A stretch of DNA of 64,000 bases from Myxococcota bacterium (lineage in GTDB: Bacteria > Myxococcota > XYA12-FULL-58-9 > JABJBS01), in assembly GCA_036339465.1 (NCBI GenBank), contig JAYZAY010000054.1, positions 1-64,000 on the forward strand. The letters run 5' to 3'. A model generated the notes under the pieces. It searched no databases. It was given only the letters and a program-made list of their open reading frames with translations, and was not told where the DNA came from. A program made the position numbers and the translations under genes. This document shows, one piece after another, positions 1-64,000 of the stretch. The first letter of the stretch is position 1, and every line of letters starts with the position of its first letter.

Positions 1-249
1 GCGCATGTTTTGGTCGGGCCAGATTTTACTTGGGGTGACGGGGCGATTGTCGGTGGGGAGGTGACCGTGCTCGTTGACATAGGGGTAAATTGCGTCGGCG
101 TTGTAGGTGAGGCCGTTTGGGGCAATGACCGGATCGGTTAAGGGCTCCCAGGATAAGGGGCATATCAGGCCGTTTGGAAGAGCCGGCCGTTTTACTGCCT
201 CTGGGTGAACGTCGGTGCGACGGATAAGGCTTACCTTCATACTTTTCAT
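1..249 (-). CDS. U-box domain protein (E3 ubiquitin ligase-like), 5' part only; runs off the left edge
   Basis: Manual translation from ATG 249 (RBS GGAGA at 257-261): MKSMKVSLIRRTDVHPEAVKRPALPNGLICPLSWEPLTDPVIAPNGLTYNADAIYPYVNEHGHLPTDNRPVTPSKIWPDQNMR. This fits the U-box pattern P-x-x-L-x-CP[IL]S-x-E-x-x-x-DPV-x4-G-x-TY. Frame is open to base 1. Confidence 0.8.
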   Translation of the reverse strand, partial: MKSMKVSLIRRTDVHPEAVKRPALPNGLICPLSWEPLTDPVIAPNGLTYNADAIYPYVNEHGHLPTDNRPVTPSKIWPDQNMR

Positions 250-2124
250 GTTTGTGTCTCCCGGGTGCTGTGCTTTAAATATCGGGGAGGGGGCTAAGGA
301 GTTTCGTTTTTGTTTCATAGGTTGAGGTGCTGTGCTTTTTTTGTGTGTGGGAGTCTTGTAAAAGTTCTTTTATTCTAGATGTTTAAGCGTTTTGTCACTT
401 AGGGGTGGATGGTTGATTTGGCAGCGCACCAAAGAGGCAACGTGCTGGTTTGGGGACCTATGGGGCAATGGGTGCTGTCTTTTCACGCAGCGCCCACCAC
501 CGGCTCGCTTGCCACAGGGACTTGGCAAGCCTTCTTTTAAAACGCCGCACCCGCTAGGTTTTTGGCTGGCAACGCCGCCAAGCCTAATCGATATTGGGCC
601 TAAGCGCTGTGGGCGAAGGGCAAAGTGGCGGCGGCATTTCGATTTAGCGGTTTGGGAATGCGGCGAGTCTAAGCCTTCATACGCCGAAAAGAGGAGTGGA
701 TAGATGAAGAGACCGCGACTGTCGACGACCCATTGCTACTTGAGGAGTCCACCCTCGCTTTTGTGGCCCAGGCTTCTCTTTGTGCACCGATATTTATGGG
801 AGAGCGTCACGGCTTTAAGGTGGCTTGGATTAAAGGAACTGCTACTTCAGAGCGAAGTAAACATCCGGGGGTTTTCGGGAATTCGTTTAATCTTCACGTG
901 GGTGTAGAGCCTGTAAAAGCCACCCGCCCTTGTTTTCTGGGTGGTTCTTTGAGTTGTTTGTAAATCTTCATTCCTTGGAAATAGTGGCTGTATTTCGCGT
1001 GGTTTTCAGGCTCGTTTAAAATCCTATTATTGTTGTGACGCGTCGAATCAAAAAACCTTTCTTCATAAATGTGGCTAAGGAAGAAAAGGCGGCTGCAGTC
1101 ACCGCACTTGGCTATCTCTTCTCGGTGGAGTTGGCAATCGCCATAATCACGGGCAGGCATAATTACCCGTGAAGCTCGGCGACGTTCAGCCATCGGGGAT
1201 AAGAACAGAGTGCAGGAGGTGGCACTTCCTCGGATTTCCCGACCGCCCAAATATTTACCCCTGAGCCCTCTTCAATGTTCTTGATTGGCGCGAGAGCAGT
1301 GGCAGCTTGGATGACGATGATCCGTAACTTTCTCCCAACTCGTATTTCCAGTCACCGATTCAAGAGGTATTCCGAATATGCAACGTTCTAGTACGGATCA
1401 GGTGAGTATCTTGGTCGTACCTCCCTTTTTGTGATGCGGTTCAAATAGAAGTGAGTGTTTCTGACCAACGTTTCGCCCATACATTTCGATGAATGATAAA
1501 ATTGATGGAATATGTCCGGGCTACTGCGATGGCTTCGGGTGGAAAATATTGGCTTGGAAGAGGGGCATCCGAGTGGGTGGCGTCGGGGGTGTTAAATGGA
1601 GTCCACCTTGGGTTCACCAACGACGAGATCTTCCTGGAACACTGATGTGTGATGAGGTGAGTACTTTATTCAGGTGAACCTCTGTTTTCGATACTTGCCT
1701 ACTTACTGGCCGATGAACTCACTGATTTGTGAGCGGGGCGAAAGCTTATTGGGTGTGTTTGGTGCTTTCTTCTTTTTGCGGTGAGTAAACTTTTTCACGG
1801 TGAAGGGAATTACACGGATTCCGTCTTAAAACGCAATTTGCGGAGAAAGACTTGAATCCTTGTTTACTTGGAGATTTTTTGGGAGTGAACAATTGTTTTG
1901 TTCTCTTTTGACCTAAATAGGTCGTATGTCCTATTCCGTGGCCTTATACGGATACTTAGAATTCGGCATCTCCAAGCCAATTTCTAGATGATGCTTCTGT
2001 TTTTGGCCCTTGGATTACCCGTCAATTCGAGTGTGATGAATCTGGTGTCTGTTTTGAATGGCCTTTATGGCATAAAATATGCACCGTAAATTCGCAGAGG
2101 GGCATCTCTTGGAGGCCCTTTTAA

Positions 2125-2157
2125 CAATAGAAATAAAGCCCGGTTTTATTTCTATTG
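2125..2157. promoter_or_regulatory. Perfect 13-bp inverted repeat upstream of the outer-membrane protein gene; candidate operator
   Basis: CAATAGAAATAAA-GCCCGGT-TTTATTTCTATTG, ending 67 bp before ATG 2225. Confidence 0.5.
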
Positions 2158-2224
2158 AATCAGGGTGAATTATAGAGCGTCTTGAACTACGGCTCCTGGG
2201 GGGTCGCAAAAAGGGAGAACTTAA

Positions 2225-2962
2225 ATGAAAAAAATGCTTGGTACATCTAGCTTACTTTGTGTGTTTATGATGTCGACTGGCGCTTCTGCTGCTGACTACC
2301 CAACAAAGATCAATGATCGTCCTTTGACCTTACCAGGTGGCGCTTGGGTAGCGACTACTGCTTTTGTCGCTAACAAGAGTTTTGACGTCGGTTCCCTGGG
2401 CTTTGGTTTCGGCTATGCTGTCAACGATGAGTTGCAGCTCGGCCTAGGCTGGGGTGGGCTTGCGTTGATGCCAGAGTTTGATGTGGCTAAGAACGTTGAA
2501 TTAGGTATCAGTTACTCAGTCATTGACGATGCTGATTTAGATATTGCCGCTGGGTTGTCGCTACCCCTTAATTTCAATGATGGTGCAGACATCGTCTCTT
2601 CCGTGGGCATCGATATGAATACTCGTTATAATCTAATGGATGGTTCGCTTGCGATTCATACGGGTGATGAGCTCATTAGCCTAGGATTTTCTGGTGATTT
2701 CACCTTGGCAATCAATATTCCTGTTGCGTTTGCGTATCAGGCCAATGAGAACATCAATGTTAGCTTGGGAACCAACCTAATGACCATCTCAGTGGTAGGT
2801 GGCGGCGGTGTGACCAGTATTGCCGACACAACGCCATTGAATCTCGATTTGTCTTATTCGGTGGATAATAGCACCGATGTCATGGTGGGTTTGGCTGCTG
2901 ATGCTCAAGCGTTCGGTGACAGCATGATGTTTAGTGTGGGTCTTGCTTACCGCGGACTTTAA
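2225..2962 (+). CDS. Outer-membrane beta-barrel protein
   Basis: Signal peptide ending ASA|AD, YPTKINDRPLTLPGG motif, alternating hydrophobic strands, C-terminal VGLAYRGL, RBS GGGAG. Confidence 0.75.
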   Translation: MKKMLGTSSLLCVFMMSTGASAADYPTKINDRPLTLPGGAWVATTAFVANKSFDVGSLGFGFGYAVNDELQLGLGWGGLALMPEFDVAKNVELGISYSVIDDADLDIAAGLSLPLNFNDGADIVSSVGIDMNTRYNLMDGSLAIHTGDELISLGFSGDFTLAINIPVAFAYQANENINVSLGTNLMTISVVGGGGVTSIADTTPLNLDLSYSVDNSTDVMVGLAADAQAFGDSMMFSVGLAYRGL

Positions 2963-2996
2963 GTATTCTAAATAGAATCTAAGTCCGAAATGAACG

Positions 2997-3033
2997 GGCG
3001 GTCTTGAGGGGGTCTTCGAGGCCGCCTTTTTTT
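2997..3033 (+). terminator. Rho-independent terminator
   Basis: GGCGGTCTTGA...TCGAGGCCGCC stem (with G-U pairs) followed by T7, just after stop 2962. Confidence 0.8.
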
Positions 3034-3110
3034 GTGGAAGCCGACCTGCCTAGCGGCCACCAAGCCAGCTTAGACATCTCGATGACACGTGATCCCTTGC
3101 GTAGGCTCCT

Positions 3111-3839
3111 ATGCAGAGTTATTGCAGATCCAGACGTGGAGGGGCAGCGGTGGGCCTGAAAATTTTATGTTGTATATTTTACGCAGTGGCTCGGTTATTT
3201 AAGCTGACCTACCGGTTTCGTTACGCTGGGGTGGAGAATCTAGAGGCGGCGAAAAAACACCGTAAGGAGCGTAGTTACTGTTTGGCTTCGTGGCACGAAC
3301 ATGCCTTGGCGGGAGTGTTAGGTCAGGTGGGGGTGAAGTATTGCTTTATCATTAGTCGGTCTAAGGATGGCGAGTTTGTGGACTTCATCTGTCGGCGACT
3401 GGGGTATGAAACGGTTCGTGGAAGCTCTAGCAAGGGTGGTAAGGAAGCTAGGGCGGTGCTTTTGGCTATGATGCAAAATGGGGTATCCACGGCGTTTACC
3501 GTGGATGGGCCCCGTGGGCCTCGGAAGAAATGTAAGCCGGGGGTTCTCAGGACTGCCATGGAAAGCGGCGCGGCGATTTTACCGGTGGCGGCGGTAGCGG
3601 ACCGCAATTGGGTGATGGTTAAGAGTTGGGATGAGTCGAAGGTCCCCAAGCCTTTTGCTAAAATCGTGTATCAATTTGGACCATTGATTGAAGTTCCAGA
3701 CGAATTAGAAGGTGATGCTTTCGAGGGAATGCTGGAAAAGATTAACGCGGTGTTGGATGAAACCGAGGCCAAAGCCGAAGAAAATCTAAGTGTATGGGGA
3801 ACCAAGCCCAAACGCTTGCCCACCGCCCTGTTGGGCTAG
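3111..3839 (+). CDS. Lysophospholipid acyltransferase family / DUF374 protein (start may be GTG 3150)
   Basis: WHE, ISRSKDGE, RGSSSKGG, FTVDGPRGP and SWD..KVPKPF motifs. Confidence 0.85.
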   Translation: MQSYCRSRRGGAAVGLKILCCIFYAVARLFKLTYRFRYAGVENLEAAKKHRKERSYCLASWHEHALAGVLGQVGVKYCFIISRSKDGEFVDFICRRLGYETVRGSSSKGGKEARAVLLAMMQNGVSTAFTVDGPRGPRKKCKPGVLRTAMESGAAILPVAAVADRNWVMVKSWDESKVPKPFAKIVYQFGPLIEVPDELEGDAFEGMLEKINAVLDETEAKAEENLSVWGTKPKRLPTALLG

Positions 3840-4624
3840 GCTTTCTGTTGCTAATAACGTTTCTCCATCTTCTAAGTGCGAATAGGAAAGCTAAGAGATG
3901 GGCGACTGGTCCGCCACAGGTGCTTTTGTTTTCCGCTGTTTCGATTTTGCCATCGGGCGGATTTCCGTGGGATGTGAACACATCTGTGGACCAATTGGTG
4001 CACCTATTCCACCGTGGAACCCTAGGCCTGTTTGCACTCGCCCTCGAGACCGCGTCGGCCCTTAGGACGCCCAAGCGATTATCTGGCCTCAAGGTCAAAG
4101 CGGTGGTGGATGGCTCTTTTTTTTGGGGCGTTTGCGCGGGCCGAGACCGAAGTCCTACCCATGGCTCAGTGGTGTGACAACCAGCTTCACTTCAATAAGT
4201 CCGGCATCAAAGAACCGGAGCGCATCCCTGAAAACCAAAGTGAAGGTGAATCCCACGCAGTCCAAAATCGGTCGTTCTGTTTTGGCCTTTCAAAGGTTTC
4301 GCCGAGGTTTCGCCGCCACGATTGCCTAGGTGGCGCCGCTTATCTGAGCAAAACGCGATGAACGCCACCGGTGACCGCCGCTGAAGCTTCAGGACCTCAA
4401 ACTTAGAATTTGATGTTTTGTTATCGGACTCTTGCGTCCAAATCTTAGCGTTCGCTGTTCGGCCGGTTTTTACCGCCTAATAGAAGCAACGTGCAGTCAC
4501 CAAAACTCCTAGGGGAGATCTGCTCTGCGCTCACAATATGGCTTGCTATTGACCCCCTTTGTCGTGCTAGTCTCCTCCGCATCGCAAAACAATGCGGCAC
4601 CAACCCCAAAGAAGGAGACACCCC

Positions 4625-4957
4625 ATGGCTCTACAAGCAATGTGCATGCCCATCTTGCCTGGAAAAAAAGATAAATGGCGAGAGATGATGAAGCAAGTTA
4701 TCGACGGCCCTATGAATGAAGAGTTCAAGAATTCTCGAAAAGAGGCAGGCGTTCGTGAGCGAACTTTCCTTCAAGAGACTCCCAATGGTGACTTCATCAT
4801 CCTAACCTTCGAAGGAGACAACCCTTCGGAAAGTTTCGCCAAAATCATGGGTGAAATGGATGCCGACTTCGCGGACTTTGCCAAGGATGTTCACGGAATG
4901 GACATGAGTGGCCCGCCCCCAGTCATGCCTGAATTGGTTTTCGATAGCCACACCTAA
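4625..4957 (+). CDS. Small conserved protein (DUF6176-like)
   Basis: RBS GAAGGAG before ATG 4625; MPILPGK, GVRERTFLQETPNGDFIILTFEGD. Confidence 0.6.
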   Translation: MALQAMCMPILPGKKDKWREMMKQVIDGPMNEEFKNSRKEAGVRERTFLQETPNGDFIILTFEGDNPSESFAKIMGEMDADFADFAKDVHGMDMSGPPPVMPELVFDSHT

Positions 4958-5179
4958 CCAATTTTTCCGAGAGTAACCCTCGCGGCATTTACCGCCCTCC
5001 CGCGCCCTGAATCTAACGCCCGAAGGCTCCTGGTTTTTCCGGCCTGTGGAGCCACCTTTAGGAAAATCTACATTTTTTAAGGACGGGTTTTCTCGTTTTA
5101 GGGACTATTTTCATTGAACGAGTAATCAATGTTACACTGTCTTTTCGTTGCTTCTCACCAATGGATGAGCATGGGTTGA

Positions 5180-6574
5180 ATGATGTCTCAGCTAGAAGAA
5201 ATATCTGGCCCTTACAGGTTTCCTCTTTTGGGGCATACCCCTTATTTGTGGGGTGGGTTTCCGTCGGGAAAGATCCACCGGATTGCTGAGGAGCGCGGTG
5301 GGCTGTGGCGGGTACAACTTCCAAATTCCACCTTCATTGCCATCACCCGTTTTCAATACATGGACGAACTCTGCGATGAAAGTCGTTTTGAAAAGACCAT
5401 TCACGGGGGGCAAATTGAGCTGAAGAGAGTGGTGAAGGACGGTTTGTTCACCGCCCATACCGAGGATGAGAGTTGGGGGCGCGCCCATCGAATTCTTCTT
5501 CCGGGCTTTGGGAGTAAGGCCATGGGTAGCTATCTGCCGGTGATGAATTCCGTATCCCGACTTCTGGTGGAGACGTGGGGTGGAAGTGGACAAAAGGCTA
5601 TCGATGTGAATCGCGATATGACCATGGTCAGCTTGGAGATTATTGGGGTTTGCGGATTTGATTATCACTTCGCCGATTTCGAACACTACCGGGAAAGCCC
5701 TTTTGTGAAGAAAATGAAATCGATGTTCTACGATGCGAACCTATCTACGGTTTTTTCGGAATCCTGGATGAATATCCTATTCTTTTCGAAGTATCGCCGT
5801 GGCATCACCACCGAGGTGATGACCGGGGTGGTGGACAATGTGATTGAAAAGCGCCTGGCTCGTCCGGAGGATTATGCCCACAAGAAAGACTTTTTGAATT
5901 TAATGCTGGAGGGTTCCGATTCTCGCGATGACAGCAAGCTGGATGCGAAAAATATCCGCTATCAGCTCATTACGTTTTTGGCGGCGGGGTATGAAACCAC
6001 CGCCTCTCTTTTGGGCTTATGTATTTACTATTTGTTGAAGCATGAAGAAGTGATGGCGAAGGCCCGGGAGAGGGTGGATGAAATCTTCGATGCCAATGGT
6101 GACGCTGACCTAAGTTTTAAAGATATTGGCCAAATGGGTTATCTCAAGATGATGATCCATGAAACCTTGCGGCTTTGGCCTACGGGCAGTGGGTTTTTTC
6201 TGCGGCCCAAGGCCAAGACCACCCTCCAGGAAAAGTATGAGGTGACCGAGGAGGATGTGTTCTTCATTTCTCTGCCGGGGCTCCATCGGGATAAGGAGAT
6301 TTGGGGCAGTCGGCCAGAGGTGTTTGATCCCGAGAACTTCAGTCCAGAAAATAGCAAGGCCCGTCCCCGAAATGCCTTCAAGCCCTTTGGAAATGGGATG
6401 CGCGCTTGCATTGGTCAACATTTTGCAATCACCGAAGTGCAGGTTATTTTGGCCTTTCTCCTCCGCAATTTCGAACTCATCGATTACACGAATTATCAGC
6501 TGAGGATCGACGAGTCGGTCACCCTTAAGGCTCGTCATTTCTATTTGAAAGTGAACTCTCGCCAGCGTGGTTAG
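5180..6574 (+). CDS. Cytochrome P450, CYP102-like heme domain without fused reductase
   Basis: DGLFT, AHRILLP, ITFLAAGYETT (I-helix), ETLRLWP (ExxR), FKPFGNGMRACIG (heme Cys). Confidence 0.95.
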   Translation: MMSQLEEISGPYRFPLLGHTPYLWGGFPSGKIHRIAEERGGLWRVQLPNSTFIAITRFQYMDELCDESRFEKTIHGGQIELKRVVKDGLFTAHTEDESWGRAHRILLPGFGSKAMGSYLPVMNSVSRLLVETWGGSGQKAIDVNRDMTMVSLEIIGVCGFDYHFADFEHYRESPFVKKMKSMFYDANLSTVFSESWMNILFFSKYRRGITTEVMTGVVDNVIEKRLARPEDYAHKKDFLNLMLEGSDSRDDSKLDAKNIRYQLITFLAAGYETTASLLGLCIYYLLKHEEVMAKARERVDEIFDANGDADLSFKDIGQMGYLKMMIHETLRLWPTGSGFFLRPKAKTTLQEKYEVTEEDVFFISLPGLHRDKEIWGSRPEVFDPENFSPENSKARPRNAFKPFGNGMRACIGQHFAITEVQVILAFLLRNFELIDYTNYQLRIDESVTLKARHFYLKVNSRQRG

Positions 6575-6611
6575 TTTGCCTCGAATTTCCGTTTTGGTAT
6601 AATTTTAGAGG

Positions 6612-7853
6612 GTGGAACAAAGATACGCTGAATCCGGGGTTCCGGAAATACTCCTCTTGGGTGGCTCTGGATTTGTGGGAAGTGCCCTGGGGGAAAAATT
6701 TGTCACCCTCGGCTGGCGGGTGCGCATTGTAACCCGCAGTATTCGTCCCTTTCAGACGTCTTTTCCCTGTGAACAATTTGTCTGGGATGGCAAGGCCATT
6801 CCCTTGGAGGCCATCGAGGGAGTGACGGCGGTGATTAATCTGGCGGGACAACCCATCTTCGACCACAGCTGGACCCAAAGCTATCGTCGTCTCGTTTTGG
6901 ATTCGAGAAGGGATGCGGGAAGGGCGCTTCGTAAGGCAATGGAAACAGCGTTGGTGAAGCCCAAGGTGGTGCTTCAGATTTCAGGAACCGACTACTATGG
7001 GATGCACCCGCGGGCTGGCGAGTGCGACGAAGCTTCCGAGGCCGGCAGTGATTTTATGGCTTTGGTGGGGAAGGTGGGGGAAGAGCCCGTCGAAGGCTTG
7101 GATAAATATACCCGCCTTTGCATTGTGCGCATGGGATTGGTGCTCGGATGGGAGGGGGGTGGGTTGCCAAAGCTCTGGGACGTTTACGCGAGCGGATGCG
7201 GTGGCGTGTTGGGGAATGGATCTCAGTGGCTTAATTGGGTGCATGTGGATGACATCACGGTTTTTTGTGCGGAGGCGGTGGGCAATGAGCAATACAGGGG
7301 CATCTATAATCTCGTGGCTCCGGCCAATGCCACCAATCGGGAGTTGCACCTACGGTTTTGTGCCCATACCCCCAGTCTGAAGTTTTTGGCGGTTCCCAAG
7401 TTTTACTTAAAAACCTTGATGGGGCAGAGAGCTCATTTTCTTTTGCAGGCGCCCAAGGTGAATACCCCCCGCGCCGAGAAGCATGGTTTTACCTATCAAT
7501 ATCCGAATTTGGAAAGCGCTTTTAAGCAGTTTATGGCCGAACGAACACACCGAAGCGCACATTATAAAAAGGTCAAGCAATGGTTGCCCAAAGCGCCCTC
7601 TGAATTGTCTATCGCCTACAACTCCACCACCTCCTTCGAGAGTCACTTCTTTTATGGTCTATGGCACCATCAGGTTGAATTACACAGCCTTGGTCAGGGA
7701 ACATTGATTGAGGACCGCATGGAATACAAGTTACGGCTCTTTCCCATGGGACAGGCCATGCTTTGGTATATGCGGGCAAGGCTAAATAAAAAACTGGCTG
7801 AGCGCAGGGTGGAGCTGGCGAAATCAGTGGGTTCGGTGAGCTTATCGACGTAA
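6612..7853 (+). CDS. TIGR01777 family NAD-dependent epimerase/oxidoreductase with C-terminal extension
   Basis: LLGGSGFVG, AVINLAG, RMGLVLG, GNGSQWLNWVHVDD, GIYNLVAP, GFTYQYP. Confidence 0.9.
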   Translation: MEQRYAESGVPEILLLGGSGFVGSALGEKFVTLGWRVRIVTRSIRPFQTSFPCEQFVWDGKAIPLEAIEGVTAVINLAGQPIFDHSWTQSYRRLVLDSRRDAGRALRKAMETALVKPKVVLQISGTDYYGMHPRAGECDEASEAGSDFMALVGKVGEEPVEGLDKYTRLCIVRMGLVLGWEGGGLPKLWDVYASGCGGVLGNGSQWLNWVHVDDITVFCAEAVGNEQYRGIYNLVAPANATNRELHLRFCAHTPSLKFLAVPKFYLKTLMGQRAHFLLQAPKVNTPRAEKHGFTYQYPNLESAFKQFMAERTHRSAHYKKVKQWLPKAPSELSIAYNSTTSFESHFFYGLWHHQVELHSLGQGTLIEDRMEYKLRLFPMGQAMLWYMRARLNKKLAERRVELAKSVGSVSLST

Positions 7854-8317
7854 GGAAAGGCAAAATTTGGAGTATCTTCATCTCCGCGCCTTCGCTCAAG
7901 TCGGTGAACATTCTCCCGAAAACCTCAATGGTTTATGTCGCTAGCATAACCCATTCGACGCACAACAAACCTTCGGGAGCCGGTGGTTTTTAAAGTATCG
8001 TGGTGGTTAAGTTTAAGTGTGCATGTTTTTTGAGTTGCTGGATTCTCAGTATGCGGCTTTTGGGTGTGTGCACTTTCTTGAATGCCTGTTTTGACGTTAT
8101 GCGTCGTGAGATGTCTCTCAAGAATTTGACCCACGAAAAGACAGAAGTGGCGCCGATATTTTGGGGGATTGATTGAAAGTGGCGTTTTGGGCGTCACCTC
8201 TTGAGAGGAGAAGTCTTGTAAGTTACTGTTATAACAGAGGTGTTTCTGGTTCTTCATGCTGGCATGACATGTGCTCTAGATGCGGTACGACGTTACCGAC
8301 GCTTTAGGAGCACTGCG

Positions 8318-9067
8318 ATGACTCATGAGGACTTTGTGCTGAAGATCCAGCTAGCCTTTGCGGCTATCATTATTTACTTTCTCTTAATGAAGCTGGAAGA
8401 AAGGGCCGAGGGCCGTCTCTATCCAGAACGTAAGAACTGGAAAACGAGAGGCTGGCTTTTCTTTTTGCTAAGCGCGTTGATTACTCTACCTTTTCCTCTT
8501 TTGATTCACGGATACGATATCTTTGGTGGCAGCGTTTTCGATTTTAGCCATCTAGGACCTTTGGCCGGTGGCGTTCTGGGATGGTTTGTTTACACCTTGC
8601 CTGCCTATTTATTTCACCGAGCGTCCCACGATTTCACCTTTGTTTGGCGGTGGACCCATCAGATGCACCATGCACCAGTGCGAAATGATGCGGCCAGCTC
8701 ATCGGTCGTGCATCCCATCGAAAGCGTGGTTTATGCCACCATGATTATATTAGTTGCTTGCGGGCTTTTGGGGATTAGCTTACAATCCACCTTCGTGATG
8801 CTGGTGATTATTCAGCTCTACGCATTTTTTCCCCACACCAATATTAAAACGCATCCTTTCATCGGTTACTTTATCCAGCGCCCAGAGGGCCACGTTTTAC
8901 ACCATGCGCGGGCCGTTAAGGATGTGAACTACGGTGATTTCCCCATCTGGGACATGCTCTTTGGGACTTGGGTAAACCCAGAAAAATACAGCCATGAGCC
9001 CATCGGATTTGGTGAAGGACGAGATGAACTCTACATGGATATGCTTAAAGGACGACTTGTTTCTTAA
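8318..9067 (+). CDS. Sterol desaturase / fatty acid hydroxylase family membrane di-iron enzyme
   Basis: His boxes HRASH, HQMHH, HVLHH; HPIE, NYG..P.WD.LFGT; RBS AGGAG before ATG 8318. Confidence 0.9.
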   Translation: MTHEDFVLKIQLAFAAIIIYFLLMKLEERAEGRLYPERKNWKTRGWLFFLLSALITLPFPLLIHGYDIFGGSVFDFSHLGPLAGGVLGWFVYTLPAYLFHRASHDFTFVWRWTHQMHHAPVRNDAASSSVVHPIESVVYATMIILVACGLLGISLQSTFVMLVIIQLYAFFPHTNIKTHPFIGYFIQRPEGHVLHHARAVKDVNYGDFPIWDMLFGTWVNPEKYSHEPIGFGEGRDELYMDMLKGRLVS

Positions 9068-9098
9068 TTGTTGAAGTTACGACCTCAGGAGAGAAGCG

Positions 9099-9893
9099 GT
9101 GATGGATGTTTTCTTAAAAACAAGTGCCATGCCTCATTTTGGAGTGACTCACCTACTACCGGTTTTGGTCCTGATTCTTGTGATTGTGTCTTTCGTGTTT
9201 GTGAAGAGCTTGTCGGTTTCCAGAGTTAATCAAAAACGCCTCGGATACGTTGTGGCTTGGGTACTCTGCCTTAACTTTTTCTTGTTTGTACTGCTTCAAA
9301 CCATAGATGGCAGCATTTCTTGGGCTACATCCCTCCCGCTCTATCCCTGTCCCATGGCCAGTCTTCTGGCCCCGGTGCTCATGCGAACTAAGAATAAGAC
9401 CCTCTTCAATGTTATGTTTTATTGGGTTTTTGCCGGGACTCTCCAGGCGGTAATGACGCCCGAAATTAAATACTCCTTCCCCCATTATGAGTATTTCTAT
9501 TTTTGGATTTGTCATGCTGGCCTTTTGGCATTTCTTTCATACACCTTGGTGATTCAAGAATCTGAGCCCAATGCGAAAGGCGTAGTCATAGCCTTTGCTT
9601 GGTTTAACGTCTTCATTGTGATTTCAGCGGTGGTAAATGGGTTAACGGGTTCTAATTATTACTATCTCAAATCGAAACCCCTAGTGCCGACCTTAATAGA
9701 TTACTTAGGTCCTTGGCCCTGGTATATACTCGGAGTTGAAGCGGTGGCATTTATTCAGTTTTGGCTCTCTTTTGCGGTTTTTTGGTTCGTAAAAAATACG
9801 GTTCTTAGCTCTCAAAGCACCCGCAATCCAAGGGTTTCACCGCACTTAGCCCCCGCCGAAATTGTGCTCAAAAACTTTCAAAAAAGCACATGA
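9099..9893 (+). CDS. TIGR02206 / YwaF (TMEM164-related) membrane protein, possible lipid acyltransferase
   Basis: LPLYPC, GTLQAVMTP, FWICH, GSNYYYL..KP..TLIDYLGPWPWY; several TM helices. Confidence 0.85.
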   Translation: MMDVFLKTSAMPHFGVTHLLPVLVLILVIVSFVFVKSLSVSRVNQKRLGYVVAWVLCLNFFLFVLLQTIDGSISWATSLPLYPCPMASLLAPVLMRTKNKTLFNVMFYWVFAGTLQAVMTPEIKYSFPHYEYFYFWICHAGLLAFLSYTLVIQESEPNAKGVVIAFAWFNVFIVISAVVNGLTGSNYYYLKSKPLVPTLIDYLGPWPWYILGVEAVAFIQFWLSFAVFWFVKNTVLSSQSTRNPRVSPHLAPAEIVLKNFQKST

Positions 9894-10021
9894 CGCCTAG
9901 GGCAATATTTTGGTGTTCATCTGCAAATTATGCCGTATGCAACCGCCAGTAGAGGGTGTCTAGAACTGGTTTAAGTCGCTGGTTTTACGTCGTTTATTTG
10001 TGCTTGTAGATTTTTATGTTT

Positions 10022-10037
10022 TGGCATGGTCCCAGCT
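10022..10037 (+). promoter_or_regulatory. Possible sigma-54 (-24/-12) promoter of the ACP-FAAL operon
   Basis: TGGCATGGTCCCAGCT has GG-N10-GC spacing, ~90 bp upstream of ACP; the -12 element is imperfect. Confidence 0.4.
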
Positions 10038-10123
10038 TAGAGCTGGATGTGGAGATCATTGTTTCAATGGGCAGAACAAATGTTACCGATAACGAGTTAG
10101 GGCAAAGCCAAAGGGAGAAATCC

Positions 10124-10351
10124 ATGGAAATCCAGAAAGTCACCAAGATTATCTCGGATGTGTGTCAGATAGAAGAGGCCAATGTTGTAGCGGATAGAGA
10201 TCTGCTGGAATACGGCATGGATTCCGCTCGAGCGGTAGACCTGGTCATCGCCCTCGAAGATGCCTTCGACGTTGAAATTTCCGATGAACTCATGATTCGT
10301 CTCAGGACCGCTAACGATATAGCCCTAGCACTCAAGGATCTGCAAGCATGA
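10124..10351 (+). CDS. Acyl carrier protein
   Basis: 75 aa, acidic, YGMDS phosphopantetheine motif, LEDAFDVEISD; RBS GGGAG; stop overlaps the FAAL start (ATGA). Confidence 0.92.
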   Translation: MEIQKVTKIISDVCQIEEANVVADRDLLEYGMDSARAVDLVIALEDAFDVEISDELMIRLRTANDIALALKDLQA

Positions 10352-12030
10352 TTAAGAGCAAGTACCAAACCATCATTGAAGCTCTTGAAGCCAATGCCCA
10401 GTGGAAGATTGAAAAATCCACTCGTTCCAGAGCTCCCAAGTATATCTTCCCCCAGAGGAACGGAGAAGAAGTCCGGCTTGGCTATGATGAGGTTTTGACT
10501 TTAGCAGAACGCTACGCCTGGGATTTGGATGCCAAAGGTGTTGTTGCAGGTGACCGGATCCCCCTCGTTATTCCCACGGGCCCGGAATATCTCGGTGCCT
10601 TTTTTGGTTGCATGATAATTGGCGCGATTCCATGCCCCATGCCTTTGCCTTCGGGACTCGGCGCAGTGCAGTCCTACTTGGGTAAGTTTCAACAACTCGC
10701 TGACTACTTGGGAGTCACCGCAGCGGTGACCAACGAAATGTACTGTCACTTGATTGGGCATGTTATTTCCATGGACCGAACGGTGATTACCGAGGACCTC
10801 ACAGAAAAAAGAATCGGTCATCGCGTCCAAATTCAATCTACGGATATTGCTTTTATCCAGTGCACCTCGGGAACCACCGGCACTCCCAAGGGTGTGATTC
10901 TTACCCATGGTAATCTATTGGCCAATGCGGAGCAGTTGCGCATTGCTTTGGCCCTAGGCGAAAAAGAAACCGGTATCAGTTGGCTTCCCCTCAATCATGA
11001 CATGGGGCTCATCGGCGGAATTATCTTTCCCATGTATCTCGGTTGCGACGAGGTCTTGATGGACCCACGTACGTTTTTGCGACGTCCAGCTTCATGGCTC
11101 AAGGCGATTTCCAAGTACGAAGGCACCATTAGCGCCGCTCCCAACTTCGCCTACAACTACACCCGAGCGAGGGTCAAAGACCAGGATCTCAATGGGCTGG
11201 ACTTGTCCTCTTGGCGTCGTGCTCTTTGCGGCGCGGAACCCATCGATTCTCGGACTTTGAATCATTTCGAGGAGCGTTTTGAGTCCGTGGGTTTTCAACG
11301 CAACGTTTTTGTTCCTTGCTATGGTTTGGCGGAGGCTTCACTCGCGGTCAGTTTTCACGAGGTGGGTACCTCCTTTATTTTAGACCATGTTGACCGGGAT
11401 AAGCTTGTAACCGAAGGACTCGTTCAGGATGTTTCGGTGTGGGAAAAAGACGATCCAGGCATCGTAAGCTGTGGACCGGTGGTTCCGGGCACAGAAATTA
11501 GCATCGTGGATGAAAATGGTGTTGCATTACCTGAGGGGCAAGTGGGCCGAGTTCTTGTTTCTGGTCCCAGTGTTAGCCCGGGTTATTGGGAGTTGCCGGA
11601 ACTAACAGCCAAGACTATTCAAAATGGTTGGCTCGATACGGGCGATTTGGGGTATTTACGCGGCGATAGATTGCGAATTACAGGCCGAGACAAAGACATC
11701 ATCATAATTCGCGGAAAGTGTTACTCCCCCAGTGAGTTTGAATGGGCTGCAGAGTCAGTCGACAATGTTCGACCCGGCCGCGTGGCCGCCTTCGGTTCTT
11801 TCAATGCCGAGGCTGGTACCGAACAATTACATCTCATGCTGGAATCAAGCCTCGACAGTGAAGAGCACTGTGATCTACGAAACAAGGTTATTGCGGCAGT
11901 GACGCGCCGAACCGGTGTCGCTCCTAGCGTCGTGCACGTTCGCAAAAGACACACCGTTCCGATGACCACCAGTGGGAAAATTCAACGAAGTAAAGCCAAA
12001 TTAATAGCCCTGGAAATGAGGGTCGTATAG
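10348..12030 (+). CDS. Fatty acyl-AMP ligase (FAAL)
   Basis: IAFIQCTSGTTGTPKG, SWLPLNHDMGLIG, PNFAY, CYGLAEA, DTGDLG, TTSGKIQR. Confidence 0.92.
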   Translation: MIKSKYQTIIEALEANAQWKIEKSTRSRAPKYIFPQRNGEEVRLGYDEVLTLAERYAWDLDAKGVVAGDRIPLVIPTGPEYLGAFFGCMIIGAIPCPMPLPSGLGAVQSYLGKFQQLADYLGVTAAVTNEMYCHLIGHVISMDRTVITEDLTEKRIGHRVQIQSTDIAFIQCTSGTTGTPKGVILTHGNLLANAEQLRIALALGEKETGISWLPLNHDMGLIGGIIFPMYLGCDEVLMDPRTFLRRPASWLKAISKYEGTISAAPNFAYNYTRARVKDQDLNGLDLSSWRRALCGAEPIDSRTLNHFEERFESVGFQRNVFVPCYGLAEASLAVSFHEVGTSFILDHVDRDKLVTEGLVQDVSVWEKDDPGIVSCGPVVPGTEISIVDENGVALPEGQVGRVLVSGPSVSPGYWELPELTAKTIQNGWLDTGDLGYLRGDRLRITGRDKDIIIIRGKCYSPSEFEWAAESVDNVRPGRVAAFGSFNAEAGTEQLHLMLESSLDSEEHCDLRNKVIAAVTRRTGVAPSVVHVRKRHTVPMTTSGKIQRSKAKLIALEMRVV

Positions 12031-14810
12031 TGATGGCTCAGAAACCTCAAATCATAGATACAAAACCTATCCACATCAGAAACACCAAACTCAGTGTGGA
12101 GCAATGTTTGCGCGCTTTGGGTCTTGACGTGGAATATGTCCGAGGCGAGGGTGATTATCTCTACTACCAGAACGAAGAAGGTGAGGAAGTTAAAGTTCTC
12201 GATTTGGTGGGTGGCTATGGCGCGTCCCTTTTTGGGCACAACAACACCCAATTGGTGGGGGTGCTTCGCCGTTTACTGCTTGAACAACGACCTTTCAATG
12301 CTCAAGGGAGCATTCGGCCCCTTGCCAACGAACTTAAGTCGCGCTTATCTCGAATGGTTCAACGTGAGACTAATCGAGAGTATGCGGTGGTTTTGGATTC
12401 CACGGGAAGTGGTGCGGTTGAGGCGGCCATCAAGCATGCAGAACTCGAATTTCAGATGCGACTAAACAGCACCTTAGACCGTCTTCATAAGATTCAAAAG
12501 AAGATCCGCATGGTGGGTCCCAAGGGGTCGATAGAAGTACCGGATGACACCATGGATATCTTTCAAAAAACCCTCGGTGTATCCACCAACCTGAGTGGCG
12601 AAGAATTGGTTCAATCCTCTATTGACCATTTAAACATGATTGTCGATGCAACCCCTACGGTTTTAGCCCTCGATGGGGCCTTTCACGGAAAATCCACCGG
12701 TGCTCTAAGCTTAACGGAAAATCTTGAATACCGCGCACCATGGAAGCGGTTGGGGTTTTCCACCACGTTTATTTCGAAAGATGATACAATAGCTCTGGAT
12801 GCGGTGATTGCCAATGCGTGTTTCCCCTATGTGGACGTTACCCTTGAACGCAATACGCTCTCAGCTAAAGCTGCTAAGATGGTAAACGTCATCGCGGCTT
12901 TTGTCGAACCCATCCAAGGAGAGGGTGGAGTGTTGGAAGTGGGCAAGGATTTTCTAGAATCCCTTCGCAGTAGGTCCACTGAATCGGGATTTCCGCTGAT
13001 CTTCGATGAAATTCAATCGGGGATGGGACGCACCGGCACTTTTCTCGCTTCAACTCCGAGCGGCGTGGTCTCGGATTATGTCTTGCTATCAAAAGCCCTC
13101 GGGGGAGGAATATCCAAGGTGAGCGCGCTCCTCGTGGACCGGGAGCGGTATCATACAGATTTCGATATGCTACACACTTCTACCTTTGCTAGCGACGACC
13201 ATTCCAGTGCCGTGGCCAACAAGACCTTGGACCTGCTGGAGGAAGACGATGGTGCCCTCATGAGCCGCTGCGGGAAGATGGGTGAATACTTCATAGACCG
13301 AATTCGCATCCTCAAGGAGCGTTATCCTGGAACCATTGTCGGCATTCGAGGCCGTGGGCTATTGATGGCGGTAGAGCTTGTTGCCCGAGAAGATACGTCT
13401 TCGCTTTTTCTACAATGGGCCAGTGAGCAAGGTCTTGTTGGCTACATGGTGGCTGGCTATCTGTTGCGAGAGCATGGCATTCGTATGGCACCTACCCTCT
13501 CCAACCCCAATACCCTTCGAATTCAACCCTCTGCTTATGTGACCCATAAGGAACTCAACAAGTTTTGCGACGCTTTCGACCAAGCCCTGCGTCTATTACA
13601 GGAAGATGATTTTGGGAATTTGGTGGGGCACTTAGTGGGACGGAGACAAAAACGAAATAAAAACATTCCGGTTCGCTCCGTTCGTCAGCTCATAAAAAGT
13701 GCCGCCCAGTCAAATTTGCGCCGGGTGTCTTTCCTGGCCCATCTGCTTGAACCCCAGGACGCCCAGGGGTTGGACCGTTCGCTCAATAACTACTCCCCCA
13801 CCGAATGTGACCGGCTCCTAGGGAGAATGTCTCCGCTTTTGAGTCCTTTTGTGCTTCACCGAACGAGCGTTTCCAATGCGTCTGGTTCTGAGATCGAACT
13901 CTCGGTGATTGGCGTTCCCTTCACTTCCGCCCAGGTGATGAAAGCGTTTCGTGCGGGAGACGGTGGACAAATTCGCAATAACGTATTCGATGCGGTGGAA
14001 CTGGCCCGAGCAGAGGGTGCCCAGGTGATAGGATTCGGTGGATATACGTCGATTGTTACCAACAGTTGTCTCGACGTGGTTGAGGAACGGGCACTGGTGA
14101 CCAGTGGCAACTCGGTGACCGCTGGGGCGGCCATAGAAGCAACCATGCAGCGGGTGGGGGAATTGGGCATTACCAATCGCCGCTTAGGCGTGGTGGGTGC
14201 CGCGGGCAACCTAGGTTGTGTGATTGCCGAGTTGATGGCCGCGTCCATGACATCGGTTCTATTGGTGGGGCGTCGTGGAGCGGAGAAACGCTTACAACGA
14301 CGAGCCAAGCAGATATCTTGGGCCTTAGGTGATAAGTGTCCTCGTATCGATATTACCACCGAAATGTCTGATTTAGCAACGTGCGGTGTCATTATGACCG
14401 CCACCAATGCGCCCAAGCCTGTTATTTATCCCCAACACTTATCAATGCAACCCACATTGATTTGCGATATCGCAACTCCCGGTGATGTGGACTCCAGCGT
14501 TTTTGAAATGCGACACAATGCGGTCATATTAAAGGGTGGACTGGTCAGTTTACCAAGCACTCAAAAACTTGTCATACCCGGAATGTTTCCACCGCCCGGG
14601 CAGATTTATGGCTGTTTGGCAGAAACCATTTTACTGGGGCTAGACAACGCCTCCGTTAGCCCATCGGTGGGGCTATTAACGCCCAAGGGGATTTTAAGCA
14701 GCATGGAGATGGTTCGGCGTCATGGTTTTGGCTTGGACCCATGGCACAAGGCTATACCCATGAAGAAATCGAAAAAACCCAATCAGGCCACGGACTTTAT
14801 TGCGGCTTGA
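12030..14810 (+). CDS. Class III aminotransferase fused to an acyl-ACP (thioester) reductase domain, TamH-like
   Basis: N-half: FHGKS, EPIQGEGG, FDEIQSGMGRTG, LSKALGGG (PLP Lys). C-half resembles acyl-ACP reductase: GFGGYTSI, TSGNS, VVGAAGNLG, YGCLAE (catalytic Cys). Confidence 0.88.
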   Translation: MMAQKPQIIDTKPIHIRNTKLSVEQCLRALGLDVEYVRGEGDYLYYQNEEGEEVKVLDLVGGYGASLFGHNNTQLVGVLRRLLLEQRPFNAQGSIRPLANELKSRLSRMVQRETNREYAVVLDSTGSGAVEAAIKHAELEFQMRLNSTLDRLHKIQKKIRMVGPKGSIEVPDDTMDIFQKTLGVSTNLSGEELVQSSIDHLNMIVDATPTVLALDGAFHGKSTGALSLTENLEYRAPWKRLGFSTTFISKDDTIALDAVIANACFPYVDVTLERNTLSAKAAKMVNVIAAFVEPIQGEGGVLEVGKDFLESLRSRSTESGFPLIFDEIQSGMGRTGTFLASTPSGVVSDYVLLSKALGGGISKVSALLVDRERYHTDFDMLHTSTFASDDHSSAVANKTLDLLEEDDGALMSRCGKMGEYFIDRIRILKERYPGTIVGIRGRGLLMAVELVAREDTSSLFLQWASEQGLVGYMVAGYLLREHGIRMAPTLSNPNTLRIQPSAYVTHKELNKFCDAFDQALRLLQEDDFGNLVGHLVGRRQKRNKNIPVRSVRQLIKSAAQSNLRRVSFLAHLLEPQDAQGLDRSLNNYSPTECDRLLGRMSPLLSPFVLHRTSVSNASGSEIELSVIGVPFTSAQVMKAFRAGDGGQIRNNVFDAVELARAEGAQVIGFGGYTSIVTNSCLDVVEERALVTSGNSVTAGAAIEATMQRVGELGITNRRLGVVGAAGNLGCVIAELMAASMTSVLLVGRRGAEKRLQRRAKQISWALGDKCPRIDITTEMSDLATCGVIMTATNAPKPVIYPQHLSMQPTLICDIATPGDVDSSVFEMRHNAVILKGGLVSLPSTQKLVIPGMFPPPGQIYGCLAETILLGLDNASVSPSVGLLTPKGILSSMEMVRRHGFGLDPWHKAIPMKKSKKPNQATDFIAA

Positions 14811-14821
14811 TGCTTGCTTAG

Positions 14822-16060
14822 GTGGGTAAGGACATGAATTCCATAATGACATCATTAAGAAGCGACATTACCAAGACCGAATCTCTGGAAAAGATTGAGT
14901 CGGCTTCTTTGGTGGCTCTGGGAAAAAATTTGAACTTTCGTTGGTTTTGTAGCGTTGACGAAATCGACCCTGAAACTTGGGGGCGCTGTTTTCACGCGTA
15001 TCGCTTTGCGCGCACCCATCGCTATCAGCAAACGGTGGAAGCATCTGCGCCTAATGGGGTGTCTTTTCAGTATTTGGTGGCCTATGACGGGGACGTGGTC
15101 TGGGGCATTGTGGGATGCTTTCGCTACCGGGTCCCCTTGAGCACCACTGCCACGGGCAGCGCGCGCAAGATGATGCGTTTCATCGAGCGGTTTTTACCTG
15201 GCCTATTCAGCATCAACGGTTTCTTTGTGGGACAGCTCACTTCCGTGTGTGACCATCTTTACGGCTTTGAGCAGATTGCCGAAGCACAACGCAGTGCATT
15301 CCTGGCTCGCTGTGAACCTGTGATTCAAGCCCGGGCCAGAAAGCTTCGTGCTTCGGTTATTATTCACAAAGAAATCCCCGAAGATGATTTAGATTTGGTG
15401 ATAGAAGCTCTGGGCGACGATTATATGATTGCACCTTCGCTGCCGGCCATGGAGCTTAGTCTTCAAACCTCCGAGCCCTACGAGAAGCAGTTGCGGAAGA
15501 AGTATCGGAACCACTACCGCCGCAGACAGCGATCGGCCGATGAAATGGGGCTCAGCTGGGATATTCACCGAGGCCCTATCAATGAAGTGTTGGCCAAGGA
15601 TATCGAACGTTTATATCTTGGCATTCTAGAACGCTCCACAACGCAATTTGAGCGACTTTCCTCGAACTACTTTTCTTCTATCATGGACCATTTCCCAGGC
15701 GCTTCTGTCGTGCTTTGCAAGGATGGTGAGACGCTCGTTGGATTCATGGTTAACGTGGAATCGGAAAACGATTTTCACGGCCTTTACCTCGGTTACGATG
15801 TGTCGTACCGAGACGGAGCGGTTTACTTTAATCTCATCTATCGCTCTCTCGAAGTGGCTCAGGAACTAGGCTTTCAGAGTATTCATCTGGGTCAGACATC
15901 CTACGAAATAAAGAGCGCCTTAGGTGCGAAACCAACCAATTTGCACCTGGCGCTTCGGGCAAGCTGTCCTGTGGTGCACGGGCTTATCAAGTTTTTTAGG
16001 CATCACCTATTTCCAGAAATCAATGTTCCCAACCGTCGTGCTTTTCACATCACTTGCTAA
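14822..16060 (+). CDS. GNAT / FemAB-like N-acyltransferase
   Basis: YEKQLRKKYRNHYRRR, GLYLGYD, YFNLIY, IHLGQTSYEIKSALGA; 11 bp after the aminotransferase. Confidence 0.8.
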   Translation: MGKDMNSIMTSLRSDITKTESLEKIESASLVALGKNLNFRWFCSVDEIDPETWGRCFHAYRFARTHRYQQTVEASAPNGVSFQYLVAYDGDVVWGIVGCFRYRVPLSTTATGSARKMMRFIERFLPGLFSINGFFVGQLTSVCDHLYGFEQIAEAQRSAFLARCEPVIQARARKLRASVIIHKEIPEDDLDLVIEALGDDYMIAPSLPAMELSLQTSEPYEKQLRKKYRNHYRRRQRSADEMGLSWDIHRGPINEVLAKDIERLYLGILERSTTQFERLSSNYFSSIMDHFPGASVVLCKDGETLVGFMVNVESENDFHGLYLGYDVSYRDGAVYFNLIYRSLEVAQELGFQSIHLGQTSYEIKSALGAKPTNLHLALRASCPVVHGLIKFFRHHLFPEINVPNRRAFHITC

Positions 16061-16381
16061 ACCGTCTTGGTCGCTACGGGGATGCCATTCAAAGCACGCC
16101 TTCCACAGAGGTAGATGTGTCGTGGGTGTGGTGATGTGGGTCTTGGGAGAGTGGTGATACCGGTCTCTGTGCTTCTTTTTTTCCAGACCAAAGCAGCGAA
16201 ATGGAAGGTGTTTAGTGAAAATCCAAATACATGGGGTATCGAGCCGACGCTATTTCCTAATCCCAAAGACATGGTGCCACCAAAACAAAGCACGCGCCAT
16301 AGAATCAGCAAGAGGAACCAGAAACATGGTTGGCCCTATGGCGACCTAAGGTTAACTCTGGACACGGAGGTTTGTTTTGGG

Positions 16382-16412
16382 GCAAAGACGCAAAGACGTA
16401 AAGCGCAAAGAC
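16382..16412. repeat. Imperfect 8-mer intergenic tandem repeat (GCAAAGAC)
   Basis: GCAAAGAC GCAAAGAC GTAAAGC GCAAAGAC. Confidence 0.5.
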
Positions 16413-16914
16413 CTGAGCCCGACGAGGTGGCTTTAGTGGAGTCCGCTGGTTATTTCCCCCCAGTCGCTCCATCGGGAATGCCCCGTCTATACCTTCATTG
16501 CAATACTCTTTAAAGTTATACCTATAAACTTGTAAGGCAGGTTGATGGGGTTAGAAGTACACATTGGAACCAAACTGCTCGTTTTTGAAAAACAAGAGTG
16601 TCCAAAATCCCATTTGGCCAATTTTCTCCGCCGCCGACAGGTTTGGGGGATGAAGGTTAGGAAGGATGGCGCAGTTTGGAAACTTAACGATTGCAACCTA
16701 AGATTCGCAGGCATTTTACTTTGGGAAACGTTTCCTAAAATAAGAAGTTGTCTAAATAAAATCCTCCGGCACAGGCGCCCGCAAAAAAGATCTCGATGTG
16801 GTCTTCGGAATCCAAAATGAATCAACGAATTCAAATTGGAGTATCCCGCGGCAGTAAGCGGGAAATGGAACGCAATTTCAAATGCACAATGAAGTTCACT
16901 GATGGGGTAGAGCA

Positions 16915-17307
16915 ATGAACGACGCTAACATGACAGTTCTTATTGCCGATAATTGTCCTATCTACTCGGCTGACCTCGGCGAGTGGCTTACCAAAGAAGG
17001 TGTGGTCAGCTTGGTTGCCCATTGCGCCGGTGCTGCCCATGACCATATTAAGAGTCATCCAGAAATAGATTTCTTTTTCGTGGAGCTGTTTCTGGGTGAC
17101 AGCAATGGGTTGATGTTGGTCGAGGAGATTAGGTGTATGGAGCTTCATAAACAAAAACCTATTTGGATAGTAACCACCGAACCAAAACCATCCATCTTTA
17201 CCGAGGAAGCACTGCAAAGGGATCTCGGATGCAATGGATGGCTGACGAAGCCAGTAAAGTTCCATAGATTATTAGAAGTTTTAATGGAAAGCTGCGCGCT
17301 TCGGTAA
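16915..17307 (+). CDS. Single-domain receiver protein, atypical (acceptor Asp appears to be Glu)
   Basis: VLIADN, DFFFVELFLGDSNG, PIWIVT, WLTKPV. Confidence 0.75.
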   Translation: MNDANMTVLIADNCPIYSADLGEWLTKEGVVSLVAHCAGAAHDHIKSHPEIDFFFVELFLGDSNGLMLVEEIRCMELHKQKPIWIVTTEPKPSIFTEEALQRDLGCNGWLTKPVKFHRLLEVLMESCALR

Positions 17308-17786
17308 AGGCGATTGGTTTCAATCCTATCGGAAATCTTAGCAACCATACAAATACCGGTTGCCATAATGAGATAGAGTTCGATTCTCGTTTGAGAAACC
17401 AAACCGGAATGCACCAAGTCGCTGGTGTGGTAAGGCCGATAGATAAGCTAGGCCACAAGCGCAGATTCAAATTCAGGGTGGGCTGTTTGTTTGCGAAGGA
17501 GTGATTGCTCTGTTTTGTTTCGGGTGAGTTTTGTCAAGATTTTCGGTTATGATTTCGCCGCATCGAGGAAAACAGTATTTACCGATGCAAACAAATCATC
17601 TAGCCGAGGCTAAGGGCGGGAAACAAAAATCCAAGAAAAGTAGGGGCTTGGTGTGGGTGCAAGGTATCAAATCGCTCTAGGGCATTGGGGGTGCCGCAAA
17701 CAGACAAAGCTGTCTAAACACCAATAGAATGGCAAACTTTTTGTTGAGAAATTGGAATTAGGCACCAATGCCATCTTTGACCGAGT

Positions 17787-19037
17787 TTAGTGGTGAGGTG
17801 TGCCCCGGCCACCATTCTTCACCGCGTAGTTAAAGAAGTCTTTAACCTCAGCGAGCACTTCTTGATTGCTTAAGCCTTTGTCTTCATCGGTATCGGTTGG
17901 CTTAAATTCGCCAAACTTGAGGCTGTCTGGGTTTGTGGCTACGAACTCGTCGTGAGCCGCTTTGAAAATCTCATGGGCGATATCGGTGCAGAGAAAACTT
18001 GTGATTGAGGTGGTGGTTTTCTTTTTCCCACCGGGGAATACGACAAATGGCTTTTCTTCGCTCATGCCTTCTTTGAATTCGCGAAACCCATCGGCAAGGG
18101 CTTTAAAATAAGGAAGTCCAAACTCGTTGGCGGCGACTGGTTCGGGAGCCGACAATCCACCGTCTTTGGTGAGGTTATAAAGAATATTCCCAATATTGTA
18201 CATGCCGGTATCGGGTTGCATATAAACAACGTCTTTAACGCGGCCAAGCATCATGATGCCGGTGCATTGCGAGCACGATTCAAGGGAAGTATAAATGGTA
18301 ACATTTTTGAGCATATTACCATACTTCTTCTTGTCGTGTTCGGGGGTGTTACCCCCAAGGGAACGTCGGCTGTCTTGAACTTGGTTCAGCCCAAAAACAC
18401 GTTTGACCAAGCGGGCTTCGGCGTGTTCCATAGAGCTTCGAAAGAGCGCGTTGTGATTGAAGTCAAAGTCAATCACAGCGCCATTCTTATCAACGGCGAT
18501 GGCCGCGATATTATGGCCTTTGTAGTCGCGTCCACCGTTGTAGGTTCCGTTCGCTTCTTTTTGCCCCGACCGCCAGCCATAATCTCCATTGGCGCCGTAT
18601 TTGTTGCCATTCCATTCTTTGTGCATCAAAGCCATGAGCATCAGTGAGTAAAGACGATGCCTTTCTTTTTGTGCAGGCGTGAAGGTGTGGGGTTCAATGG
18701 CTGCCACTTCGCCCACGGTTTGGGTTCGAAATGCACCTAGGGCTTCGATTTGATCGGGCGTAAGCTGAGGGGCATGGGCTAGGTGCTTGGAGCAGTTGTT
18801 TTGTTGACGCGATGTGGGTTGTTGCTGTTTTGGAAGCGCCGTCGTTGGATTTGAGACTGGTGCTATGGAAGGGGTTAGCACTGAGGTGGTTACCGAATCA
18901 TTAGGGGCTACCGCAACAACTTTAGATTCTGGAGCTTTAGGTGCTTGAGCAACTTTGGGTTGATTGACCACGACTGGGTTTGGTTGGGTTTCGGTTAGGG
19001 GCGTCGCTGAAGTTGCTAGGGTGGCTCCATTCATCAT
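17787..19037 (-). CDS. Zn-dependent nucleoside/nucleic-acid deaminase with low-complexity N-terminus
   Basis: EHAEARL and YTSLESCSQC motifs; RBS AAGGA before ATG 19037; first ~90 aa rich in P/T/S/Q/A/V. Confidence 0.85.
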   Translation of the reverse strand: MMNGATLATSATPLTETQPNPVVVNQPKVAQAPKAPESKVVAVAPNDSVTTSVLTPSIAPVSNPTTALPKQQQPTSRQQNNCSKHLAHAPQLTPDQIEALGAFRTQTVGEVAAIEPHTFTPAQKERHRLYSLMLMALMHKEWNGNKYGANGDYGWRSGQKEANGTYNGGRDYKGHNIAAIAVDKNGAVIDFDFNHNALFRSSMEHAEARLVKRVFGLNQVQDSRRSLGGNTPEHDKKKYGNMLKNVTIYTSLESCSQCTGIMMLGRVKDVVYMQPDTGMYNIGNILYNLTKDGGLSAPEPVAANEFGLPYFKALADGFREFKEGMSEEKPFVVFPGGKKKTTTSITSFLCTDIAHEIFKAAHDEFVATNPDSLKFGEFKPTDTDEDKGLSNQEVLAEVKDFFNYAVKNGGRGTPHH

Positions 19038-19362
19038 GATGATCCTTGTGATTTGGGTGTTTGCGCAGACAATACTATCGGCCCTGGTAGAAGCGAGTTG
19101 CGAAAAATTCGGATGATCGTGGTAAACCCCTGCCGCTGCTTGGATTTTCAAACCGCAAAGTCTTCTTGTTTGTTACCGTGGTGTGTTTGAACCCCAATGC
19201 TCAGCTAATAAAGTAGGCGGCGGCCAAAGCCCCGAAACCAAAAAAGGGGGGGGATAGACTCAAGTAATCCCCTGTATCCATAATGGGCTTGGGTCTCAAA
19301 AGTGGTTCTAAATTTCACATTCGAGGGCAACGAGGAGCTCTCAAAAAAGAGCCCCACCAGAG

Positions 19363-20007
19363 TTATTCTTTTATGGAATCGAGTTTGTCACCGAGTTTAT
19401 CCAGTTTATCATCCATTTTCTCAAGCTTGGCCATCTCCCGACCTTGATTGAAACCAATGGTCAAACCCAGCATCATAACAATATTGTTGGTCGAAGCTGA
19501 ATTGGATGAATCGGAGAAATTGGAAATTATTTTTGAGAGTTCGATACTTGGCATAAAATACATGGTGTCTGCATTAAGTTGAAAACCCAAAGAGCCCCCA
19601 GCCGAGAGCGCGCTCCCAGAAAGAGAACCGAAATCAGCGTCGGTGGTGTTAAAATTTGTGTAAGAGACGAAGGGTGCAATGTTTAAACTGAGAATCTCAT
19701 TCACATCCCACGTGGTGACAACTGGGAGGCTGGCGGAGATTCCATTAATAGGCCCGAGAGCGCGGTAACCGAGCGCGGGAAGAATCGCCATATGAAGGTC
19801 ATCATCGGCAGTTCTGAGAAAACGATATTTGGCATCCAATTCTAAGAGGCCCGCGGCGAAAACAACACGGCCACCAATTTCCCAATTATCGGAAACCCCG
19901 ATATGGTAACCTACTTCGGGGATGAGGTTGGGGAGGACCAAGGATGTACTTTCCTCGTTCGAGAGACTGCTCGAACCAGTTTCGTAGCGTGTGGCACTAG
20001 AAAAGGA
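19363..20007 (-). pseudogene. Outer-membrane beta-barrel protein lacking an intact 5' end
   Basis: Beta-strand pattern (YHIGVSDNWEIGGRV, ELDAKYRF). The frame extends upstream of the TTG to a TAA near 20010, with no start codon, RBS or signal peptide. Confidence 0.5.
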
Positions 20008-20343
20008 TACTTAAATTGGCCTTCGATAGGTTGCGATGGACACAAACTCGCCTCGGAATGAGAAATTCAGTCGAAAGGAGGTATGGGTACCCTTGAAATT
20101 TCTCAGGCGAGGAAAGTCCACAAAATATGGGCTTCAAATTGCTGTTTCCAAAAGATGAAGGATTGGTGCAAATACACCGGTGGGATGACCAACATGTCGT
20201 TTATGATTCAGAGAAGGGTGATTTGTGAGTATGCTTTAGTCTTTGCCGTTGGCTGGGGATTCTCAGAAACTAAACCCACCGAAATTTAAGCAACGAGGTT
20301 TTGGGTATGTGTGAGGCTCTTTTATTGATATCAGTATTGTAAA

Positions 20344-20691
20344 TTAAGCCAACAGCACCTCGTTACGAACTGCATCCATTTGGATATCCTTATCAGGGAG
20401 AGGGGTTATACCATCTGGTTGCGGCCCCTGGTTTAATTGGCACTGAATTGAGAGTTGTTGCTGAGTATGAATATCCAAAAAACCGGTATCAGGAAGCCCG
20501 TTGTCGCGTTGAAATGCTTTCAATGCTGCTGTGGTATCGGGGCCACCCACGCCATCAACCCCATGCCCACCAAGGGCATAACCCAAATCACAAAGTTGTT
20601 GTTGCGCTTCCCGAACTTGACCTCTTAAGGCCTCCCGAGTCTGGCTATCTATTCTTCCGGTAGGGTTCGAAATCGGCGAAGTGATAATCAA
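20344..20691 (-). CDS. Small peptidoglycan-binding domain protein (PG_binding_1-like); start uncertain
   Basis: VREAQQQLCDLGY..GVDGVGGPDTTAALKAFQRDNGLPDTG. Confidence 0.8.
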   Translation of the reverse strand: MIITSPISNPTGRIDSQTREALRGQVREAQQQLCDLGYALGGHGVDGVGGPDTTAALKAFQRDNGLPDTGFLDIHTQQQLSIQCQLNQGPQPDGITPLPDKDIQMDAVRNEVLLA

Positions 20692-21120
20692 ATCCGGAAA
20701 CCCGATTCACAAAAATGTTCGTCCCCCCAAGAAATGAGTCGTAATATCAACTCTTTGTGATCAGGGTCACATTGCTTCTTTCCACTCGCAAACAGCGTTT
20801 CCCCCACTGACCTTCTAACCAATGAGTCTTTCCAAAAAATATAAACTTTTTTCTAGAATGGGATTCTAAAGCAATAGAGTTCTGCTTCCCTGGAGAGTTC
20901 TTACTCAGGAAAACAAGTCGCTTAGTGCCGAAGTGTGTGTGGGGGCTCTTAGGTGCAGTTGTCCTTGTTGTTAAAGACTCGAGTTACGGGAGATGTCATG
21001 TCGGTAATCAGCCGCAGCCTTCGAAAAAGATAGAATCGCTCTTGTCGTTTCTTAGGTTTGTCGATGGCATTGAATCCAAGCTTTCACGATAGCCTAGCCA
21101 CTGGTCAAGCAGCCAAAGGC

Positions 21121-22197
21121 CTATCGCCTAGAGTTCAACGCTCCGACCAACTGTTTACCCGTGGGGATTCCCTTGCCCTCAGTGTAATAATCTCGAAGCT
21201 TTCCATATCCTCTCACAACATATGCCTGAGCCTCTCTTCTCGTGCTGGCTCGAGTAAAAGCGCTGCCGGTAACTCGACTATATTGCCCCGTGAAATTGTG
21301 CAACTCACCCAAAGCCGCCTTCAAAACATAGTCGGTTAATGGGTGCAGATCGCTCTTCATATCGCCGGCGGTCGTAAGTGGGGCGCTTGCTATTTTGTGC
21401 AACAAACTATCCTTAGGCGGCGTCTTGCCCTGCGCGCACGTCTTTATGTCGTTCGCAAGGATCTCGACCGCTTGGTAGTACGCATCTACGATCGCTTTTT
21501 GAACATCATGAGTAATTGCATTTGTCCCCCCGGAGCCGTGAGAAATCCATGCTGTCTTCTTGTACTTTGCTTGGTAGCCATCTGAAGGTTGCGGCTCAGT
21601 AGCAGGAAGCAATTTGACAAGCTCCAGGGCGGTATTCATTGAAGACGCTGCGATCTCCGCCCTCTTTTCGTGCTCGCTTTTTCCCTCCGGGGCTGAGTCG
21701 GCCGATGTTAGGTTGAAGCCCTCAGTTACGCTCTTTCCCTCCTTGCTGGCGACTACGCCGGCGGTAACTCCACCAAAAACGGCGTTTGCTAGGCCCGCAG
21801 CGTCATTCTCTGAAGCCTTCTGCAGGGCATCCCCCGCAGAGGAGATGATGGAGCCTAAGATACTCATGCCGCCTCCAGTAAGGACATTTCCTGCCAGCAT
21901 TACCAGGGTGCCTGCCACATTCATTGCGATCGCTGCTGTTCCAGAGCCCGTTTTTTCTCGTTTCGCTTCTAGGATAGCATTGGTTATCGCATCGCAGCTG
22001 GTAGCAATTTCCAAACGCACAATTGCGAACATATTATGTGCAATCATGGCGTTCGCTTGTGCCATGCGGGCTTCGACGAAATCCAAACGCTGCGACTGTA
22101 TTCTCACCAGAGTGAGTAGGGGCTTGAGATCGGGTGGGATGGTTGAAGCCACTTCACGAAAGAATTTAGCTGTTAGTTCTTGTTTCTTGGTTTCCAT
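21121..22197 (-). CDS. Hypothetical helical protein with a Gly/Ala-rich hydrophobic segment
   Basis: 358-aa ORF; AAIAMNVAGTLVMLAGNVLTGGGMSILGSIISSAG; no signal peptide. Confidence 0.65.
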   Translation of the reverse strand: METKKQELTAKFFREVASTIPPDLKPLLTLVRIQSQRLDFVEARMAQANAMIAHNMFAIVRLEIATSCDAITNAILEAKREKTGSGTAAIAMNVAGTLVMLAGNVLTGGGMSILGSIISSAGDALQKASENDAAGLANAVFGGVTAGVVASKEGKSVTEGFNLTSADSAPEGKSEHEKRAEIAASSMNTALELVKLLPATEPQPSDGYQAKYKKTAWISHGSGGTNAITHDVQKAIVDAYYQAVEILANDIKTCAQGKTPPKDSLLHKIASAPLTTAGDMKSDLHPLTDYVLKAALGELHNFTGQYSRVTGSAFTRASTRREAQAYVVRGYGKLRDYYTEGKGIPTGKQLVGALNSRR

Positions 22198-22855
22198 ATT
22201 TTCATTCTAGCCTTAGCGTTTAGGAAACTCAAACTTTGAACCTTGCTGGGGATTCTCTGAAACTGAGTCCTAAGAGATTGAAGGAAATGGAGTTTGAGTA
22301 TGCGTGACGCTCTTTGAGACAGGGTGACGGACGGGTGGGGTTTGCCGCATTCATTTGAGGTGATTCTGATGTTTTTGGTTGAGATTTTGAAAAGGCTTTG
22401 GTGATTTTTGAAGGATCACGTCAATGCCAGTGGATTATTGGAGTAGTTTAGTGCCTAAATGGGAGGGTAAAACTCCTAGGCACGCGCATGGGTTTCTTTT
22501 TTTCTCGGGTGGGGGTGTTTTGAGTTCTTAGCAGCCTCTTGTCGGGGATGTGGGTACGGATCGTTTTTGTTTTCACGTAAATTTAATGAATTTCCACCAG
22601 CACTTGGGTCAATGATGGTTGTAATTTGGTATTATGGCTTTGTTTAATGATCGGTTTAGTTCTCGCCTTAAAGGGGGTAGGCTACGGACGCTTCAGTGAT
22701 AGTGGGGAAAACCTAGGGAAGATGAGAGTTGATATGGGGTTGGTGAATTGGCGAAGCACCTGGAATGTTTTGGATTCGGTTGAGCCGTATGAGTCTCGAC
22801 GCCATCGTGGGTGTCGGGATCTCCGTGATGCCTAAAACCAATAAGGAGTAGGGAA

Positions 22856-24472
22856 ATGAAGTGCTTTTGGATAAAAAGAAGCTACTGGCTAGCTTCTTTT
22901 TTGGGTAGTTTGGCTTGTTTGGGCGTTGCAGACAATGCTCAAGCATTCTGTGGATTTTATGTGGCTGGTGGGGAAAGCAGCCTTTTCAACGATGCGACTC
23001 AAGTGGTGTTGATGCGCGACGGAACCCGAACCGTTCTTTCGATGCAGAACAACTATCGTGGACCTCTTAGTGACTTTGCGATGGTGACGCCGGTGCCACA
23101 AGTGTTGCAGCAGGAGAATGTCAAAACGCTTTCACCTGACGTTTTCAAAAAGATTGATACTCTCACGGCGCCTCGATTGGTGGAGTATTGGGAGAAAGAC
23201 CCCTGTGAACCTGAATACGAAATGGACGATACGATGACGGGTACCGGGACGGCGGTAGCAGCTTCGACTGCAGGCGGAGGTCCAGAGGCGGTTGTGGTGG
23301 AAGCAGAATTTGAAGTGGGGGAATATGAAATAGTGGTCCTTAGTACCAATGACTCCAGCTCGCTAGAAACTTGGCTGGTTGACAATCAGTACAGCATCCC
23401 CAGTGGTGCGGACACGCATTTTGAGCCCTATGTTGAAAGCGGTATGTATTTCTTTGTGGCGAAGGTCAATGCCGAGAAAGTAACCATGGTAGATGGTCAA
23501 GGCGTATTGTCGCCCCTGCGTTTCCACTTTGATTCAAATGAGTTTAGCCTTCCTATTAAGTTGGGGTTGATTAACTCGAATGGAAGTCAGGATTTGATTG
23601 CCTATATCTTAGGCAAGAATCAGCGGTATGAGGTCGCGAACCGCAAGAGTCTCACCATTCCCACCAATATCGAAGTCATTGACGATGTCCGAAACAATTT
23701 TGGGGAATATTACCGAATTCTATTTTCTGAGGCGATTGCCCAGAATCCCGGTGCGGCTGTTACCGAATACTCCTGGGATGCAGGGAGCTGTGACCCTTGC
23801 CCAGGCCCGATCTTGGATCAAGAGGATTACCTGACGTTTGGTGCCGATGTCTTAAATTCGGATGACGGTATGTGGGCATCGTGGGTGGTTACGCGTCTTC
23901 ATGTGCGCTATGATTCCAATACCATCGGGGATGACTTGGTTTTTCGAGTCGCATCGCCTATTGCAGGTGGTAGAGAGCGGTATAGTAGTCCAGGAGTGCT
24001 AGAAACAGGTTCGAGTTCTTCTTCCGTTAACAATTTCCAGGGGCGGTATATTATACGACACCCGTGGGAAGGGCCCATTGAATGTGATGAACCACATTCG
24101 AAGAGTCGATGGGGTGGCCCCAATGGCAGTGATTCCGTTGGCGCTCAGGCTGCGCTTAGTCCCAATTCTGGAGGAGCGTCGGCGCCCGCTACCGACACTG
24201 GTGGCGGCGCTGCCAATAACACCGGCACTGGTACTTCGCCTCAAAGCTTCCCTCAATTGCCATCGGATAAATTGAAGGACTTGGTGTATGATGAGATTCC
24301 TGAACTTGAGGTTGTCCCCACGGCGGTGCGTCCGGCCACAGGAACCACCTCCAAGGAGGGTTGCGCATGCTCAACCCATGATGCGGCGGCGGGAACGGGA
24401 TGTTTACTTCTAAGCCTCGGGATGTTTTATTATGGGATTCACCGGCGCCGTCGGTCTTTTAACCGACGATAA
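22856..24472 (+). CDS. DUF2330 domain protein with MYXO-CTERM-like anchor
   Basis: Signal ending AQA|FCGFYVAG, TVLSMQNNY, LTAPRLVEYWE, CDPCP, VVTRLH; C-terminal GCACS..TM..RRRR. Confidence 0.9.
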   Translation: MKCFWIKRSYWLASFLGSLACLGVADNAQAFCGFYVAGGESSLFNDATQVVLMRDGTRTVLSMQNNYRGPLSDFAMVTPVPQVLQQENVKTLSPDVFKKIDTLTAPRLVEYWEKDPCEPEYEMDDTMTGTGTAVAASTAGGGPEAVVVEAEFEVGEYEIVVLSTNDSSSLETWLVDNQYSIPSGADTHFEPYVESGMYFFVAKVNAEKVTMVDGQGVLSPLRFHFDSNEFSLPIKLGLINSNGSQDLIAYILGKNQRYEVANRKSLTIPTNIEVIDDVRNNFGEYYRILFSEAIAQNPGAAVTEYSWDAGSCDPCPGPILDQEDYLTFGADVLNSDDGMWASWVVTRLHVRYDSNTIGDDLVFRVASPIAGGRERYSSPGVLETGSSSSSVNNFQGRYIIRHPWEGPIECDEPHSKSRWGGPNGSDSVGAQAALSPNSGGASAPATDTGGGAANNTGTGTSPQSFPQLPSDKLKDLVYDEIPELEVVPTAVRPATGTTSKEGCACSTHDAAAGTGCLLLSLGMFYYGIHRRRRSFNRR

Positions 24473-24479
24473 CTTCTGA

Positions 24480-24511
24480 GCTTAGTCGCTTAGTCGCTTA
24501 GTCGCTTAGTC
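24480..24511. repeat. 8-bp tandem repeat (GCTTAGTC)x4
   Basis: Four perfect copies directly after the DUF2330 stop. Confidence 0.9.
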
Positions 24512-24732
24512 GATAGTGAAGGCTGAGTCCTTTTTGCCACCAAAATAAAAATGAATTTATAGATTTCTTTTGAATCTCTGTTTTGGATGTTTTCATCGGT
24601 TTGAATCAGTGAATCAATCCTAAGAGGGATAAGAAAGCCAGGGTGCTCAGGCCTACGCGCGAGATGGAAAGGCGTGGCATCGTCTTAGGGGGTTGGTTCT
24701 TTAATTTATGAGTCGCTCGAAGAAAAAGAAAC

Positions 24733-25812
24733 TCAAGGTCCGTCGAAATGCATGTCTCGAAAGTCTGCGTGTAGGTTTTTCTGGATGACGTAGTTGGCCT
24801 TCGCCGTATTCAGAAAATCGATACTTGCCACATTCTGTCGATTGTTTCCGGCGAGCCACAGGTCATCTCTACTCGTTTGCGGGGCAGACCAAACGGCATC
24901 GCTGTAGGTCTTAATGTCGCGTAAGTAGGAGAATGTATTGAACCAAATTCCACGCATGCCAGCAGTCCTGGTTGCTGGGAACTTTGCGGCCATACTGGCT
25001 TGTTTTAGGAGTACATTTTCTTTTTTGCTCAAGTCACCCTCTGAGCTTCCCAATAGTTGATAGACCGGGTCGGTTCCCGCGCCAAGTCTCATATCGGGGG
25101 TCGTTGGGTTGTCGCCGGATTCCGCTTTTTTCCACTGGCAAAATGTAATGCTGCGATTCAAATTAGGAATCTTTTTCCAGTCTTTGAGGGCATGAGACTT
25201 TCCACACACGAGAACACGTCCGCGAAGCTTACGAATTGGCTCCTTATCTATGTAATAGCAAAGCAAATCCCCTGCTATTTGGGGGGCGGGATATTGGTCG
25301 TTCAATTCATCGTTGAGTATCGTCAACATTTCTGTCGTGTAGGTTTTCTGCTTATCAAGCTTTAGAATGAGGAACTCTGATGGATTTTCGCTTATGAACT
25401 GAGCAATACCACGACAGATCCACGTCCATGTTTCGCCATACCGGCGTGCACCGGCAATGGTCTGAAGGACTGATCCGTGATATGCTCGATAGGTTCCGGC
25501 GTGTTTTGTAATACGAAGATCGAGTTGTCTCGCCCCACGGATCAGCTGATTGTAGACATTGTAGATTTGAGTGGTGAAGTTGTCATGAAACAACTGGTGG
25601 TCTCTATCGGAACTGAGTAAATCATCGATCCCGGCGATCGCACCCATAGCACCCGAAGCAAAGTATTGCAGTGGGTTTAAGTATTGCTCGGCCCCGAGTA
25701 TCTGAAAGCTCATACCGGTATCATGTGTTGCTGGAAGAACGATACTGTTTAGGAGGGCATCGTCAGGAAGGTGGCTCATCCATGTTCTTAAGGAAGGCAT
25801 AATTGTGCTCAC
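24733..25812 (-). CDS. PI-PLC X-domain phosphodiesterase (start may be ATG 25800)
   Basis: WMSHLPD..LNSIVLPATHDTG, QLIRGARQLDLRI, RAYHG, FISENPSEFLIL; no signal peptide. Confidence 0.88.
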   Translation of the reverse strand: MSTIMPSLRTWMSHLPDDALLNSIVLPATHDTGMSFQILGAEQYLNPLQYFASGAMGAIAGIDDLLSSDRDHQLFHDNFTTQIYNVYNQLIRGARQLDLRITKHAGTYRAYHGSVLQTIAGARRYGETWTWICRGIAQFISENPSEFLILKLDKQKTYTTEMLTILNDELNDQYPAPQIAGDLLCYYIDKEPIRKLRGRVLVCGKSHALKDWKKIPNLNRSITFCQWKKAESGDNPTTPDMRLGAGTDPVYQLLGSSEGDLSKKENVLLKQASMAAKFPATRTAGMRGIWFNTFSYLRDIKTYSDAVWSAPQTSRDDLWLAGNNRQNVASIDFLNTAKANYVIQKNLHADFRDMHFDGP

Positions 25813-26551
25813 TCCGGGGGCTTTGGTTTAGATGGGGTGGGGGCGAGGATGCTGTCGGGTAGTCTGGGTATTGTGCTGGAAAGATGCGCTGCTATCATGT
25901 TTATGTTTATCATGAGCATACTTCCCATTCCGCAACCCCAAGGTAGCTGCTAGCCTGTACTGGTTGAATTTTAAAGTCAAGCTTATGGTGCTTTTGGGGT
26001 TCCTAAATTTAATTCTACCCCAAGGTCTTCAGTTGGTCGTAGCTGAAAATTCTCGATTGTGCATTGGTTGAGGCGATGTCTTAAAATCGCACGGTCCCTG
26101 GGAAATTGGAAAGCGTGATATGCACAGAGGGGGAAAAGGATACGGAAGCCAGGGACCTTGGTGCCAAAACGATGCGCACCAGGGGAGTGGTGAGTTATCG
26201 GTTGGGGGGGGCGTAAGGATGGCTTGAGGACATTGCGTGGGCCGGTTTGTTTTTAGTGCGCATGGTTTTGTCTTTTTGAAGTTTTTCGTCGAGATTTCGG
26301 AGAAGGTTTGGGGTGTGGGTGACTTAATTTGTTTTGGGGATTGGTTTGGAGCCACCAGAGATGCGTTCTTTCATTTTCATGGGGGAAGCAGTGTCGCCAT
26401 GATTTTTTTGAATTTGGTTTTACCTTACGCCTTCGGCATTTTGGGCTCTCTTTCTTAATGATGAGCTTATGTAAGTGCGCGAGATTCTTGCTGTTTTTTA
26501 ATTATCTAAGGATAGTTAAACCGATTGATTTTTGTCTGGGGGGGCGAATTC

Positions 26552-26950
26552 ATGAGGGAAACGGAATTTCAGAAAGTTCGCAAAGCCTTGGAGGTGCTCT
26601 TCGGTTGTGTTGATGTGCCCATGCCGGAAAGGGTTGATAAGGATATACTGAAGAGTGCCTACCGGGAAAGGGTTTTCCAATGTCATCCGGATCGTGCCGT
26701 AGCCCGTGGTGGCGTGGAACCCGGTGCGGAGTCGAAAACGAGGACCATCAATGTCGCGTATTCTATTCTCAAAAAGAAAATGGCCGAGGGTGAGATCACT
26801 ACGAGGACATATTACCCACGAGGCCAAAGTAAAAGGAGAGAGACACGCTACCCCGCAGTGTCTCAAGATGGGGAAATTCAATTCACCAAGCAATATGTGA
26901 AGGAGTTGATGGAAGAAGAAGTTCATTTGGAAGCATTCAGAACTTGGTAG
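26552..26950 (+). CDS. Small J-domain protein
   Basis: LKSAYRERVFQCHPDR..INVAYSIL. Confidence 0.8.
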   Translation: MRETEFQKVRKALEVLFGCVDVPMPERVDKDILKSAYRERVFQCHPDRAVARGGVEPGAESKTRTINVAYSILKKKMAEGEITTRTYYPRGQSKRRETRYPAVSQDGEIQFTKQYVKELMEEEVHLEAFRTW

Positions 26951-27084
26951 AAAAAGACAAAGAAATTGTCTCGCCCCTCCCAGTTGTTGCCACTGTGCGT
27001 TGCCTCAGGTTGATTGGAATCATTCAGCTTTAGGGTTGCTCTCTGAGGCTCGGCCGCTAAAGCAACCAACCAAGGTATGTTAAT

Positions 27085-27347
27085 ATGGGGCGTCCGAGTA
27101 AATTGAATGTTGCGCACCGGCGCTCAGCGATTCTAGGGGTGTTGAGTAGGAAGGAGTCAGGGGCGAAAACCACCCGCCGTTACGGAGTTAGTGAACCGAC
27201 ACTTAATGGTGACGTGACGACTTCATCGGCAATGGGAAAGAGGATCTCAAAGGCAAGGTGGGGGCTTTGAAAATCACCATCGCGAAGAAAATGCTGAAAA
27301 AATTGCCCAGCACTCCAGCCCACCCAAAGAGCTTCCAAGAGCGGTAA
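27085..27347 (+). mobile_element. Degenerate IS transposase HTH (IS3 OrfA-like) remnant
   Basis: MGRPSKLNVAHRRSAILGVLSRKESGAKTTRRYGVSEPTL, then a frameshift and TGA at 27207-27212, continuing RDDFIGNGKE..KVG..TIAKKMLKK. Confidence 0.6.
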
Positions 27348-27504
27348 GCGAAGAGCCTGCACGGCTTGCCGATCTTGGTGTGTTGCTGTTTTTGTCGCAG
27401 CACAAAGCCAAGGGTCCCCAAAACTTTTACCGGCCAGGGCCCAGGCCCAAACGCCCCATAGGACCGGTTGCCAAGGAACAACCCATATGGGTTTCACTCC
27501 ATTT

Positions 27505-27828
27505 CTACGTTGTTACTCGAGGAGGGGGGCAAAAGTAGATTTTACACGCCCGATACTGGGTCCGTTCACGGGGGCAGGAGCTCGGCTTACCTTCTGAGTT
27601 AGACAAACCCTTCACTTGGACAACCATCCGTGAGGGAAGCGGCATTTCGTTGGGGAGAGGAATCGTTGTTTTACTATCGGCTGCGGAATCGAGAATCGAC
27701 TTAGGTTGGAAGAGGGAAGATTCATTTTGCCAATTTAGAACTTCTTCGCTGACCGGTGACCGGTCGGTGCGCCAAGGGGATGTGCTGGGAACGTGGATAT
27801 ACTTTGGGTCGTTGGCATTGGCCGTCAT
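27505..27828 (-). CDS. Hypothetical protein directly downstream of tssK
   Basis: ATG with RBS GGGAG, 24 bp after the tssK stop; no recognisable domain. Confidence 0.35.
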   Translation of the reverse strand: MTANANDPKYIHVPSTSPWRTDRSPVSEEVLNWQNESSLFQPKSILDSAADSKTTIPLPNEMPLPSRMVVQVKGLSNSEGKPSSCPRERTQYRACKIYFCPPPRVTT

Positions 27829-27852
27829 TGGGTTATGCTCCCAGCAAACACC

Positions 27853-29112
27853 TTAATCCACCCGCCAATACATGAATGACCGCGTGTTGGATAGTTCTGG
27901 GCGGTCAAAGAACGCCAGGGCTCCATCCCGCACCGCATAATCCCACTCTTCCCCGTCGTTGAGCTTATAGAACTCAACCTCGGCGCCAAAAGTATGGTGA
28001 AACGGCGGCGTTTCGACCTTTTGAAGGGCGATACCCCCTAGAGAAAGCTGGTGAACCATTTGAATCCGACTCTCACCGGCCAACTTAAAGCCATTGAGAT
28101 TCATCTGGCTGCCCACGCGCTCTTTTTGTAGGAGCCAGTAGACTTCTTTGGCCTTACTGGCCTCGGGAGGAAGCTTACAAACCAGGAGCCCCTGATTTAT
28201 CTGAAACGGCGCATAGGGCATTTTCGTCCGTGAGGTTCGAATAAGGTTTTCAAGCTCATCCAACAATGTATTGAAAAGCGGCCCTAAGCCCTGATGGTCA
28301 TAAACGAGCTTCAACGAGGGAGGCTGTTTTTCCCGATAAATTGACACATCCAGGTAAAAACCATGCATTGCTCTGAAAATATCGTAGGGGTGGTAGCGAA
28401 TATCCCCGTCTAAGTTCGCCAAAATGGCCTGGAATTCATAGAGCCCCCTTAAACATTGCTTCGCTGAAAATAAACTTGCACCGCCCAAATAGTGTTCTTG
28501 GATATCGTCAACGAGGGCTTGATGAAACGCCTCTGTAATAGAATTGGCTTTTTCAAAGACATGGTCAAAGAACGGGGAGCGTTGGGTAGACACGGTCGGA
28601 GGTATATATTCCTGGCTTAATGACCAAACCCCATCCACATCTTTTTCGAAATCCCCAAGTTTGAAGGAATGGAGGGAGGTTTCCGAGTAGGGGCTGGCTG
28701 ATAACTGTATACGCTGAAGGATCTTGTCGATGCTCTCTTCATCTTCGGATTCCATGTCGCCAGAATGCAATGTCTCAAACCCGGACTGGAGGTGTAAATA
28801 GAGAGAAACCTGTGAAGACCCAGCGATGTTCAAATTCATGGCATTGGGTTGTGTGTTTCCCGGGATATCCACCAAAACGCCACTGGGTAAAACCAGGGTC
28901 AATTCCTTTAGGCTGACGATGCCCTCGAGAAATTGGAAAGGATCCCATTCAATACTTGCCAAACCCCATTGGGGGAGTGAAAAGTTTGTAAAACGAAGAT
29001 TGCTTTCTTCCCGTAGAGAATGCTCTTGGGCATAGAAATGCTCTGGCAATAAGGCTTGCCCAATTTGCCAGTACACGCGTGCGGTCTGATGGTTGACTTT
29101 TCTTATAGCCAT
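27853..29112 (-). CDS. tssK: T6SS baseplate subunit TssK (IglD-like)
   Basis: RVYWQIGQALLPEHFYAQE, WGL, HPYDIF, YDH. The ORF-track TTG start (29187) lies inside a hairpin, so ATG 29112 is preferred. Confidence 0.88.
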   Translation of the reverse strand: MAIRKVNHQTARVYWQIGQALLPEHFYAQEHSLREESNLRFTNFSLPQWGLASIEWDPFQFLEGIVSLKELTLVLPSGVLVDIPGNTQPNAMNLNIAGSSQVSLYLHLQSGFETLHSGDMESEDEESIDKILQRIQLSASPYSETSLHSFKLGDFEKDVDGVWSLSQEYIPPTVSTQRSPFFDHVFEKANSITEAFHQALVDDIQEHYLGGASLFSAKQCLRGLYEFQAILANLDGDIRYHPYDIFRAMHGFYLDVSIYREKQPPSLKLVYDHQGLGPLFNTLLDELENLIRTSRTKMPYAPFQINQGLLVCKLPPEASKAKEVYWLLQKERVGSQMNLNGFKLAGESRIQMVHQLSLGGIALQKVETPPFHHTFGAEVEFYKLNDGEEWDYAVRDGALAFFDRPELSNTRSFMYWRVD

Positions 29113-29172
29113 ATAGATGTAATGCCGATATTCGGGGTGTGGAGTCAATGGAAATCCGAAAGAGGAGAGATG

Positions 29173-29200
29173 AAGTTCCCCACTCAAGGATGGGGAACTT
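29173..29200 (-). terminator. Stem-loop between tube gene and tssK (terminator or mRNA stabiliser)
   Basis: AAGTTCCCCA-N8-TGGGGAACTT, perfect 10-bp stem; weak U-tract. Confidence 0.55.
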
Positions 29201-29216
29201 TAACGAGGTTAAGCTG

Positions 29217-29852
29217 CTAAGCTGCGTTAACCTTGATTCCCCAGCCCCAGCAGGTTTTACTGTTTTTGGCAGTTGCAAAGTTCAGCGCTGACATAACATT
29301 CGCATCGGGGACCACCTCAAAATACATGTTATACATGTCAATTTTGATGTTGGGTGCGATTTGAGTGGGACTAGATGCCAATGTCATTTGGATCGTGCCA
29401 CCTTGGTCATTGATCTTCCCTTGCAGCGCAACGGCAGGAAAGCAACGCTCGAACCAGTCGGCTTCTTCTTGATCAAATTGGCATGCCCAATAGTTGAGGT
29501 TTGCGATGTCTGACGTACCCACTGAATCTGTCTTCTTAGCCGATAGCTGATTGAAGTTGGCACTCGAGACATAAACAGAGAAGCGGAGCGCATCACCGGC
29601 TGCGCCTCCCCAGGAGTACGAGTCCAAAATTGCGGCCACGGTTCCTGTTTTCAAGCCGGTATCGTCATCACCAGTCAAACTAAAGTCCGGGGCACTTGTG
29701 TCGTCGTACTTATAGGGAGAGTAGACAACAATATCCGGCTCCAGGGCATAATCCAGAATGGTAAGGGTAGGTAGATATCCTACGGTCTTGTTCTCGCTCC
29801 AGTTAGGTAGACACGCTTGTCTCCAATCACACTGAACATTTGTTAAACTCAT
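29217..29852 (-). CDS. T6SS tube protein, IglC/Hcp-like
   Basis: 211 aa, strong RBS AAGGAG, sits between tssC and tssK as in iglABCD; beta-rich; no canonical Hcp1 motifs. Confidence 0.7.
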   Translation of the reverse strand: MSLTNVQCDWRQACLPNWSENKTVGYLPTLTILDYALEPDIVVYSPYKYDDTSAPDFSLTGDDDTGLKTGTVAAILDSYSWGGAAGDALRFSVYVSSANFNQLSAKKTDSVGTSDIANLNYWACQFDQEEADWFERCFPAVALQGKINDQGGTIQMTLASSPTQIAPNIKIDMYNMYFEVVPDANVMSALNFATAKNSKTCWGWGIKVNAA

Positions 29853-29907
29853 TATAAGCTCCTTAAATGGAAAAGTTTTCGTTCAAATCACTGTATCTTT
29901 TGTGGGG

Positions 29908-31395
29908 TTAGCCCAAACGCGCATCCACTCGAAGGTCTACATCCATACCTTCAAACTGAATATGAGGGAGAATGGAGAGGTTACAGTGATACCAACCCAC
30001 ACGGCCAGGAACTTCGTTGACTTCGAGGCTATAGGCCTTGAAGGGGTAATAACGAAGCGTTAGATCGTCGGGGTTGACCACAGTGGTGATATACTTCGAA
30101 ATCCAATGGTCAATTTGGTTGTAGATATAGGGCGCATCGGCGGTGCTACCTATATTGTCTCGCATAATGCACTTGAGATAGTGCGCAATGCGACTGATGG
30201 AAAATGTGTAGGAGAGATTTGACACCAGCTGGGAATTTTCAGAATCTTTTGGGTCCTTGAAGTTGTGAGACTTCTTAATGGATTGCACACTGAAGAAAAC
30301 CGCGTCTGACGAACCCTTCTTCTGGATGAGGGGAATCAAGCCACTGTTGGCCAGCTCAAGTTCTCGGTAGTCAGGCATGGTGACTTCACATGGAAGCTTG
30401 AGTTGGGTCTCTCCGCGAAATTCGAATTTATGGCTGGGTAGTCCAGCCACCAGGCCGCCGGCCTTTGGCCCACGAATATGCTGGCACCATCCTGACGTTT
30501 CGAAGGATTTTGCCAGATTACGGCCCATCAACAACGAAGCAGGTGCCCAAAGATAATCACTGTCCTCATTGCCAACCCTTTCTTCGAATGACACACCCTC
30601 GGCAGGATTTGTTTCATCGCTATAGGGACGTCGAGCCAGGTAGCGTGGCATTGTCAGACCGATATAGGCTGCTTGTTCGGTTTCCCGAAGCTGATTCCAT
30701 CCAGCGTATTTTGGTGTGTCGAGCATACCCTCGATGTCTCGCAAGTTATTCACTTCGGCCATGGTTTCGCATCCAAAAAATTTGGGTGAAACCGAGCCAA
30801 CGAAAGGGGCATGGGAAGCCGTGGCGACTTTACCCATGGCCTTGAGCCAGAGAAGATCCTTTGGCGTATTGTTGAAATCATAGAGACCGAGGACCGAACC
30901 CCAGGGTGCCCCACCATACTGGTCATATTCGGAAACATAGATTTTTTTGAAGAATTCGGAGCCAGCAATATCAGCGGCGTTCATTTCGAGATCTTCAAAA
31001 GCTTCTTCTTTGGACACGTCCAAAAGCCCGAGTGATATGTCTGCTTTAAAATTGACGTTATTACAGAGATCCTCAATGCCTCTCCACACCGACTCCACTT
31101 CTTGGAACGCTTCAGCGTGGTAAACTTCGTTGAGTTGATCTTCGATAAGCACATCGACTTGATTCACGAGATCTGCGATACGCTGCTTATCAAAGCGGAC
31201 GCCACCTTCGTCCATGTTGTATACAATGGTTGCAAGACTCGAGAGAAAGCGGTCTTCCTCGCTTACGTCCTCAGCCAAATCATTCATATGATTGGTAAGC
31301 ATGGGTATTGGGGATTCCACTTCGCTGCTGAGCTTCACACTCGATAAAAATGAAGGTAAGTCTAATGTGACTTCGGTATCTGTTTGATCTGCCAT
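29908..31395 (-). CDS. tssC: T6SS contractile sheath large subunit TssC (IglB-like)
   Basis: EYDQYGGAP, ASHAPF, YIGLTMPR, GWCQHIRGP, NLSYTFSISRIAHY, RYYPF, PHIQFEG. Confidence 0.95.
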   Translation of the reverse strand: MADQTDTEVTLDLPSFLSSVKLSSEVESPIPMLTNHMNDLAEDVSEEDRFLSSLATIVYNMDEGGVRFDKQRIADLVNQVDVLIEDQLNEVYHAEAFQEVESVWRGIEDLCNNVNFKADISLGLLDVSKEEAFEDLEMNAADIAGSEFFKKIYVSEYDQYGGAPWGSVLGLYDFNNTPKDLLWLKAMGKVATASHAPFVGSVSPKFFGCETMAEVNNLRDIEGMLDTPKYAGWNQLRETEQAAYIGLTMPRYLARRPYSDETNPAEGVSFEERVGNEDSDYLWAPASLLMGRNLAKSFETSGWCQHIRGPKAGGLVAGLPSHKFEFRGETQLKLPCEVTMPDYRELELANSGLIPLIQKKGSSDAVFFSVQSIKKSHNFKDPKDSENSQLVSNLSYTFSISRIAHYLKCIMRDNIGSTADAPYIYNQIDHWISKYITTVVNPDDLTLRYYPFKAYSLEVNEVPGRVGWYHCNLSILPHIQFEGMDVDLRVDARLG

Positions 31396-31438
31396 CTAAT
31401 TTCTCCAATTCGTTCGATTAAAATTGTTGCGTTTGTTT

Positions 31439-31984
31439 TTATTCTGCTGCGGGTTCTTCTGCTGTGGCTACAACTTTGGTTGGGACCTTAAAGCACGTGT
31501 GATCCTTAAGTGAACTCTGAAGAGCGGAAACCGCGTCAGGGCTATCGCTTAGAGCTTGCACCAAACGACGAAAATCTTTTCGGTTATCGAGGTTTGATTG
31601 TGCTTCCAGTAGTAGCTTCTTGAGCAACATCAATCCCTTCACTTTAGGAATGGCATTTCCCACCGCGAGTGGTTCAAAGGATTTCATGGATTCAATGGGG
31701 ATTTCGATATCGAGACCCTCAGAATTTTCGGCATCGATTCTATTGGGCACAGTCATTTTAATGGAAACGCCCATATCTTTGAGAACCGCATTTAAATTGG
31801 TGCCATCGAGCTGGCGAATGTTACGAGCATCTAAATCGTTTGCCCGGTCGGTGGATGTTCCCGCAGATAAATCACCCATCACCAGCATTCTGAAGGGCAA
31901 TGTAACCTCTTCTTTTTGACCTTCTACCTGAGTTTTGTAAGTAAGAGTTAGTCTGGATTTTGGAATTTCTTGATTGATTGCCAT
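31439..31984 (-). CDS. tssB: T6SS contractile sheath small subunit TssB (IglA-like)
   Basis: IPKSRLTLTY, LPFRMLVMGDLS, VPNRI, SMKSFEP. Confidence 0.93.
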   Translation of the reverse strand: MAINQEIPKSRLTLTYKTQVEGQKEEVTLPFRMLVMGDLSAGTSTDRANDLDARNIRQLDGTNLNAVLKDMGVSIKMTVPNRIDAENSEGLDIEIPIESMKSFEPLAVGNAIPKVKGLMLLKKLLLEAQSNLDNRKDFRRLVQALSDSPDAVSALQSSLKDHTCFKVPTKVVATAEEPAAE

Positions 31985-32223
31985 CGGTTCCCCCAAGGCG
32001 TTTAGGACTCTAAGTCATTTATCTAAAATATGTTTAGGCAGTGACATTCTTACCACTCACCCACGATCCGAACGGAGTTCATCCGAGCACACGCCCAGGC
32101 TTCGAGTCAAGAAATTTGTTCACCGGTTAGGAAGGCTTGAGGAGGGTATGGATAAGAAGGGGCGACTTGCTTACGCTCTCCAGCTTGAGTGACAGACACT
32201 CCATGGGGGGGCGGAGAGCATAC

Positions 32224-33114
32224 TCAACTTTTCTGAGCCGTGCTGCCGTTAAAGACAGTAATTTGGTGTTCAGAAACGCTAGAAGTTCTGATCTTTTCAA
32301 AACCGAGAAAGCCAGCGTTTCCGAGAGTCGCGGAACTGGCATGCTCTTCGACCACCAATACGACTTTCAGCCACAGTGGTGTTGCTTTTAATTTAGGAAG
32401 AAGTCGAGTGGACATGCGTTGTGTTACCAAGAGTGGCCAAGCAGATCCAGTCATCTGTTTTTCGTCCCGGGAATAGAGGATTATCAAAAAGCCACAGATG
32501 GTGGCATTGAAATGCTTACCCAAAGTGGAAGATCCATCCATGACGGAGTGCCCTGTTTGAGCGCCCGAATGGGGCAGCGCGTTTTTGAAACGTTGGCGCT
32601 CAACGACGACTTTGAGTTCGGGGAAATAGAGCGAGAAGAGCCAGCTAAGCCCACTGACGGAATCAAGACCGACCATTTTTGCGTACGCGATTTTGTGAGC
32701 ATCCCAGGATTCATAGAGATGTTGATCGAGTTCCACATAGAGTAGACTGATAAAGGATCGAAGGAGTTGATTGTCAAAGAAACGAAGGAAATTGAAGAAT
32801 GGATCTGGATTTTCCAGGCCTTCAGCAATCTGCATAAAGTAGGAAGGTAAGAGTCCCCGTTGATCGTGGAGCCCTAAATTTAGCCTCACCACCACATGCT
32901 TCGGTGGCCCGTCTTTGAAAATCACTTCGTGGACCAAGGCGTTAATCGACCCGCTATCCATATTGCTTTCGAATAAAATATCGTTCAATTCATAGCCGGC
33001 CCGAGCTAAGACGCGAATCAACGAAATCAAATCAAAATCTCGGGCCCGTCGAGTAATCCTATCCTGATTCGTGGCTCGTTTGTTGGGGCCTAAGGGGGCT
33101 GTCATGGACGCCAT
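32224..33114 (-). CDS. tssG: T6SS baseplate subunit TssG (IglJ-like)
   Basis: FDLISLIRVL, ILFESN, NLGL....LLPSY, FLRFFDNQL, YFPEL. Confidence 0.8.
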   Translation of the reverse strand: MASMTAPLGPNKRATNQDRITRRARDFDLISLIRVLARAGYELNDILFESNMDSGSINALVHEVIFKDGPPKHVVVRLNLGLHDQRGLLPSYFMQIAEGLENPDPFFNFLRFFDNQLLRSFISLLYVELDQHLYESWDAHKIAYAKMVGLDSVSGLSWLFSLYFPELKVVVERQRFKNALPHSGAQTGHSVMDGSSTLGKHFNATICGFLIILYSRDEKQMTGSAWPLLVTQRMSTRLLPKLKATPLWLKVVLVVEEHASSATLGNAGFLGFEKIRTSSVSEHQITVFNGSTAQKS

Positions 33115-33160
33115 GAGATTTCAACTCTCCTTAATTTATTCCCAAATGACGGGATGGGGC

Positions 33161-34165
33161 CTACTGTGAAATAAAGGATTCCAGATCCACTTCGTAAAAT
33201 TGTCTTAAGGTTTCCCATTTTATCCCGTCTCGCTCTTGCCAATGTCCGGAGATGGTTTGAATATTTTTATTGAGGTCCCCATAGAAATTGGCGAAGAGGG
33301 CGGGAAAATATTTCCTGGGGTCAAAGTTTTGGATCAAACCGGAGACATCATCTCCGACCAAGGCAGCTCGGTCTAATTTTTTTGCTTCCACCAAGGATTG
33401 AAAGGCTTTGAGCTTTCGAATCAAAGCCAATAGTTCGGCTGATGGTCCCTGCGTGCCAAAAAGGATATCCAATATTTCGGATGCATCGGAGAGTTTAGCC
33501 TGTGGACGTATGGTGTCTGGGGTTGAGGTCGGGGAAAAATCCCCTTGTGATTCGGTCGATGGTGGTTTGTTTTCCTCTGACACGGACACCTCAGCATTTT
33601 CTTTCGGATTCTCTAAGTGGTGACCTAGATTTCCGAGTTCCCGAGTTAAACTGCTAAATAGGGTTTTTAGGTCAGCGGAATTGAGCTTGTCAAAGAGCCA
33701 TCCTTCCAGCTCGCACACTTGCTCCAAAACCATCTGAAGTTTTTTCTCAGAAAGTCCCAAGACCCATTCCTGCAACTGTTCATCCTTCTTTAAACGATGG
33801 TATTCGATATTGCGAATGAGTTTTTCTAGCAGTGTTGCAACTGATTTAACGACATGTCTGTTCTTTTGTTCAGTTGGGCCAAAACCATCCCATGAGGATT
33901 GGAGAAAGAGTCGGAATGCTTCGCAGTGTTGGCCAAAAACAACCACACTTTCTTGGAGGAATACGTGATATAAGTCGAAGCATAACAGCCTTATATCGAG
34001 AATGTTTTTATCGACCAACGCTTGAATTTCTTCAGAGGCTTCGAGATAGCGTTCTGTCTCGTAGAGATCGCAAATCGATTGAAAGCGTGGGTCAAGGGAA
34101 TCTAGTCCGCTGACCATTTCAGCAGAAGGCGGCGGGTTACGGAGAAATTTAAGAGCTAACGTCAT
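33161..34165 (-). CDS. iglI: T6SS IglI-family protein
   Basis: ILDIRLL, disordered linker, KLKAF..LV, AALV..D, NFDPRKYFP; precedes tssG as iglI precedes iglJ. Start may instead be 34228. Confidence 0.7.
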   Translation of the reverse strand: MTLALKFLRNPPPSAEMVSGLDSLDPRFQSICDLYETERYLEASEEIQALVDKNILDIRLLCFDLYHVFLQESVVVFGQHCEAFRLFLQSSWDGFGPTEQKNRHVVKSVATLLEKLIRNIEYHRLKKDEQLQEWVLGLSEKKLQMVLEQVCELEGWLFDKLNSADLKTLFSSLTRELGNLGHHLENPKENAEVSVSEENKPPSTESQGDFSPTSTPDTIRPQAKLSDASEILDILFGTQGPSAELLALIRKLKAFQSLVEAKKLDRAALVGDDVSGLIQNFDPRKYFPALFANFYGDLNKNIQTISGHWQERDGIKWETLRQFYEVDLESFISQ

Positions 34166-34410
34166 TGGCCATATTTCTAACCTTAGTTTTAGAGGCTGTC
34201 CAACTTTAACGGTCTCCTTAATCTCCATTTTGCCTGAGATTTGGGACTTCTACTGGCCAACACCACCGTATACCCCTGCGTCCTCCTACAATACTCTGTT
34301 TTTTTGATAAGCGAATTCTTTTATTTTTTATAGACTTAGGGATAGATAGCCAAGGATATGAGCCACTGAATTTTAACCCCCAAGAAAGCGGCGGGGCGAG
34401 GGGACGTTCC

Positions 34411-34794
34411 ATGTTTTTACATAAACATTTTATCGCGAGAGATGAGAAACCCGGCAATGTCATTGAGGATATTTTGCGGAATCTTAAATGGATATTCCAG
34501 AGCAAGCGGGGTTGTGGGTATTTCATGGAAGAATTTGGTCTCAGTGATACGGGATTTCGAACCCCGGTGGAGATGGTCGAAATTCTCAGCGACGAGCTCA
34601 AAGAGAACATCAAATTATTTGAGCCGAGAATAGAATTGCTTGAAATTATCGATGACTATTGCCCTGAGACCGGCCGGGTTTGTTTGGAGCTCATCTGTCG
34701 ATTTACACAGGAGAAGGACGTCCTTACCTTGAGACTCGATCCCAGAACCAGACAGATAGAAGTGGTTCCCCTCGAAGAACTTGAGAATCGTTAA
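34411..34794 (+). CDS. tssE: gp25/TssE-like baseplate protein
   Basis: ILRNLKWIF, FGLSD, IKLFEPRI. Confidence 0.8.
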   Translation: MFLHKHFIARDEKPGNVIEDILRNLKWIFQSKRGCGYFMEEFGLSDTGFRTPVEMVEILSDELKENIKLFEPRIELLEIIDDYCPETGRVCLELICRFTQEKDVLTLRLDPRTRQIEVVPLEELENR

Positions 34795-34850
34795 CCATTG
34801 AAATATCGAGTTTCTTTGTCGTGCTTTCTTTAAGAGGATGAAAATATACC

Positions 34851-36470
34851 ATGTTTATCAATCGACTTATTGTAGACCTAACGCTCAAAATCGACGGCAA
34901 ATCCTACAAGATAGAATCAGGTAATATTAAAAATCTAGATCTCAAGCTGAGTGCCTATGGTTATGAAGCGACCTTGGATTGGTGGAAAATATGCTTAAAC
35001 AAATCGAGTGAAGATACCATTAAGGCCGCTTTTATGAAAAATTCTCTGATCGAAGTCACCATGTCTATCGATCGTTTTTTCGATAAAGGTGGTGAAGCGG
35101 CAGCTCCGATTAAACTGAAAGGAATTGTCACAACCAAGCGCTTCCATGCCAGAGCGTTCGAAGATGTTAGTGGGGAACCTGTTTTACACCGTCATTATTT
35201 TATCTCATTCAAAGACCCGGCCAGTGTCTTGTGGGGCCAGCACTTTCCATGTGATCTGTACACCAAGAAATCGGTTAAAGATCTGATTGAAGATCATAAA
35301 ACCTCGAATTTCTTACTCAGTTATGCTTGCACACCCATGACGACCAAGCACCCATTTCTTTTTCTTGGGCTGGGGCAAAAGGAGAGTTCCGCGAGTTTTT
35401 ATGATTTTGTGATATGGTATTTGAAAAGCGAAAATGCAGGCATGTATTATAATGGGACAAAAAACACTTACACACTCACAACAAAAAAAGATACGAGTGC
35501 GAAAATAAAAGATTTTCCGGTAGCAGATGCTGATATTGTGAATATAGAATTCACCGAAACGCCACGTTACAGCGTCAATGTTTTGAACAGCTATGCGACT
35601 AAATCGACCACGGAAAAAGTTGCAAACAAAGATGAAGTGAAGGGGATTCGGAAGGATATTCTTATTGCATCCCCAATTGCCAGCACTTCAAAATCAATCA
35701 AGACAAATCAAACGAGTAAACTCGTCGATGAACAACCCTTTCTCACCATTGAATACGCTCGATATCCCACCGTCGATGCATTGCCTGGCACGATCTATCT
35801 TTTTAACAAGAGCGACTGGAGCAAAGAGCTATATCAATCCAACAAGAAATTCCGACTTCGAGAACTTCGACTTTTGGCTGAAGCTGAATCTCAATTGGGC
35901 ACCGATGATGCTGACGAGGATTCAAATTCGTACAAAATTCAACTGACTTCGGTTCTAGAAGAAAAAGAAGAAGTGCATCACCCGTTACCAGAATTTGTCA
36001 CACCCTATTGGCCTGCCAAAGTTGAAGGGAAAATTGTCAGCGAAATAGGCAAGGAGACCGAAGAGACTTACCAGCTTTACGAAGATGACTCTAAATCCCT
36101 GGAGCAGTATCACGTAGAGATCCCTCTTTGGAAGAAACAAAAAATAATGGTAAATCATGACCCAAATTTATTTCCTGGGCATTTTTATTTCCCTCTTTAT
36201 AAGGACCACCGAGTGCTGGTTGATATGTCGTTCAAAGAAGCATGGATTAAGCGGCACCTTGAATGGCGTGCAGGCGCCAAACTACCAAATGATAAACAGG
36301 CTAACCACATTCTCTTTGGCAAAAACCCCAAAGACAGCACTTCCATGGTGCATGCTTATAAAGAGAAGAAACCTGTTTTTAGCATTACGCGTCTTTTGGA
36401 TAAAGACACCCAACTCATTCAAGTTTCCGAGGGGGAAATTCTTATTGAAACCAAAGAAAATGAAAAGTAA
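34851..36470 (+). CDS. VgrG hub/head protein without needle (PdpA-like)
   Basis: ESSASFYDFVIW, VEGKIV, OB-fold-like FYFPLYKDHRVLV, NHILFGK; ends where a beta-helix would begin; follows tssE. Confidence 0.7.
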   Translation: MFINRLIVDLTLKIDGKSYKIESGNIKNLDLKLSAYGYEATLDWWKICLNKSSEDTIKAAFMKNSLIEVTMSIDRFFDKGGEAAAPIKLKGIVTTKRFHARAFEDVSGEPVLHRHYFISFKDPASVLWGQHFPCDLYTKKSVKDLIEDHKTSNFLLSYACTPMTTKHPFLFLGLGQKESSASFYDFVIWYLKSENAGMYYNGTKNTYTLTTKKDTSAKIKDFPVADADIVNIEFTETPRYSVNVLNSYATKSTTEKVANKDEVKGIRKDILIASPIASTSKSIKTNQTSKLVDEQPFLTIEYARYPTVDALPGTIYLFNKSDWSKELYQSNKKFRLRELRLLAEAESQLGTDDADEDSNSYKIQLTSVLEEKEEVHHPLPEFVTPYWPAKVEGKIVSEIGKETEETYQLYEDDSKSLEQYHVEIPLWKKQKIMVNHDPNLFPGHFYFPLYKDHRVLVDMSFKEAWIKRHLEWRAGAKLPNDKQANHILFGKNPKDSTSMVHAYKEKKPVFSITRLLDKDTQLIQVSEGEILIETKENEK

Positions 36471-36478
36471 CCTCTAAA

Positions 36479-38236
36479 TTAGGTTCCTAATTCCTCGGCA
36501 TCGCTTTCAACAACTTTTTCCATCAGCATCCTCAATTCGGACAATACAGGAAATACGGTTGATTGCTGTTTGATTTGGAGATACCCGCTTCGGTATTGTT
36601 CTTCACACCAAGAGAGGTCGATTTTCCCATCTTGTTTTTCAGGGTAAAGAGAATAGAGCTCAATTTGGCCGGGAATAAATTCTGAGCCGAGCTCCATGCT
36701 TAGGACTTGATAGATTTCGCTTCTGAACGAGTTTTTATTTTCATTGCTTAATGCACCAAAGATGCCCGCATCGAGAAATATTAGTAAATTGATAGATCCC
36801 TGTTGATATCCCTTAGCATTTTGAGCATTCAAAACCACGCAGTCGTAAACTGCTTCAAATCGACAAACCAGATTTTGAACCTCAGTTTTAGGATACGTTC
36901 GTGCACCACGTACACCGAACATGGTGCCCACAAAATAGTTTTCTCGATGGTTTGGACGATTGAGGATGCTCAACCCGTAATGGTGTTCGTTAAAATCGAG
37001 GGCGGGGGTGCCAAAAAATCCACTGCTATCCATTTGTGATTCGGCTCCACCGCCGAAATCCATGAGACTCCAGGGATTTCCCGGAGAAGGAAATATTCGC
37101 AAATGTGATACTGATTTTAACTTTTGTCCAAATAGGATGATACCTCCATAAGCGGAATTCGCCAGGATATTCATCGCCCATCGCATCTCATTGTTGAAAA
37201 ACTTAGAGAAACGCTCCCATGACTCCCAATCCATGGGCATGGCCACGTCCTTAAACCAGAGCCGTATGGGCGCTGATTCAGTAGGAGGGCGACTCAATAG
37301 CCAATCGCGGGTCCTATGGTTAAGCCCAACAACCGTTACTTCGAAACCATCTGAACATTCTGCGTTTTCAATCAAGTGGTCGGGGTCTGTCAAAACAAAA
37401 GTTGCTCCCGAGAATAAAGACACTAAGAAGAGCCACGGTTGATATTGCAGGTCATGAAAACCAGGGGCACTCAATTTATCCCCCTCTTGAAGGCCAAAGA
37501 GAAGAAAAGCATCGCTTAAGAGTCGATGATAAAGATCACTTGCTTTTAATTCTACCGGCTCTGTGGAATTGGTACTAAGTGGCGAAAAGAGGCGCATGAC
37601 CACCTGTTCTGCCTCGTAACCATGAACTTCGTGGTGAATAGAACCAAATTCAATTTTAGGAAGAACGCCTGAGGGGAGTTGTTTGTCTGCAAAATCTCCG
37701 AGAAATACTTCATACTTATTCTCAGTCACCACAAAAGCCGGTTCCAATGTGCGCAAACGGTTCTTTACAAAAGTTCGGCCCTGGGGTGGAATAAACGAAA
37801 AGATGCCGCCTAATTTCAGCGTTGTGAGCATGGCGATCAGAAAATTCAGGCCAGGATGAAGAACCACGCAAACCACACTCCCTACTTCAAAACCTTTGTC
37901 CAGCCATTCACTGGCAACTTGTGATGCTTGTGTGGTCAAATAATCAAACGAATATTCCTGCCATCCGTTGATGGCATCATAGAGCCGAAGAGCGGGAAGT
38001 CCCTTTCCTTGATGTGGGTGTAGTAAATCCCAAGAAAACACATAATGTTCAAATATTGAAGATTTTCGGGCGCCATGGATGCTTTGAAACTCTTCAAATA
38101 ATGAGGACCAAAACGACTCCGGTTCTGCATAACTTCGGTGTAGCCAATTTTGGGGTTGAATTGTGGGTACCTCAACCCGATCAGTACGCAAGCTCGACCT
38201 TATCTTACTAAAGTCAAATTGATACTCTATTGTCAT
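36479..38236 (-). CDS. Degenerate AMP-binding (ANL-fold) protein in the tssM-tssJ operon
   Basis: ANL-like N-terminus (ASEWLDKGFEVGSVVCVVL..FLIAML..LKLGG) and C-terminus (EV....FEAVYDCVV, DGKID); lacks the SG.TG.PKG and TGD motifs. Confidence 0.65.
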   Translation of the reverse strand: MTIEYQFDFSKIRSSLRTDRVEVPTIQPQNWLHRSYAEPESFWSSLFEEFQSIHGARKSSIFEHYVFSWDLLHPHQGKGLPALRLYDAINGWQEYSFDYLTTQASQVASEWLDKGFEVGSVVCVVLHPGLNFLIAMLTTLKLGGIFSFIPPQGRTFVKNRLRTLEPAFVVTENKYEVFLGDFADKQLPSGVLPKIEFGSIHHEVHGYEAEQVVMRLFSPLSTNSTEPVELKASDLYHRLLSDAFLLFGLQEGDKLSAPGFHDLQYQPWLFLVSLFSGATFVLTDPDHLIENAECSDGFEVTVVGLNHRTRDWLLSRPPTESAPIRLWFKDVAMPMDWESWERFSKFFNNEMRWAMNILANSAYGGIILFGQKLKSVSHLRIFPSPGNPWSLMDFGGGAESQMDSSGFFGTPALDFNEHHYGLSILNRPNHRENYFVGTMFGVRGARTYPKTEVQNLVCRFEAVYDCVVLNAQNAKGYQQGSINLLIFLDAGIFGALSNENKNSFRSEIYQVLSMELGSEFIPGQIELYSLYPEKQDGKIDLSWCEEQYRSGYLQIKQQSTVFPVLSELRMLMEKVVESDAEELGT

Positions 38237-38260
38237 GGAAGTAAAACCACCATGGATCGT

Positions 38261-38713
38261 TCATCGCCCCTGGACCGCAATTTTTTGGATTTCGTGGGCA
38301 CCCAATGAAATCTTTGCTTCAGAGGGCAGGGGATTTCTAAACATATAATACCAATTAGGTCCGGGATCTGTGAATAAGAAATAAACGGCGATATTGTCTT
38401 CATCGGGCGTACGGATTTCAAGATGAGAGATTTGGCCAGGGAGAAGAACTTCTTTGGATAATACGGTGCTTTCTGCCGTTGAGCGGAAGACGTTGCTGGC
38501 GATACTCTTGTAATCACTCGAAGCCAAGGCATCGGAACCCGAGCTTCGAACTACGACGTAAAATGGCTCGCCGCCGTTGGTTGCTTGTGACGTTTTCACT
38601 TGGATTCGCATCATCGATGTACATCCCGACACACCTATCCAACCACAAAGAAGAGCTACAAGTGGCACCCATGCACTTCGGCGAAAGCTCAAGTATTGTT
38701 GATAGTATCTCAT
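38261..38713 (-). CDS. tssJ: T6SS outer-membrane lipoprotein, TssJ/IglE-like
   Basis: Lipobox VSGC, TNGGEPFYVVVR, IAVYFLFTDPG; overlaps the tssM stop (ATGA). Confidence 0.7.
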   Translation of the reverse strand: MRYYQQYLSFRRSAWVPLVALLCGWIGVSGCTSMMRIQVKTSQATNGGEPFYVVVRSSGSDALASSDYKSIASNVFRSTAESTVLSKEVLLPGQISHLEIRTPDEDNIAVYFLFTDPGPNWYYMFRNPLPSEAKISLGAHEIQKIAVQGR

Positions 38714-41700
38714 TGTTGGTCCCTATAGACGATTTTCCGAGTGTTGGGAAGAATTTCGAATAGAGTCCAAGGATTCTCATATAAGACAAAACTTGCCTCA
38801 ATATTGACCCGAGAATCATCAGGAATAGGTAGATCCCAAGACCAAGTATTGTGGCTATCACGAGCCTGCTTGAGCAACTCATAGAAGCTCCAATAGGAAT
38901 CTTGAGTCACCATGGGTTGCGGATAAGAAGGTTGACGATTTTCGACATCGGTAAATTGCGCTCCAAGTTGGGAAACATGCCGCATGGTCCAATCAAGGTT
39001 TACTTTGGATTGAAAGGGTTTTTGATTGATATTCACGAGGGAATTCTTGCCCCAACTGAGATAAACCAGAGTCAATGTGTCACTCTGACCTTTTACCATA
39101 GGGCCAAAGGGGACCGGCTCAATGGTGAATTCTAGGTCTTTGGGGTTACCCTCTGAGTCCCATAACCTTTTTGCCAATCGTGTGGTATTATTTAAGGCAG
39201 TGATCATGTCAGAGGGCAGATGAAGTCTCCGCAATAATGATGGTTTGGCCATATACTCGCCGCCCTTCAGAACCGTGACCGGAAGCACGTATTGATCCAC
39301 CAACTGGAAAAACCGACCTAAGGTGGGATGTAAATGAGCTTCGAGTTCCTGTGGGTCGACCTCTTCAGTGCCATTGTGGTCAAAAGGAAACTTTCTCAAT
39401 ACGGGTCGAATACTTGGGAGGAGGTCGTGGGCCCAAATTTTGGCGACGGTTGTTTCTAGTTCTCTGAGGCCAACCAAGTACAATTGATGGATAGGGGCTA
39501 AGAAGGGTTGCCTTAGCTCTTTTACAATGCCGACACTGTTGACCCATTGGTTCACAATGTTGAGATAGGTGCCGTCCTGCCTCATAAGGGTATCGAGGGC
39601 CTGGCTCCCCACCGGGTTTAACCGGGCTTTGAGCCCCACCGCAGTGGTTGAGGTTTCTTCTGTGGCCGAAGCTGTTTCAGTTGCTGTTAAGGTGCTATGC
39701 AACTGGTCCAAAATAGCCCGATACTTATCAAACTCAGGATAGACCCCATCGGTTCTCTTCATCACTGTATTAAAAGAGCGAAACCGAGCTAGGGCATTCA
39801 CCATAGGGTCAAAGAGCTCGGTTCTCGATTTTTCAAAATTGATATTGGTATTCTTATGCACAAATTGAAGAAAAGTTGTATAAGGTGAGACGGGCTGCAA
39901 AATTTGCTTAATTGCGACCAACAGACCTTCCACCGACCCCACATTTAGACGAAAAGAATGATAATAATTTAATGTTTGTCGAGCATACTCGGAAGCATAT
40001 GCATCCATTTTCCGATAGATAAATTGCTTTAATTCCCATCGGTCCTGTGGGGCTAAATCAACCGCCCCTAAAAGTTGGTCAAATTCCATGATGGCGGGGC
40101 GAATTTCTTTATTAAAGGCTGCGTGAGTATAAATGCCCTCTACCTGAGTTTTGCCTAGGAAGAGGGAGTTCCCATTATTGGTAGGATTTAAAACCACGGC
40201 CGAGTACTGAGTTGGATCCGAAAAAAAGGTCGAACCGTTTCGAGTGGCATTATGGTCCATAAAGGATTTGACGATGTGCCGGATCCGGCTAGTTTTCATG
40301 ATCGCATACCAATCGATATTTCGAATCATGAATTGGGTATCTTGAATTTTGAACTCCCAGCTCCTTGGTTCAGCTTCTTCTGCACTCGGATACTGTTTGG
40401 CTTGTTTGATTAGCCCAATTAAATTTGGCAGGGTTTCTGGGGGAGATTGCAAATCTATAAAGCGACTGCCTACAAAGAGCTGAAGAACGGCGCCTATTTT
40501 TTCGCTCATTTCGGGGGGCAAACTATTCTGTTGGATCTGCGGAAAGAACATTTGGTATTGCTTGGTATCGCTGGCAAAGGGCGAATCTTTTAAGAGCGTT
40601 AGAATTGTTGCACCATGTCTGAATCGCTTTGCGAAAGAAAGCTCATCTAAGAGGTCAGAACCAATGGCCTTATGTTTCTCAAGTTGCGACTTTGTGACAT
40701 ACTTATTGCGCTTAATGAGTTCGCGATAGGTTGAAAATGCCAGACTCCACTTTTCTAGATCTTCAATTCCTTTAGATTTAAAGGTCGTAGGTAGGGTTTT
40801 CTCCGAAAGTTGTCCAGAATGGGGTTCGAGAGTATTTTCGATATAGACTTTGATGAGTTCAGCGGGAAGTCCCGAAGCTTTTTGCCAATCATCCAAATTC
40901 TGAGAAACAAATAATCCCATAGCGTTACTGCTGGAAGCTCGTACCAAGCCTTGTAAATACAACGTTTTCAAGTGCGGGTCACTGGATAGTAAGGCCTCTT
41001 GGTAGGCGGGTTTGATTTTTGTTTCGAGAATAATTTTGGATGCTTCTTCTCGAATATATTCTTGAGCCACCCCAAGAAATTCAGGCACAAGAACATCTCG
41101 TGCGGCATAGGAAGAAACACCGGTAAAATTGGAAACGGATGCCAAATCCTTTGCTGCAGCATCTGTTACCTTTGAAACGTTTAAAACCTCTAGGGCCCGG
41201 TCAGCACGCTGCCACAGGTTTCTTTCGTAGGAGTACAAACCTACCAGGAGTGCGATCATCACGCCTGTCACTGCAGCGGCTAAACGGCGATGCCGCAGGA
41301 GGGGAGCATCCGCCTCTAGTCCGTAATGTTCTGAACCAGCGGCGAGAGGGTTGTTGGTATTGGAAGGATAGTCTTTTGAGGTGAAATATATTCCCCCAAG
41401 AGTGGGTAGATAAGAAAGGGATTCGGGTCTCAGAAGACTGTCTAAAACCTCTGATAGGGCTCGGAATGATTCCGGGGCCGCCTTCAAATACCGAACCACC
41501 TGTTTGAATTCGTCAGCGGTGCAACCACTGAGGGCAATGGGTAGATAGGTCCCACATTCATCAAATGCGCGCTGTATACTGCTTTCTGTGGTCGATTCCG
41601 GGTGAAGAACCGTGGGGATGGCTCGATTCTTGGTGAAGGCACTAAATTCAGCGTAGCCTTGGACTTTATCCATTCCCGTGATGGCTAGCCGCACTTCGAC

Positions 41701-42357
41701 ACAACCCCCATGGGCCCAAGAAAGGAGGTTGAGTTTCCCACGTATCCTTTCGGCGATCTTTTCCCGTGCATCGGGGGTTAACGCACCCAGCTCTTCAACT
41801 GACATCACCACCACTACAGTGGGTGGAGTATTCTTGAATAATTTTTTCCACAGACGAAGGATGGCCTGTCGGGTGGGTTTTGAAGTGTCGTTGAGAAGGG
41901 AAGCTGAGATTTCTTGTAAGACCGTTTTGGAACCCAAATAGATCTTCAAGTCGACATCTTGTTCATATTGGGTTAGGAATTGATTCGCCTGACGCTGCCA
42001 ATCGGTACTCGAGTCAATTAGCGCGGATTTCCCACTCCCCGACGTCCCTAGAACCACGATGGGCTTGAATCGTTGGAGGCTTCGCTGAAAAGTTCTGGGT
42101 ATTTCCCGTAAGAACCGATTCCAAATCCTAGTCAGTGCGTCTTTACGCATCTTAACCCCGGATATCGGTACAACTGGCCGCTCTTCGCTCGTGGTTTGTT
42201 CTTGTTTTGCCTCTTTCTTTTTCTTTCGCCAGTACCAAATACCGACAATCAATGGGATGAGGAGAATAATCAGCTTGAGTACGGCAGGATGAATCTTCAC
42301 ACCAAAGCCCTTGAGTATTTTGAAGAATGCCTTGAGTTCTTTCACGTTTCCGACCAC
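38710..42357 (-). CDS. tssM: T6SS membrane complex protein TssM/IcmF (PdpB-like)
   Basis: N-terminal TM, Walker A VVLGTSGSGKS, second TM, GIYT, KFPF, WSFYELL; 1215 aa. Confidence 0.88.
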   Translation of the reverse strand: MVGNVKELKAFFKILKGFGVKIHPAVLKLIILLIPLIVGIWYWRKKKKEAKQEQTTSEERPVVPISGVKMRKDALTRIWNRFLREIPRTFQRSLQRFKPIVVLGTSGSGKSALIDSSTDWQRQANQFLTQYEQDVDLKIYLGSKTVLQEISASLLNDTSKPTRQAILRLWKKLFKNTPPTVVVVMSVEELGALTPDAREKIAERIRGKLNLLSWAHGGCVEVRLAITGMDKVQGYAEFSAFTKNRAIPTVLHPESTTESSIQRAFDECGTYLPIALSGCTADEFKQVVRYLKAAPESFRALSEVLDSLLRPESLSYLPTLGGIYFTSKDYPSNTNNPLAAGSEHYGLEADAPLLRHRRLAAAVTGVMIALLVGLYSYERNLWQRADRALEVLNVSKVTDAAAKDLASVSNFTGVSSYAARDVLVPEFLGVAQEYIREEASKIILETKIKPAYQEALLSSDPHLKTLYLQGLVRASSSNAMGLFVSQNLDDWQKASGLPAELIKVYIENTLEPHSGQLSEKTLPTTFKSKGIEDLEKWSLAFSTYRELIKRNKYVTKSQLEKHKAIGSDLLDELSFAKRFRHGATILTLLKDSPFASDTKQYQMFFPQIQQNSLPPEMSEKIGAVLQLFVGSRFIDLQSPPETLPNLIGLIKQAKQYPSAEEAEPRSWEFKIQDTQFMIRNIDWYAIMKTSRIRHIVKSFMDHNATRNGSTFFSDPTQYSAVVLNPTNNGNSLFLGKTQVEGIYTHAAFNKEIRPAIMEFDQLLGAVDLAPQDRWELKQFIYRKMDAYASEYARQTLNYYHSFRLNVGSVEGLLVAIKQILQPVSPYTTFLQFVHKNTNINFEKSRTELFDPMVNALARFRSFNTVMKRTDGVYPEFDKYRAILDQLHSTLTATETASATEETSTTAVGLKARLNPVGSQALDTLMRQDGTYLNIVNQWVNSVGIVKELRQPFLAPIHQLYLVGLRELETTVAKIWAHDLLPSIRPVLRKFPFDHNGTEEVDPQELEAHLHPTLGRFFQLVDQYVLPVTVLKGGEYMAKPSLLRRLHLPSDMITALNNTTRLAKRLWDSEGNPKDLEFTIEPVPFGPMVKGQSDTLTLVYLSWGKNSLVNINQKPFQSKVNLDWTMRHVSQLGAQFTDVENRQPSYPQPMVTQDSYWSFYELLKQARDSHNTWSWDLPIPDDSRVNIEASFVLYENPWTLFEILPNTRKIVYRDQQ

Positions 42358-42551
42358 TTATGCAATTTGATTGAGACCACTACGGGGCACTTTTGGGCAA
42401 ACCCCGTCGCCAGCATAACCCGCTTTGCAATGGTACTCTAGAGGGGAGATTTATCAAGAAACTCGTAGGGCAAAAAGAACCAAATTCCCATTAAAAGAAC
42501 GAGGTATTCTGATGGATTTCCACTCAACCATCCAATTCAACGAGGGGCCCC

Positions 42552-43166
42552 TTATTCACCCCATTGTTTCACCAAATTCACGGTTTTTCCTAGGGAGACT
42601 TGAAGGTTCGATTTCTTTCCTTCTTGGGGAACAACTTCAAATTCCATGCGATAGACTCCAATATTGATGTTCTCGGAAATTGGGGTCGCGGTGGATTGGG
42701 TAAAAAGCTGCATCTCGCCACGGGTGGTGTTTAAGGTGGCGCTGGCTCCCGCCGAGGGTGACTTAACGTAGGCACCGTCATACCAGGAATTAACGTCTTT
42801 ATCGAAGGAGCAAATGAAGTAGTCTAGTTTCAAATTGGTATTTCGAAGTCCCTGGCTGAGTTTTGATCGGATGGAAGCACTGGTACTTGCACTTATGTAA
42901 GCAACGATTCGGATGGGGTCAAGTTCGCTCCCCCCGTATTCAAAACTCTCCATAACACCAACACATTTAATCGAAGATCCCTTTTGAACTCTCGAATCGG
43001 GATAGGGGTTCCAAACCTCGATATCCTGTTTGAGGTTCAAGCCACCACAGCCACTCCACTTTACCACATAGCCTAGGGTGGTGGTTCTCGCGGGATTTCG
43101 GTTGAATGCCTCTGGCCAATCACACTCAAATTTTATGACATTACCGTCTGCCACGGTTACTCCCAC
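42552..43166 (-). CDS. Second IglC/Hcp-like tube paralog
   Basis: Colinear with 29217-29852: CDW, T[VL]GY, DI.V..PY, C.FD, NI.I..Y.M.FEVVP, terminal WG. Confidence 0.75.
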   Translation of the reverse strand: MGVTVADGNVIKFECDWPEAFNRNPARTTTLGYVVKWSGCGGLNLKQDIEVWNPYPDSRVQKGSSIKCVGVMESFEYGGSELDPIRIVAYISASTSASIRSKLSQGLRNTNLKLDYFICSFDKDVNSWYDGAYVKSPSAGASATLNTTRGEMQLFTQSTATPISENINIGVYRMEFEVVPQEGKKSNLQVSLGKTVNLVKQWGE

Positions 43167-43347
43167 GGTGAAATACTGCGGCTCCTAAATTTCTCTGCCT
43201 CGGGGTTTGTATACCCAAACAGATCCGTTGAACAAGCTCGCTTAAACGATTGAACTTCGCAAACTACTAAGTTTTATGGACGAAGAATTAAAAAGAAGAG
43301 GTCAATTGCTCCCAAGGTACTTCGGGACAACGAGGCCAGGCACGATG

Positions 43348-43659
43348 CTAACAGGCAACCTTTGTCGGTGCCGGGTGTCGAGCGTAGGTGGGGCGGGCCG
43401 TTTTCACACTGGTTGTCCGCAAGCTTTCTGTATTGCAACCACCCAATCGCGTCACGCCCAGACGAGGCGGAATAATAGTCATACCCATGGACTGATGGCG
43501 CTTAGGAAAAAGTTTGGCAACGTGGTACACCGAAAACAACGTACCGCCATTTTGCTGATTTTTCATGGGCAAATTGCCGCGTGCGCTGTATTTTAGGAGA
43601 GTATTGAGACCAACTTTGTAGTTCTTTTTAATCTCTTTTGCCGATAGCCACAGATTCAT
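43348..43659 (-). CDS. Small excisionase/MerR-like HTH protein
   Basis: RBS GGAGG; WLSAKEIKKNYKVGLNTLLKYSARGNLP...LFSVYHV. Confidence 0.6.
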   Translation of the reverse strand: MNLWLSAKEIKKNYKVGLNTLLKYSARGNLPMKNQQNGGTLFSVYHVAKLFPKRHQSMGMTIIPPRLGVTRLGGCNTESLRTTSVKTARPTYARHPAPTKVAC

Positions 43660-43850
43660 GAGACTCACCTCCATCCCAAAAAAGAGTCATAGAGGTATTC
43701 TCCCCATGTGTCTCCGGATTGTCTAATTTCTCGCACTTATTCAGATATCTTAAAATATCGGCACATGGACGCATAAGTTGTTATAATTTATTGTCTTTTT
43801 GCGCAGGGCCGATCCAAAAGACGCGCGATGTTAGGAATAGAACTGTTTGA

Positions 43851-44729
43851 TCATTTTGGATCTGGGGATCCTTTGGGTTTTGCTGGCTCTAGTGTGGGAT
43901 CCATTGGCGGCGTTGCCTGAGGTTTGTCAGATGCAGTCTCTGCTTGTTGGGGGTCAAGTGCAGCACTTAAACCCGCGTCCTCAAACATTGAAGCCGCAAG
44001 GCGAGTCTTCCGGATTTCTTTTAAGGCATTTTTGATGCGCAACTGATTGTCAAGAATCTCGGTAGCATCAACATCAGCTGATTCTATCACTTCAAATGCG
44101 TTGTCTTTGGGTCGCATTTCGAGATAATTTTCATCACTTGTGTCTAAAACAGCACGCCTTTGTTGCAAAGTGCAGTCATAGGTAATGTGATACTGATTTT
44201 CAATAATCCGGTAAATCTGTGATTCTGGTGCCAATAGGCCAGGTTTTTCATCCAAAGGTTTAGGGATAATCCGTCGGTCCATGCTTCCCATGAGTCGTGA
44301 CATGGCATCGAAATAAAAATGCTGAAAAATGATTTCGGATTCATTGCGGCCGAAAACCTCGATTTTAAGGAGACGGCGCCGATAGAAGACGACGGTTGCT
44401 TGAGTCGTCCCTACAAATCCATCAACATCAGTGAGCTCATACTCTTCTTTTCCTATGTTGGGCGACTCTTGAAGGATTTCGATATTGCGACGCTCCTGGG
44501 CAATTTCTTTAAGCGAGGCCGGAGGGTCAGTCCTTTCCTCAGGGGAGATAAAACAGGTTCTATTTTCAGATAGCTTGAGTGAATATAAATGGTTGGTGTG
44601 GATGGCTTGTCCGGTGTATTCCTGGGGCTGAAAGAGGCTACTTCCCAATAAGAAGACGAGGGCTATAACGAAGACGGCCGCCACCACCAGCCAAAATAGA
44701 ATTTTCCAAAATTTAATTAAAGCTTCCAT
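43851..44729 (-). CDS. Hypothetical membrane-anchored protein
   Basis: 292-aa ORF with a single N-terminal TM helix. Confidence 0.7.
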   Translation of the reverse strand: MEALIKFWKILFWLVVAAVFVIALVFLLGSSLFQPQEYTGQAIHTNHLYSLKLSENRTCFISPEERTDPPASLKEIAQERRNIEILQESPNIGKEEYELTDVDGFVGTTQATVVFYRRRLLKIEVFGRNESEIIFQHFYFDAMSRLMGSMDRRIIPKPLDEKPGLLAPESQIYRIIENQYHITYDCTLQQRRAVLDTSDENYLEMRPKDNAFEVIESADVDATEILDNQLRIKNALKEIRKTRLAASMFEDAGLSAALDPQQAETASDKPQATPPMDPTLEPAKPKGSPDPK

Positions 44730-44821
44730 GAAACAATCGTAATATACAAACAGAACCAGAATTGATAATGATGTTGAAGTTTATATCTCAATAGCTTTGC
44801 TCTCAAGATTCATGCTTACTC

Positions 44822-45208
44822 TTATCTACCATCCCTGGCAAACCAATACTCGATGCCTTGTATGAGGAGGTTCTTATTGACGGGCTTGATTATCCAGGCG
44901 GTTGCACCAGCTTGACGCCCTCGCCCTGACACTACGGGGGACCCTTCGGTTGTGAGGACAAAAATGGGGGTTTTTGTGTGCAGAGGAAGCATACGAACCT
45001 CCTCAATGAGTTCCAAACCACTCATATTGGGCATATTCATATCCGTTATGATTAAATCAATGGCATCGTTGTTTCGAGCCAGGTTCAATCCATCACCGCC
45101 ATCCACCGCTTCCAATATGGTGTGTCCTACGGGCTCCAAAATATTTCTAAGCTTGTTTCTCACGACCGACTGGTCGTCCACTACCAAGATGGTCTTCGCT
45201 AACATCAA
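44822..45208 (-). CDS. CheY-like response regulator
   Basis: ILVVDD, DLIITDMNMP, VLTT, WIIKP. Confidence 0.93.
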   Translation of the reverse strand: MMLAKTILVVDDQSVVRNKLRNILEPVGHTILEAVDGGDGLNLARNNDAIDLIITDMNMPNMSGLELIEEVRMLPLHTKTPIFVLTTEGSPVVSGRGRQAGATAWIIKPVNKNLLIQGIEYWFARDGR

Positions 45209-45271
45209 CTACCCTCTTTAAATATTATGGGACCAATGACCCACTCAATTTCTTTTGTCTAGGCTTTTAGT

Positions 45272-45817
45272 CTAAGAGTCGTGTTCACATCTGGTATTGA
45301 GGGGTAAAAGCTGATGATTCAAAGACAAACTAGATTTTAGGGTTCTCAAAATTTGTTTTCCACAGATCATGCGCTTTATCGGCAAATAGAGCAAAGCCAC
45401 AATGACCAATTCCTCAATGATCCAAGCACTGGATAGCAAGGATAGGTTTTGGTCGTCATTCGCTTGTAAGAGCACCATCCGGGGAATCGGGTCTTCTTCA
45501 CAAAATTGTTCAAGAAAAGGGGCGGAAAAGTGGTCGTTGCGCATTTCAAAAGCCTTTATGAGGGAAGAATAATGCGCATCGATGGAATCGAGATTCCCAG
45601 GTTGGGCACTCAGCTGCAAGGTTTGGGGGAATTGGACGTTATCTTTCTTGTTACATTGGGCAGAAATGGCCCTCGAAGGATCACCGGACATGTCGATGCT
45701 CCCAAATGTGCTCAGACAGAGGGTGAGGGGGTAGTTTACCCACTGAGATGCTTCGGGAATGACGTGAAATTCACCGGGCAACTCCAAACAGAGTCCACCG
45801 TATTCTCGAATGTTCAT
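45272..45817 (-). CDS. Hypothetical protein coupled to the methyltransferase
   Basis: 181 aa; ATGA overlap with the upstream gene. Confidence 0.6.
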   Translation of the reverse strand: MNIREYGGLCLELPGEFHVIPEASQWVNYPLTLCLSTFGSIDMSGDPSRAISAQCNKKDNVQFPQTLQLSAQPGNLDSIDAHYSSLIKAFEMRNDHFSAPFLEQFCEEDPIPRMVLLQANDDQNLSLLSSAWIIEELVIVALLYLPIKRMICGKQILRTLKSSLSLNHQLLPLNTRCEHDS

Positions 45818-46911
45818 GCCTCTTCTTTTGCTTTTGGTGGCTGTTTTCGAGCCATTGCCAGCCGAGAAAGATATTGGATGGTGTTTCTGGCGTGGACTCT
45901 CACGTCCCAGGGAATATCCAACTCTTCCTCAACCCTGAGCGATTCACCATTGGACAATTGCAAGGCCTGAATTAATTCGAGAAAAACCTGCTCACTGGAG
46001 CCTTCACAATTGGTTCGCTGGGAATGTCCGCCCAACCATCCGGCCATGGGCGTTGCTTGGGCTGACCAGTCAAATGGCGTTGAAAGATAAAGGGGGCTAT
46101 GGACTTTCAGCACTCTCAACAATTCGTGAATATGGTTTGCCGGAGCGCTGACACAATCGAGTAAATTTAAACTCAAGGCCGCGCCCACACTGCCGCCGGA
46201 GAAAGGTAGAGCCATGGCATCACAAGCCCAAAAATCTACCCGCTCCATGCCCACTGACTTATAATGAATGTCATGGGTGTCATAAACTACCCCCACCCGT
46301 TTTCGAGGATAAGAAGCACGCCCGGTGGAGATGAGTTTCTGAGCAAATCGAAGCATCGTAAAATTTAAGTCGATTCCCAAAACCGGTTGAGCTGATTTCA
46401 CCCGAGCCGCGATTTCAAAGGTGGCTCGCCCCAATGCACAACCAACATCTATAAGCGGACTATCGAGGGGTAGTGCTTCTCGAGCAAACAACGGTTCCAA
46501 GAATGCAGAGATTGGAGACACCGAATCCGATTGATTCAAATCAAGATCAAACTCTCGATAGTGGCCATCGGCGTACGCACTTAGATAATGCCGGCCTACG
46601 TCAAATGCCGCACCGGGCCCCAAACAATCACCGATAAGCCCTGTGGTGAGAGAACCTAAGTCTTCACGCCATAATATCTCATGGGCATGTTCCGATACAT
46701 AGTCACGAAGATTGGGGACAATAATCGGAATGCCATCGATAATGGGGTATTCTGAGCGACATTCAGAATCCTCGCAAATCAAAAGCCCCTCTTCAATGCC
46801 CAAAGATGATGACTTTGACACCGACCCTATTTTCAGGGGGGTTTCTCGTTCGAAACGCTGCCGACAATTGGGACATACGGGGCGAAAAATCTCAAAGTGC
46901 AACGATTTCAT
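45814..46911 (-). CDS. Trm112-like Zn ribbon fused to a class I SAM methyltransferase
   Basis: CPNC...C....C..EYPIIDGIP; LIDVGCALGR, LGIDLN, NLLDCV. Confidence 0.85.
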   Translation of the reverse strand: MKSLHFEIFRPVCPNCRQRFERETPLKIGSVSKSSSLGIEEGLLICEDSECRSEYPIIDGIPIIVPNLRDYVSEHAHEILWREDLGSLTTGLIGDCLGPGAAFDVGRHYLSAYADGHYREFDLDLNQSDSVSPISAFLEPLFAREALPLDSPLIDVGCALGRATFEIAARVKSAQPVLGIDLNFTMLRFAQKLISTGRASYPRKRVGVVYDTHDIHYKSVGMERVDFWACDAMALPFSGGSVGAALSLNLLDCVSAPANHIHELLRVLKVHSPLYLSTPFDWSAQATPMAGWLGGHSQRTNCEGSSEQVFLELIQALQLSNGESLRVEEELDIPWDVRVHARNTIQYLSRLAMARKQPPKAKEEA

Positions 46912-46929
46912 TCCACCATTCTCCGGATT

Positions 46930-47310
46930 CTAATTGATTTTGACCGTAGGACATCCGGGCGCTTGGATCTTTCCCAAAGGGGAAGGGATGGGGGCCACAC
47001 AGGTGAGATGGGCGGTCTTATCTCCCACACGCGCTGCGGGAAGGCCGTAGATTTTGACCTTCTTTGAACCATCCACCACAAGCCCTGGTCCCCCCGGAAC
47101 ACAGGGACCCAATAGGCAAGGTGTGGTAACACTTCCGACAATCGCCGCAGGCTGGCCACCAATCAAGACATTGGGCACCCCAACGACAATGGGCAAGGGT
47201 AAGGGAGAATGGGGGACTGGGGTTGGTACTGGAGCAGGTGGGTGAATTGGCGCATGACAGTGGGGGCTGGCCTGTTTAACTAAATCACCAACTCGAGCGG
47301 CATTGGGCAT
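46930..47310 (-). CDS. PAAR domain protein
   Basis: MPNAARVGD, GQPAAIVGS, GLPAARVGD, GCPTVKIN. Confidence 0.92.
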   Translation of the reverse strand: MPNAARVGDLVKQASPHCHAPIHPPAPVPTPVPHSPLPLPIVVGVPNVLIGGQPAAIVGSVTTPCLLGPCVPGGPGLVVDGSKKVKIYGLPAARVGDKTAHLTCVAPIPSPLGKIQAPGCPTVKIN

Positions 47311-47342
47311 TTCTCACTCCAAAATTAAGCAGGTCGAAAAAA

Positions 47343-47729
47343 TTAATTGAGATGAATCATCTTACCTCGGACGCGAACCTCTCCCAGGCCTGTCACTTCA
47401 ACATCCTCACCGGCTTCCAATTTCATGGATTTCGCACTTTTCACCACGCAACCTTCCTCAGCCTCAAGGGTGATATTCTTGGCGCAGAGGTGAAGGTGCT
47501 CGCCACCTTCAAGCCGTAGTTTTGAAGAGGCTATAGCAATGGTGGGGCCAGATTCTTCCATGGTGATTTTTAGTATCACGCTTTTTTGGGGGATCTCAGA
47601 AACCATTGCTTGGGTTTGAATTTCAAGATTGAGGGTATCGCCTGGGGCAATCTCCACCCGCTGACTTCGGCTCGAAGAATCGACTTCATGAAGAATAGAT
47701 TTCTCTTTGGGTAAAATAAGAGCAGACAT
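47343..47729 (-). CDS. Short gp5-like beta-helix / spike needle protein
   Basis: Repeated beta-strands (LHLCAKNITLEA, MKLEAG), terminal VRVRGKMIHLN; directly upstream of PAAR. Confidence 0.6.
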   Translation of the reverse strand: MSALILPKEKSILHEVDSSSRSQRVEIAPGDTLNLEIQTQAMVSEIPQKSVILKITMEESGPTIAIASSKLRLEGGEHLHLCAKNITLEAEEGCVVKSAKSMKLEAGEDVEVTGLGEVRVRGKMIHLN

Positions 47730-47804
47730 CGTTCCCCCACTTTCTCTTGTGGCTGTCCCGTAGCACGGCCAAGTCCAATGGGCAATTGAGCGAAAGCAAT
47801 GTCT

Positions 47805-50423
47805 CTATTTTTCTTTAGAAATTTCAGCGTCTTGGGAAATAGCATCGCTTGTGGGTGGCTTTTGGATATCCAATTTTAGTTGACCCTCTAATTTTTGGAC
47901 ATGGACCACGTCCAGTTCCTCAACATCCCCTTGCACAATCAGCTCCGCAATGGGGTCTTGGAGTTCCCGCTGAATACACCGCTTGAGGGGCCTTGCACCA
48001 TAGGCTGGGTTGTAACCCAATTGGGCTAAATGGGTGACTGCTTCGTCGGAAACGACAAGGGTTATCTTCCTCTCTTCCAAGAGTTTTGCCACCCGTTTTA
48101 CCTGAATTTTCACAATGGGTTGCATAGCGGTGCGGGTGAGGGGACGAAAAATCAGTAAATCATCCAATCGATTGATGAATTCTGGTCTGAAATGGTCCTT
48201 CACCGCCTTATTTATGGAGGATTTCAGACGCTTGTAAACGGCGCTTGTATCTTCAAGATCCTCAGGTAAATCAGAGATGGCGGATCCTAGATTGGATGTC
48301 AAAAGAAGAATCGTGTTCTTGAAATTGATGGTTTGACCTTGACTATCGGTCAAGTGACCATCGTCTAAGACTTGGAGTAGAAGGTTGAATACGTCCCCAT
48401 GTGCCTTCTCTACTTCGTCCAATAGGACGACGCTATATGGTTTTCGTTTCACTTGATTGGTGAGTACACCACCTTCCTCGTAACCGACATAACCAGGGGG
48501 GGAGCCGATCAATCGAGCCACTGAGTGCTTCTCCATGTACTCACTCATATCGATCCGAATGAGGGACCGCTCATCACTGAACATGAAAGCGGCCAAGGTC
48601 TTTGCCAGCTCTGTCTTACCGACTCCTGTGGGCCCAAGCATCAAAAATGAGGCTAAGGGGCGATTGGGGTCTTGTACCCCGGCTCGTGAGCGGCGGATTG
48701 CTTTGGCAACTGCGGCTACCCCTTCTTGCTGCCCCACAACCCGCTCTGTTAATTCCGACTCCAAATTCATGAGCCGCTGGCTCTCTTCATCCATCAGCTT
48801 TTTAACGGGAATGCCGGTCATATGGGCAATGGTTTCTGCGATGTCCTCTGGTGTGATTTCTTGGCGCAAAAAATGCGTTTCATCGGGGGAAATTTCTTCA
48901 CAGTCACCAACTCTTGTTTCCAGATCAGGGATAATTTTGTATTGGAGTTGGGCGACCCTTGCAAAATCTTCGTCGCGTATTTTCTGTTCCATTTCGCGAC
49001 GAGCGTCCTCCAGCTCTTGTTTGAGATTTTGCGAATTCAGAATACTCGCCTTCTCTTTTTCCCACCGTTGTAGCATGGTCGCATATTCGCGGTGCAGCTC
49101 ATCTAGGCTTTCTCGTAACTTTTCAGACTCGGGGGTAGGGCGATTGTCGTTGTCTTGTTCAAGGGCCCTAATTCCAATTTCTTGATGAACAATCTTCTCA
49201 TTGAGATTTTCAATTTCGATGGGTTTGGAAGCCAATTCCATCCGAACATTGGCTGCGGCTTGGTCGATGAGGTCGATGGCCTTATCTGGAAGATATTTTT
49301 CCGTCAGGTATCGGTCTGAGAGGGAAACTGCGGCATGAATCGCGGAATCGAGAATACGAACCCCATGATGCAATTCGTAAATTTCCCGTAGGCCTCGTAA
49401 AATGGTTGTGGCTTGCTCTAGAGTAGGTTCTTCCACGAGCACCATTTGAAAACGTCGATTTAATGCGGCGTCGGTTTCGATTTTTTTGCGGTATTCTGTG
49501 GTGGTGGTGGCTCCCAAACACCTAAATTCGCCTCGGCTTAGGGCAGGCTTTAATAAATTCGATGCATCCGCAGCTCCCTCAGCGGCACCAGCGCCCACCA
49601 GCATATGAAGCTCGTCAATAAATAGAAGAATGTTTCCCGCATGAGAAGCCTCAGCCAAAACGGTCTTCAATCGCTCTTCAAACTCCCCACGAAATTTCGC
49701 CCCCGCAATAAGCTGCCCGAGATCCAGTGCCAAAACACGGTGACCCAATAGTGTATCTGGTACGTCGCCATCGGAAATTTTTTGGGCCAACCCCTCGACG
49801 AGCGCCGTTTTTCCAACGCCAGGTTCACCGACAATCGCTGGGTTGTTCTTCAAACGCCGACTCAATATTTGGATGACTGCTCGAATTTCAGAGTCGCGCC
49901 CCAAAATGGGATCAATCTTTCCTTCTTGGGCCCGTTTGGTTAAATCTGAGGTATATTTCGAGAGCGTTTCAAATGCACCTGCATCGGATGTATCTCCAAC
50001 GGTTTCCAAGGCTCGTTCAAGTTCTAGGGAGTCGGTCCCCGCTTCCACCAAGCTATTTTGAATCGACTCCTCTTGGATCAGGGCATGGAGGACCTGTTGA
50101 TTGGATATCTTTTTGAGTTTTTTCTGTTGGGCATATTCATGGGCACGAATTAGAATTGCTTCCAGACTTCGATTAACCGGGGTTTGGGTTTGTTCGGTGG
50201 TCGCTTTTGGAACGGCTTGAAAATTGTCTTTTAAGTTGGTTCGAAGCCGTTCCCTATCTACTGAAGTAATGTCAAAATACTTTTGAGCCCCCAAATCACT
50301 ATTCTCTAAATAGGCATGTAAAAGATGGTGAGGGCTCACGTATTGATGCTCTAGGGAAAGAGCATACCGGCATGCTGTTTCAATTGCCTTTTGCGCACTT
50401 AGATTAAAATTCTCAATTCTCAT
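47805..50423 (-). CDS. clpB: ClpB-type AAA+ ATPase inside the T6SS locus (probable ClpV role)
   Basis: [26 protein letters not shown], coiled-coil M domain, [28 protein letters not shown]. Confidence 0.9.
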
Positions 50424-50535
50424 GGTTGAATCCTATGGGGATAGCCCTTTATATCATTGATATATCTCGATGCTTCTCTGCTCAACATGAGATTTATTGC
50501 AGCCGAGAATAAAAAATTGTTGCTTAGGAGGCAAA

Positions 50536-51045
50536 TCAACGCTGCCAGGATATTTTATCGATGACCAAATAAACATCGAGAAGTGCACTGATTTGCTCAA
50601 GGGCTTCCCTTAATGCCTCGTGGGGTTCTTCCGACACCAAAAGAACTTCCCTTGGGCCTTCGTCTTGTTCGACTTGATCTTGTTCGACTTGATCTTGTTC
50701 GACTTGTTCGACTTGGTGTTTCTCAGGTTTCGAATCGGTTCCCGATTCAGGGGAGGTGGGCTGGAAATTTTCCGGCTTTGAATCTTCGGGATCACGTGAT
50801 TTGTTCTGGGGCAAATAAAGCACCCTCAACAGAGCCTCCACTTTTTCTAGGCGTTCGCCGAAAACTTCCATTTCTCGGGGCAATTGCAGGGTGATTTCCC
50901 GTCGAAGAGTGGCCACAAGTTCCAATGCGCGTTCATAGGGAGTTCGCGTGTCAATCTCAGGAAGCGACTTGAGTTGAGGACGCGTGGAAACCTCCTCAAA
51001 TAGCCAATTTTCGCGAAGTCGCTCAATGTCGAAAATATAGGACAC
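50536..51045 (-). CDS. Hypothetical T6SS-associated protein with QVEQD repeat
   Basis: GTG 51045 after RBS GGGGAG, just downstream of dotU. Confidence 0.65.
   Translation of the reverse strand: MSYIFDIERLRENWLFEEVSTRPQLKSLPEIDTRTPYERALELVATLRREITLQLPREMEVFGERLEKVEALLRVLYLPQNKSRDPEDSKPENFQPTSPESGTDSKPEKHQVEQVEQDQVEQDQVEQDEGPREVLLVSEEPHEALREALEQISALLDVYLVIDKISWQR
50663..50715. repeat. In-frame 15-bp tandem repeat (TCTTGTTCGACTTGA, about 3.5 copies)
   Basis: Encodes QVEQVEQDQVEQDQVEQD. Confidence 0.9.
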
Positions 51046-51061
51046 CCAGACCCACTCCCCC

Positions 51062-51757
51062 TCAAAAATTCGTAGAAAAATCGATGTAGCCCACCAAAAA
51101 GAGCAAGCAATAGACACCCAACACAGTCCCTAAGCCAAAAACGTAGTATCGCCACGGAAAATCAACAAGCTCCACGCCTTGGTCATCCATGGCCTCTCTT
51201 GTTGCCGGGGTGAAATTTGGGAGGGGTATTTTGGCTTCTAGGCGGGCGAGATAATCCCCGAGACGGGCTTCTGTGTTGATGAACGCGCCCTTAAAACCAT
51301 TTCGTAAACAAAAATAGAAAACTTCGAAAACCAAGGGTAGGGTCTGGGGGCGTCGCAGCAGTTCATCGGCAGTGGTGAAAAATATTTCTCCACCATTGTC
51401 AATATTGAACAATTCCTTTTGAAGTGGAGACCAGATCCGAGCCTTATCGGATAAATATTGATGCACCATCTCATCGAAATGAATGGTTAGTGGAAAGAGA
51501 CAATAATAAACTTCACGTTCGGTGAGTTCTATGGAAAGCTGTTGCTTCAACCACCCGAGTCGACTTCGAATCAACGAGCGTAGTTTGACAATATCCGCTC
51601 CTTCAGATGTCCCGTCGAGGTATTTTCCGCCGGGAAGTGAAGCCGCTTCACCTTGTAAACGTAGAAACTGCTTTTCTTCAATCAGAGCTTCTCTGCAGGC
51701 AGTCTCGGTTTCGGTTACGACCTGCTCGATTATAAACCATAGCTGTTCACCACTCAT
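51062..51757 (-). CDS. tssL: T6SS TssL / DotU
   Basis: PLTIHFDE, W.PLQ.ELF....GGEIFF, EVFYFCL..GFKG, C-terminal TM. Confidence 0.9.
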   Translation of the reverse strand: MSGEQLWFIIEQVVTETETACREALIEEKQFLRLQGEAASLPGGKYLDGTSEGADIVKLRSLIRSRLGWLKQQLSIELTEREVYYCLFPLTIHFDEMVHQYLSDKARIWSPLQKELFNIDNGGEIFFTTADELLRRPQTLPLVFEVFYFCLRNGFKGAFINTEARLGDYLARLEAKIPLPNFTPATREAMDDQGVELVDFPWRYYVFGLGTVLGVYCLLFLVGYIDFSTNF

Positions 51758-51773
51758 CTTTGATCCTTAGACC

Positions 51774-53432
51774 CTAGCGATACACAAATCGCTCCCCTAG
51801 GGCTGGAATATTCATTGTAAGTTCAACAACTTCTTCACTATTCCAAACCTTCAAAATATCCAAGATTTCTGCGCCCAAGAGATGGGTGACTGGCAATAGA
51901 TTCATATCCAATTGTCCAAAGGTGAGGCAATACACATATTTCATGCCGGCACTCGCGCGTGCGTAGGGAGTATGCTCTACGGTCAAAGATTCCAATGACT
52001 GAACCGATTTCGTAAAAAATCCGCGGGCATGAACATTCACAGATTCGAGGAGTAAAATGAGGTCTTGGAGGGTCAATTGCTTCTTATGTTTAATGGACAA
52101 AATATTGATTAACTTATTGATATCTTGGTCAATATCACTACGGACGACGGGGAAAATACCGGCGCTTTTTTTCCAAGCAACACCTTCAAGATGACGGTCA
52201 TAGAGTTTGACGTCCCACTCGAAACGCTGGAACTGAGTGGGATCAGCATTGTACCATAGGGCATCCACCGCCACGGTTTGAGGATCCTCGAAAGCATTTT
52301 CCAGTTGTAGGTAAAGCCAGGTATCCCGCCTATTATTGATTTGTTCCCATTCTAATTCATAACAATCAACGCTCTCTTCCACGACCCCAGGCGCAATGGG
52401 ATCCAATTGATCGGCCTCTGCCCGGTAGACACCGAGGATTGATTGAACCTCAGAATCATCCCCACCATCGGAGGCACGGACTTTGTATCGCTCTTTGGTG
52501 CCGTCACAGAGAATAGGGTTTGCCAAGGTACGATTTAGGTTTGCGATGGGAGTGGTATTTAACCGAAAGGTATCGGCAGAAAAACGCAGTTGCTGGGGCC
52601 AATTTGAATCAAGCTCCAGAGAAATGGCAAAGTTTTGCCATTCAGAAGGTGTCGATTCTGGTGTGATGTTGAGGTAAAGGTCCTGTTGGGGAAAGCTGAA
52701 GAACGACCGAGAACGCTCCAAAGGTCTGCCCAAAATTCGGTCTTTTTGGGGCGGATTCGGTGCGGAAAAATTGATTTCGCAAGCAAGGCTCTCAGCCCCT
52801 TCGGTCACTTTTTGATCGAAATAGATTCGCGAGCCCAGGAGATGTTTGCGAAGATAGTACCGGACTGCGGCCGAAGCCATGAAATCATTGTGATGATTGA
52901 TATAGAGATTCAGCGTATCCAAAGTTTCGCGTCGAGAAAAGTCCGCGCCAAAACTTAGAACCAGTCGGTAGCCTTGGTTGGGGCGGCGATAAATATTCAC
53001 GGAATCCAAATAAATAGGTAAAACCCGCAAGGGATAGAGCGTCTTAAATTGGAGTGGCTCCACGCTCGGATAAATTGAATCCTTTGGCTTTGAAGGTTGC
53101 AACAAGACCCCAGTCGCTGTGGGGAGCGTCGAAACATCCACAAACCGAGGGGTGGTGGTGGCCTCCAATAAGCTCATGGGGGGAATTGGGTCTAAGAGGT
53201 AGGGGAAATGTTGTTGAAACATTCGGACATGACTGCGGCGAATGCTGCGTTCACCCACGACCCGAGTCCGGGCACTAAACATGGCCATGGCTTCAATAAG
53301 ACGCCGAATGTCTGGGTCGTCTCGATTCAAGATAGAATCAGGATAAACCCCTAGGTGCGTAATCCTAAATTTTTCAAGCTCTTGTAGCTCTTTTAGGAAC
53401 TCTTCGTAGAGTAAATCGCTGTTGGACTCCAT
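51774..53432 (-). CDS. tssF: T6SS baseplate subunit TssF (IglH-like)
   Basis: FLKELQEL, DDPDIRRLIEAMAMFSAR, FPYLLDPIPPM, FFSFP, LNTTPIANL. Confidence 0.9.
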   Translation of the reverse strand: MESNSDLLYEEFLKELQELEKFRITHLGVYPDSILNRDDPDIRRLIEAMAMFSARTRVVGERSIRRSHVRMFQQHFPYLLDPIPPMSLLEATTTPRFVDVSTLPTATGVLLQPSKPKDSIYPSVEPLQFKTLYPLRVLPIYLDSVNIYRRPNQGYRLVLSFGADFSRRETLDTLNLYINHHNDFMASAAVRYYLRKHLLGSRIYFDQKVTEGAESLACEINFSAPNPPQKDRILGRPLERSRSFFSFPQQDLYLNITPESTPSEWQNFAISLELDSNWPQQLRFSADTFRLNTTPIANLNRTLANPILCDGTKERYKVRASDGGDDSEVQSILGVYRAEADQLDPIAPGVVEESVDCYELEWEQINNRRDTWLYLQLENAFEDPQTVAVDALWYNADPTQFQRFEWDVKLYDRHLEGVAWKKSAGIFPVVRSDIDQDINKLINILSIKHKKQLTLQDLILLLESVNVHARGFFTKSVQSLESLTVEHTPYARASAGMKYVYCLTFGQLDMNLLPVTHLLGAEILDILKVWNSEEVVELTMNIPALGERFVYR

Positions 53433-53587
53433 ACACTCGAACCTTCCACTCTAACTGGGCACACCACACTGCATGCATTTCGCATGCGAACTCCTACCAC
53501 AAGCAGAGGGTCTCTGCTACTTATCCTCGTATGGCGAAGTTCGGTCTATGTGAGGGGCATTGTGGTGTTTTTAACGGCGATAGCCAC

Positions 53588-53602
53588 TGGCTTATGGTTT
53601 GC
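53588..53602 (+). promoter_or_regulatory. Possible sigma-54 promoter facing the short vgrG
   Basis: TGGCTTATGGTTTGC (TGGC-N7-TTGC) in the tssF/vgrG divergent gap. Confidence 0.35.
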
Positions 53603-53837
53603 CCAATAATAAAGCGAGATAAAAAGCCCAAAATAGTGTCTTCGGTTTCCATCGATTACTTCTTCAAGACCGGTTTACGCAGCCCCTCGGCTAAAACTGC
53701 TTACAATTTGTTTCCTTGGATGCTCAATGGTAGCGTCTATCGAAAAATTCAGGGCTTTAAATCTCTCGGGCCAAGAGAGTCTATAGAGAAAAAACGACAG
53801 GTCCTATTGGAAAGAAACAAGGGAAATAGAGTCACCC

Positions 53838-54500
53838 ATGGCCAGCTCCAGTAAACCGTTTGTATGTCGTGTTCTGGTGAGCAAAACCAGCGGCGTGAAA
53901 ATCGAAGTCGAAAATGAGAGTGGTAAAATCACCCAAACAGTCCATATGGACGGAACCAAAATCGAAACCACGGTTAAGGGAGAGAAAAAGACCAGTACGA
54001 TTACCCAAAAAGACGGCAGTTTCGTTTTTAAAGTGAAGGGTGACAAGGAAACCAGCACCATCACCCAAACCGATGAAAAAGTTACCATCGAATGCAAAGA
54101 CTACACGGTGGATGCTGAAACCATCACCATGAAATCAAAAAAGGAATTCAAGCAGGAGAGCAAAGACATCTACTCGGCGAGTAGTACCAAAGCACTCACC
54201 GTGAAGTCCTCATCCACGGCCACGATTCAAAGCTCCAAAACCATGACCCTTAAGTCCAGTGCGGCCCTCAATGTACAAGCGACCAGTGCCTTAGCGCTCA
54301 AGGGGCGTACTGCACAGATAAAAGCTTCTCAAAAAGCGACTATTGATGGGGGGTTGCAAGGGGAGCTTAAGGGCACTTCGGTTAAAGTGAGTGGGAAAAG
54401 CACCAATGTCAGTGGTGATATGACCCAAATCAAAGGTAAAATCACCAAGATTCAGGGGACGGCGGTGGCTATTTCTGGTCCCGCGATCAAAATAGGATAA
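53838..54500 (+). CDS. vgrG: Short needle-only VgrG (gp5 beta-helix), Francisella VgrG-like
   Basis: 220 aa, K/T/S-rich periodic beta-strands, internal repeat VKG.K.TSTITQ, terminal VAISGPAIKIG. Confidence 0.75.
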   Translation: MASSSKPFVCRVLVSKTSGVKIEVENESGKITQTVHMDGTKIETTVKGEKKTSTITQKDGSFVFKVKGDKETSTITQTDEKVTIECKDYTVDAETITMKSKKEFKQESKDIYSASSTKALTVKSSSTATIQSSKTMTLKSSAALNVQATSALALKGRTAQIKASQKATIDGGLQGELKGTSVKVSGKSTNVSGDMTQIKGKITKIQGTAVAISGPAIKIG

Positions 54501-54503
54501 CCC

Positions 54504-55334
54504 CTAGTCTTCAAATTCCCGACGCAGGGCTTCAAGCTTTTTTCGATGCCGACCCCGTGCCACCAACAAAGCGCTTTGGATATCTGAAACAACACAAGGA
54601 TGGCAGATATTGAACCCCTCGACACTTTGTAAGTTCTGATTGGAAGCAATTCGAGAACAGCTTTCGCACTCTAGGGACTCGGTTTTGGATAGATTGGGCG
54701 TGTTGGTGATACCAGGCTGTTTACCCTCGGAGTCGGTGGGTTTCGAAGTCGCTTTTGAAACCTCTTCCGGACGCACTTCATTGACACAAATGGGGCACCA
54801 GGGTTCACAGTCGATCATTCGGTAGCCGCCGGGTTCAATCAGTCCTCGATGGCAATGGGTGCATCGTTTTGCACCCAAGGTTCCGGGCCGGATTTCGGAT
54901 TGTTCGGGTTCAAGCAATGGTGTGGCCTGAGGTTTAGGATCTGAAGAAAGGGGACTCGGCGCTTGGGCTTGAATGGTTTTTTTTCGCGGTGCTTCGGCGA
55001 TTCCATCCACGCAATTGCGGCAGAACTTAATCTCCCCCAGGGTTTTGTAGGGTTGACCTAGGACCTCAGCTTGACAGATGAAGCACTGAAAAGATGCTTT
55101 TGCTGGTTTGGGCACTTGGGTCGATTGGGCGCCTTTGAGCATGTCGACCCCGGTTGCGGGAGGGGGGATCTTTTGGGGGGCCTCCATGAGTTTTTCAAAA
55201 CAGGTCAAACAAAACTTCCATTGTCCCACCTGTCGTTCACCGGCTGAAAAGTCCTTGGTGCCACAGCTCTTACAGGAGTCGGAGTTGAGTGGGGTGGGTT
55301 GATTCATCGTCGTATCCTTTATGAAGCCTGCCAT
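54504..55334 (-). CDS. Protein with four CxxC...CxxC Zn-finger modules
   Basis: CKSC/CLTC, CFIC/CRNC, CTHC/CPIC, CESC/CHPC separated by Pro-rich linkers. Confidence 0.75.
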   Translation of the reverse strand: MAGFIKDTTMNQPTPLNSDSCKSCGTKDFSAGERQVGQWKFCLTCFEKLMEAPQKIPPPATGVDMLKGAQSTQVPKPAKASFQCFICQAEVLGQPYKTLGEIKFCRNCVDGIAEAPRKKTIQAQAPSPLSSDPKPQATPLLEPEQSEIRPGTLGAKRCTHCHRGLIEPGGYRMIDCEPWCPICVNEVRPEEVSKATSKPTDSEGKQPGITNTPNLSKTESLECESCSRIASNQNLQSVEGFNICHPCVVSDIQSALLVARGRHRKKLEALRREFED

Positions 55335-55372
55335 AGGGTCATACCCAGACCACGCCTACGGTCGGGACGGGG

Positions 55373-57034
55373 TTATTGTTCACCGGTGTGGTTGACGCAG
55401 GTGAGGGTGGAGGCGCTTGGAACACTGGAAGTATCGGTTGAGGTATCGGTTGAGGTATCGGTTGAGGTATCGGCGATCCTACATTTGGCAAATCCTCCAT
55501 TGCGGTCGAGGCTCACATACATGGAGGTTCCATTGATACTCATCTCATATGGAAAAGGGCGCATGGTGCCTTCCGCATTGGGAGATGCCGTGGCTTCATT
55601 GTTGATATACCAATCAGGATAGCGCTCAGAGCAGCTTTCAACCACGCATAACCCTTCTCCAAGAGCACAAGCGACGGTGGGGTTGAGAAGGGCTTCTTCA
55701 GCGCCCAAAACCCAATCGAAGATATAACCCGTTTCCCAGCTGGCCACATAGATATTCGAGTCTGTGACTGCCAAACCTTTGAAGCCAAGGTTGGCTGGTT
55801 TTTTTATGCAATCAGCGTAGGGTTGATACCCGGTTACGCCGTAACTTTGGGTCAAAGTCAGTAGGGAATTGGTTCCACCATTGTCAAAAGAGAATGATTC
55901 AACTGAATTGTGACATCGACTCGTAACAAAAACATCCTTAACGACTGTGCTGGAAGTCGTCACTGGAATTGCCACATCCCATGCTCCCTTTAGGGTTGGT
56001 ACATACCCACAGCCTTTTGACAAAGAACATTCGTAATTTGTTTCGAATCCACTTCTAAGTTCTTGGAGTATCTCAATACTGTCGTCGGTCAAGTCATGGC
56101 GCGCCACGGTCAGAAAATCCGTGCGACTCGTGCAAGAGGCTTTGCCATTGGAACCTAGAATAAAGAGATAAATCGCGGTTGGATCGGTTGCCGGTGAGGG
56201 AACTAAGGCCAATTTCGAAGGAGAAGAAAGAGGGCCTATACCCCCCACATAAGTTAGATCGATACTTTTGATATCATTGTTTGTCACCTCCGCAGCCCTA
56301 AAGAGACTGACTTGGCTACTCCCGCTCGCCGCGACGTAAATATAGGTGACATTTTTCTCATTCAGGGTCACCTCGACACTTTCAATATCTTTCGGCTGCT
56401 TTAATATATTTAGGAGCGTGGTTGGCTTTCCGGGAGATGGAATAGAGGCAAGCGTTGAATTCCTGTAAATTTTACTCCCAGCCTTTTCGACCATCTCCTT
56501 GTAACAGCAACTCGCGAGACTCGGTTCTGCACCCAGCGTAAAGCCTTCGCAACTGTCTGCTAAGCATGCTTGATACACTGAAAATGCATTGCTCTCTGTG
56601 GAATTGCCAATGGGGAAAACCCCCAAACTATTTTCTAAGTAGCCTGTTGCATAAAGATAATCCCCACGTATGTGAACATCCCATGCGCCCCAAAGGTCGC
56701 GATGGGCATCGGAGGGCACCGAAGCGGCAGTCGGCAATTGTTGAATTCCGTTTTTATCAACCCTCACAATGGCGTCGGATGCCCAACCACTCGAATAAAG
56801 GGTCTGATTCTCGGCCGAACCTGAAAGCGCGATGTTTCGGGGGTAGAATGAACAATAATTCGAACTCGTTGAAGTGGCACCATAATCACAGTAACTCACG
56901 TCATCGGAACAACTCATCCCCAGGGTCAACACCACCAACACCACCGTGATGTTGTTTAATAGAATCCAACGCTTTTGTCTCATGCTTTGTCCGAACACTC
57001 CTGAGGGAATACAACTAGAATCATTCTGCTTCAT
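55373..57034 (-). CDS. Cys-rich beta-propeller-like lipoprotein
   Basis: Hydrophobic stretch plus LGMSC lipobox; repeated blades (GAWDV..LYATG, IYVAAS, VFVTSR, IYVASW, MYVS). Confidence 0.65.
   Translation of the reverse strand: MKQNDSSCIPSGVFGQSMRQKRWILLNNITVVLVVLTLGMSCSDDVSYCDYGATSTSSNYCSFYPRNIALSGSAENQTLYSSGWASDAIVRVDKNGIQQLPTAASVPSDAHRDLWGAWDVHIRGDYLYATGYLENSLGVFPIGNSTESNAFSVYQACLADSCEGFTLGAEPSLASCCYKEMVEKAGSKIYRNSTLASIPSPGKPTTLLNILKQPKDIESVEVTLNEKNVTYIYVAASGSSQVSLFRAAEVTNNDIKSIDLTYVGGIGPLSSPSKLALVPSPATDPTAIYLFILGSNGKASCTSRTDFLTVARHDLTDDSIEILQELRSGFETNYECSLSKGCGYVPTLKGAWDVAIPVTTSSTVVKDVFVTSRCHNSVESFSFDNGGTNSLLTLTQSYGVTGYQPYADCIKKPANLGFKGLAVTDSNIYVASWETGYIFDWVLGAEEALLNPTVACALGEGLCVVESCSERYPDWYINNEATASPNAEGTMRPFPYEMSINGTSMYVSLDRNGGFAKCRIADTSTDTSTDTSTDTSSVPSASTLTCVNHTGEQ
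55431..55473. repeat. In-frame 12-bp tandem repeat (GTATCGGTTGAG, about 3.5 copies)
   Basis: Encodes DTSTDTSTDTSTDT near the lipoprotein C-terminus. Confidence 0.9.
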
Positions 57035-57106
57035 CGCAACTTGCGCCTTTCTATCACACCCCTGCTCAAGATCGAAGAGATTTGCGTCAAGGGATACTCT
57101 CCTAGA

Positions 57107-60100
57107 TTAGAACCAAGTAAACTCCTCCAAACTTGGCTCTAATTTATCACAAAGTTCCGATAAAAAATTGAGGACACAACCGATGGATGTGGCATTACGC
57201 CAGCCAATTTCATCCAAGATCTCCACCGGCACGGCCAATAGAGTACAAGACGTTGCCGCCACCGCATCGGTCACCATATTGCGGTCGGCTTGGAGGGTGT
57301 ATTGCCCAAAAATCTCCCCTCGATTAAGCTCACAGGCCAATTTCTCCGCGCGTTTTAGGTGGATACGGCCGCGGAACACAACATAAAGCATGTCAACGGT
57401 ATCATCTCCTCGAAAAATTGTTTCTCCCTCGCCGAATTTTGTCACCTCAATTTCTGGTAAAATCTCATCTAAGAAAGCTACGGGTAAACCAGTGAAAAGA
57501 GGATTTAGTTCCATGCAAATTTTCATGTCCACAAATCCGATTTTCTGATCGGGGTCTTGGGTCTCGGAACCGGTCGAAGTCATTTCCTTGGGTTCGGTTT
57601 CACGTTGGCCGAGAAGCCTGGTAACCTTAAGACCAAGATATTCGAGGATTTCTTGGTAGAGTGAAAAATTCCGTTCCAACATACAAAGAAAGTCGGATCT
57701 TGTGAGAGCATAGAGGACAACGATACCCTTGGCTTGAAGGTCATGATTTGCAATCTCCGAATGGATAATTGCATTTTGAAAGATGACATCACCTCGGTGG
57801 TATCTTTCTTTGCCGTAAAGAACTTCCCCCGAATCAACGACGTAAAGAACAGGCACTTCCACCTTGGCGAGGGAGAGGATTTCGTCTGGTTCAAGAACGA
57901 CTTCTCGCATGCACATGGCGATTTCCGCGCGTGTCATCTCGGAGGTCTTATGGAAGAAATCGATTTTGGCCACATTGCCAATCATTGCATCAATATCGAG
58001 TTGATTTTCATTAAATTCCCCGGCCAACAATTGGTCAAAATCAGAAAACGATTCTTTCTTGTTTCTTTCGGATAAACTTTCCAGGTATTTGGAGGCGCGG
58101 GACTTTAGCCACTGGTTACTCAGTGGAAATTCCTCCGACACTAGATTGCTGAGGAGTTCTAAGGAAGAGCCAACAATACTTCCCATAGATTCTTCAATAA
58201 TCCGGATTTGACTCTCAGGGTCTCGAGTATCAAAGAATGGCACAACCAACTTTGCATGTCTCGGCTTGAGGGTTTCACCAAGTAATTCACAACAAAAAGC
58301 AGTTTCTTTGCGAGAGCGGCCATGGATGATGTGTCTTAATCTGGTGATGGGTAAGTCTTGATACGTGGAACTTAGAATTAGGAGGAGGCGCTCCATCGCA
58401 ATTGTATATTCCTGATCCAACGCTTCCATTAGGGTTTGGCCTGTTTCTTCTCGACTTGCGGCCAATAAAGAGCGTGTTTTCAAGAGGACCAGCGCCAGTG
58501 ATGCTTCCTCTGTCAATTTTAGGTCGAAAGTTTTTTTCTCTCGTCTCAAAAGGCTTGGAGACAGCCTTCCTATGGAATGATAAGCCTCCAATCGAAGACG
58601 GGAATTTGAAGAGGAAGTTCCTGATAGGAGCACAGGATAGGCTGCGTCATCTCCTATTTGCCCCAAAACCCAAAAATACCGTAGCCGAAGGGAGTCTGGT
58701 ACCATATGGTTGGGCATCTTCTCAAAATAATCGACAAGGGGGCCAACGGCACTCGCACCGGTTTTGATGAGGCCATTGATTGTGACTCTCTCACGATGGG
58801 CGAGATTCAAGTTTGCGATCACGGCGGGCCAGAGATGGGGGCTGTTGATTCGGAAAGCCGCATCTAAGGCTGCGTGAAAGACCTTTTCCTCCTTACTTTT
58901 TAAATGAACAATCACATTGCGGTAAAACGAAGCATTACCGATCTCACCTATGGCTTCAATGGCAAGGATCCTATCTTTGGAGTCACTCGACGCGAGGAGT
59001 TGTAATATCCGGTTCCCTGCTACCACCACTGAACTCAATCCACCGTCTTTAATGAGCGCGACCATGGCGGCCTTACGAAGTCTGGGATGTTGTGATTCAA
59101 GGTATTCGGTAAGAATATCAAAAACGTCCTCTTCCGGTATACTCGCGATGGCCATCAAGAGCTCACTTTTTACCTTAGGAGAGCTTTCTTGTTCCAAGTA
59201 TTGACTGACAAAGTCCAAGTCTTTCGAATTCAGAAAGCCTTCCAAACTGCGGGCTGCGAGACTCCGAACCCCAGAATCAGGATGGGACAAGAGCGCGACA
59301 CTTAGGGAGTGTAATTCCGGAATTTGAAGATTTCTTAAGGTCTCCAATGAATTGATAACTTCTTGAGGATACTTGGATTTGAGGCCTAACTTCACCAACG
59401 CAATGGATTCGGGTGTGGTGAGATCGATATTCAGATCAGCGATAGAGTGGGCACCTAAGGCATCACTGAGCATTTCCGGATAGTCTTGAACCGTCAAGAT
59501 TCCGTATGCGATGGTGCAAAGAGCCACTGCGAAGGCAATGAGCAAAAAGCACAGTGTTGGTTCGGGGAATTGGCGATTTACAAAGATGAGAATCACGCCC
59601 ATCAGCCCTCCTGCAATAGGGCCCGCCACGGTAATTGCCATATTTTGAGACCACCGACCGACGAGGGCAGGAAGGGGTTGAAAGAGCGAAAAATAAGATG
59701 AGACAAAGAGGGTGGGTGTCAAAGTGCGCTCTGTTACCATAATGATTGTTAGGCCAGTCAGAAGCCAGGGTCCATCACCGAATTTTACGATGATTAAGCA
59801 AGTCAAAACGACACATATTGCCGTAAAGAATGGAGATGCAATCAAGGGTTTAAGGGTTCCCAAGTCCCCCATTAATCGTCTATTTTTCAGCATATTTATT
59901 AATATGACCGCAATGGCGATAATGCCGGATGTAAGCGCAAAATAGGATGCAATTTCATCTTGACTGACCGAAGTTCTTCTTAGTTCTAATAGGAACGCAT
60001 TATCCAAGGGGAAATACATCGCAGTCATGAGCGTTTGGATTAAAAAGAGTTTAAAAATGTAGCTTCGAGACCGAGAATCCTTCATGGGCAAAGGAGCCTC

Positions 60101-60760
60101 TTGCCGTGATTGTTTGTAGGTGGGTGCAGGTTCCTCAATAGGTGCTAAGGATAGAATTCGTTTCTGGTTGAAGTAGGCGCAAACAATGGCTCCTAGAGAA
60201 ATGAATAATAGATTCTTGGTACCCATAAGTCCGATGAGTATGGGGGCCAAAAGTCCACAAATAAACTGGGCAACCCTTTCGACGGAGGCGAAGGTCCCAA
60301 ATAATCTTTTGCTTTGGCGTACATTGAAAACTTGGTTTGCGGTTCCCCAGACGACCACCGAAAGAAATCGGAAGGCGGTAAGATAGACCAGAGGCAAGGC
60401 AAAAGCTGCGAACTTATGGAGGCTAGGGACATCCAAAATAAGTCGAAATCCGATTACAAACACTGCGAGGCTTAGGAGAATCCATAGGTAGCTCTGTCGA
60501 CTGTTATATTTCGACTCCACCTTCGTGAACCCGCCGCCAAGTAAGGGGATAATGATCCCCGAAGCAACGTAAACCCAGGGCAACTCTTCAGCACCAAAGA
60601 CAGTGACGAAAATCGCAAAGACGGCAGTGCTCATAAATAGGTTTTGAGCACCGACAAATAAGGATTGGAGGGCAGAAGCTAGGACAAGTTCTTGTTCGTC
60701 TTGCTGAATTTCAAGAGCACTGACAATACGTGCATGTGCTTTATCGGATAAATAACCCAT
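57107..60760 (-). CDS. NTT/TLC-like MFS transporter fused to HEAT repeats and two cNMP-binding-like domains
   Basis: GAEELPWVY, WGTANQVFNVRQSKRLF, about 12 TMs, HEAT repeats (LLSHPDSGVRSLAA), GETIFR...LYVV.RG...GEIFG. Confidence 0.85.
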   Translation of the reverse strand: MGYLSDKAHARIVSALEIQQDEQELVLASALQSLFVGAQNLFMSTAVFAIFVTVFGAEELPWVYVASGIIIPLLGGGFTKVESKYNSRQSYLWILLSLAVFVIGFRLILDVPSLHKFAAFALPLVYLTAFRFLSVVVWGTANQVFNVRQSKRLFGTFASVERVAQFICGLLAPILIGLMGTKNLLFISLGAIVCAYFNQKRILSLAPIEEPAPTYKQSRQEAPLPMKDSRSRSYIFKLFLIQTLMTAMYFPLDNAFLLELRRTSVSQDEIASYFALTSGIIAIAVILINMLKNRRLMGDLGTLKPLIASPFFTAICVVLTCLIIVKFGDGPWLLTGLTIIMVTERTLTPTLFVSSYFSLFQPLPALVGRWSQNMAITVAGPIAGGLMGVILIFVNRQFPEPTLCFLLIAFAVALCTIAYGILTVQDYPEMLSDALGAHSIADLNIDLTTPESIALVKLGLKSKYPQEVINSLETLRNLQIPELHSLSVALLSHPDSGVRSLAARSLEGFLNSKDLDFVSQYLEQESSPKVKSELLMAIASIPEEDVFDILTEYLESQHPRLRKAAMVALIKDGGLSSVVVAGNRILQLLASSDSKDRILAIEAIGEIGNASFYRNVIVHLKSKEEKVFHAALDAAFRINSPHLWPAVIANLNLAHRERVTINGLIKTGASAVGPLVDYFEKMPNHMVPDSLRLRYFWVLGQIGDDAAYPVLLSGTSSSNSRLRLEAYHSIGRLSPSLLRREKKTFDLKLTEEASLALVLLKTRSLLAASREETGQTLMEALDQEYTIAMERLLLILSSTYQDLPITRLRHIIHGRSRKETAFCCELLGETLKPRHAKLVVPFFDTRDPESQIRIIEESMGSIVGSSLELLSNLVSEEFPLSNQWLKSRASKYLESLSERNKKESFSDFDQLLAGEFNENQLDIDAMIGNVAKIDFFHKTSEMTRAEIAMCMREVVLEPDEILSLAKVEVPVLYVVDSGEVLYGKERYHRGDVIFQNAIIHSEIANHDLQAKGIVVLYALTRSDFLCMLERNFSLYQEILEYLGLKVTRLLGQRETEPKEMTSTGSETQDPDQKIGFVDMKICMELNPLFTGLPVAFLDEILPEIEVTKFGEGETIFRGDDTVDMLYVVFRGRIHLKRAEKLACELNRGEIFGQYTLQADRNMVTDAVAATSCTLLAVPVEILDEIGWRNATSIGCVLNFLSELCDKLEPSLEEFTWF

Positions 60761-60774
60761 GAAAGATGAAAGAC

Positions 60775-63102
60775 TCAGTCAAAATTGGTCGTTAAAAGAA
60801 TTTGGTAACTCCGACCAGGTTGTGGGTGGATGGATGAATTTCCTGCTGAACTTCCTGACCAATTCTCATCGTCCCAATAGCCGGGGATTTGGCCCGCTGA
60901 AGCCTCATTAATTCCTGGGTGCGAATACTTTGTGCCCAAGAGATTGTTTATTTTAAAGCTGATGTCTAATCCAGGCATCACAAAGTCTCGAAACAGAACA
61001 TTGGTGTCAAGCACAAAGTAAGGGTCTATTTTCCAGATGGGATTACTGGAAACAGTGACGCGTTTTGAAACAGCACGGCCGTAAGCGGTGATTAAAAGCC
61101 TCGGCAGAGGCAATACTGTGGCCCCGACCCAAAGCTTGAGGGGAGCAATATCACCCACCCAACATTCTCGGTCTAATTTAGGAATGCCGTTGAGACTCTG
61201 CTGGAAATAGTCGAAACGTCCTAAGTTTCCACAGCGGGGATCTAGGTCATCATCAAGTTTCATTGCCCATGGAATATAGGAGGCATAAGCCCAAAGTTTA
61301 ACCCGGTAGAAATTCGGCACCGGGATGGATGCTACCCACCCCAAATCGATGCCCAAGGTCTCCTGATCATAGGCGTTCTTATAGGCATTGTTGACCAGGT
61401 TGATTACCCCATTGTCTCGTACCCAGTAAGTGCTCACGTGGAGGTTCATGATTTCGGTTTGGTAGGTTAGGTCGAACTCGATGGTCGTGGCTTTTTCTGC
61501 GGTTAGATTGGAGTCAGAGGCGACGAGTCCGCTAAAACGCGATTCGCGGATACTGGGTTCCATAAAGGCATAGCCCCCCATGAACTTCAATGTTAACCCC
61601 GCGGCGATTTCAGTGACGTAGGCAACTCGGAATGACGTATTGAGGCCGCCGCGGTTATCGGAGAGGCGAAATCCGAGGTCCAAATTATGGTGGGTCAGAA
61701 AACGGTATTTTGTTAAGAAATAGAGGGCGTAAAATTGCTGAAAAATTCTCTGTCCTGAATTGGTGGAATTGCTCGCAACATCCGTGTCAAAATCCATTGA
61801 AGGAATATCGGTATCGGATTGAACTGTGTAGGCCGCCTTCGTCCAATTTTTAGCGGTGTGTTGCCCCTTATAACGCAGGCCACTGATTAAGATTAGACGG
61901 TCGTTCCCAAAAAGATGGTCGGGTACAAACCAACTTAATTGATAATTGCCTTCAATTCCGTAGTTTTCCGCCTCATAAAACTGGAGCATGGGCCCTCCTG
62001 TGGTGCGAAAGAGCAGTGAATTGGACTCCGGCCATTCACTTGCCAACAACCGAACCATGGCTTCGGACCTCAAGGACTGATAGTGGGTGGAATATTTTAG
62101 GAAGGCCGCATAAAATTTATCTGACCAGATACTCCTATTTTGAAAACGGTCGCCCACAAATTGGGTCCCCAAGCCTCGGTCTCGAGCGTAATACTGAGCT
62201 CCCAATTCTAGGGTATCGGTGGAATAGCGGATATCGAGCCCTAAATTTTGATGGGGCGATTGGAAAGCTCCGGCTAAGTTTGAATAGCTGGCAAGGAGAT
62301 TTGGGGTCCAAAGTTTTTCATCCGAAAAATACTTGGCGTCCAAATACTCGTAGTTATCGGTCACAGAAGGATCGACAAAACCGTGCTCATATCGAAGAGC
62401 CACATTTAGATTGAATTCCTTACCTTTGTAGATACTGCTAATATCCGCCAAATAACGAAAGTGGTTGGGGGTGCCCAACTGGCTCTCTGGGGCTCGTAGT
62501 CCCGTGAGCGCCGATAGATGAAGTCCCGGCTCATCGGTTTGTTTTTTCGTAATCACGTTGATTAAACCCATGAGGGCGTTTGAGCCAAACATAAGCGAAC
62601 CAGGCCCATAAACGATCTCCACTCTTTCAATGTTGGAGATCGGAATTTCGGTCTGCTCCATATTGTAGACATGTCCGTGCCACTCAAGATTGTCGATCAT
62701 GAAGAGAAATTGCGGACCAAAGGAACTTCGTCGTCCGCGCCAATAACTCTTGGTTGCTGTGGCGCCGCGGGGCCTCGAAATATCCATGGCCGGCAAGTCG
62801 CTGAAGAGTTCTGAGAGTTCCATGTAGCCGCGTTCTTTAAGCTCTTCTCCCGTGATGGAGATAACCCAGGCCGGCGCCTCCGTTGCTTTCTCTGAAATTC
62901 GAGATGCTGATTCCACCGCAGGATTTACCAATTCTTCAATGGTGATCTCTTTGTATTCATCTTCAACCTCCAATGCCTCGACTTTGGGATTCAATAGCTC
63001 ATCGAGAAACTCAGGTGGCGTGGTTTCTTGGGGAACAGAGGCAAAAACGGTGTTAAAATGGCAACATACAAAGACTGCTATCGCCAGGCAATATTTTTTG
63101 AT
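60775..63102 (-). CDS. TonB-dependent receptor; apparent ATC start at 63102
   Basis: SASR..EAPA..ITGEE, IERVEIVYGPGS.MFG.NA..G.INVITK plug motifs, NNLL, PGRSY. AAGGAGG at 63111-63117 is followed by ATC and signal peptide KKYCLAIAVFVCCHFNTVFA. Confidence 0.88.
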   Translation of the reverse strand: MKKYCLAIAVFVCCHFNTVFASVPQETTPPEFLDELLNPKVEALEVEDEYKEITIEELVNPAVESASRISEKATEAPAWVISITGEELKERGYMELSELFSDLPAMDISRPRGATATKSYWRGRRSSFGPQFLFMIDNLEWHGHVYNMEQTEIPISNIERVEIVYGPGSLMFGSNALMGLINVITKKQTDEPGLHLSALTGLRAPESQLGTPNHFRYLADISSIYKGKEFNLNVALRYEHGFVDPSVTDNYEYLDAKYFSDEKLWTPNLLASYSNLAGAFQSPHQNLGLDIRYSTDTLELGAQYYARDRGLGTQFVGDRFQNRSIWSDKFYAAFLKYSTHYQSLRSEAMVRLLASEWPESNSLLFRTTGGPMLQFYEAENYGIEGNYQLSWFVPDHLFGNDRLILISGLRYKGQHTAKNWTKAAYTVQSDTDIPSMDFDTDVASNSTNSGQRIFQQFYALYFLTKYRFLTHHNLDLGFRLSDNRGGLNTSFRVAYVTEIAAGLTLKFMGGYAFMEPSIRESRFSGLVASDSNLTAEKATTIEFDLTYQTEIMNLHVSTYWVRDNGVINLVNNAYKNAYDQETLGIDLGWVASIPVPNFYRVKLWAYASYIPWAMKLDDDLDPRCGNLGRFDYFQQSLNGIPKLDRECWVGDIAPLKLWVGATVLPLPRLLITAYGRAVSKRVTVSSNPIWKIDPYFVLDTNVLFRDFVMPGLDISFKINNLLGTKYSHPGINEASAGQIPGYWDDENWSGSSAGNSSIHPQPGRSYQILLTTNFD

Positions 63103-63674
63103 GGCTCTGTCCTCCTTGGCCGACGATAGCTTATTTCGAAGATTTTACCAAGTTTCCAATCAACCCGAGATTTGGTTTTTAAGGAGTGTCACCTGGCGGC
63201 TCAGGCCTCTCCAAATCGGTTTAAAGAGCGCTTTAACGCTAGAAAGAGAGGAGCGCAAATTTCTATGGAATTGGGATAAGCGAACTTGCCTTTGGGGGAT
63301 ATGGATGTCACTTGAAGAATTTAAGCTACCAATTGAAATGGTAATAAACGTTCTGCGATAATGACAACAGCGAGTGGGGGGGTATGGATATATTGGATAG
63401 CTCAAAGCATGTTTGGGAGCGTGAATCCCCTTGGGTCAAAGTATGGCTTGTAGAGGATAGGCCAATGTTGAAAGTTGAGCACACCATCACCTCAGATGTG
63501 TGCCAAAGGCACGGGGTCAATATCAGAAAAGTAACCCCCGGCTTAAGCCACTATGGGGGATTGGAAACCACCGGTATTTCCTACGCCCAATTTACGGTGA
63601 TGTATGCGTTTATTGCTTTGGCACAAAACAACTTTAGGCCCACCGGGGTTTCTCATGATGATTTTGACGATTTT

Positions 63675-64000
63675 CTAGCGCTTCGAGACATCTTCCTGCT
63701 TTTCGACTCCACCAAGAGTCAGAAAATCCCTATCGGATTCGCAATTCAAGAGCTCTACCAGCAAAAATCCCATGAAACTTCCGGTTTGGAGAGGGAATTT
63801 AAGGTAGCCATCAATCAGCCCGTCTACTTTCTCCATAGTTTCGCCCTCGAAGCAGGCAATCTGGGACGGGGCTATGGAAAATATTTTGCCGATTGTGTTC
63901 TGGGGCTTGGTCGGGAGCGCTATGGCCAAAATTATACTCGGTTGCTGGTCACTGGAGAACCTAACCAATTCGAGGGAGGAGCCCCGGTGCTCAGTTTTTA
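63675..64000 (-). CDS. 3' end of a hypothetical gene entering from the right edge
   Basis: Frame is open from the window edge to TAG 63675; no recognisable motif. Confidence 0.4.
   Translation of the reverse strand, partial: KTEHRGSSLELVRFSSDQQPSIILAIALPTKPQNTIGKIFSIAPSQIACFEGETMEKVDGLIDGYLKFPLQTGSFMGFLLVELLNCESDRDFLTLGGVEKQEDVSKR

Follow-up and report, generated by a model that had tools for sequence, protein, structure and literature searches.

The region from nt 27853 to nt 54500 of the window (the whole 64,000 nt stretch of Myxococcota DNA that was analysed) carries an intact type VI secretion system (T6SS), with matches to curated models for TssB, TssC, TssK, TssE, TssF, TssG, TssM, DotU, PAAR and a ClpB-type ATPase (Table 1). 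Very likely it represents a complete, probably working contractile T6SS that belongs to the deep lineage of the pathogenicity island of Francisella (FPI) and the FNI, i.e. to T6SS-ii in a broad sense, and forms part of a large environmental branch found in Myxococcota and some Gammaproteobacteria. This reading draws on the observed gene content, family membership, fold matches, tree position and distribution; assembly, firing, targets and cargo are inferred by homology with T6SSs already studied.

Gene content of the locus

Every gene that a preliminary description of this DNA had listed was found in place and intact, and the peptide strings it quoted occur in the translations of TssB and TssC. 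The mixture of FPI-type and other parts that it had remarked upon is also real: the locus has TssE, ClpB and PAAR. The description had overlooked two genes, a second tube paralogue and a conserved gene for an AMP-binding-like protein. None of the 17 core reading frames is truncated or contains a stop, the locus proteins align end to end with those of relatives, and the gene set is also found in nine long related loci. The genes fall into five or more blocks with differing orientations, with unrelated genes inserted, whereas two related loci (L004 and L014) have retained a single co-oriented array.

Table 1. Features of the T6SS locus (nucleotide positions within the window)
Feature	Position	Strand	Length	Basis
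tssK (IglD counterpart)	27853-29187	-	444 aa	TIGR03353, 316 bits
tube protein 1, IglC-like	29217-29852	-	211 aa	predicted fold
tssC, sheath large subunit (IglB-like)	29908-31395	-	495 aa	TIGR03355, 479 bits
tssB, sheath small subunit (IglA-like)	31439-31996	-	185 aa	TIGR03358, 133 bits
tssG-like baseplate subunit (IglJ position)	32224-33114	-	296 aa	PF06996 in family members
IglI family	33161-34228	-	355 aa	NF041244, 216.6 bits (cut-off 100)
tssE, gp25-like baseplate wedge	34411-34794	+	127 aa	GPW_gp25 PF04965, 28.6 bits (cut-off 27.2)
spike hub ("head"), PdpA-like	34851-36470	+	539 aa	gp27 + OB + short beta-helix stub
AMP-binding-like accessory protein	36479-38236	-	585 aa	partial PF00501, 33.7 bits
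outer-membrane lipoprotein, IglE-like (TssJ role)	38261-38713	-	150 aa	IglE_N PF22361, 65.5 bits (cut-off 26)
tssM / PdpB-like inner-membrane subunit	38710-42357	-	1215 aa	IcmF-related_N, 35.7 bits
tube protein 2, tube 1 paralogue	42552-43166	-	204 aa	alignment with tube 1
inserted genes: 292-aa protein, CheY-like receiver, 181-aa protein, SAM methyltransferase (membership uncertain)	43851-46911	-		
canonical PAAR tip	46930-47310	-	126 aa	PF05488, 47.9 bits
small protein upstream of PAAR, possible needle/adaptor piece	47343-47729	-	128 aa	weak NF041249, E 0.0025
clpB-like AAA+ ATPase	47805-50423	-	872 aa	ClpB TIGR03346, 1087 bits
dotU / TssL	51062-51757	-	231 aa	PF09850, 60 bits
tssF (IglH counterpart)	51774-53432	-	552 aa	PF05947, 87 bits
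short VgrG, beta-helix needle only	53838-54500	+	220 aa	NF041249, E 2.7e-5

The inserted genes match Pfam Response_reg (82.6 bits), Methyltransf_25 and Methyltransf_11, and none of them was found in related loci. A 193-aa ORF (nt 50536-51117) shows a weak IglI_fam match (E 0.0012), is without relatives in other loci and is left unassigned. The 585-aa AMP-binding-like gene occurs in seven of the nine long related loci; its phosphate-loop stretch is unconserved among four members, and the protein is probably not catalytic. Its similar size and its position after iglE made IglF a candidate identity, which was rejected (hhalign prob 0.1%).

Sheath, tube, spike and supporting complexes

TssB and TssC both score above the cut-offs of their models, indicating a two-subunit contractile sheath. 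When compared with solved structures, TssC was most similar to IglB (3j9o_B, 430.6 bits, with T6SS-i sheaths at 341.7 bits or less) and TssB to IglA (3j9o_A, 87.3 bits, all others being at 58.1 or less); the lowest of the eight TssC structure matches was 9n4v_A (297.5 bits), presumably a Bacteroidota sheath. An exhaustive search revealed a gap in bit scores, 33 representatives lying at 380-666 and the next at 348 or less. A FastTree phylogeny of TssC (150 rows) contained a 43-row clade with a support of 100, and in a quick IQ-TREE phylogeny (86 rows) the FPI-like set formed one side of a branch, also with a support of 100. An unrooted tree of 94 rows, which took in the FPI IglB of two genomes carrying Pfam IglC, placed the window sequence and true FPI IglB in a 42-row clade (support 100), separated by a branch at 100 from the 52 other T6SS representatives, and the window within a 33-row subclade (support 96). 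These trees were quick and unrooted, with SH-aLRT or FastTree local support and an LG+G4 model that had no mixture. Since their sequences came from the 150 proteins closest to the query, T6SS-i, -iii and -iv lineages that are distant from it are sparsely represented. The structure scores and trees thus bear out the resemblance to IglA and IglB that had first been noticed, and both sheath proteins appear to group with true FPI IglA/IglB, away from the T6SS-i representatives. The genome has a single TssC copy, which shares 32-37% identity with the T6SS-i copies of same-phylum relatives.

The sheath probably encloses an IglC-type tube, of about 210 aa per subunit, that replaces Hcp. The predicted fold of tube 1 matches IglC, in agreement with the original proposal of a structural likeness, and it is the sole basis of this link. 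The Pfam IglC model gave no match to tube 1, a phmmer search of the PDB did not retrieve IglC, and neither did the profile of the tube family, the top matches of which were chance hits to nanobodies. Alignment with three IglC or IglC-like proteins gave an hhalign probability of 0.1%, a word-based homologue search returned the query itself only, and the Atlas model of the tube has a pLDDT of 0.27. Tube 2 shares 26% identity with tube 1 (alignment A1), and its orthologues lie upstream of tssB in six related loci (L002, L014, L015, L016, L017, L026).

Two separate proteins, a PdpA-like hub and a small VgrG, make up the split spike. The hub, or head, had been proposed as a counterpart of PdpA, and both profile and fold comparisons support this: the profile built from 47 family sequences had PdpA as its only match in the PDB (6u9e_A, E 6.6e-8), and an AF2 model (pLDDT 87.2) retrieved three PdpA structures as the top Foldseek matches (6u9e, 6u9f and 6u9g; E 1.5e-27, TMq 0.71-0.72), compared with 0.65 against VgrG (8gra). 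The family profile of the 220-aa VgrG matched residues 490-613 of 8gra_I, in its VgrG needle (E 4.4e-7), as well as Francisella VgrG (6u9e_B, E 0.0044), and the short VgrG gene adjoins the head gene in two related loci (L003, L004). The 128-aa protein beside PAAR was considered as a VgrG relative and discarded, showing no likeness to the 220-aa VgrG (BLASTP E 6.9); a counterpart was not seen in related loci, and whether it belongs to the T6SS is uncertain. Apart from the PAAR protein of the locus, the genome gave no PAAR match. A search for DUF4280 (PF14107, the IglG-type tip), which did find the copies of FPI genomes, gave no match in this genome (92.8% complete), while in two tested relatives, G001 and G403, iglI has a DUF4280 gene next to it, the same as in FPI. 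A canonical PAAR is present in the window genome and in one of five relatives tested, and is not a clade trait. Searches of the same genome for canonical VgrG (TIGR03361), Hcp (PF05638) and TssA/ImpA_N at E <=0.001 found none, their E. coli controls being positive.

A baseplate of TssE, TssF, TssG and TssK is predicted, TssG being recognised via two of five family members only. TssK also matches PF05936 (124 bits); against solved structures its scores were weak (IglD 8dql_C 26.5 bits; TssK 5y0e 25.5 bits), and its family profile gave 65 bits with the FNI-like TssK and 33-37 bits with FPI IglD. TssF scored under the cut-offs of both TIGR03359 (88 bits) and NF041246 (IglH/TssF, 37 bits). In four related loci (L003, L004, L021, L029), tssE is flanked by tssK and the head gene. 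The TssG-like protein of the window has no family match by itself; the two matching members of its family recognise PF06996 (T6SS_TssG) with a best E of 3.1e-6, and the gene is syntenic with iglI in relatives. Its identification as IglJ by sequence was not significant (hhalign prob 0.9%, E 0.065).

TssM, TssL (DotU) and the outer-membrane lipoprotein probably constitute the membrane complex. TssM scores 66 bits with TIGR03348, under the cut-off, and its family profile matched FPI PdpB at 37 bits, while that of DotU matched FPI DotU at 64-77 bits. The lipoprotein has a lipobox-like GVSGC near its N-terminus, and its gene comes after tssM in relatives. The IglI candidate withstood scrutiny as well, clearing the curated model and, by its family profile, matching IglI of two FPI-carrying genomes (61-75 bits across FPI and FNI-like loci). 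Alignment of IglI with TssA was weak (hhalign prob 6%, E 0.006), and a kinship between the two may be taken as a lead only, supported by weak matches of the IglI model on TssA proteins.

The locus ATPase scores higher with the ClpB model (1087 bits, cut-off 1232) than with the ClpV model (TIGR03345, 777 bits, cut-off 885), under the cut-off in both cases. The housekeeping ClpB is separate, on another contig (1271 bits), and a linked paralogue also occurs at five related loci (L002, L004, L014, L017, L026). Judged by these scores, the sheath would be recycled by a ClpB-type ATPase, without ClpV.

Distribution, alternatives and implications

Of 401 genomes sampled from the same phylum, 75 have IglI-family genes that score above the curated cut-off. 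A T6SS of this type is common, not rare, in Myxococcota, and the early caution about novelty was apt. Sorangium and Methylobacter are among the named relatives with the system, and one same-phylum relative (G029) carries FPI-type and T6SS-i TssC side by side. The Myxococcota-like host proposed at the outset is supported at the level of phylum by the TssC of a same-phylum relative (1013 bits), as compared with the Myxococcus xanthus sheath (5urw). Contigs from RNA libraries (four runs, three studies) are at least 99% alike to tube 1, tssC, tssB and tssM, which does not in itself prove transcription; the parts of the locus without such contigs are uninformative in either direction.

It is improbable that the locus is a divergent T6SS-i, its FPI-like features being convergent or shared ancestral ones and T6SS-ii a long branch in T6SS-i. 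Such a reading gains from the canonical TssE, TssF, TssG, TssK, PAAR and Clp ATPase, from TssK clearing a T6SS-i-derived equivalog and from the match of TssF, TssE and PAAR to canonical Pfam families, and a rooted TssC tree of one study, in the portion of it available, nests T6SS-ii inside T6SS-i (PMC13098142). It does not account well for a genome lacking matches to TssA/ImpA_N, Hcp and canonical VgrG, for an ATPase that scores as ClpB and under the ClpV cut-off, for the five FPI-type parts (IglC fold, PdpA, small VgrG, IglI and IglE_N), or for the branch at 100 that splits TssC from the 52 other representatives. The intact frames, the end-to-end alignments, the RNA-library contigs on four genes and the availability of PAAR as an alternative tip all argue against a decaying or silent remnant, rearranged and interrupted, with no working machine; this is highly improbable, even though the blocks of mixed orientation, the inserted genes missing from relatives and the absence of the usual DUF4280 gene beside iglI are what such a remnant might display. 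That the genes encode an extracellular contractile injection system, or else a prophage tail, can be virtually discounted, as the locus has the membrane anchor (TssM, DotU and the IglE-type lipoprotein) of a cell-anchored T6SS as well as TssK and a two-subunit sheath, and capsid, tape-measure and tail-fibre families are absent among the 26 proteins scanned.

As a working T6SS of the FPI/FNI lineage, the machine would be anchored across the envelope by TssM, DotU and the IglE-like lipoprotein, with a baseplate of TssE, TssF, TssG and TssK around the split spike, which would consist of the PdpA-like hub, the separate small VgrG needle and the PAAR tip. Polymerised IglC-like subunits would form the inner tube within the IglA/IglB-like sheath, IglI having a probable TssA-like role in assembly. 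Contraction of the sheath would drive the tube and the spike, together with any cargo, into an adjacent cell, and the contracted sheath could then be recycled by the in-locus ClpB paralogue.

A more far-reaching proposal, tentative and on balance doubtful, is that the clade represents the complete ancestral machine of the Francisella type, that FPI was derived from it by loss and divergence, that IglI is a shortened TssA-like cap and that two IglC paralogues share the tube role. On this tentative route to FPI, the baseplate might have eroded, the dedicated ClpB been lost and its task taken over by the housekeeping ClpB, and PdpA become enlarged. Equally speculatively, the paralogues might serve e.g. 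as initiator ring and bulk tube, or one as a cargo carrier. If IglI is a shortened TssA-like cap, T6SS-ii is not truly without TssA. Should the proposal as a whole be true, cultured carriers that do no harm, such as Sorangium, other myxobacteria and Methylobacter, would offer a safe way to study those parts of FPI that are least understood.

The hallmarks of FPI (IglC tube, spike of PdpA and small VgrG, IglI, IglE and ClpB-type recycling) are found in a large sister clade that is common in Myxococcota, occurs also in methanotrophs and has retained canonical baseplate parts, and the origin of FPI is thereby open to direct testing. The clade supplies alignable, less diverged relatives of IglI, IglJ/TssG, IglH/TssF and PdpA, and indicates non-pathogenic cultured organisms in which an FPI-type machine can be studied. 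In surveys, the subtype is set by the T6SS-ii model of TXSScan/MacSyFinder, with profiles built from Francisella, according to the available text of PMC4793230. In their accessible parts, reviews and surveys published between 2016 and 2026 confine T6SS-ii to Francisella (PMC4793230, PMC12955703, PMC13584744), one survey of 2026 adding Dongshaea (PMC13098142, available in part), and no description of this environmental clade was found in the literature up to 2026. The existence of the clade also suggests that subtype-specific detection models undercount the lineage.

Comparison with known systems

With the T6SS-iii of Bacteroidota the system shares the absence of TssA, reported in the available part of a 2026 review (PMC13584744). 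Homologues of TssL, TssM and TssJ are also described as missing from T6SS-iii in the portion available of PMC4793230, whereas the window locus has TssL, TssM and a lipoprotein in the TssJ role. Canonical T6SS-i, as in Myxococcus xanthus (5urw), has the same architecture, TssE/F/G/K baseplate, TssM/TssL anchor and PAAR families, but differs in that the window genome is without Hcp, canonical VgrG and TssA, and in the ClpV score, which is under the cut-off.

The FNI is a second T6SS-like island of Francisellaceae, as outlined in parts of PMC5014421 and PMC9600919, and locus L048 of genome G666 is inferred from its content to be this island. The TssC profile of the window scores higher on L048 (599 bits) than on FPI (539 and 528 bits), and scores above those of FPI were also obtained for TssB (148 bits), TssK (see above), IglI (75 bits) and the lipoprotein (16.4 bits). 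A 214-aa tube gene likewise follows tssC in L048, and there is a 626-aa PdpA-like gene. The TssC of L048 groups with FPI IglB (support 82), outside the window clade, and no TssE or ClpB matches were seen on L048.

Compared with the FPI of Francisella, the canonical-looking TssK, TssF, TssE and PAAR tell against a full likeness, and the 'reduced' aspect of FPI is not displayed here. No counterparts of IglF, PdpC and PdpD were found, the window family profiles having no match among the ORFs left over in three Francisellaceae loci (PdpE is absent from the FPI copies compared). The features in common with FPI are a sheath nearest to IglA/IglB, a tube of about 210 aa with a predicted IglC fold, a spike split into PdpA-like hub and small VgrG, the presence of IglI, an IglE-type lipoprotein and DotU, an ATPase of ClpB and not ClpV type, and a genome in which TssA/ImpA_N was not found. 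Sections of PMC5481754 state that Francisella uses ClpB for recycling and that clear homologues of TssE, TssF and TssG are missing from FPI; in the window locus these three and TssK are still recognisable, and its ClpB is a dedicated in-locus paralogue, whereas that of Francisella is the housekeeping protein. The hub is also shorter (539 aa, compared with 820 aa for PdpA), there are two tube paralogues and an extra AMP-binding-like gene, and the tip is a canonical PAAR, while relatives G001 and G403 have DUF4280. Unlike Francisella, the bacterium of tularemia, the host of the window system belongs to the Myxococcota and is harmless, free-living and marine.

Gene content, host and neighbourhood of the locus

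The locus at positions 27853–54500 of the window is a complete type VI secretion system (T6SS) of the Francisella-type lineage, carried by a marine Myxococcota bacterium. It consists of 17 intact contractile secretion system genes and a few inserted genes, and it combines Francisella pathogenicity island (FPI, T6SS-ii) hallmarks with baseplate parts of the canonical kind and a dedicated ClpB. This combination, together with the PAAR tip, supports the preliminary description of an FPI-like T6SS with hybrid parts; the gene set described there is confirmed by matches of the core parts to curated models, and the peptide strings it quoted occur in translations of the locus. The 296-aa neighbour of the IglI protein has no family match by its own sequence, but Pfam TssG was matched by 2 of 5 members of its family (best E 3.1e-6).

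Features of the locus, its flanks and related loci
Feature	Sequence	Position	Strand	Model match or remark
TssK	window			TIGR03353, 316 bits (curated model)
TssC	window			TIGR03355, 479 bits (curated model)
TssB	window			TIGR03358, 133 bits (curated model)
TssF	window			PF05947, 87 bits (curated model)
DotU	window			PF09850, 60 bits (curated model)
TssM	window			IcmF-related_N (curated model)
PAAR	window			PF05488, 47.9 bits (curated model)
TssE	window			PF04965, 28.6 bits, cut-off 27.2 (further scan)
Lipoprotein, 150 aa	window			IglE_N domain PF22361, 65.5 bits (further scan)
IglI family protein, 355 aa	window	33161–34228	-	NCBIfam IglI model, 216.6 bits, cut-off 100
Tube 1, 211 aa	window	29217–29852	-	
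Tube 2	window	42552–43166	-	
Spike head, 539 aa	window	34851–36470	+	
Small VgrG, 220 aa	window	53838–54500	+	
AMP-binding-like protein, 585 aa	window	36479–38236	-	
181-aa protein	window	45272–45817	-	no assigned family
SAM methyltransferase	window	45814–46911	-	OvoA C-terminal model, 81 bits, below cut-off
454-aa protein	window	17787–19151	-	MafB19-like or cytidine deaminase domain, 34.5 bits
553-aa putative secreted protein	window	55373–57034	-	C-terminal TSTD repeat
1217-aa HEAT-repeat protein	window	57107–60760	-	cyclic-nucleotide-binding domain
DUF4280 tip gene	G001:C325	15574–15927		beside iglI
DUF4280 tip gene	G403:C81	26869–27222		beside iglI
PAAR tip gene	G402:C14	32598–32795		
TssA	L050	1642–3303	+	ImpA_N and VasJ
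TssA	L051	439–2391	-	ImpA_N and VasJ
clpB	L047 (G666)	19324–20001	+	105 bits (phmmer), 170 bits (profile)

The host assembly (4.17 Mb, 102 contigs, 92.8% complete) includes the window as contig C54, with a G+C content of 42–51%, and the nearest named relatives of its TssC (64–69% identity) are from Myxococcota, Polyangiaceae, Minicystis and four Sorangium strains. Assignment to the Myxococcota follows from G029, a genome ranked in the same phylum, whose second TssC matches the Myxococcus xanthus sheath 5urw at 1013 bits. DNA runs that contain the stretch come from marine or seawater metagenomes. Twelve runs from six studies hold a share of at least 0.2 of the sampled words, one of them RNA-labelled by guess and one perhaps the source sample. 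Contigs from RNA-labelled runs (four runs, three studies) that are at least 99% alike map to tube 1, tssC, tssB and tssM, a weak hint of expression given that RNA-labelled libraries can contain DNA.

In 7 of 9 long loci the lipoprotein gene is followed by the gene for the 585-aa AMP-binding-like protein; the nine are not independent, L021 and L029 being near-copies of L003. The phosphate-loop region of this protein is not conserved, so its role in this T6SS clade is probably structural or accessory rather than catalytic. Effector-immunity pairs are often found directly downstream of PAAR. Downstream of PAAR in the window lie the SAM methyltransferase, which has a Trm112-like zinc ribbon, and the 181-aa protein, both absent from the related loci. 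The 454-aa protein, about 9 kb from the locus, is a possible polymorphic toxin, and the genes for the 553-aa and 1217-aa proteins are found just past the locus.

Tube, spike and tip

Tube 1, encoded after tssC, matched no family and no solved sequence, and a word-based homologue search returned only the protein itself; 22 homologues were gathered by position, from genes after tssC or before tssB in related loci. Its AlphaFold2 model (pLDDT 87.7, pTM 0.86) gave a single Foldseek match in the PDB at E ≤0.001, IglC (2qwu_A; E 4.7e-6, TM 0.68/0.69, 14% identity), while Hcps reached a TM of at most 0.42, normalised to query length. By its predicted fold the tube is thus IglC-like, as the preliminary description had proposed, with no link to IglC found by sequence. 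Pfam Hcp is absent from the genome (assembly 92.8% complete), and tube 1 and its paralogue, with which it shares 26% identity, are the only tube candidates. An orthologue of tube 2 is kept upstream of tssB in six loci (L002, L014, L015, L016, L017, L026). Both paralogues are kept in the closer relatives, and the distant subclade (L003, L004) has one.

The spike head has 145 relatives at E ≤1e-5; among the 120 listed, none has a Pfam domain and all that are named are 'hypothetical'. A profile of 47 sequences matched only PdpA in the PDB (6u9e_A, E 6.6e-8; head positions 20–207 on PdpA 215–414), and the top three fold matches of the head model (pLDDT 87.2) are likewise PdpA entries (E 1.5e-27 to 6.4e-27, TMq 0.71–0.72). 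Fused VgrGs and eCIS spikes fall behind PdpA, with TMq 0.42–0.65, and the earlier proposal that the head is PdpA-like is upheld. The profile of the small VgrG matches the VgrG beta-helix needle (8gra_I residues 490–613, E 4.4e-7) and, at E 0.0044, Francisella VgrG (6u9e_B). The head and small VgrG genes adjoin in L003 and L004, and the genome has no fused VgrG (TIGR03361).

The canonical PAAR tip is the sole PAAR in the genome, where DUF4280 was not found. DUF4280 lies directly beside iglI in G403 and in G001, a genome of the window genome's own family, and a canonical PAAR was present in one of five relatives tested (G402). The canonical PAAR tip is thus not a trait of the clade; the tip has been swapped within it.

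Sheath phylogeny and distribution

The best solved match of TssC is Francisella IglB (3j9o_B, 430.6 bits), followed by P. aeruginosa TssC1 (341.7 bits), the 5urw sheath (330.1 bits) and VipB (326 bits). For TssB, IglA scores 87.3 bits and all others at most 58.1. When 1.84 billion representatives were searched exhaustively with TssC by HMMER, 5483 proteins were returned at E ≤0.001, of which the top 33 score 380–666 bits (41–70% identity) and the rest at most 348 bits. Named members of this top group are a Myxococcales MAG, Sorangium So ce1099, a 'Deltaproteobacteria' MAG and IglB of Cysteiniphilum, which according to the abstract of one paper is a close relative of Francisella.

FPI references were sought in 401 genomes sampled from the class of G401 (the genome holding L003), and an IglB-like gene at E ≤1e-100 was present in 6 of them. 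Pfam IglC above its cut-off directly adjoins that gene in 2 of 5 tested genomes, G468 and G666. The G468 locus has the full FPI gene order, with ORF sizes as expected for PdpA (820 aa), PdpB, IglE, VgrG, IglF, IglG, IglH and DotU, and fitting IglI, IglJ, IglD, IglC, IglB and IglA. G666 carries two islands, one FPI-like and the other (L048) read as FNI-like.

From 173 TssC rows, 19 were removed for partial coverage and 4 as near-copies. FastTree on the remaining 150 placed the window in a 43-row clade with Cysteiniphilum IglB (support 100), and a quick IQ-TREE run (LG+G4, SH-aLRT) on 86 chosen rows separated the 34 FPI-like rows from the others by a branch with support 100, the FPI-like and other groups having first been defined by the score gap. 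With 8 rows added (94 rows), the window joins the FPI IglB of G468 and G666, as well as the FNI-like TssC and Cysteiniphilum IglB, in a 42-row clade at 100, within which it falls in a subclade of 33 rows (support 96); T6SS-i TssC copies of same-phylum relatives lie on the opposite side, among 52 other rows. The preliminary assignment of TssB and TssC as FPI-like is borne out by these matches and, for TssC, by this clade. That description also called the system 'intermediate or ancestral'; the trees, quick and unrooted with rows drawn from the proteins most like the query, show the window's grouping partners, not which form is older.

Many TssC representatives of the clade are 600–1325 aa long, and all four that were scanned (P0125, P0130, P0135 and P0137, the last from Sorangium sp. 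So ce1099) are TssB-TssC fusions with an N-terminal VipA and a C-terminal VipB. A single-chain T6SS sheath subunit would be unusual. In P0135 and P0137 the VipA match is partial or far from the N-terminus, and a long insert is therefore possible.

In an even sample of 401 genomes from the phylum, 117 have IglI-family genes at E ≤0.001, and 75 have them above the curated cut-off. Matches to the IglI model are concentrated in one family (96 of the 172 genomes with any match), whose genomes are 8–13 Mb in size and many single-contig. In G029, iglI lies 2 kb from an IglB-like tssC. This 9 Mb genome of the same phylum (C48, C86; L007, L012) has both a canonical T6SS-i, whose TssC matches the Myxococcus xanthus sheath 5urw at 1013 bits over 492 residues, and a Francisella-type system, whose TssC is 53% identical to that of the window.

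Weaker matches to the IglI model in the survey (31–45 bits, model positions ~14–190) are ORFs of 500–970 aa, and the two that were fetched, from L050 and L051, are TssA. In many Myxococcota genomes the part of TssA weakly matched by the IglI model is the ImpA_N region. The window genome has no ImpA_N protein. Two IglI family members hit Pfam ImpA_N at E 0.006 and 0.095, below its threshold, and hhalign of the IglI and TssA families is weak (probability 6%, E 0.006). As a lead rather than a result, IglI may be a shortened relative of TssA.

Relatives of the head occur in Methylobacter psychrophilus, Methylobacter sp. S3L5C and Kofleriaceae, and in MAGs labelled Planctomycetota and Syntrophobacterales, such labels being weak evidence. 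The locus belongs to a widespread clade, of which no published description was found in the part of the FPI and myxobacterial literature covered; the IglI-family proteins of these genomes are already named by NCBI annotation models. The T6SS-ii is found only in Francisella according to Abby et al. (PMC4793230), is 'uniquely' possessed by Francisella species in a 2026 abstract (PMC12955703), and is restricted to that genus in a 2026 review (PMC13584744); a 2026 survey adds Dongshaea to its carriers (PMC13098142).

Comparison with Francisellaceae loci

Profiles of the window's families were compared with 134 ORFs of Francisellaceae loci, a space so small that E-values flatter weak matches; scores are given in bits.

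Scores (bits) of window-family profiles in Francisellaceae loci
Profile	FNI-like L048	G468 FPI	G666 FPI
TssC	599	539	528
TssB	148	133	144
IglI	75	61	72
DotU	60	64	77
TssK/IglD	65	33	37
Head/PdpA	21	39	37
TssM/PdpB	19	37	20
Lipoprotein/IglE	16.4	11.0	9.5
Small VgrG	15.1	14.4	16.2

Among these ORFs the tube, TssG, TssE and 585-aa profiles had no match, and TssF reached only 5.9 bits. The ClpB-like AAA+ ATPase of the window locus scores 1087 bits with the ClpB model and 777 with the ClpV model, both below cut-offs, and a housekeeping ClpB (1271 bits) is found on a separate contig. In L002, L004, L014, L017 and L026, too, a ClpB-type ATPase is linked to the locus. In the FPI-like island of G666 (L047), clpB begins right after a PdpC-sized ORF.

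According to Brodmann et al. (PMC5481754), the FPI is without clear homologues of TssE, TssF and TssG, and without ClpV, the housekeeping ClpB being used instead. In the window locus, by contrast, TssE, TssF, TssG and TssK are recognisable and a ClpB-type ATPase is encoded by the locus itself. It differs further from the FPI in its canonical PAAR tip, its two tube paralogues and its 585-aa AMP-binding-like protein, which is unrelated to FPI IglF.

Follow-up and report, generated by a model that had tools for sequence, protein, structure and literature searches.

Why a protein with the look of an acetyl-CoA synthetase should be encoded in the midst of T6SS genes is the question raised by the window, the whole 64,000-nucleotide stretch of Myxococcota DNA that was analysed. 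The reading frame concerned, 36479..38236, was listed in a first-pass annotation with its strand omitted; it lies on the minus strand. It is a genuine gene and no chance open reading frame, since 331 cluster representatives match its profile and, of the 41 columns conserved at 85% or more in the other 144 sequences of the family, its product retains 39. The product, which we read as an ANL-fold (acetyl-CoA-synthetase-like) pseudo-enzyme, has 585 aa, a mass of 66.7 kDa and a pI of 5.2, and is predicted from its sequence to be cytoplasmic, with neither a signal peptide nor a membrane segment. Upstream of it, across a gap measured at 24 bp, just as first annotated, is the gene for a 150-aa IglE-like (TssJ-type) lipoprotein (38261..38713, minus strand; PF22361, E 6.1e-18) with a VSGC lipobox; its match to NF041245 (E 5.7e-14) reaches 52 bits and stays below the equivalog cut-off of 75. 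The ATG of this gene overlaps, as ATGA, the stop codon of a gene for a 1215-aa TssM/IcmF-like membrane subunit in the PdpB slot (38710..42357, minus strand; TIGR03348, E 1.3e-18, and PF14331). Given this overlap and the 24-bp gap, the three genes are likely read as one operon. On the other side, 8 bp from the stop codon of the 585-aa gene, a convergent gene on the plus strand (34851..36470) encodes a conserved T6SS-linked protein of 539 aa that belongs to no known family; PDB sequence searches with this and a 553-aa neighbour gave no match.

The surrounding genes, on the minus strand unless stated, make up much of a T6SS. An IglI-family protein is encoded at 33161..34228 (NF041244, E 6.4e-64, 216.6 bits with a cut-off of 100), and hhalign aligns it to an IglI-family protein of Francisella with a probability of 97.6%. 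Directly after IglI, here and in all relatives, is the gene for a conserved 296-aa protein that occupies the slot of IglJ (32224..33114). No similarity of this protein to IglJ was detected, as NF041243 did not match and hhalign gave a probability of 3%. Next are the small and large sheath subunits TssB (31439..31996; PF05591, TIGR03358) and TssC (29908..31395; PF05943, TIGR03355), a conserved 211-aa protein in the slot of the tube protein Hcp/IglC (29217..29852) and the baseplate subunit TssK (27853..29187; PF05936, TIGR03353). The 211-aa protein has no family match and is a paralog, by mutual tblastn matches, of a 204-aa protein encoded upstream of TssM at 42552..43166, the same place as in relatives. 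Farther upstream are a classical PAAR protein (46930..47310; PF05488, E 1.5e-12), a ClpB/ClpV-type AAA+ unfoldase within the locus (47805..50423), DotU/TssL (51062..51757; PF09850, TIGR03349) and TssF (51774..53432; PF05947), the last with a weak IglH-type match (NF041246, E 1.6e-9, 37 bits with a cut-off of 75). A 220-aa protein encoded on the plus strand (53838..54500) weakly matches the small VgrG of Francisella type (NF041249, E 2.7e-5, 24 bits with a cut-off of 100). The sheath, TssK and TssF of the window match general T6SS models well.

The resemblance of the 585-aa protein to adenylate-forming enzymes is faint in sequence and plain in predicted structure. The Pfam AMP-binding match (PF00501) covers residues 87-315 only and lies just above threshold (E 2.3e-8, 33.7 bits with a cut-off of 29.9). 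A word-indexed search returned three relatives only, and an exhaustive profile search returned the 331 representatives (clustered at 50% identity) at E<=1e-30; among the best 150 of the 331 nearly all are full-length, at about 545-650 aa. An AF2 model built from four sequences only (pLDDT 38) was of no use. The structure model on which we rely predicts the whole two-domain ANL fold, hinge region included, at high confidence. The two-domain fold and a profile score above the curated threshold place the protein in the ANL superfamily as a fold and homology class, as first annotated, and the structure comparison with acetyl-CoA synthetase proposed there gave a fold match over the N and C domains. 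With the AMP-forming acetyl-CoA and acetoacetyl-CoA synthetases (e.g. PDB 2P2F, 1PG4, 8RPK and 4WD1) the protein shares the large N-domain and small C-domain, the Acs-type N-terminal extension and a sequence signal in the A1/A2 region, although identity is just 12-16%. Alignment of the family to the window's own fatty acyl-AMP ligase (FAAL) by hhalign is likewise limited to the A1/A2 region. Descent from the acetyl-CoA/acetoacetyl-CoA synthetase branch of the superfamily is the best explanation for these likenesses. Unlike those synthetases, the protein adds a C-terminal helix (residues 561-584) beyond the aligned ranges, which end at or before residue 555, and it is encoded among the genes of a secretion machine, whereas theirs is a metabolic context. 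The family also has invariant positions of its own, including W111, W340 and D540-x-x-W543, and near-invariant Gly and Pro residues (G364, G365 and P258) close to the former active site.

The motifs on which adenylation depends have been lost. ANL enzymes bind ATP with an A3 P-loop of the form T/S-S/G-G-T/S-T-G-x-P-K-G, and a Glu in motif A5 and the catalytic Lys of A10 have further roles. Where these enzymes carry the P-loop, residues 216-230 of the 585-aa protein (window 37547..37591, minus strand) read LFSPLSTNSTEPVEL, whereas the FAAL encoded at 10348-12030 is intact, with CTSGTTGTPKGV, YGLAEA, TGD and SGK (NF006624, E 7.7e-129), so that the contrast drawn by the first-pass annotation stands. 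The change is family-wide in the 145-sequence alignment from which our counts are taken, where L-F-S-P-x7-P replaces the P-loop (F217 in 101/145, S218 in 98/145, P219 in 122/145, P227 in 113/145) and no conserved glycine is left at the P-loop positions. Ala stands at the A5 Glu position in 104 of the 145 sequences, and the A10 Lys is kept in 16, one of them the window protein (K538), and gone in the remaining 129. Positions were assigned by HMM alignment to Acs, not by superposed structures, and that profile-to-Acs alignment skips the P-loop region. The protein thus lacks the A3 mark of an active adenylate-forming enzyme, and the A5 Glu and A10 Lys are not conserved across the family. With the P-loop and the A5 Glu gone, and the A10 Lys missing from 129/145, the known route of ATP-dependent chemistry is probably closed. 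Loss of adenylation activity is well supported by the sequences, in which motif loss extends from the annotated protein to its whole family, the inactivity itself being read from the motifs.

What is left is not a decaying gene. In six Corallococcus-type loci the dN/dS of the 585-aa homolog (0.15-0.42) resembles that of IglI (0.18-0.53) and is slightly higher than that of TssC (0.11-0.31), and the family is under purifying selection. In the public databases its members are named only 'AMP-binding protein' or 'hypothetical protein', the former a misleading name for metabolic reconstruction.

The family is closely tied to T6SS loci. The 13 loci found in reference genomes are all from Myxococcota (Corallococcus, Pyxidicoccus and Polyangia MAGs), and in 12 of them TssB, TssC, TssK, IglI and a homolog of the 539-aa protein lie beside the gene; the 13th is a contig of 4 kb. 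A homolog is encoded in 75 of 401 Myxococcota genomes (E<=1e-20), and by reading the tables against one another we found that the NCBIfam IglI model scores above its cut-off in the same 75 genomes and in none of the other 326. Because the matches are confined to 14 of 154 genera, these genomes are kin and not independent observations; they include members of the culturable genera Corallococcus, Pyxidicoccus, Myxococcus, Sorangium and Haliangium. A metagenome scan with the IglI alignment gave 16 loci, all of Myxococcota type, and the gene is present in all eight whose contig extends upstream of IglI. In three relatives, one of which (L049) is of the window's own family, the genes for TssM, the IglE-like protein, the 585-aa homolog, DUF4280, IglI and the 296-aa protein are kept as one string on the same strand, and in loci L060, L062 and L067 another gene, or none, lies between the 585-aa homolog and IglI. 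There is about one copy of the gene per locus, in a fixed place. Homologs unlinked to T6SS loci had been named in advance as the finding that would count against a T6SS part, and the conservation check in similar loci returned linked ones. In tblastn searches of a plasmid collection the 585-aa protein had no match, and IglI matched a single F. novicida plasmid with only iglI, iglJ and an NRPS. It is very likely that the 585-aa protein is both a pseudo-enzyme and a T6SS component, which is to say that a dead protein of acetyl-CoA-synthetase fold is a fixed part of a Francisella-like T6SS locus in marine and soil Myxococcota.

Within these loci the gene is most closely bound to one for a DUF4280 protein, which lies directly downstream on the same strand in 44 of 46 relatives' loci, a set that includes at least four duplicate pairs with identical hit statistics (L001/L042, L007/L023, L008/L020 and L013/L038). 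With identical sequences removed and metagenome loci added, there are 43 distinct DUF4280 sequences. The neighbour matches Pfam DUF4280 (E 7.8e-35) and the NCBIfam IglG model (NF041248, E 8e-22), and in L049 only 3 nt separate it from the 585-aa homolog. Even in Corallococcus-type loci, where TssM and IglE lie elsewhere, DUF4280 remains its neighbour, so that its tightest linkage is to the gene for the spike tip. It is chiefly this linkage that leads us to place the action of the protein at the spike or baseplate. These DUF4280 proteins are bare PAAR-like domains of 126-127 aa that start with MGxQV and match positions 57-171 only of the IglG model; the IglF-binding extension is therefore missing from them. 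DUF4280 proteins of 61-70% identity also serve canonical T6SS loci in Burkholderiales, in Azospirillum and elsewhere without an ANL gene (the context was read in one such locus, from Caballeronia, where DUF4280 lies beside a full-size VgrG), which indicates that the tip protein needs no such partner. In the window's own genome, which is 92.8% complete, a search at E<=1 found no DUF4280, and PF14107 has no match. The inverted 539-aa gene occupies the position that DUF4280 has in relatives, and the classical PAAR gene, 9 kb from the 585-aa gene, is the sole PAAR-type gene found in the genome. A 131-aa open reading frame in the DUF4280 slot (34218-34613) was rejected as a gene, having no family match and a low-complexity translation.

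The company of IglE, IglG-type and IglI genes invites comparison with IglF of Francisella. The gene order of the FPI, pdpB-iglE-vgrG-iglF-iglG-iglH-dotU-iglI-iglJ, becomes a gene-for-gene match to the conserved string of the relatives once vgrG and iglH-dotU are left out, and the 585-aa homolog then falls in the IglF slot. The homolog follows a TssM-type (PdpB) and an IglE gene and precedes a DUF4280/IglG-type gene, with IglI further on, whereas in Francisella vgrG stands between iglE and iglF and iglH-dotU between iglG and iglI. In the window the IglE side of this slot is present and the PAAR-like side absent. According to published reports, iglF lies between vgrG and iglG, and IglF has a mass of 67.9 kDa (PMC5924787), nearly that of the 585-aa protein. 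IglF is also reported to bind IglG, the N-terminal helical extension of IglG binding IglF (PMC5014421), to be secreted and to be needed for efficient T6SS (sheath) assembly, and it has been proposed as a PAAR-bound effector; papers from 2016 to 2026 still call its fold, role and location in the machine unknown. Unlike IglG, the DUF4280 partners here carry no IglF-binding N-terminal extension.

The suggestion of the first-pass annotation that the protein may be a positional homolog of IglF gains from the slot and size in relatives and loses from a partner without the extension and a window without DUF4280. By analogy of place and size, the 585-aa protein is probably the positional counterpart of IglF. 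Homology to Francisella parts is established for IglI, the IglE domain and the IglG-type domain, and is not detectable for IglJ; proteins of the IglE and IglI families are thus common to both systems. An IglE-type lipoprotein and an IglI-family protein are among the marks of a T6SSii, and the locus has both; we file it only as sharing parts with T6SSii, not as a T6SSii.

A bolder reading is that IglF of Francisella is likewise a diverged pseudo-enzyme of ANL fold and kin to this family of at least 331 clusters. On this view a single exaptation, in an ancient T6SS lineage common to Myxococcota and Francisella, would have turned an Acs scaffold into an assembly factor of the spike or baseplate. 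We hold this reading tentatively, as falling somewhat short of probable. If true, it would contradict the printed statement, made in a 2026 paper, that only Francisella has T6SSii-type parts. The NCBIfam models found for the FPI cover PdpE, IglJ, IglI, IglE, IglH, IglG and VgrG, with none for IglF (neighbouring accessions include UsfY, YhfZ, YebF and TagQ). Among the 14 matches of a word-indexed protein search with the 145-sequence profile none is named IglF, and IglF is likewise missing from the PDB and Atlas match lists. An Atlas match to an unnamed cluster, a phage cluster (score 0.95, 130 shared features), was set aside as noise, and nothing there came from Francisella. Our literature search, supplements excluded, found no paper tying an ANL or AMP-binding fold to IglF or to any T6SS, and no paper linking Myxococcota to T6SSii-type parts.

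The account towards which we lean, with restrained confidence, is that an ANL pseudo-enzyme was recruited as a fixed accessory subunit of the IglE/IglI-bearing T6SS and, as the positional counterpart of IglF, has its place of action at the spike tip or baseplate. With no need of adenylation, the 585-aa protein would then bind other proteins as a cytoplasmic scaffold at that site, where it would help the PAAR-type tip to be loaded or put in position. It would in this way contribute to the start of assembly, the part given to IglF in the Francisella island, and might be carried out of the cell together with the spike. The DUF4280 partner appears to have been lost from the window's genome, where the classical PAAR protein would be the sole tip candidate. 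Such a protein would resemble the T6SS adaptors and chaperones that are encoded near VgrG or PAAR (DUF4123/Tap-1, DUF1795/Eag and DUF2169), in being the product of a non-core gene kept beside a tip gene and in acting by binding and not by catalysis. Those adaptors are much smaller, have unrelated folds and travel with variable effectors, whereas the 585-aa family is fixed, near single-copy and bound to one T6SS type.

Tight linkage to the tip gene could also mark a secreted cargo, an ANL-shaped protein that rides on the PAAR-like tip into target cells and there binds a metabolite, or a protein of the host or prey, or keeps it sequestered. The adjoining of the two genes in 44 of 46 loci suits this idea, as does the published proposal that secreted IglF is a PAAR-bound effector. 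The window's copy also lies on a long branch, and among the T6SS proteins compared between the window and L049 the 585-aa protein has diverged furthest (25.7% identity, where TssC has 70%). Known effectors, however, vary and are confined to particular lineages, and this gene occurs about once per locus in a fixed place, in step with IglI in 75 of 75 genomes and with a dN/dS like that of IglI; the loci showed nothing resembling an immunity partner, nor any variable cassette. We consider a cargo role improbable. A ligand-sensing or non-canonical enzymatic regulator, in which the pocket binds a nucleotide, an acyl-CoA or a fatty acid and ANL domain rotation gates assembly or modifies a T6SS protein, is also unlikely in our judgement. 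It draws on the two domains and hinge retained in the structure model, on the K538 of the window protein and on the near-invariant G364, G365 and P258 by the former active site. Against it stand the missing P-loop, A5 Glu and (in 129/145) A10 Lys, and no carrier-protein or CoA-related gene is conserved beside the gene in the loci compared. The first-pass annotation had already proposed a structural or ligand-sensing T6SS part; motif loss and T6SS linkage bear out the pseudo-enzyme and the T6SS part, and they fit a structural and a ligand-sensing role alike.

That the gene encodes an active acyl-CoA or acyl-AMP ligase of the ordinary kind, which serves lipid or secondary metabolism and is present in the locus by accident, is close to refuted. 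Its Pfam match and NCBI name are those of an AMP-binding protein, and a FAAL/NRPS-type cluster is indeed present in the window, but the intact FAAL of that other cluster lies 24 kb away. Moreover, the catalytic motifs are lost family-wide, and co-occurrence and synteny with the T6SS are strict across 14 genera and the metagenomes.

If the preferred reading, a fixed accessory subunit, is correct, the family is another case in which the fold of a metabolic enzyme has been put to use in a secretion machine. It also offers a large, non-pathogenic set of proteins in the IglF slot, with culturable members and a confidently modelled ANL fold, making the identity of the IglF slot directly testable. 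Among Myxococcota, IglE/IglI-bearing T6SS loci are common, occurring in 75 of the 401 genomes sampled, despite the 2026 claim that T6SSii occurs in Francisella only. Two short contigs lie inside the 585-aa gene, one of 157 nt from a metatranscriptome run and one of 270 nt from a run that is only guessed to be RNA, which is too little to claim transcription. DNA near-identical to the locus is present in marine metagenomes of at least four studies.

The tip protein of this T6SS looks to have been exchanged in the lineage of the window. In nearly all relatives of the locus, the ANL-like gene, which codes for a putative pseudo-enzyme with an acetyl-CoA-synthetase fold, is followed immediately by a gene for DUF4280, the IglG-type PAAR-like spike-tip protein. 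DUF4280 is absent from the whole genome of the window at E<=1, and a classical PAAR protein (46930-47310, minus strand) is present instead. The PAAR-like type itself is found well beyond these loci. A Caballeronia plasmid (L070) encodes a DUF4280 protein (13992-14381) with 63% identity to the myxobacterial one, and its gene is flanked by tssH and a full-size tssI within a canonical T6SS; therefore, this type is common to very different T6SS architectures. In another genome (locus L022), which carries the ANL-like gene twice, one copy has no DUF4280 gene behind it. Its place is taken by a 350-aa ORF (38-1090, plus strand) that differs in composition and is encoded on the opposite strand, which suggests an insertion or rearrangement.

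Two paralogs of about 205 aa without a family match occupy tube-like slots, one after TssC (29217-29852, minus strand) and one before TssM (42552-43166, minus strand). Given that both are kept in relatives, this T6SS is suggested to have two tube or tube-adaptor proteins. The spike may also include a 539-aa conserved protein of no known family (34851-36470, plus strand), a candidate PdpA-type partner. In relatives its gene directly precedes that of a small VgrG-like protein, followed by TssF-DotU; the window's copy has been relocated and now adjoins the ANL-like gene. The VgrG-like protein of the window (220 aa; 53838-54500, plus strand) weakly matches NF041249, a model of the Francisella-type small VgrG (E 2.7e-5).

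Within the T6SS region, with PAAR on one side and TssM on the other, lie genes for a stand-alone response-regulator receiver (44822-45208, minus strand) and a SAM methyltransferase (45814-46911, minus strand), the N-terminus of which has a weak, sub-threshold Trm112p-like match. The flank encodes a 1217-aa HEAT-repeat protein that carries a cyclic-nucleotide-binding domain at its C-terminus (57107-60760, minus strand) and a 739-aa Plug-domain, TonB-dependent-receptor-like protein (60775-62994, minus strand). Homologs of the former adjoin the same T6SS type in loci L050 and L063, and those of the latter in L050, L051 and L064.

The IS-rich F. novicida plasmid L069 (NZ_CP010104.1; 42 kb; positions 8584-9276, 21260-27073 and 29633-30652) has, besides a 1937-aa NRPS, stray iglJ and IglI-family genes; other T6SS genes are absent from this plasmid. 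In the window, the intact 560-aa fatty acyl-AMP ligase (FAAL), the member of its cluster analysed in detail, is followed by ORFs of 926 and 412 aa (together 10348-16060, plus strand), which looks like a lipopeptide or polyketide-type cluster.
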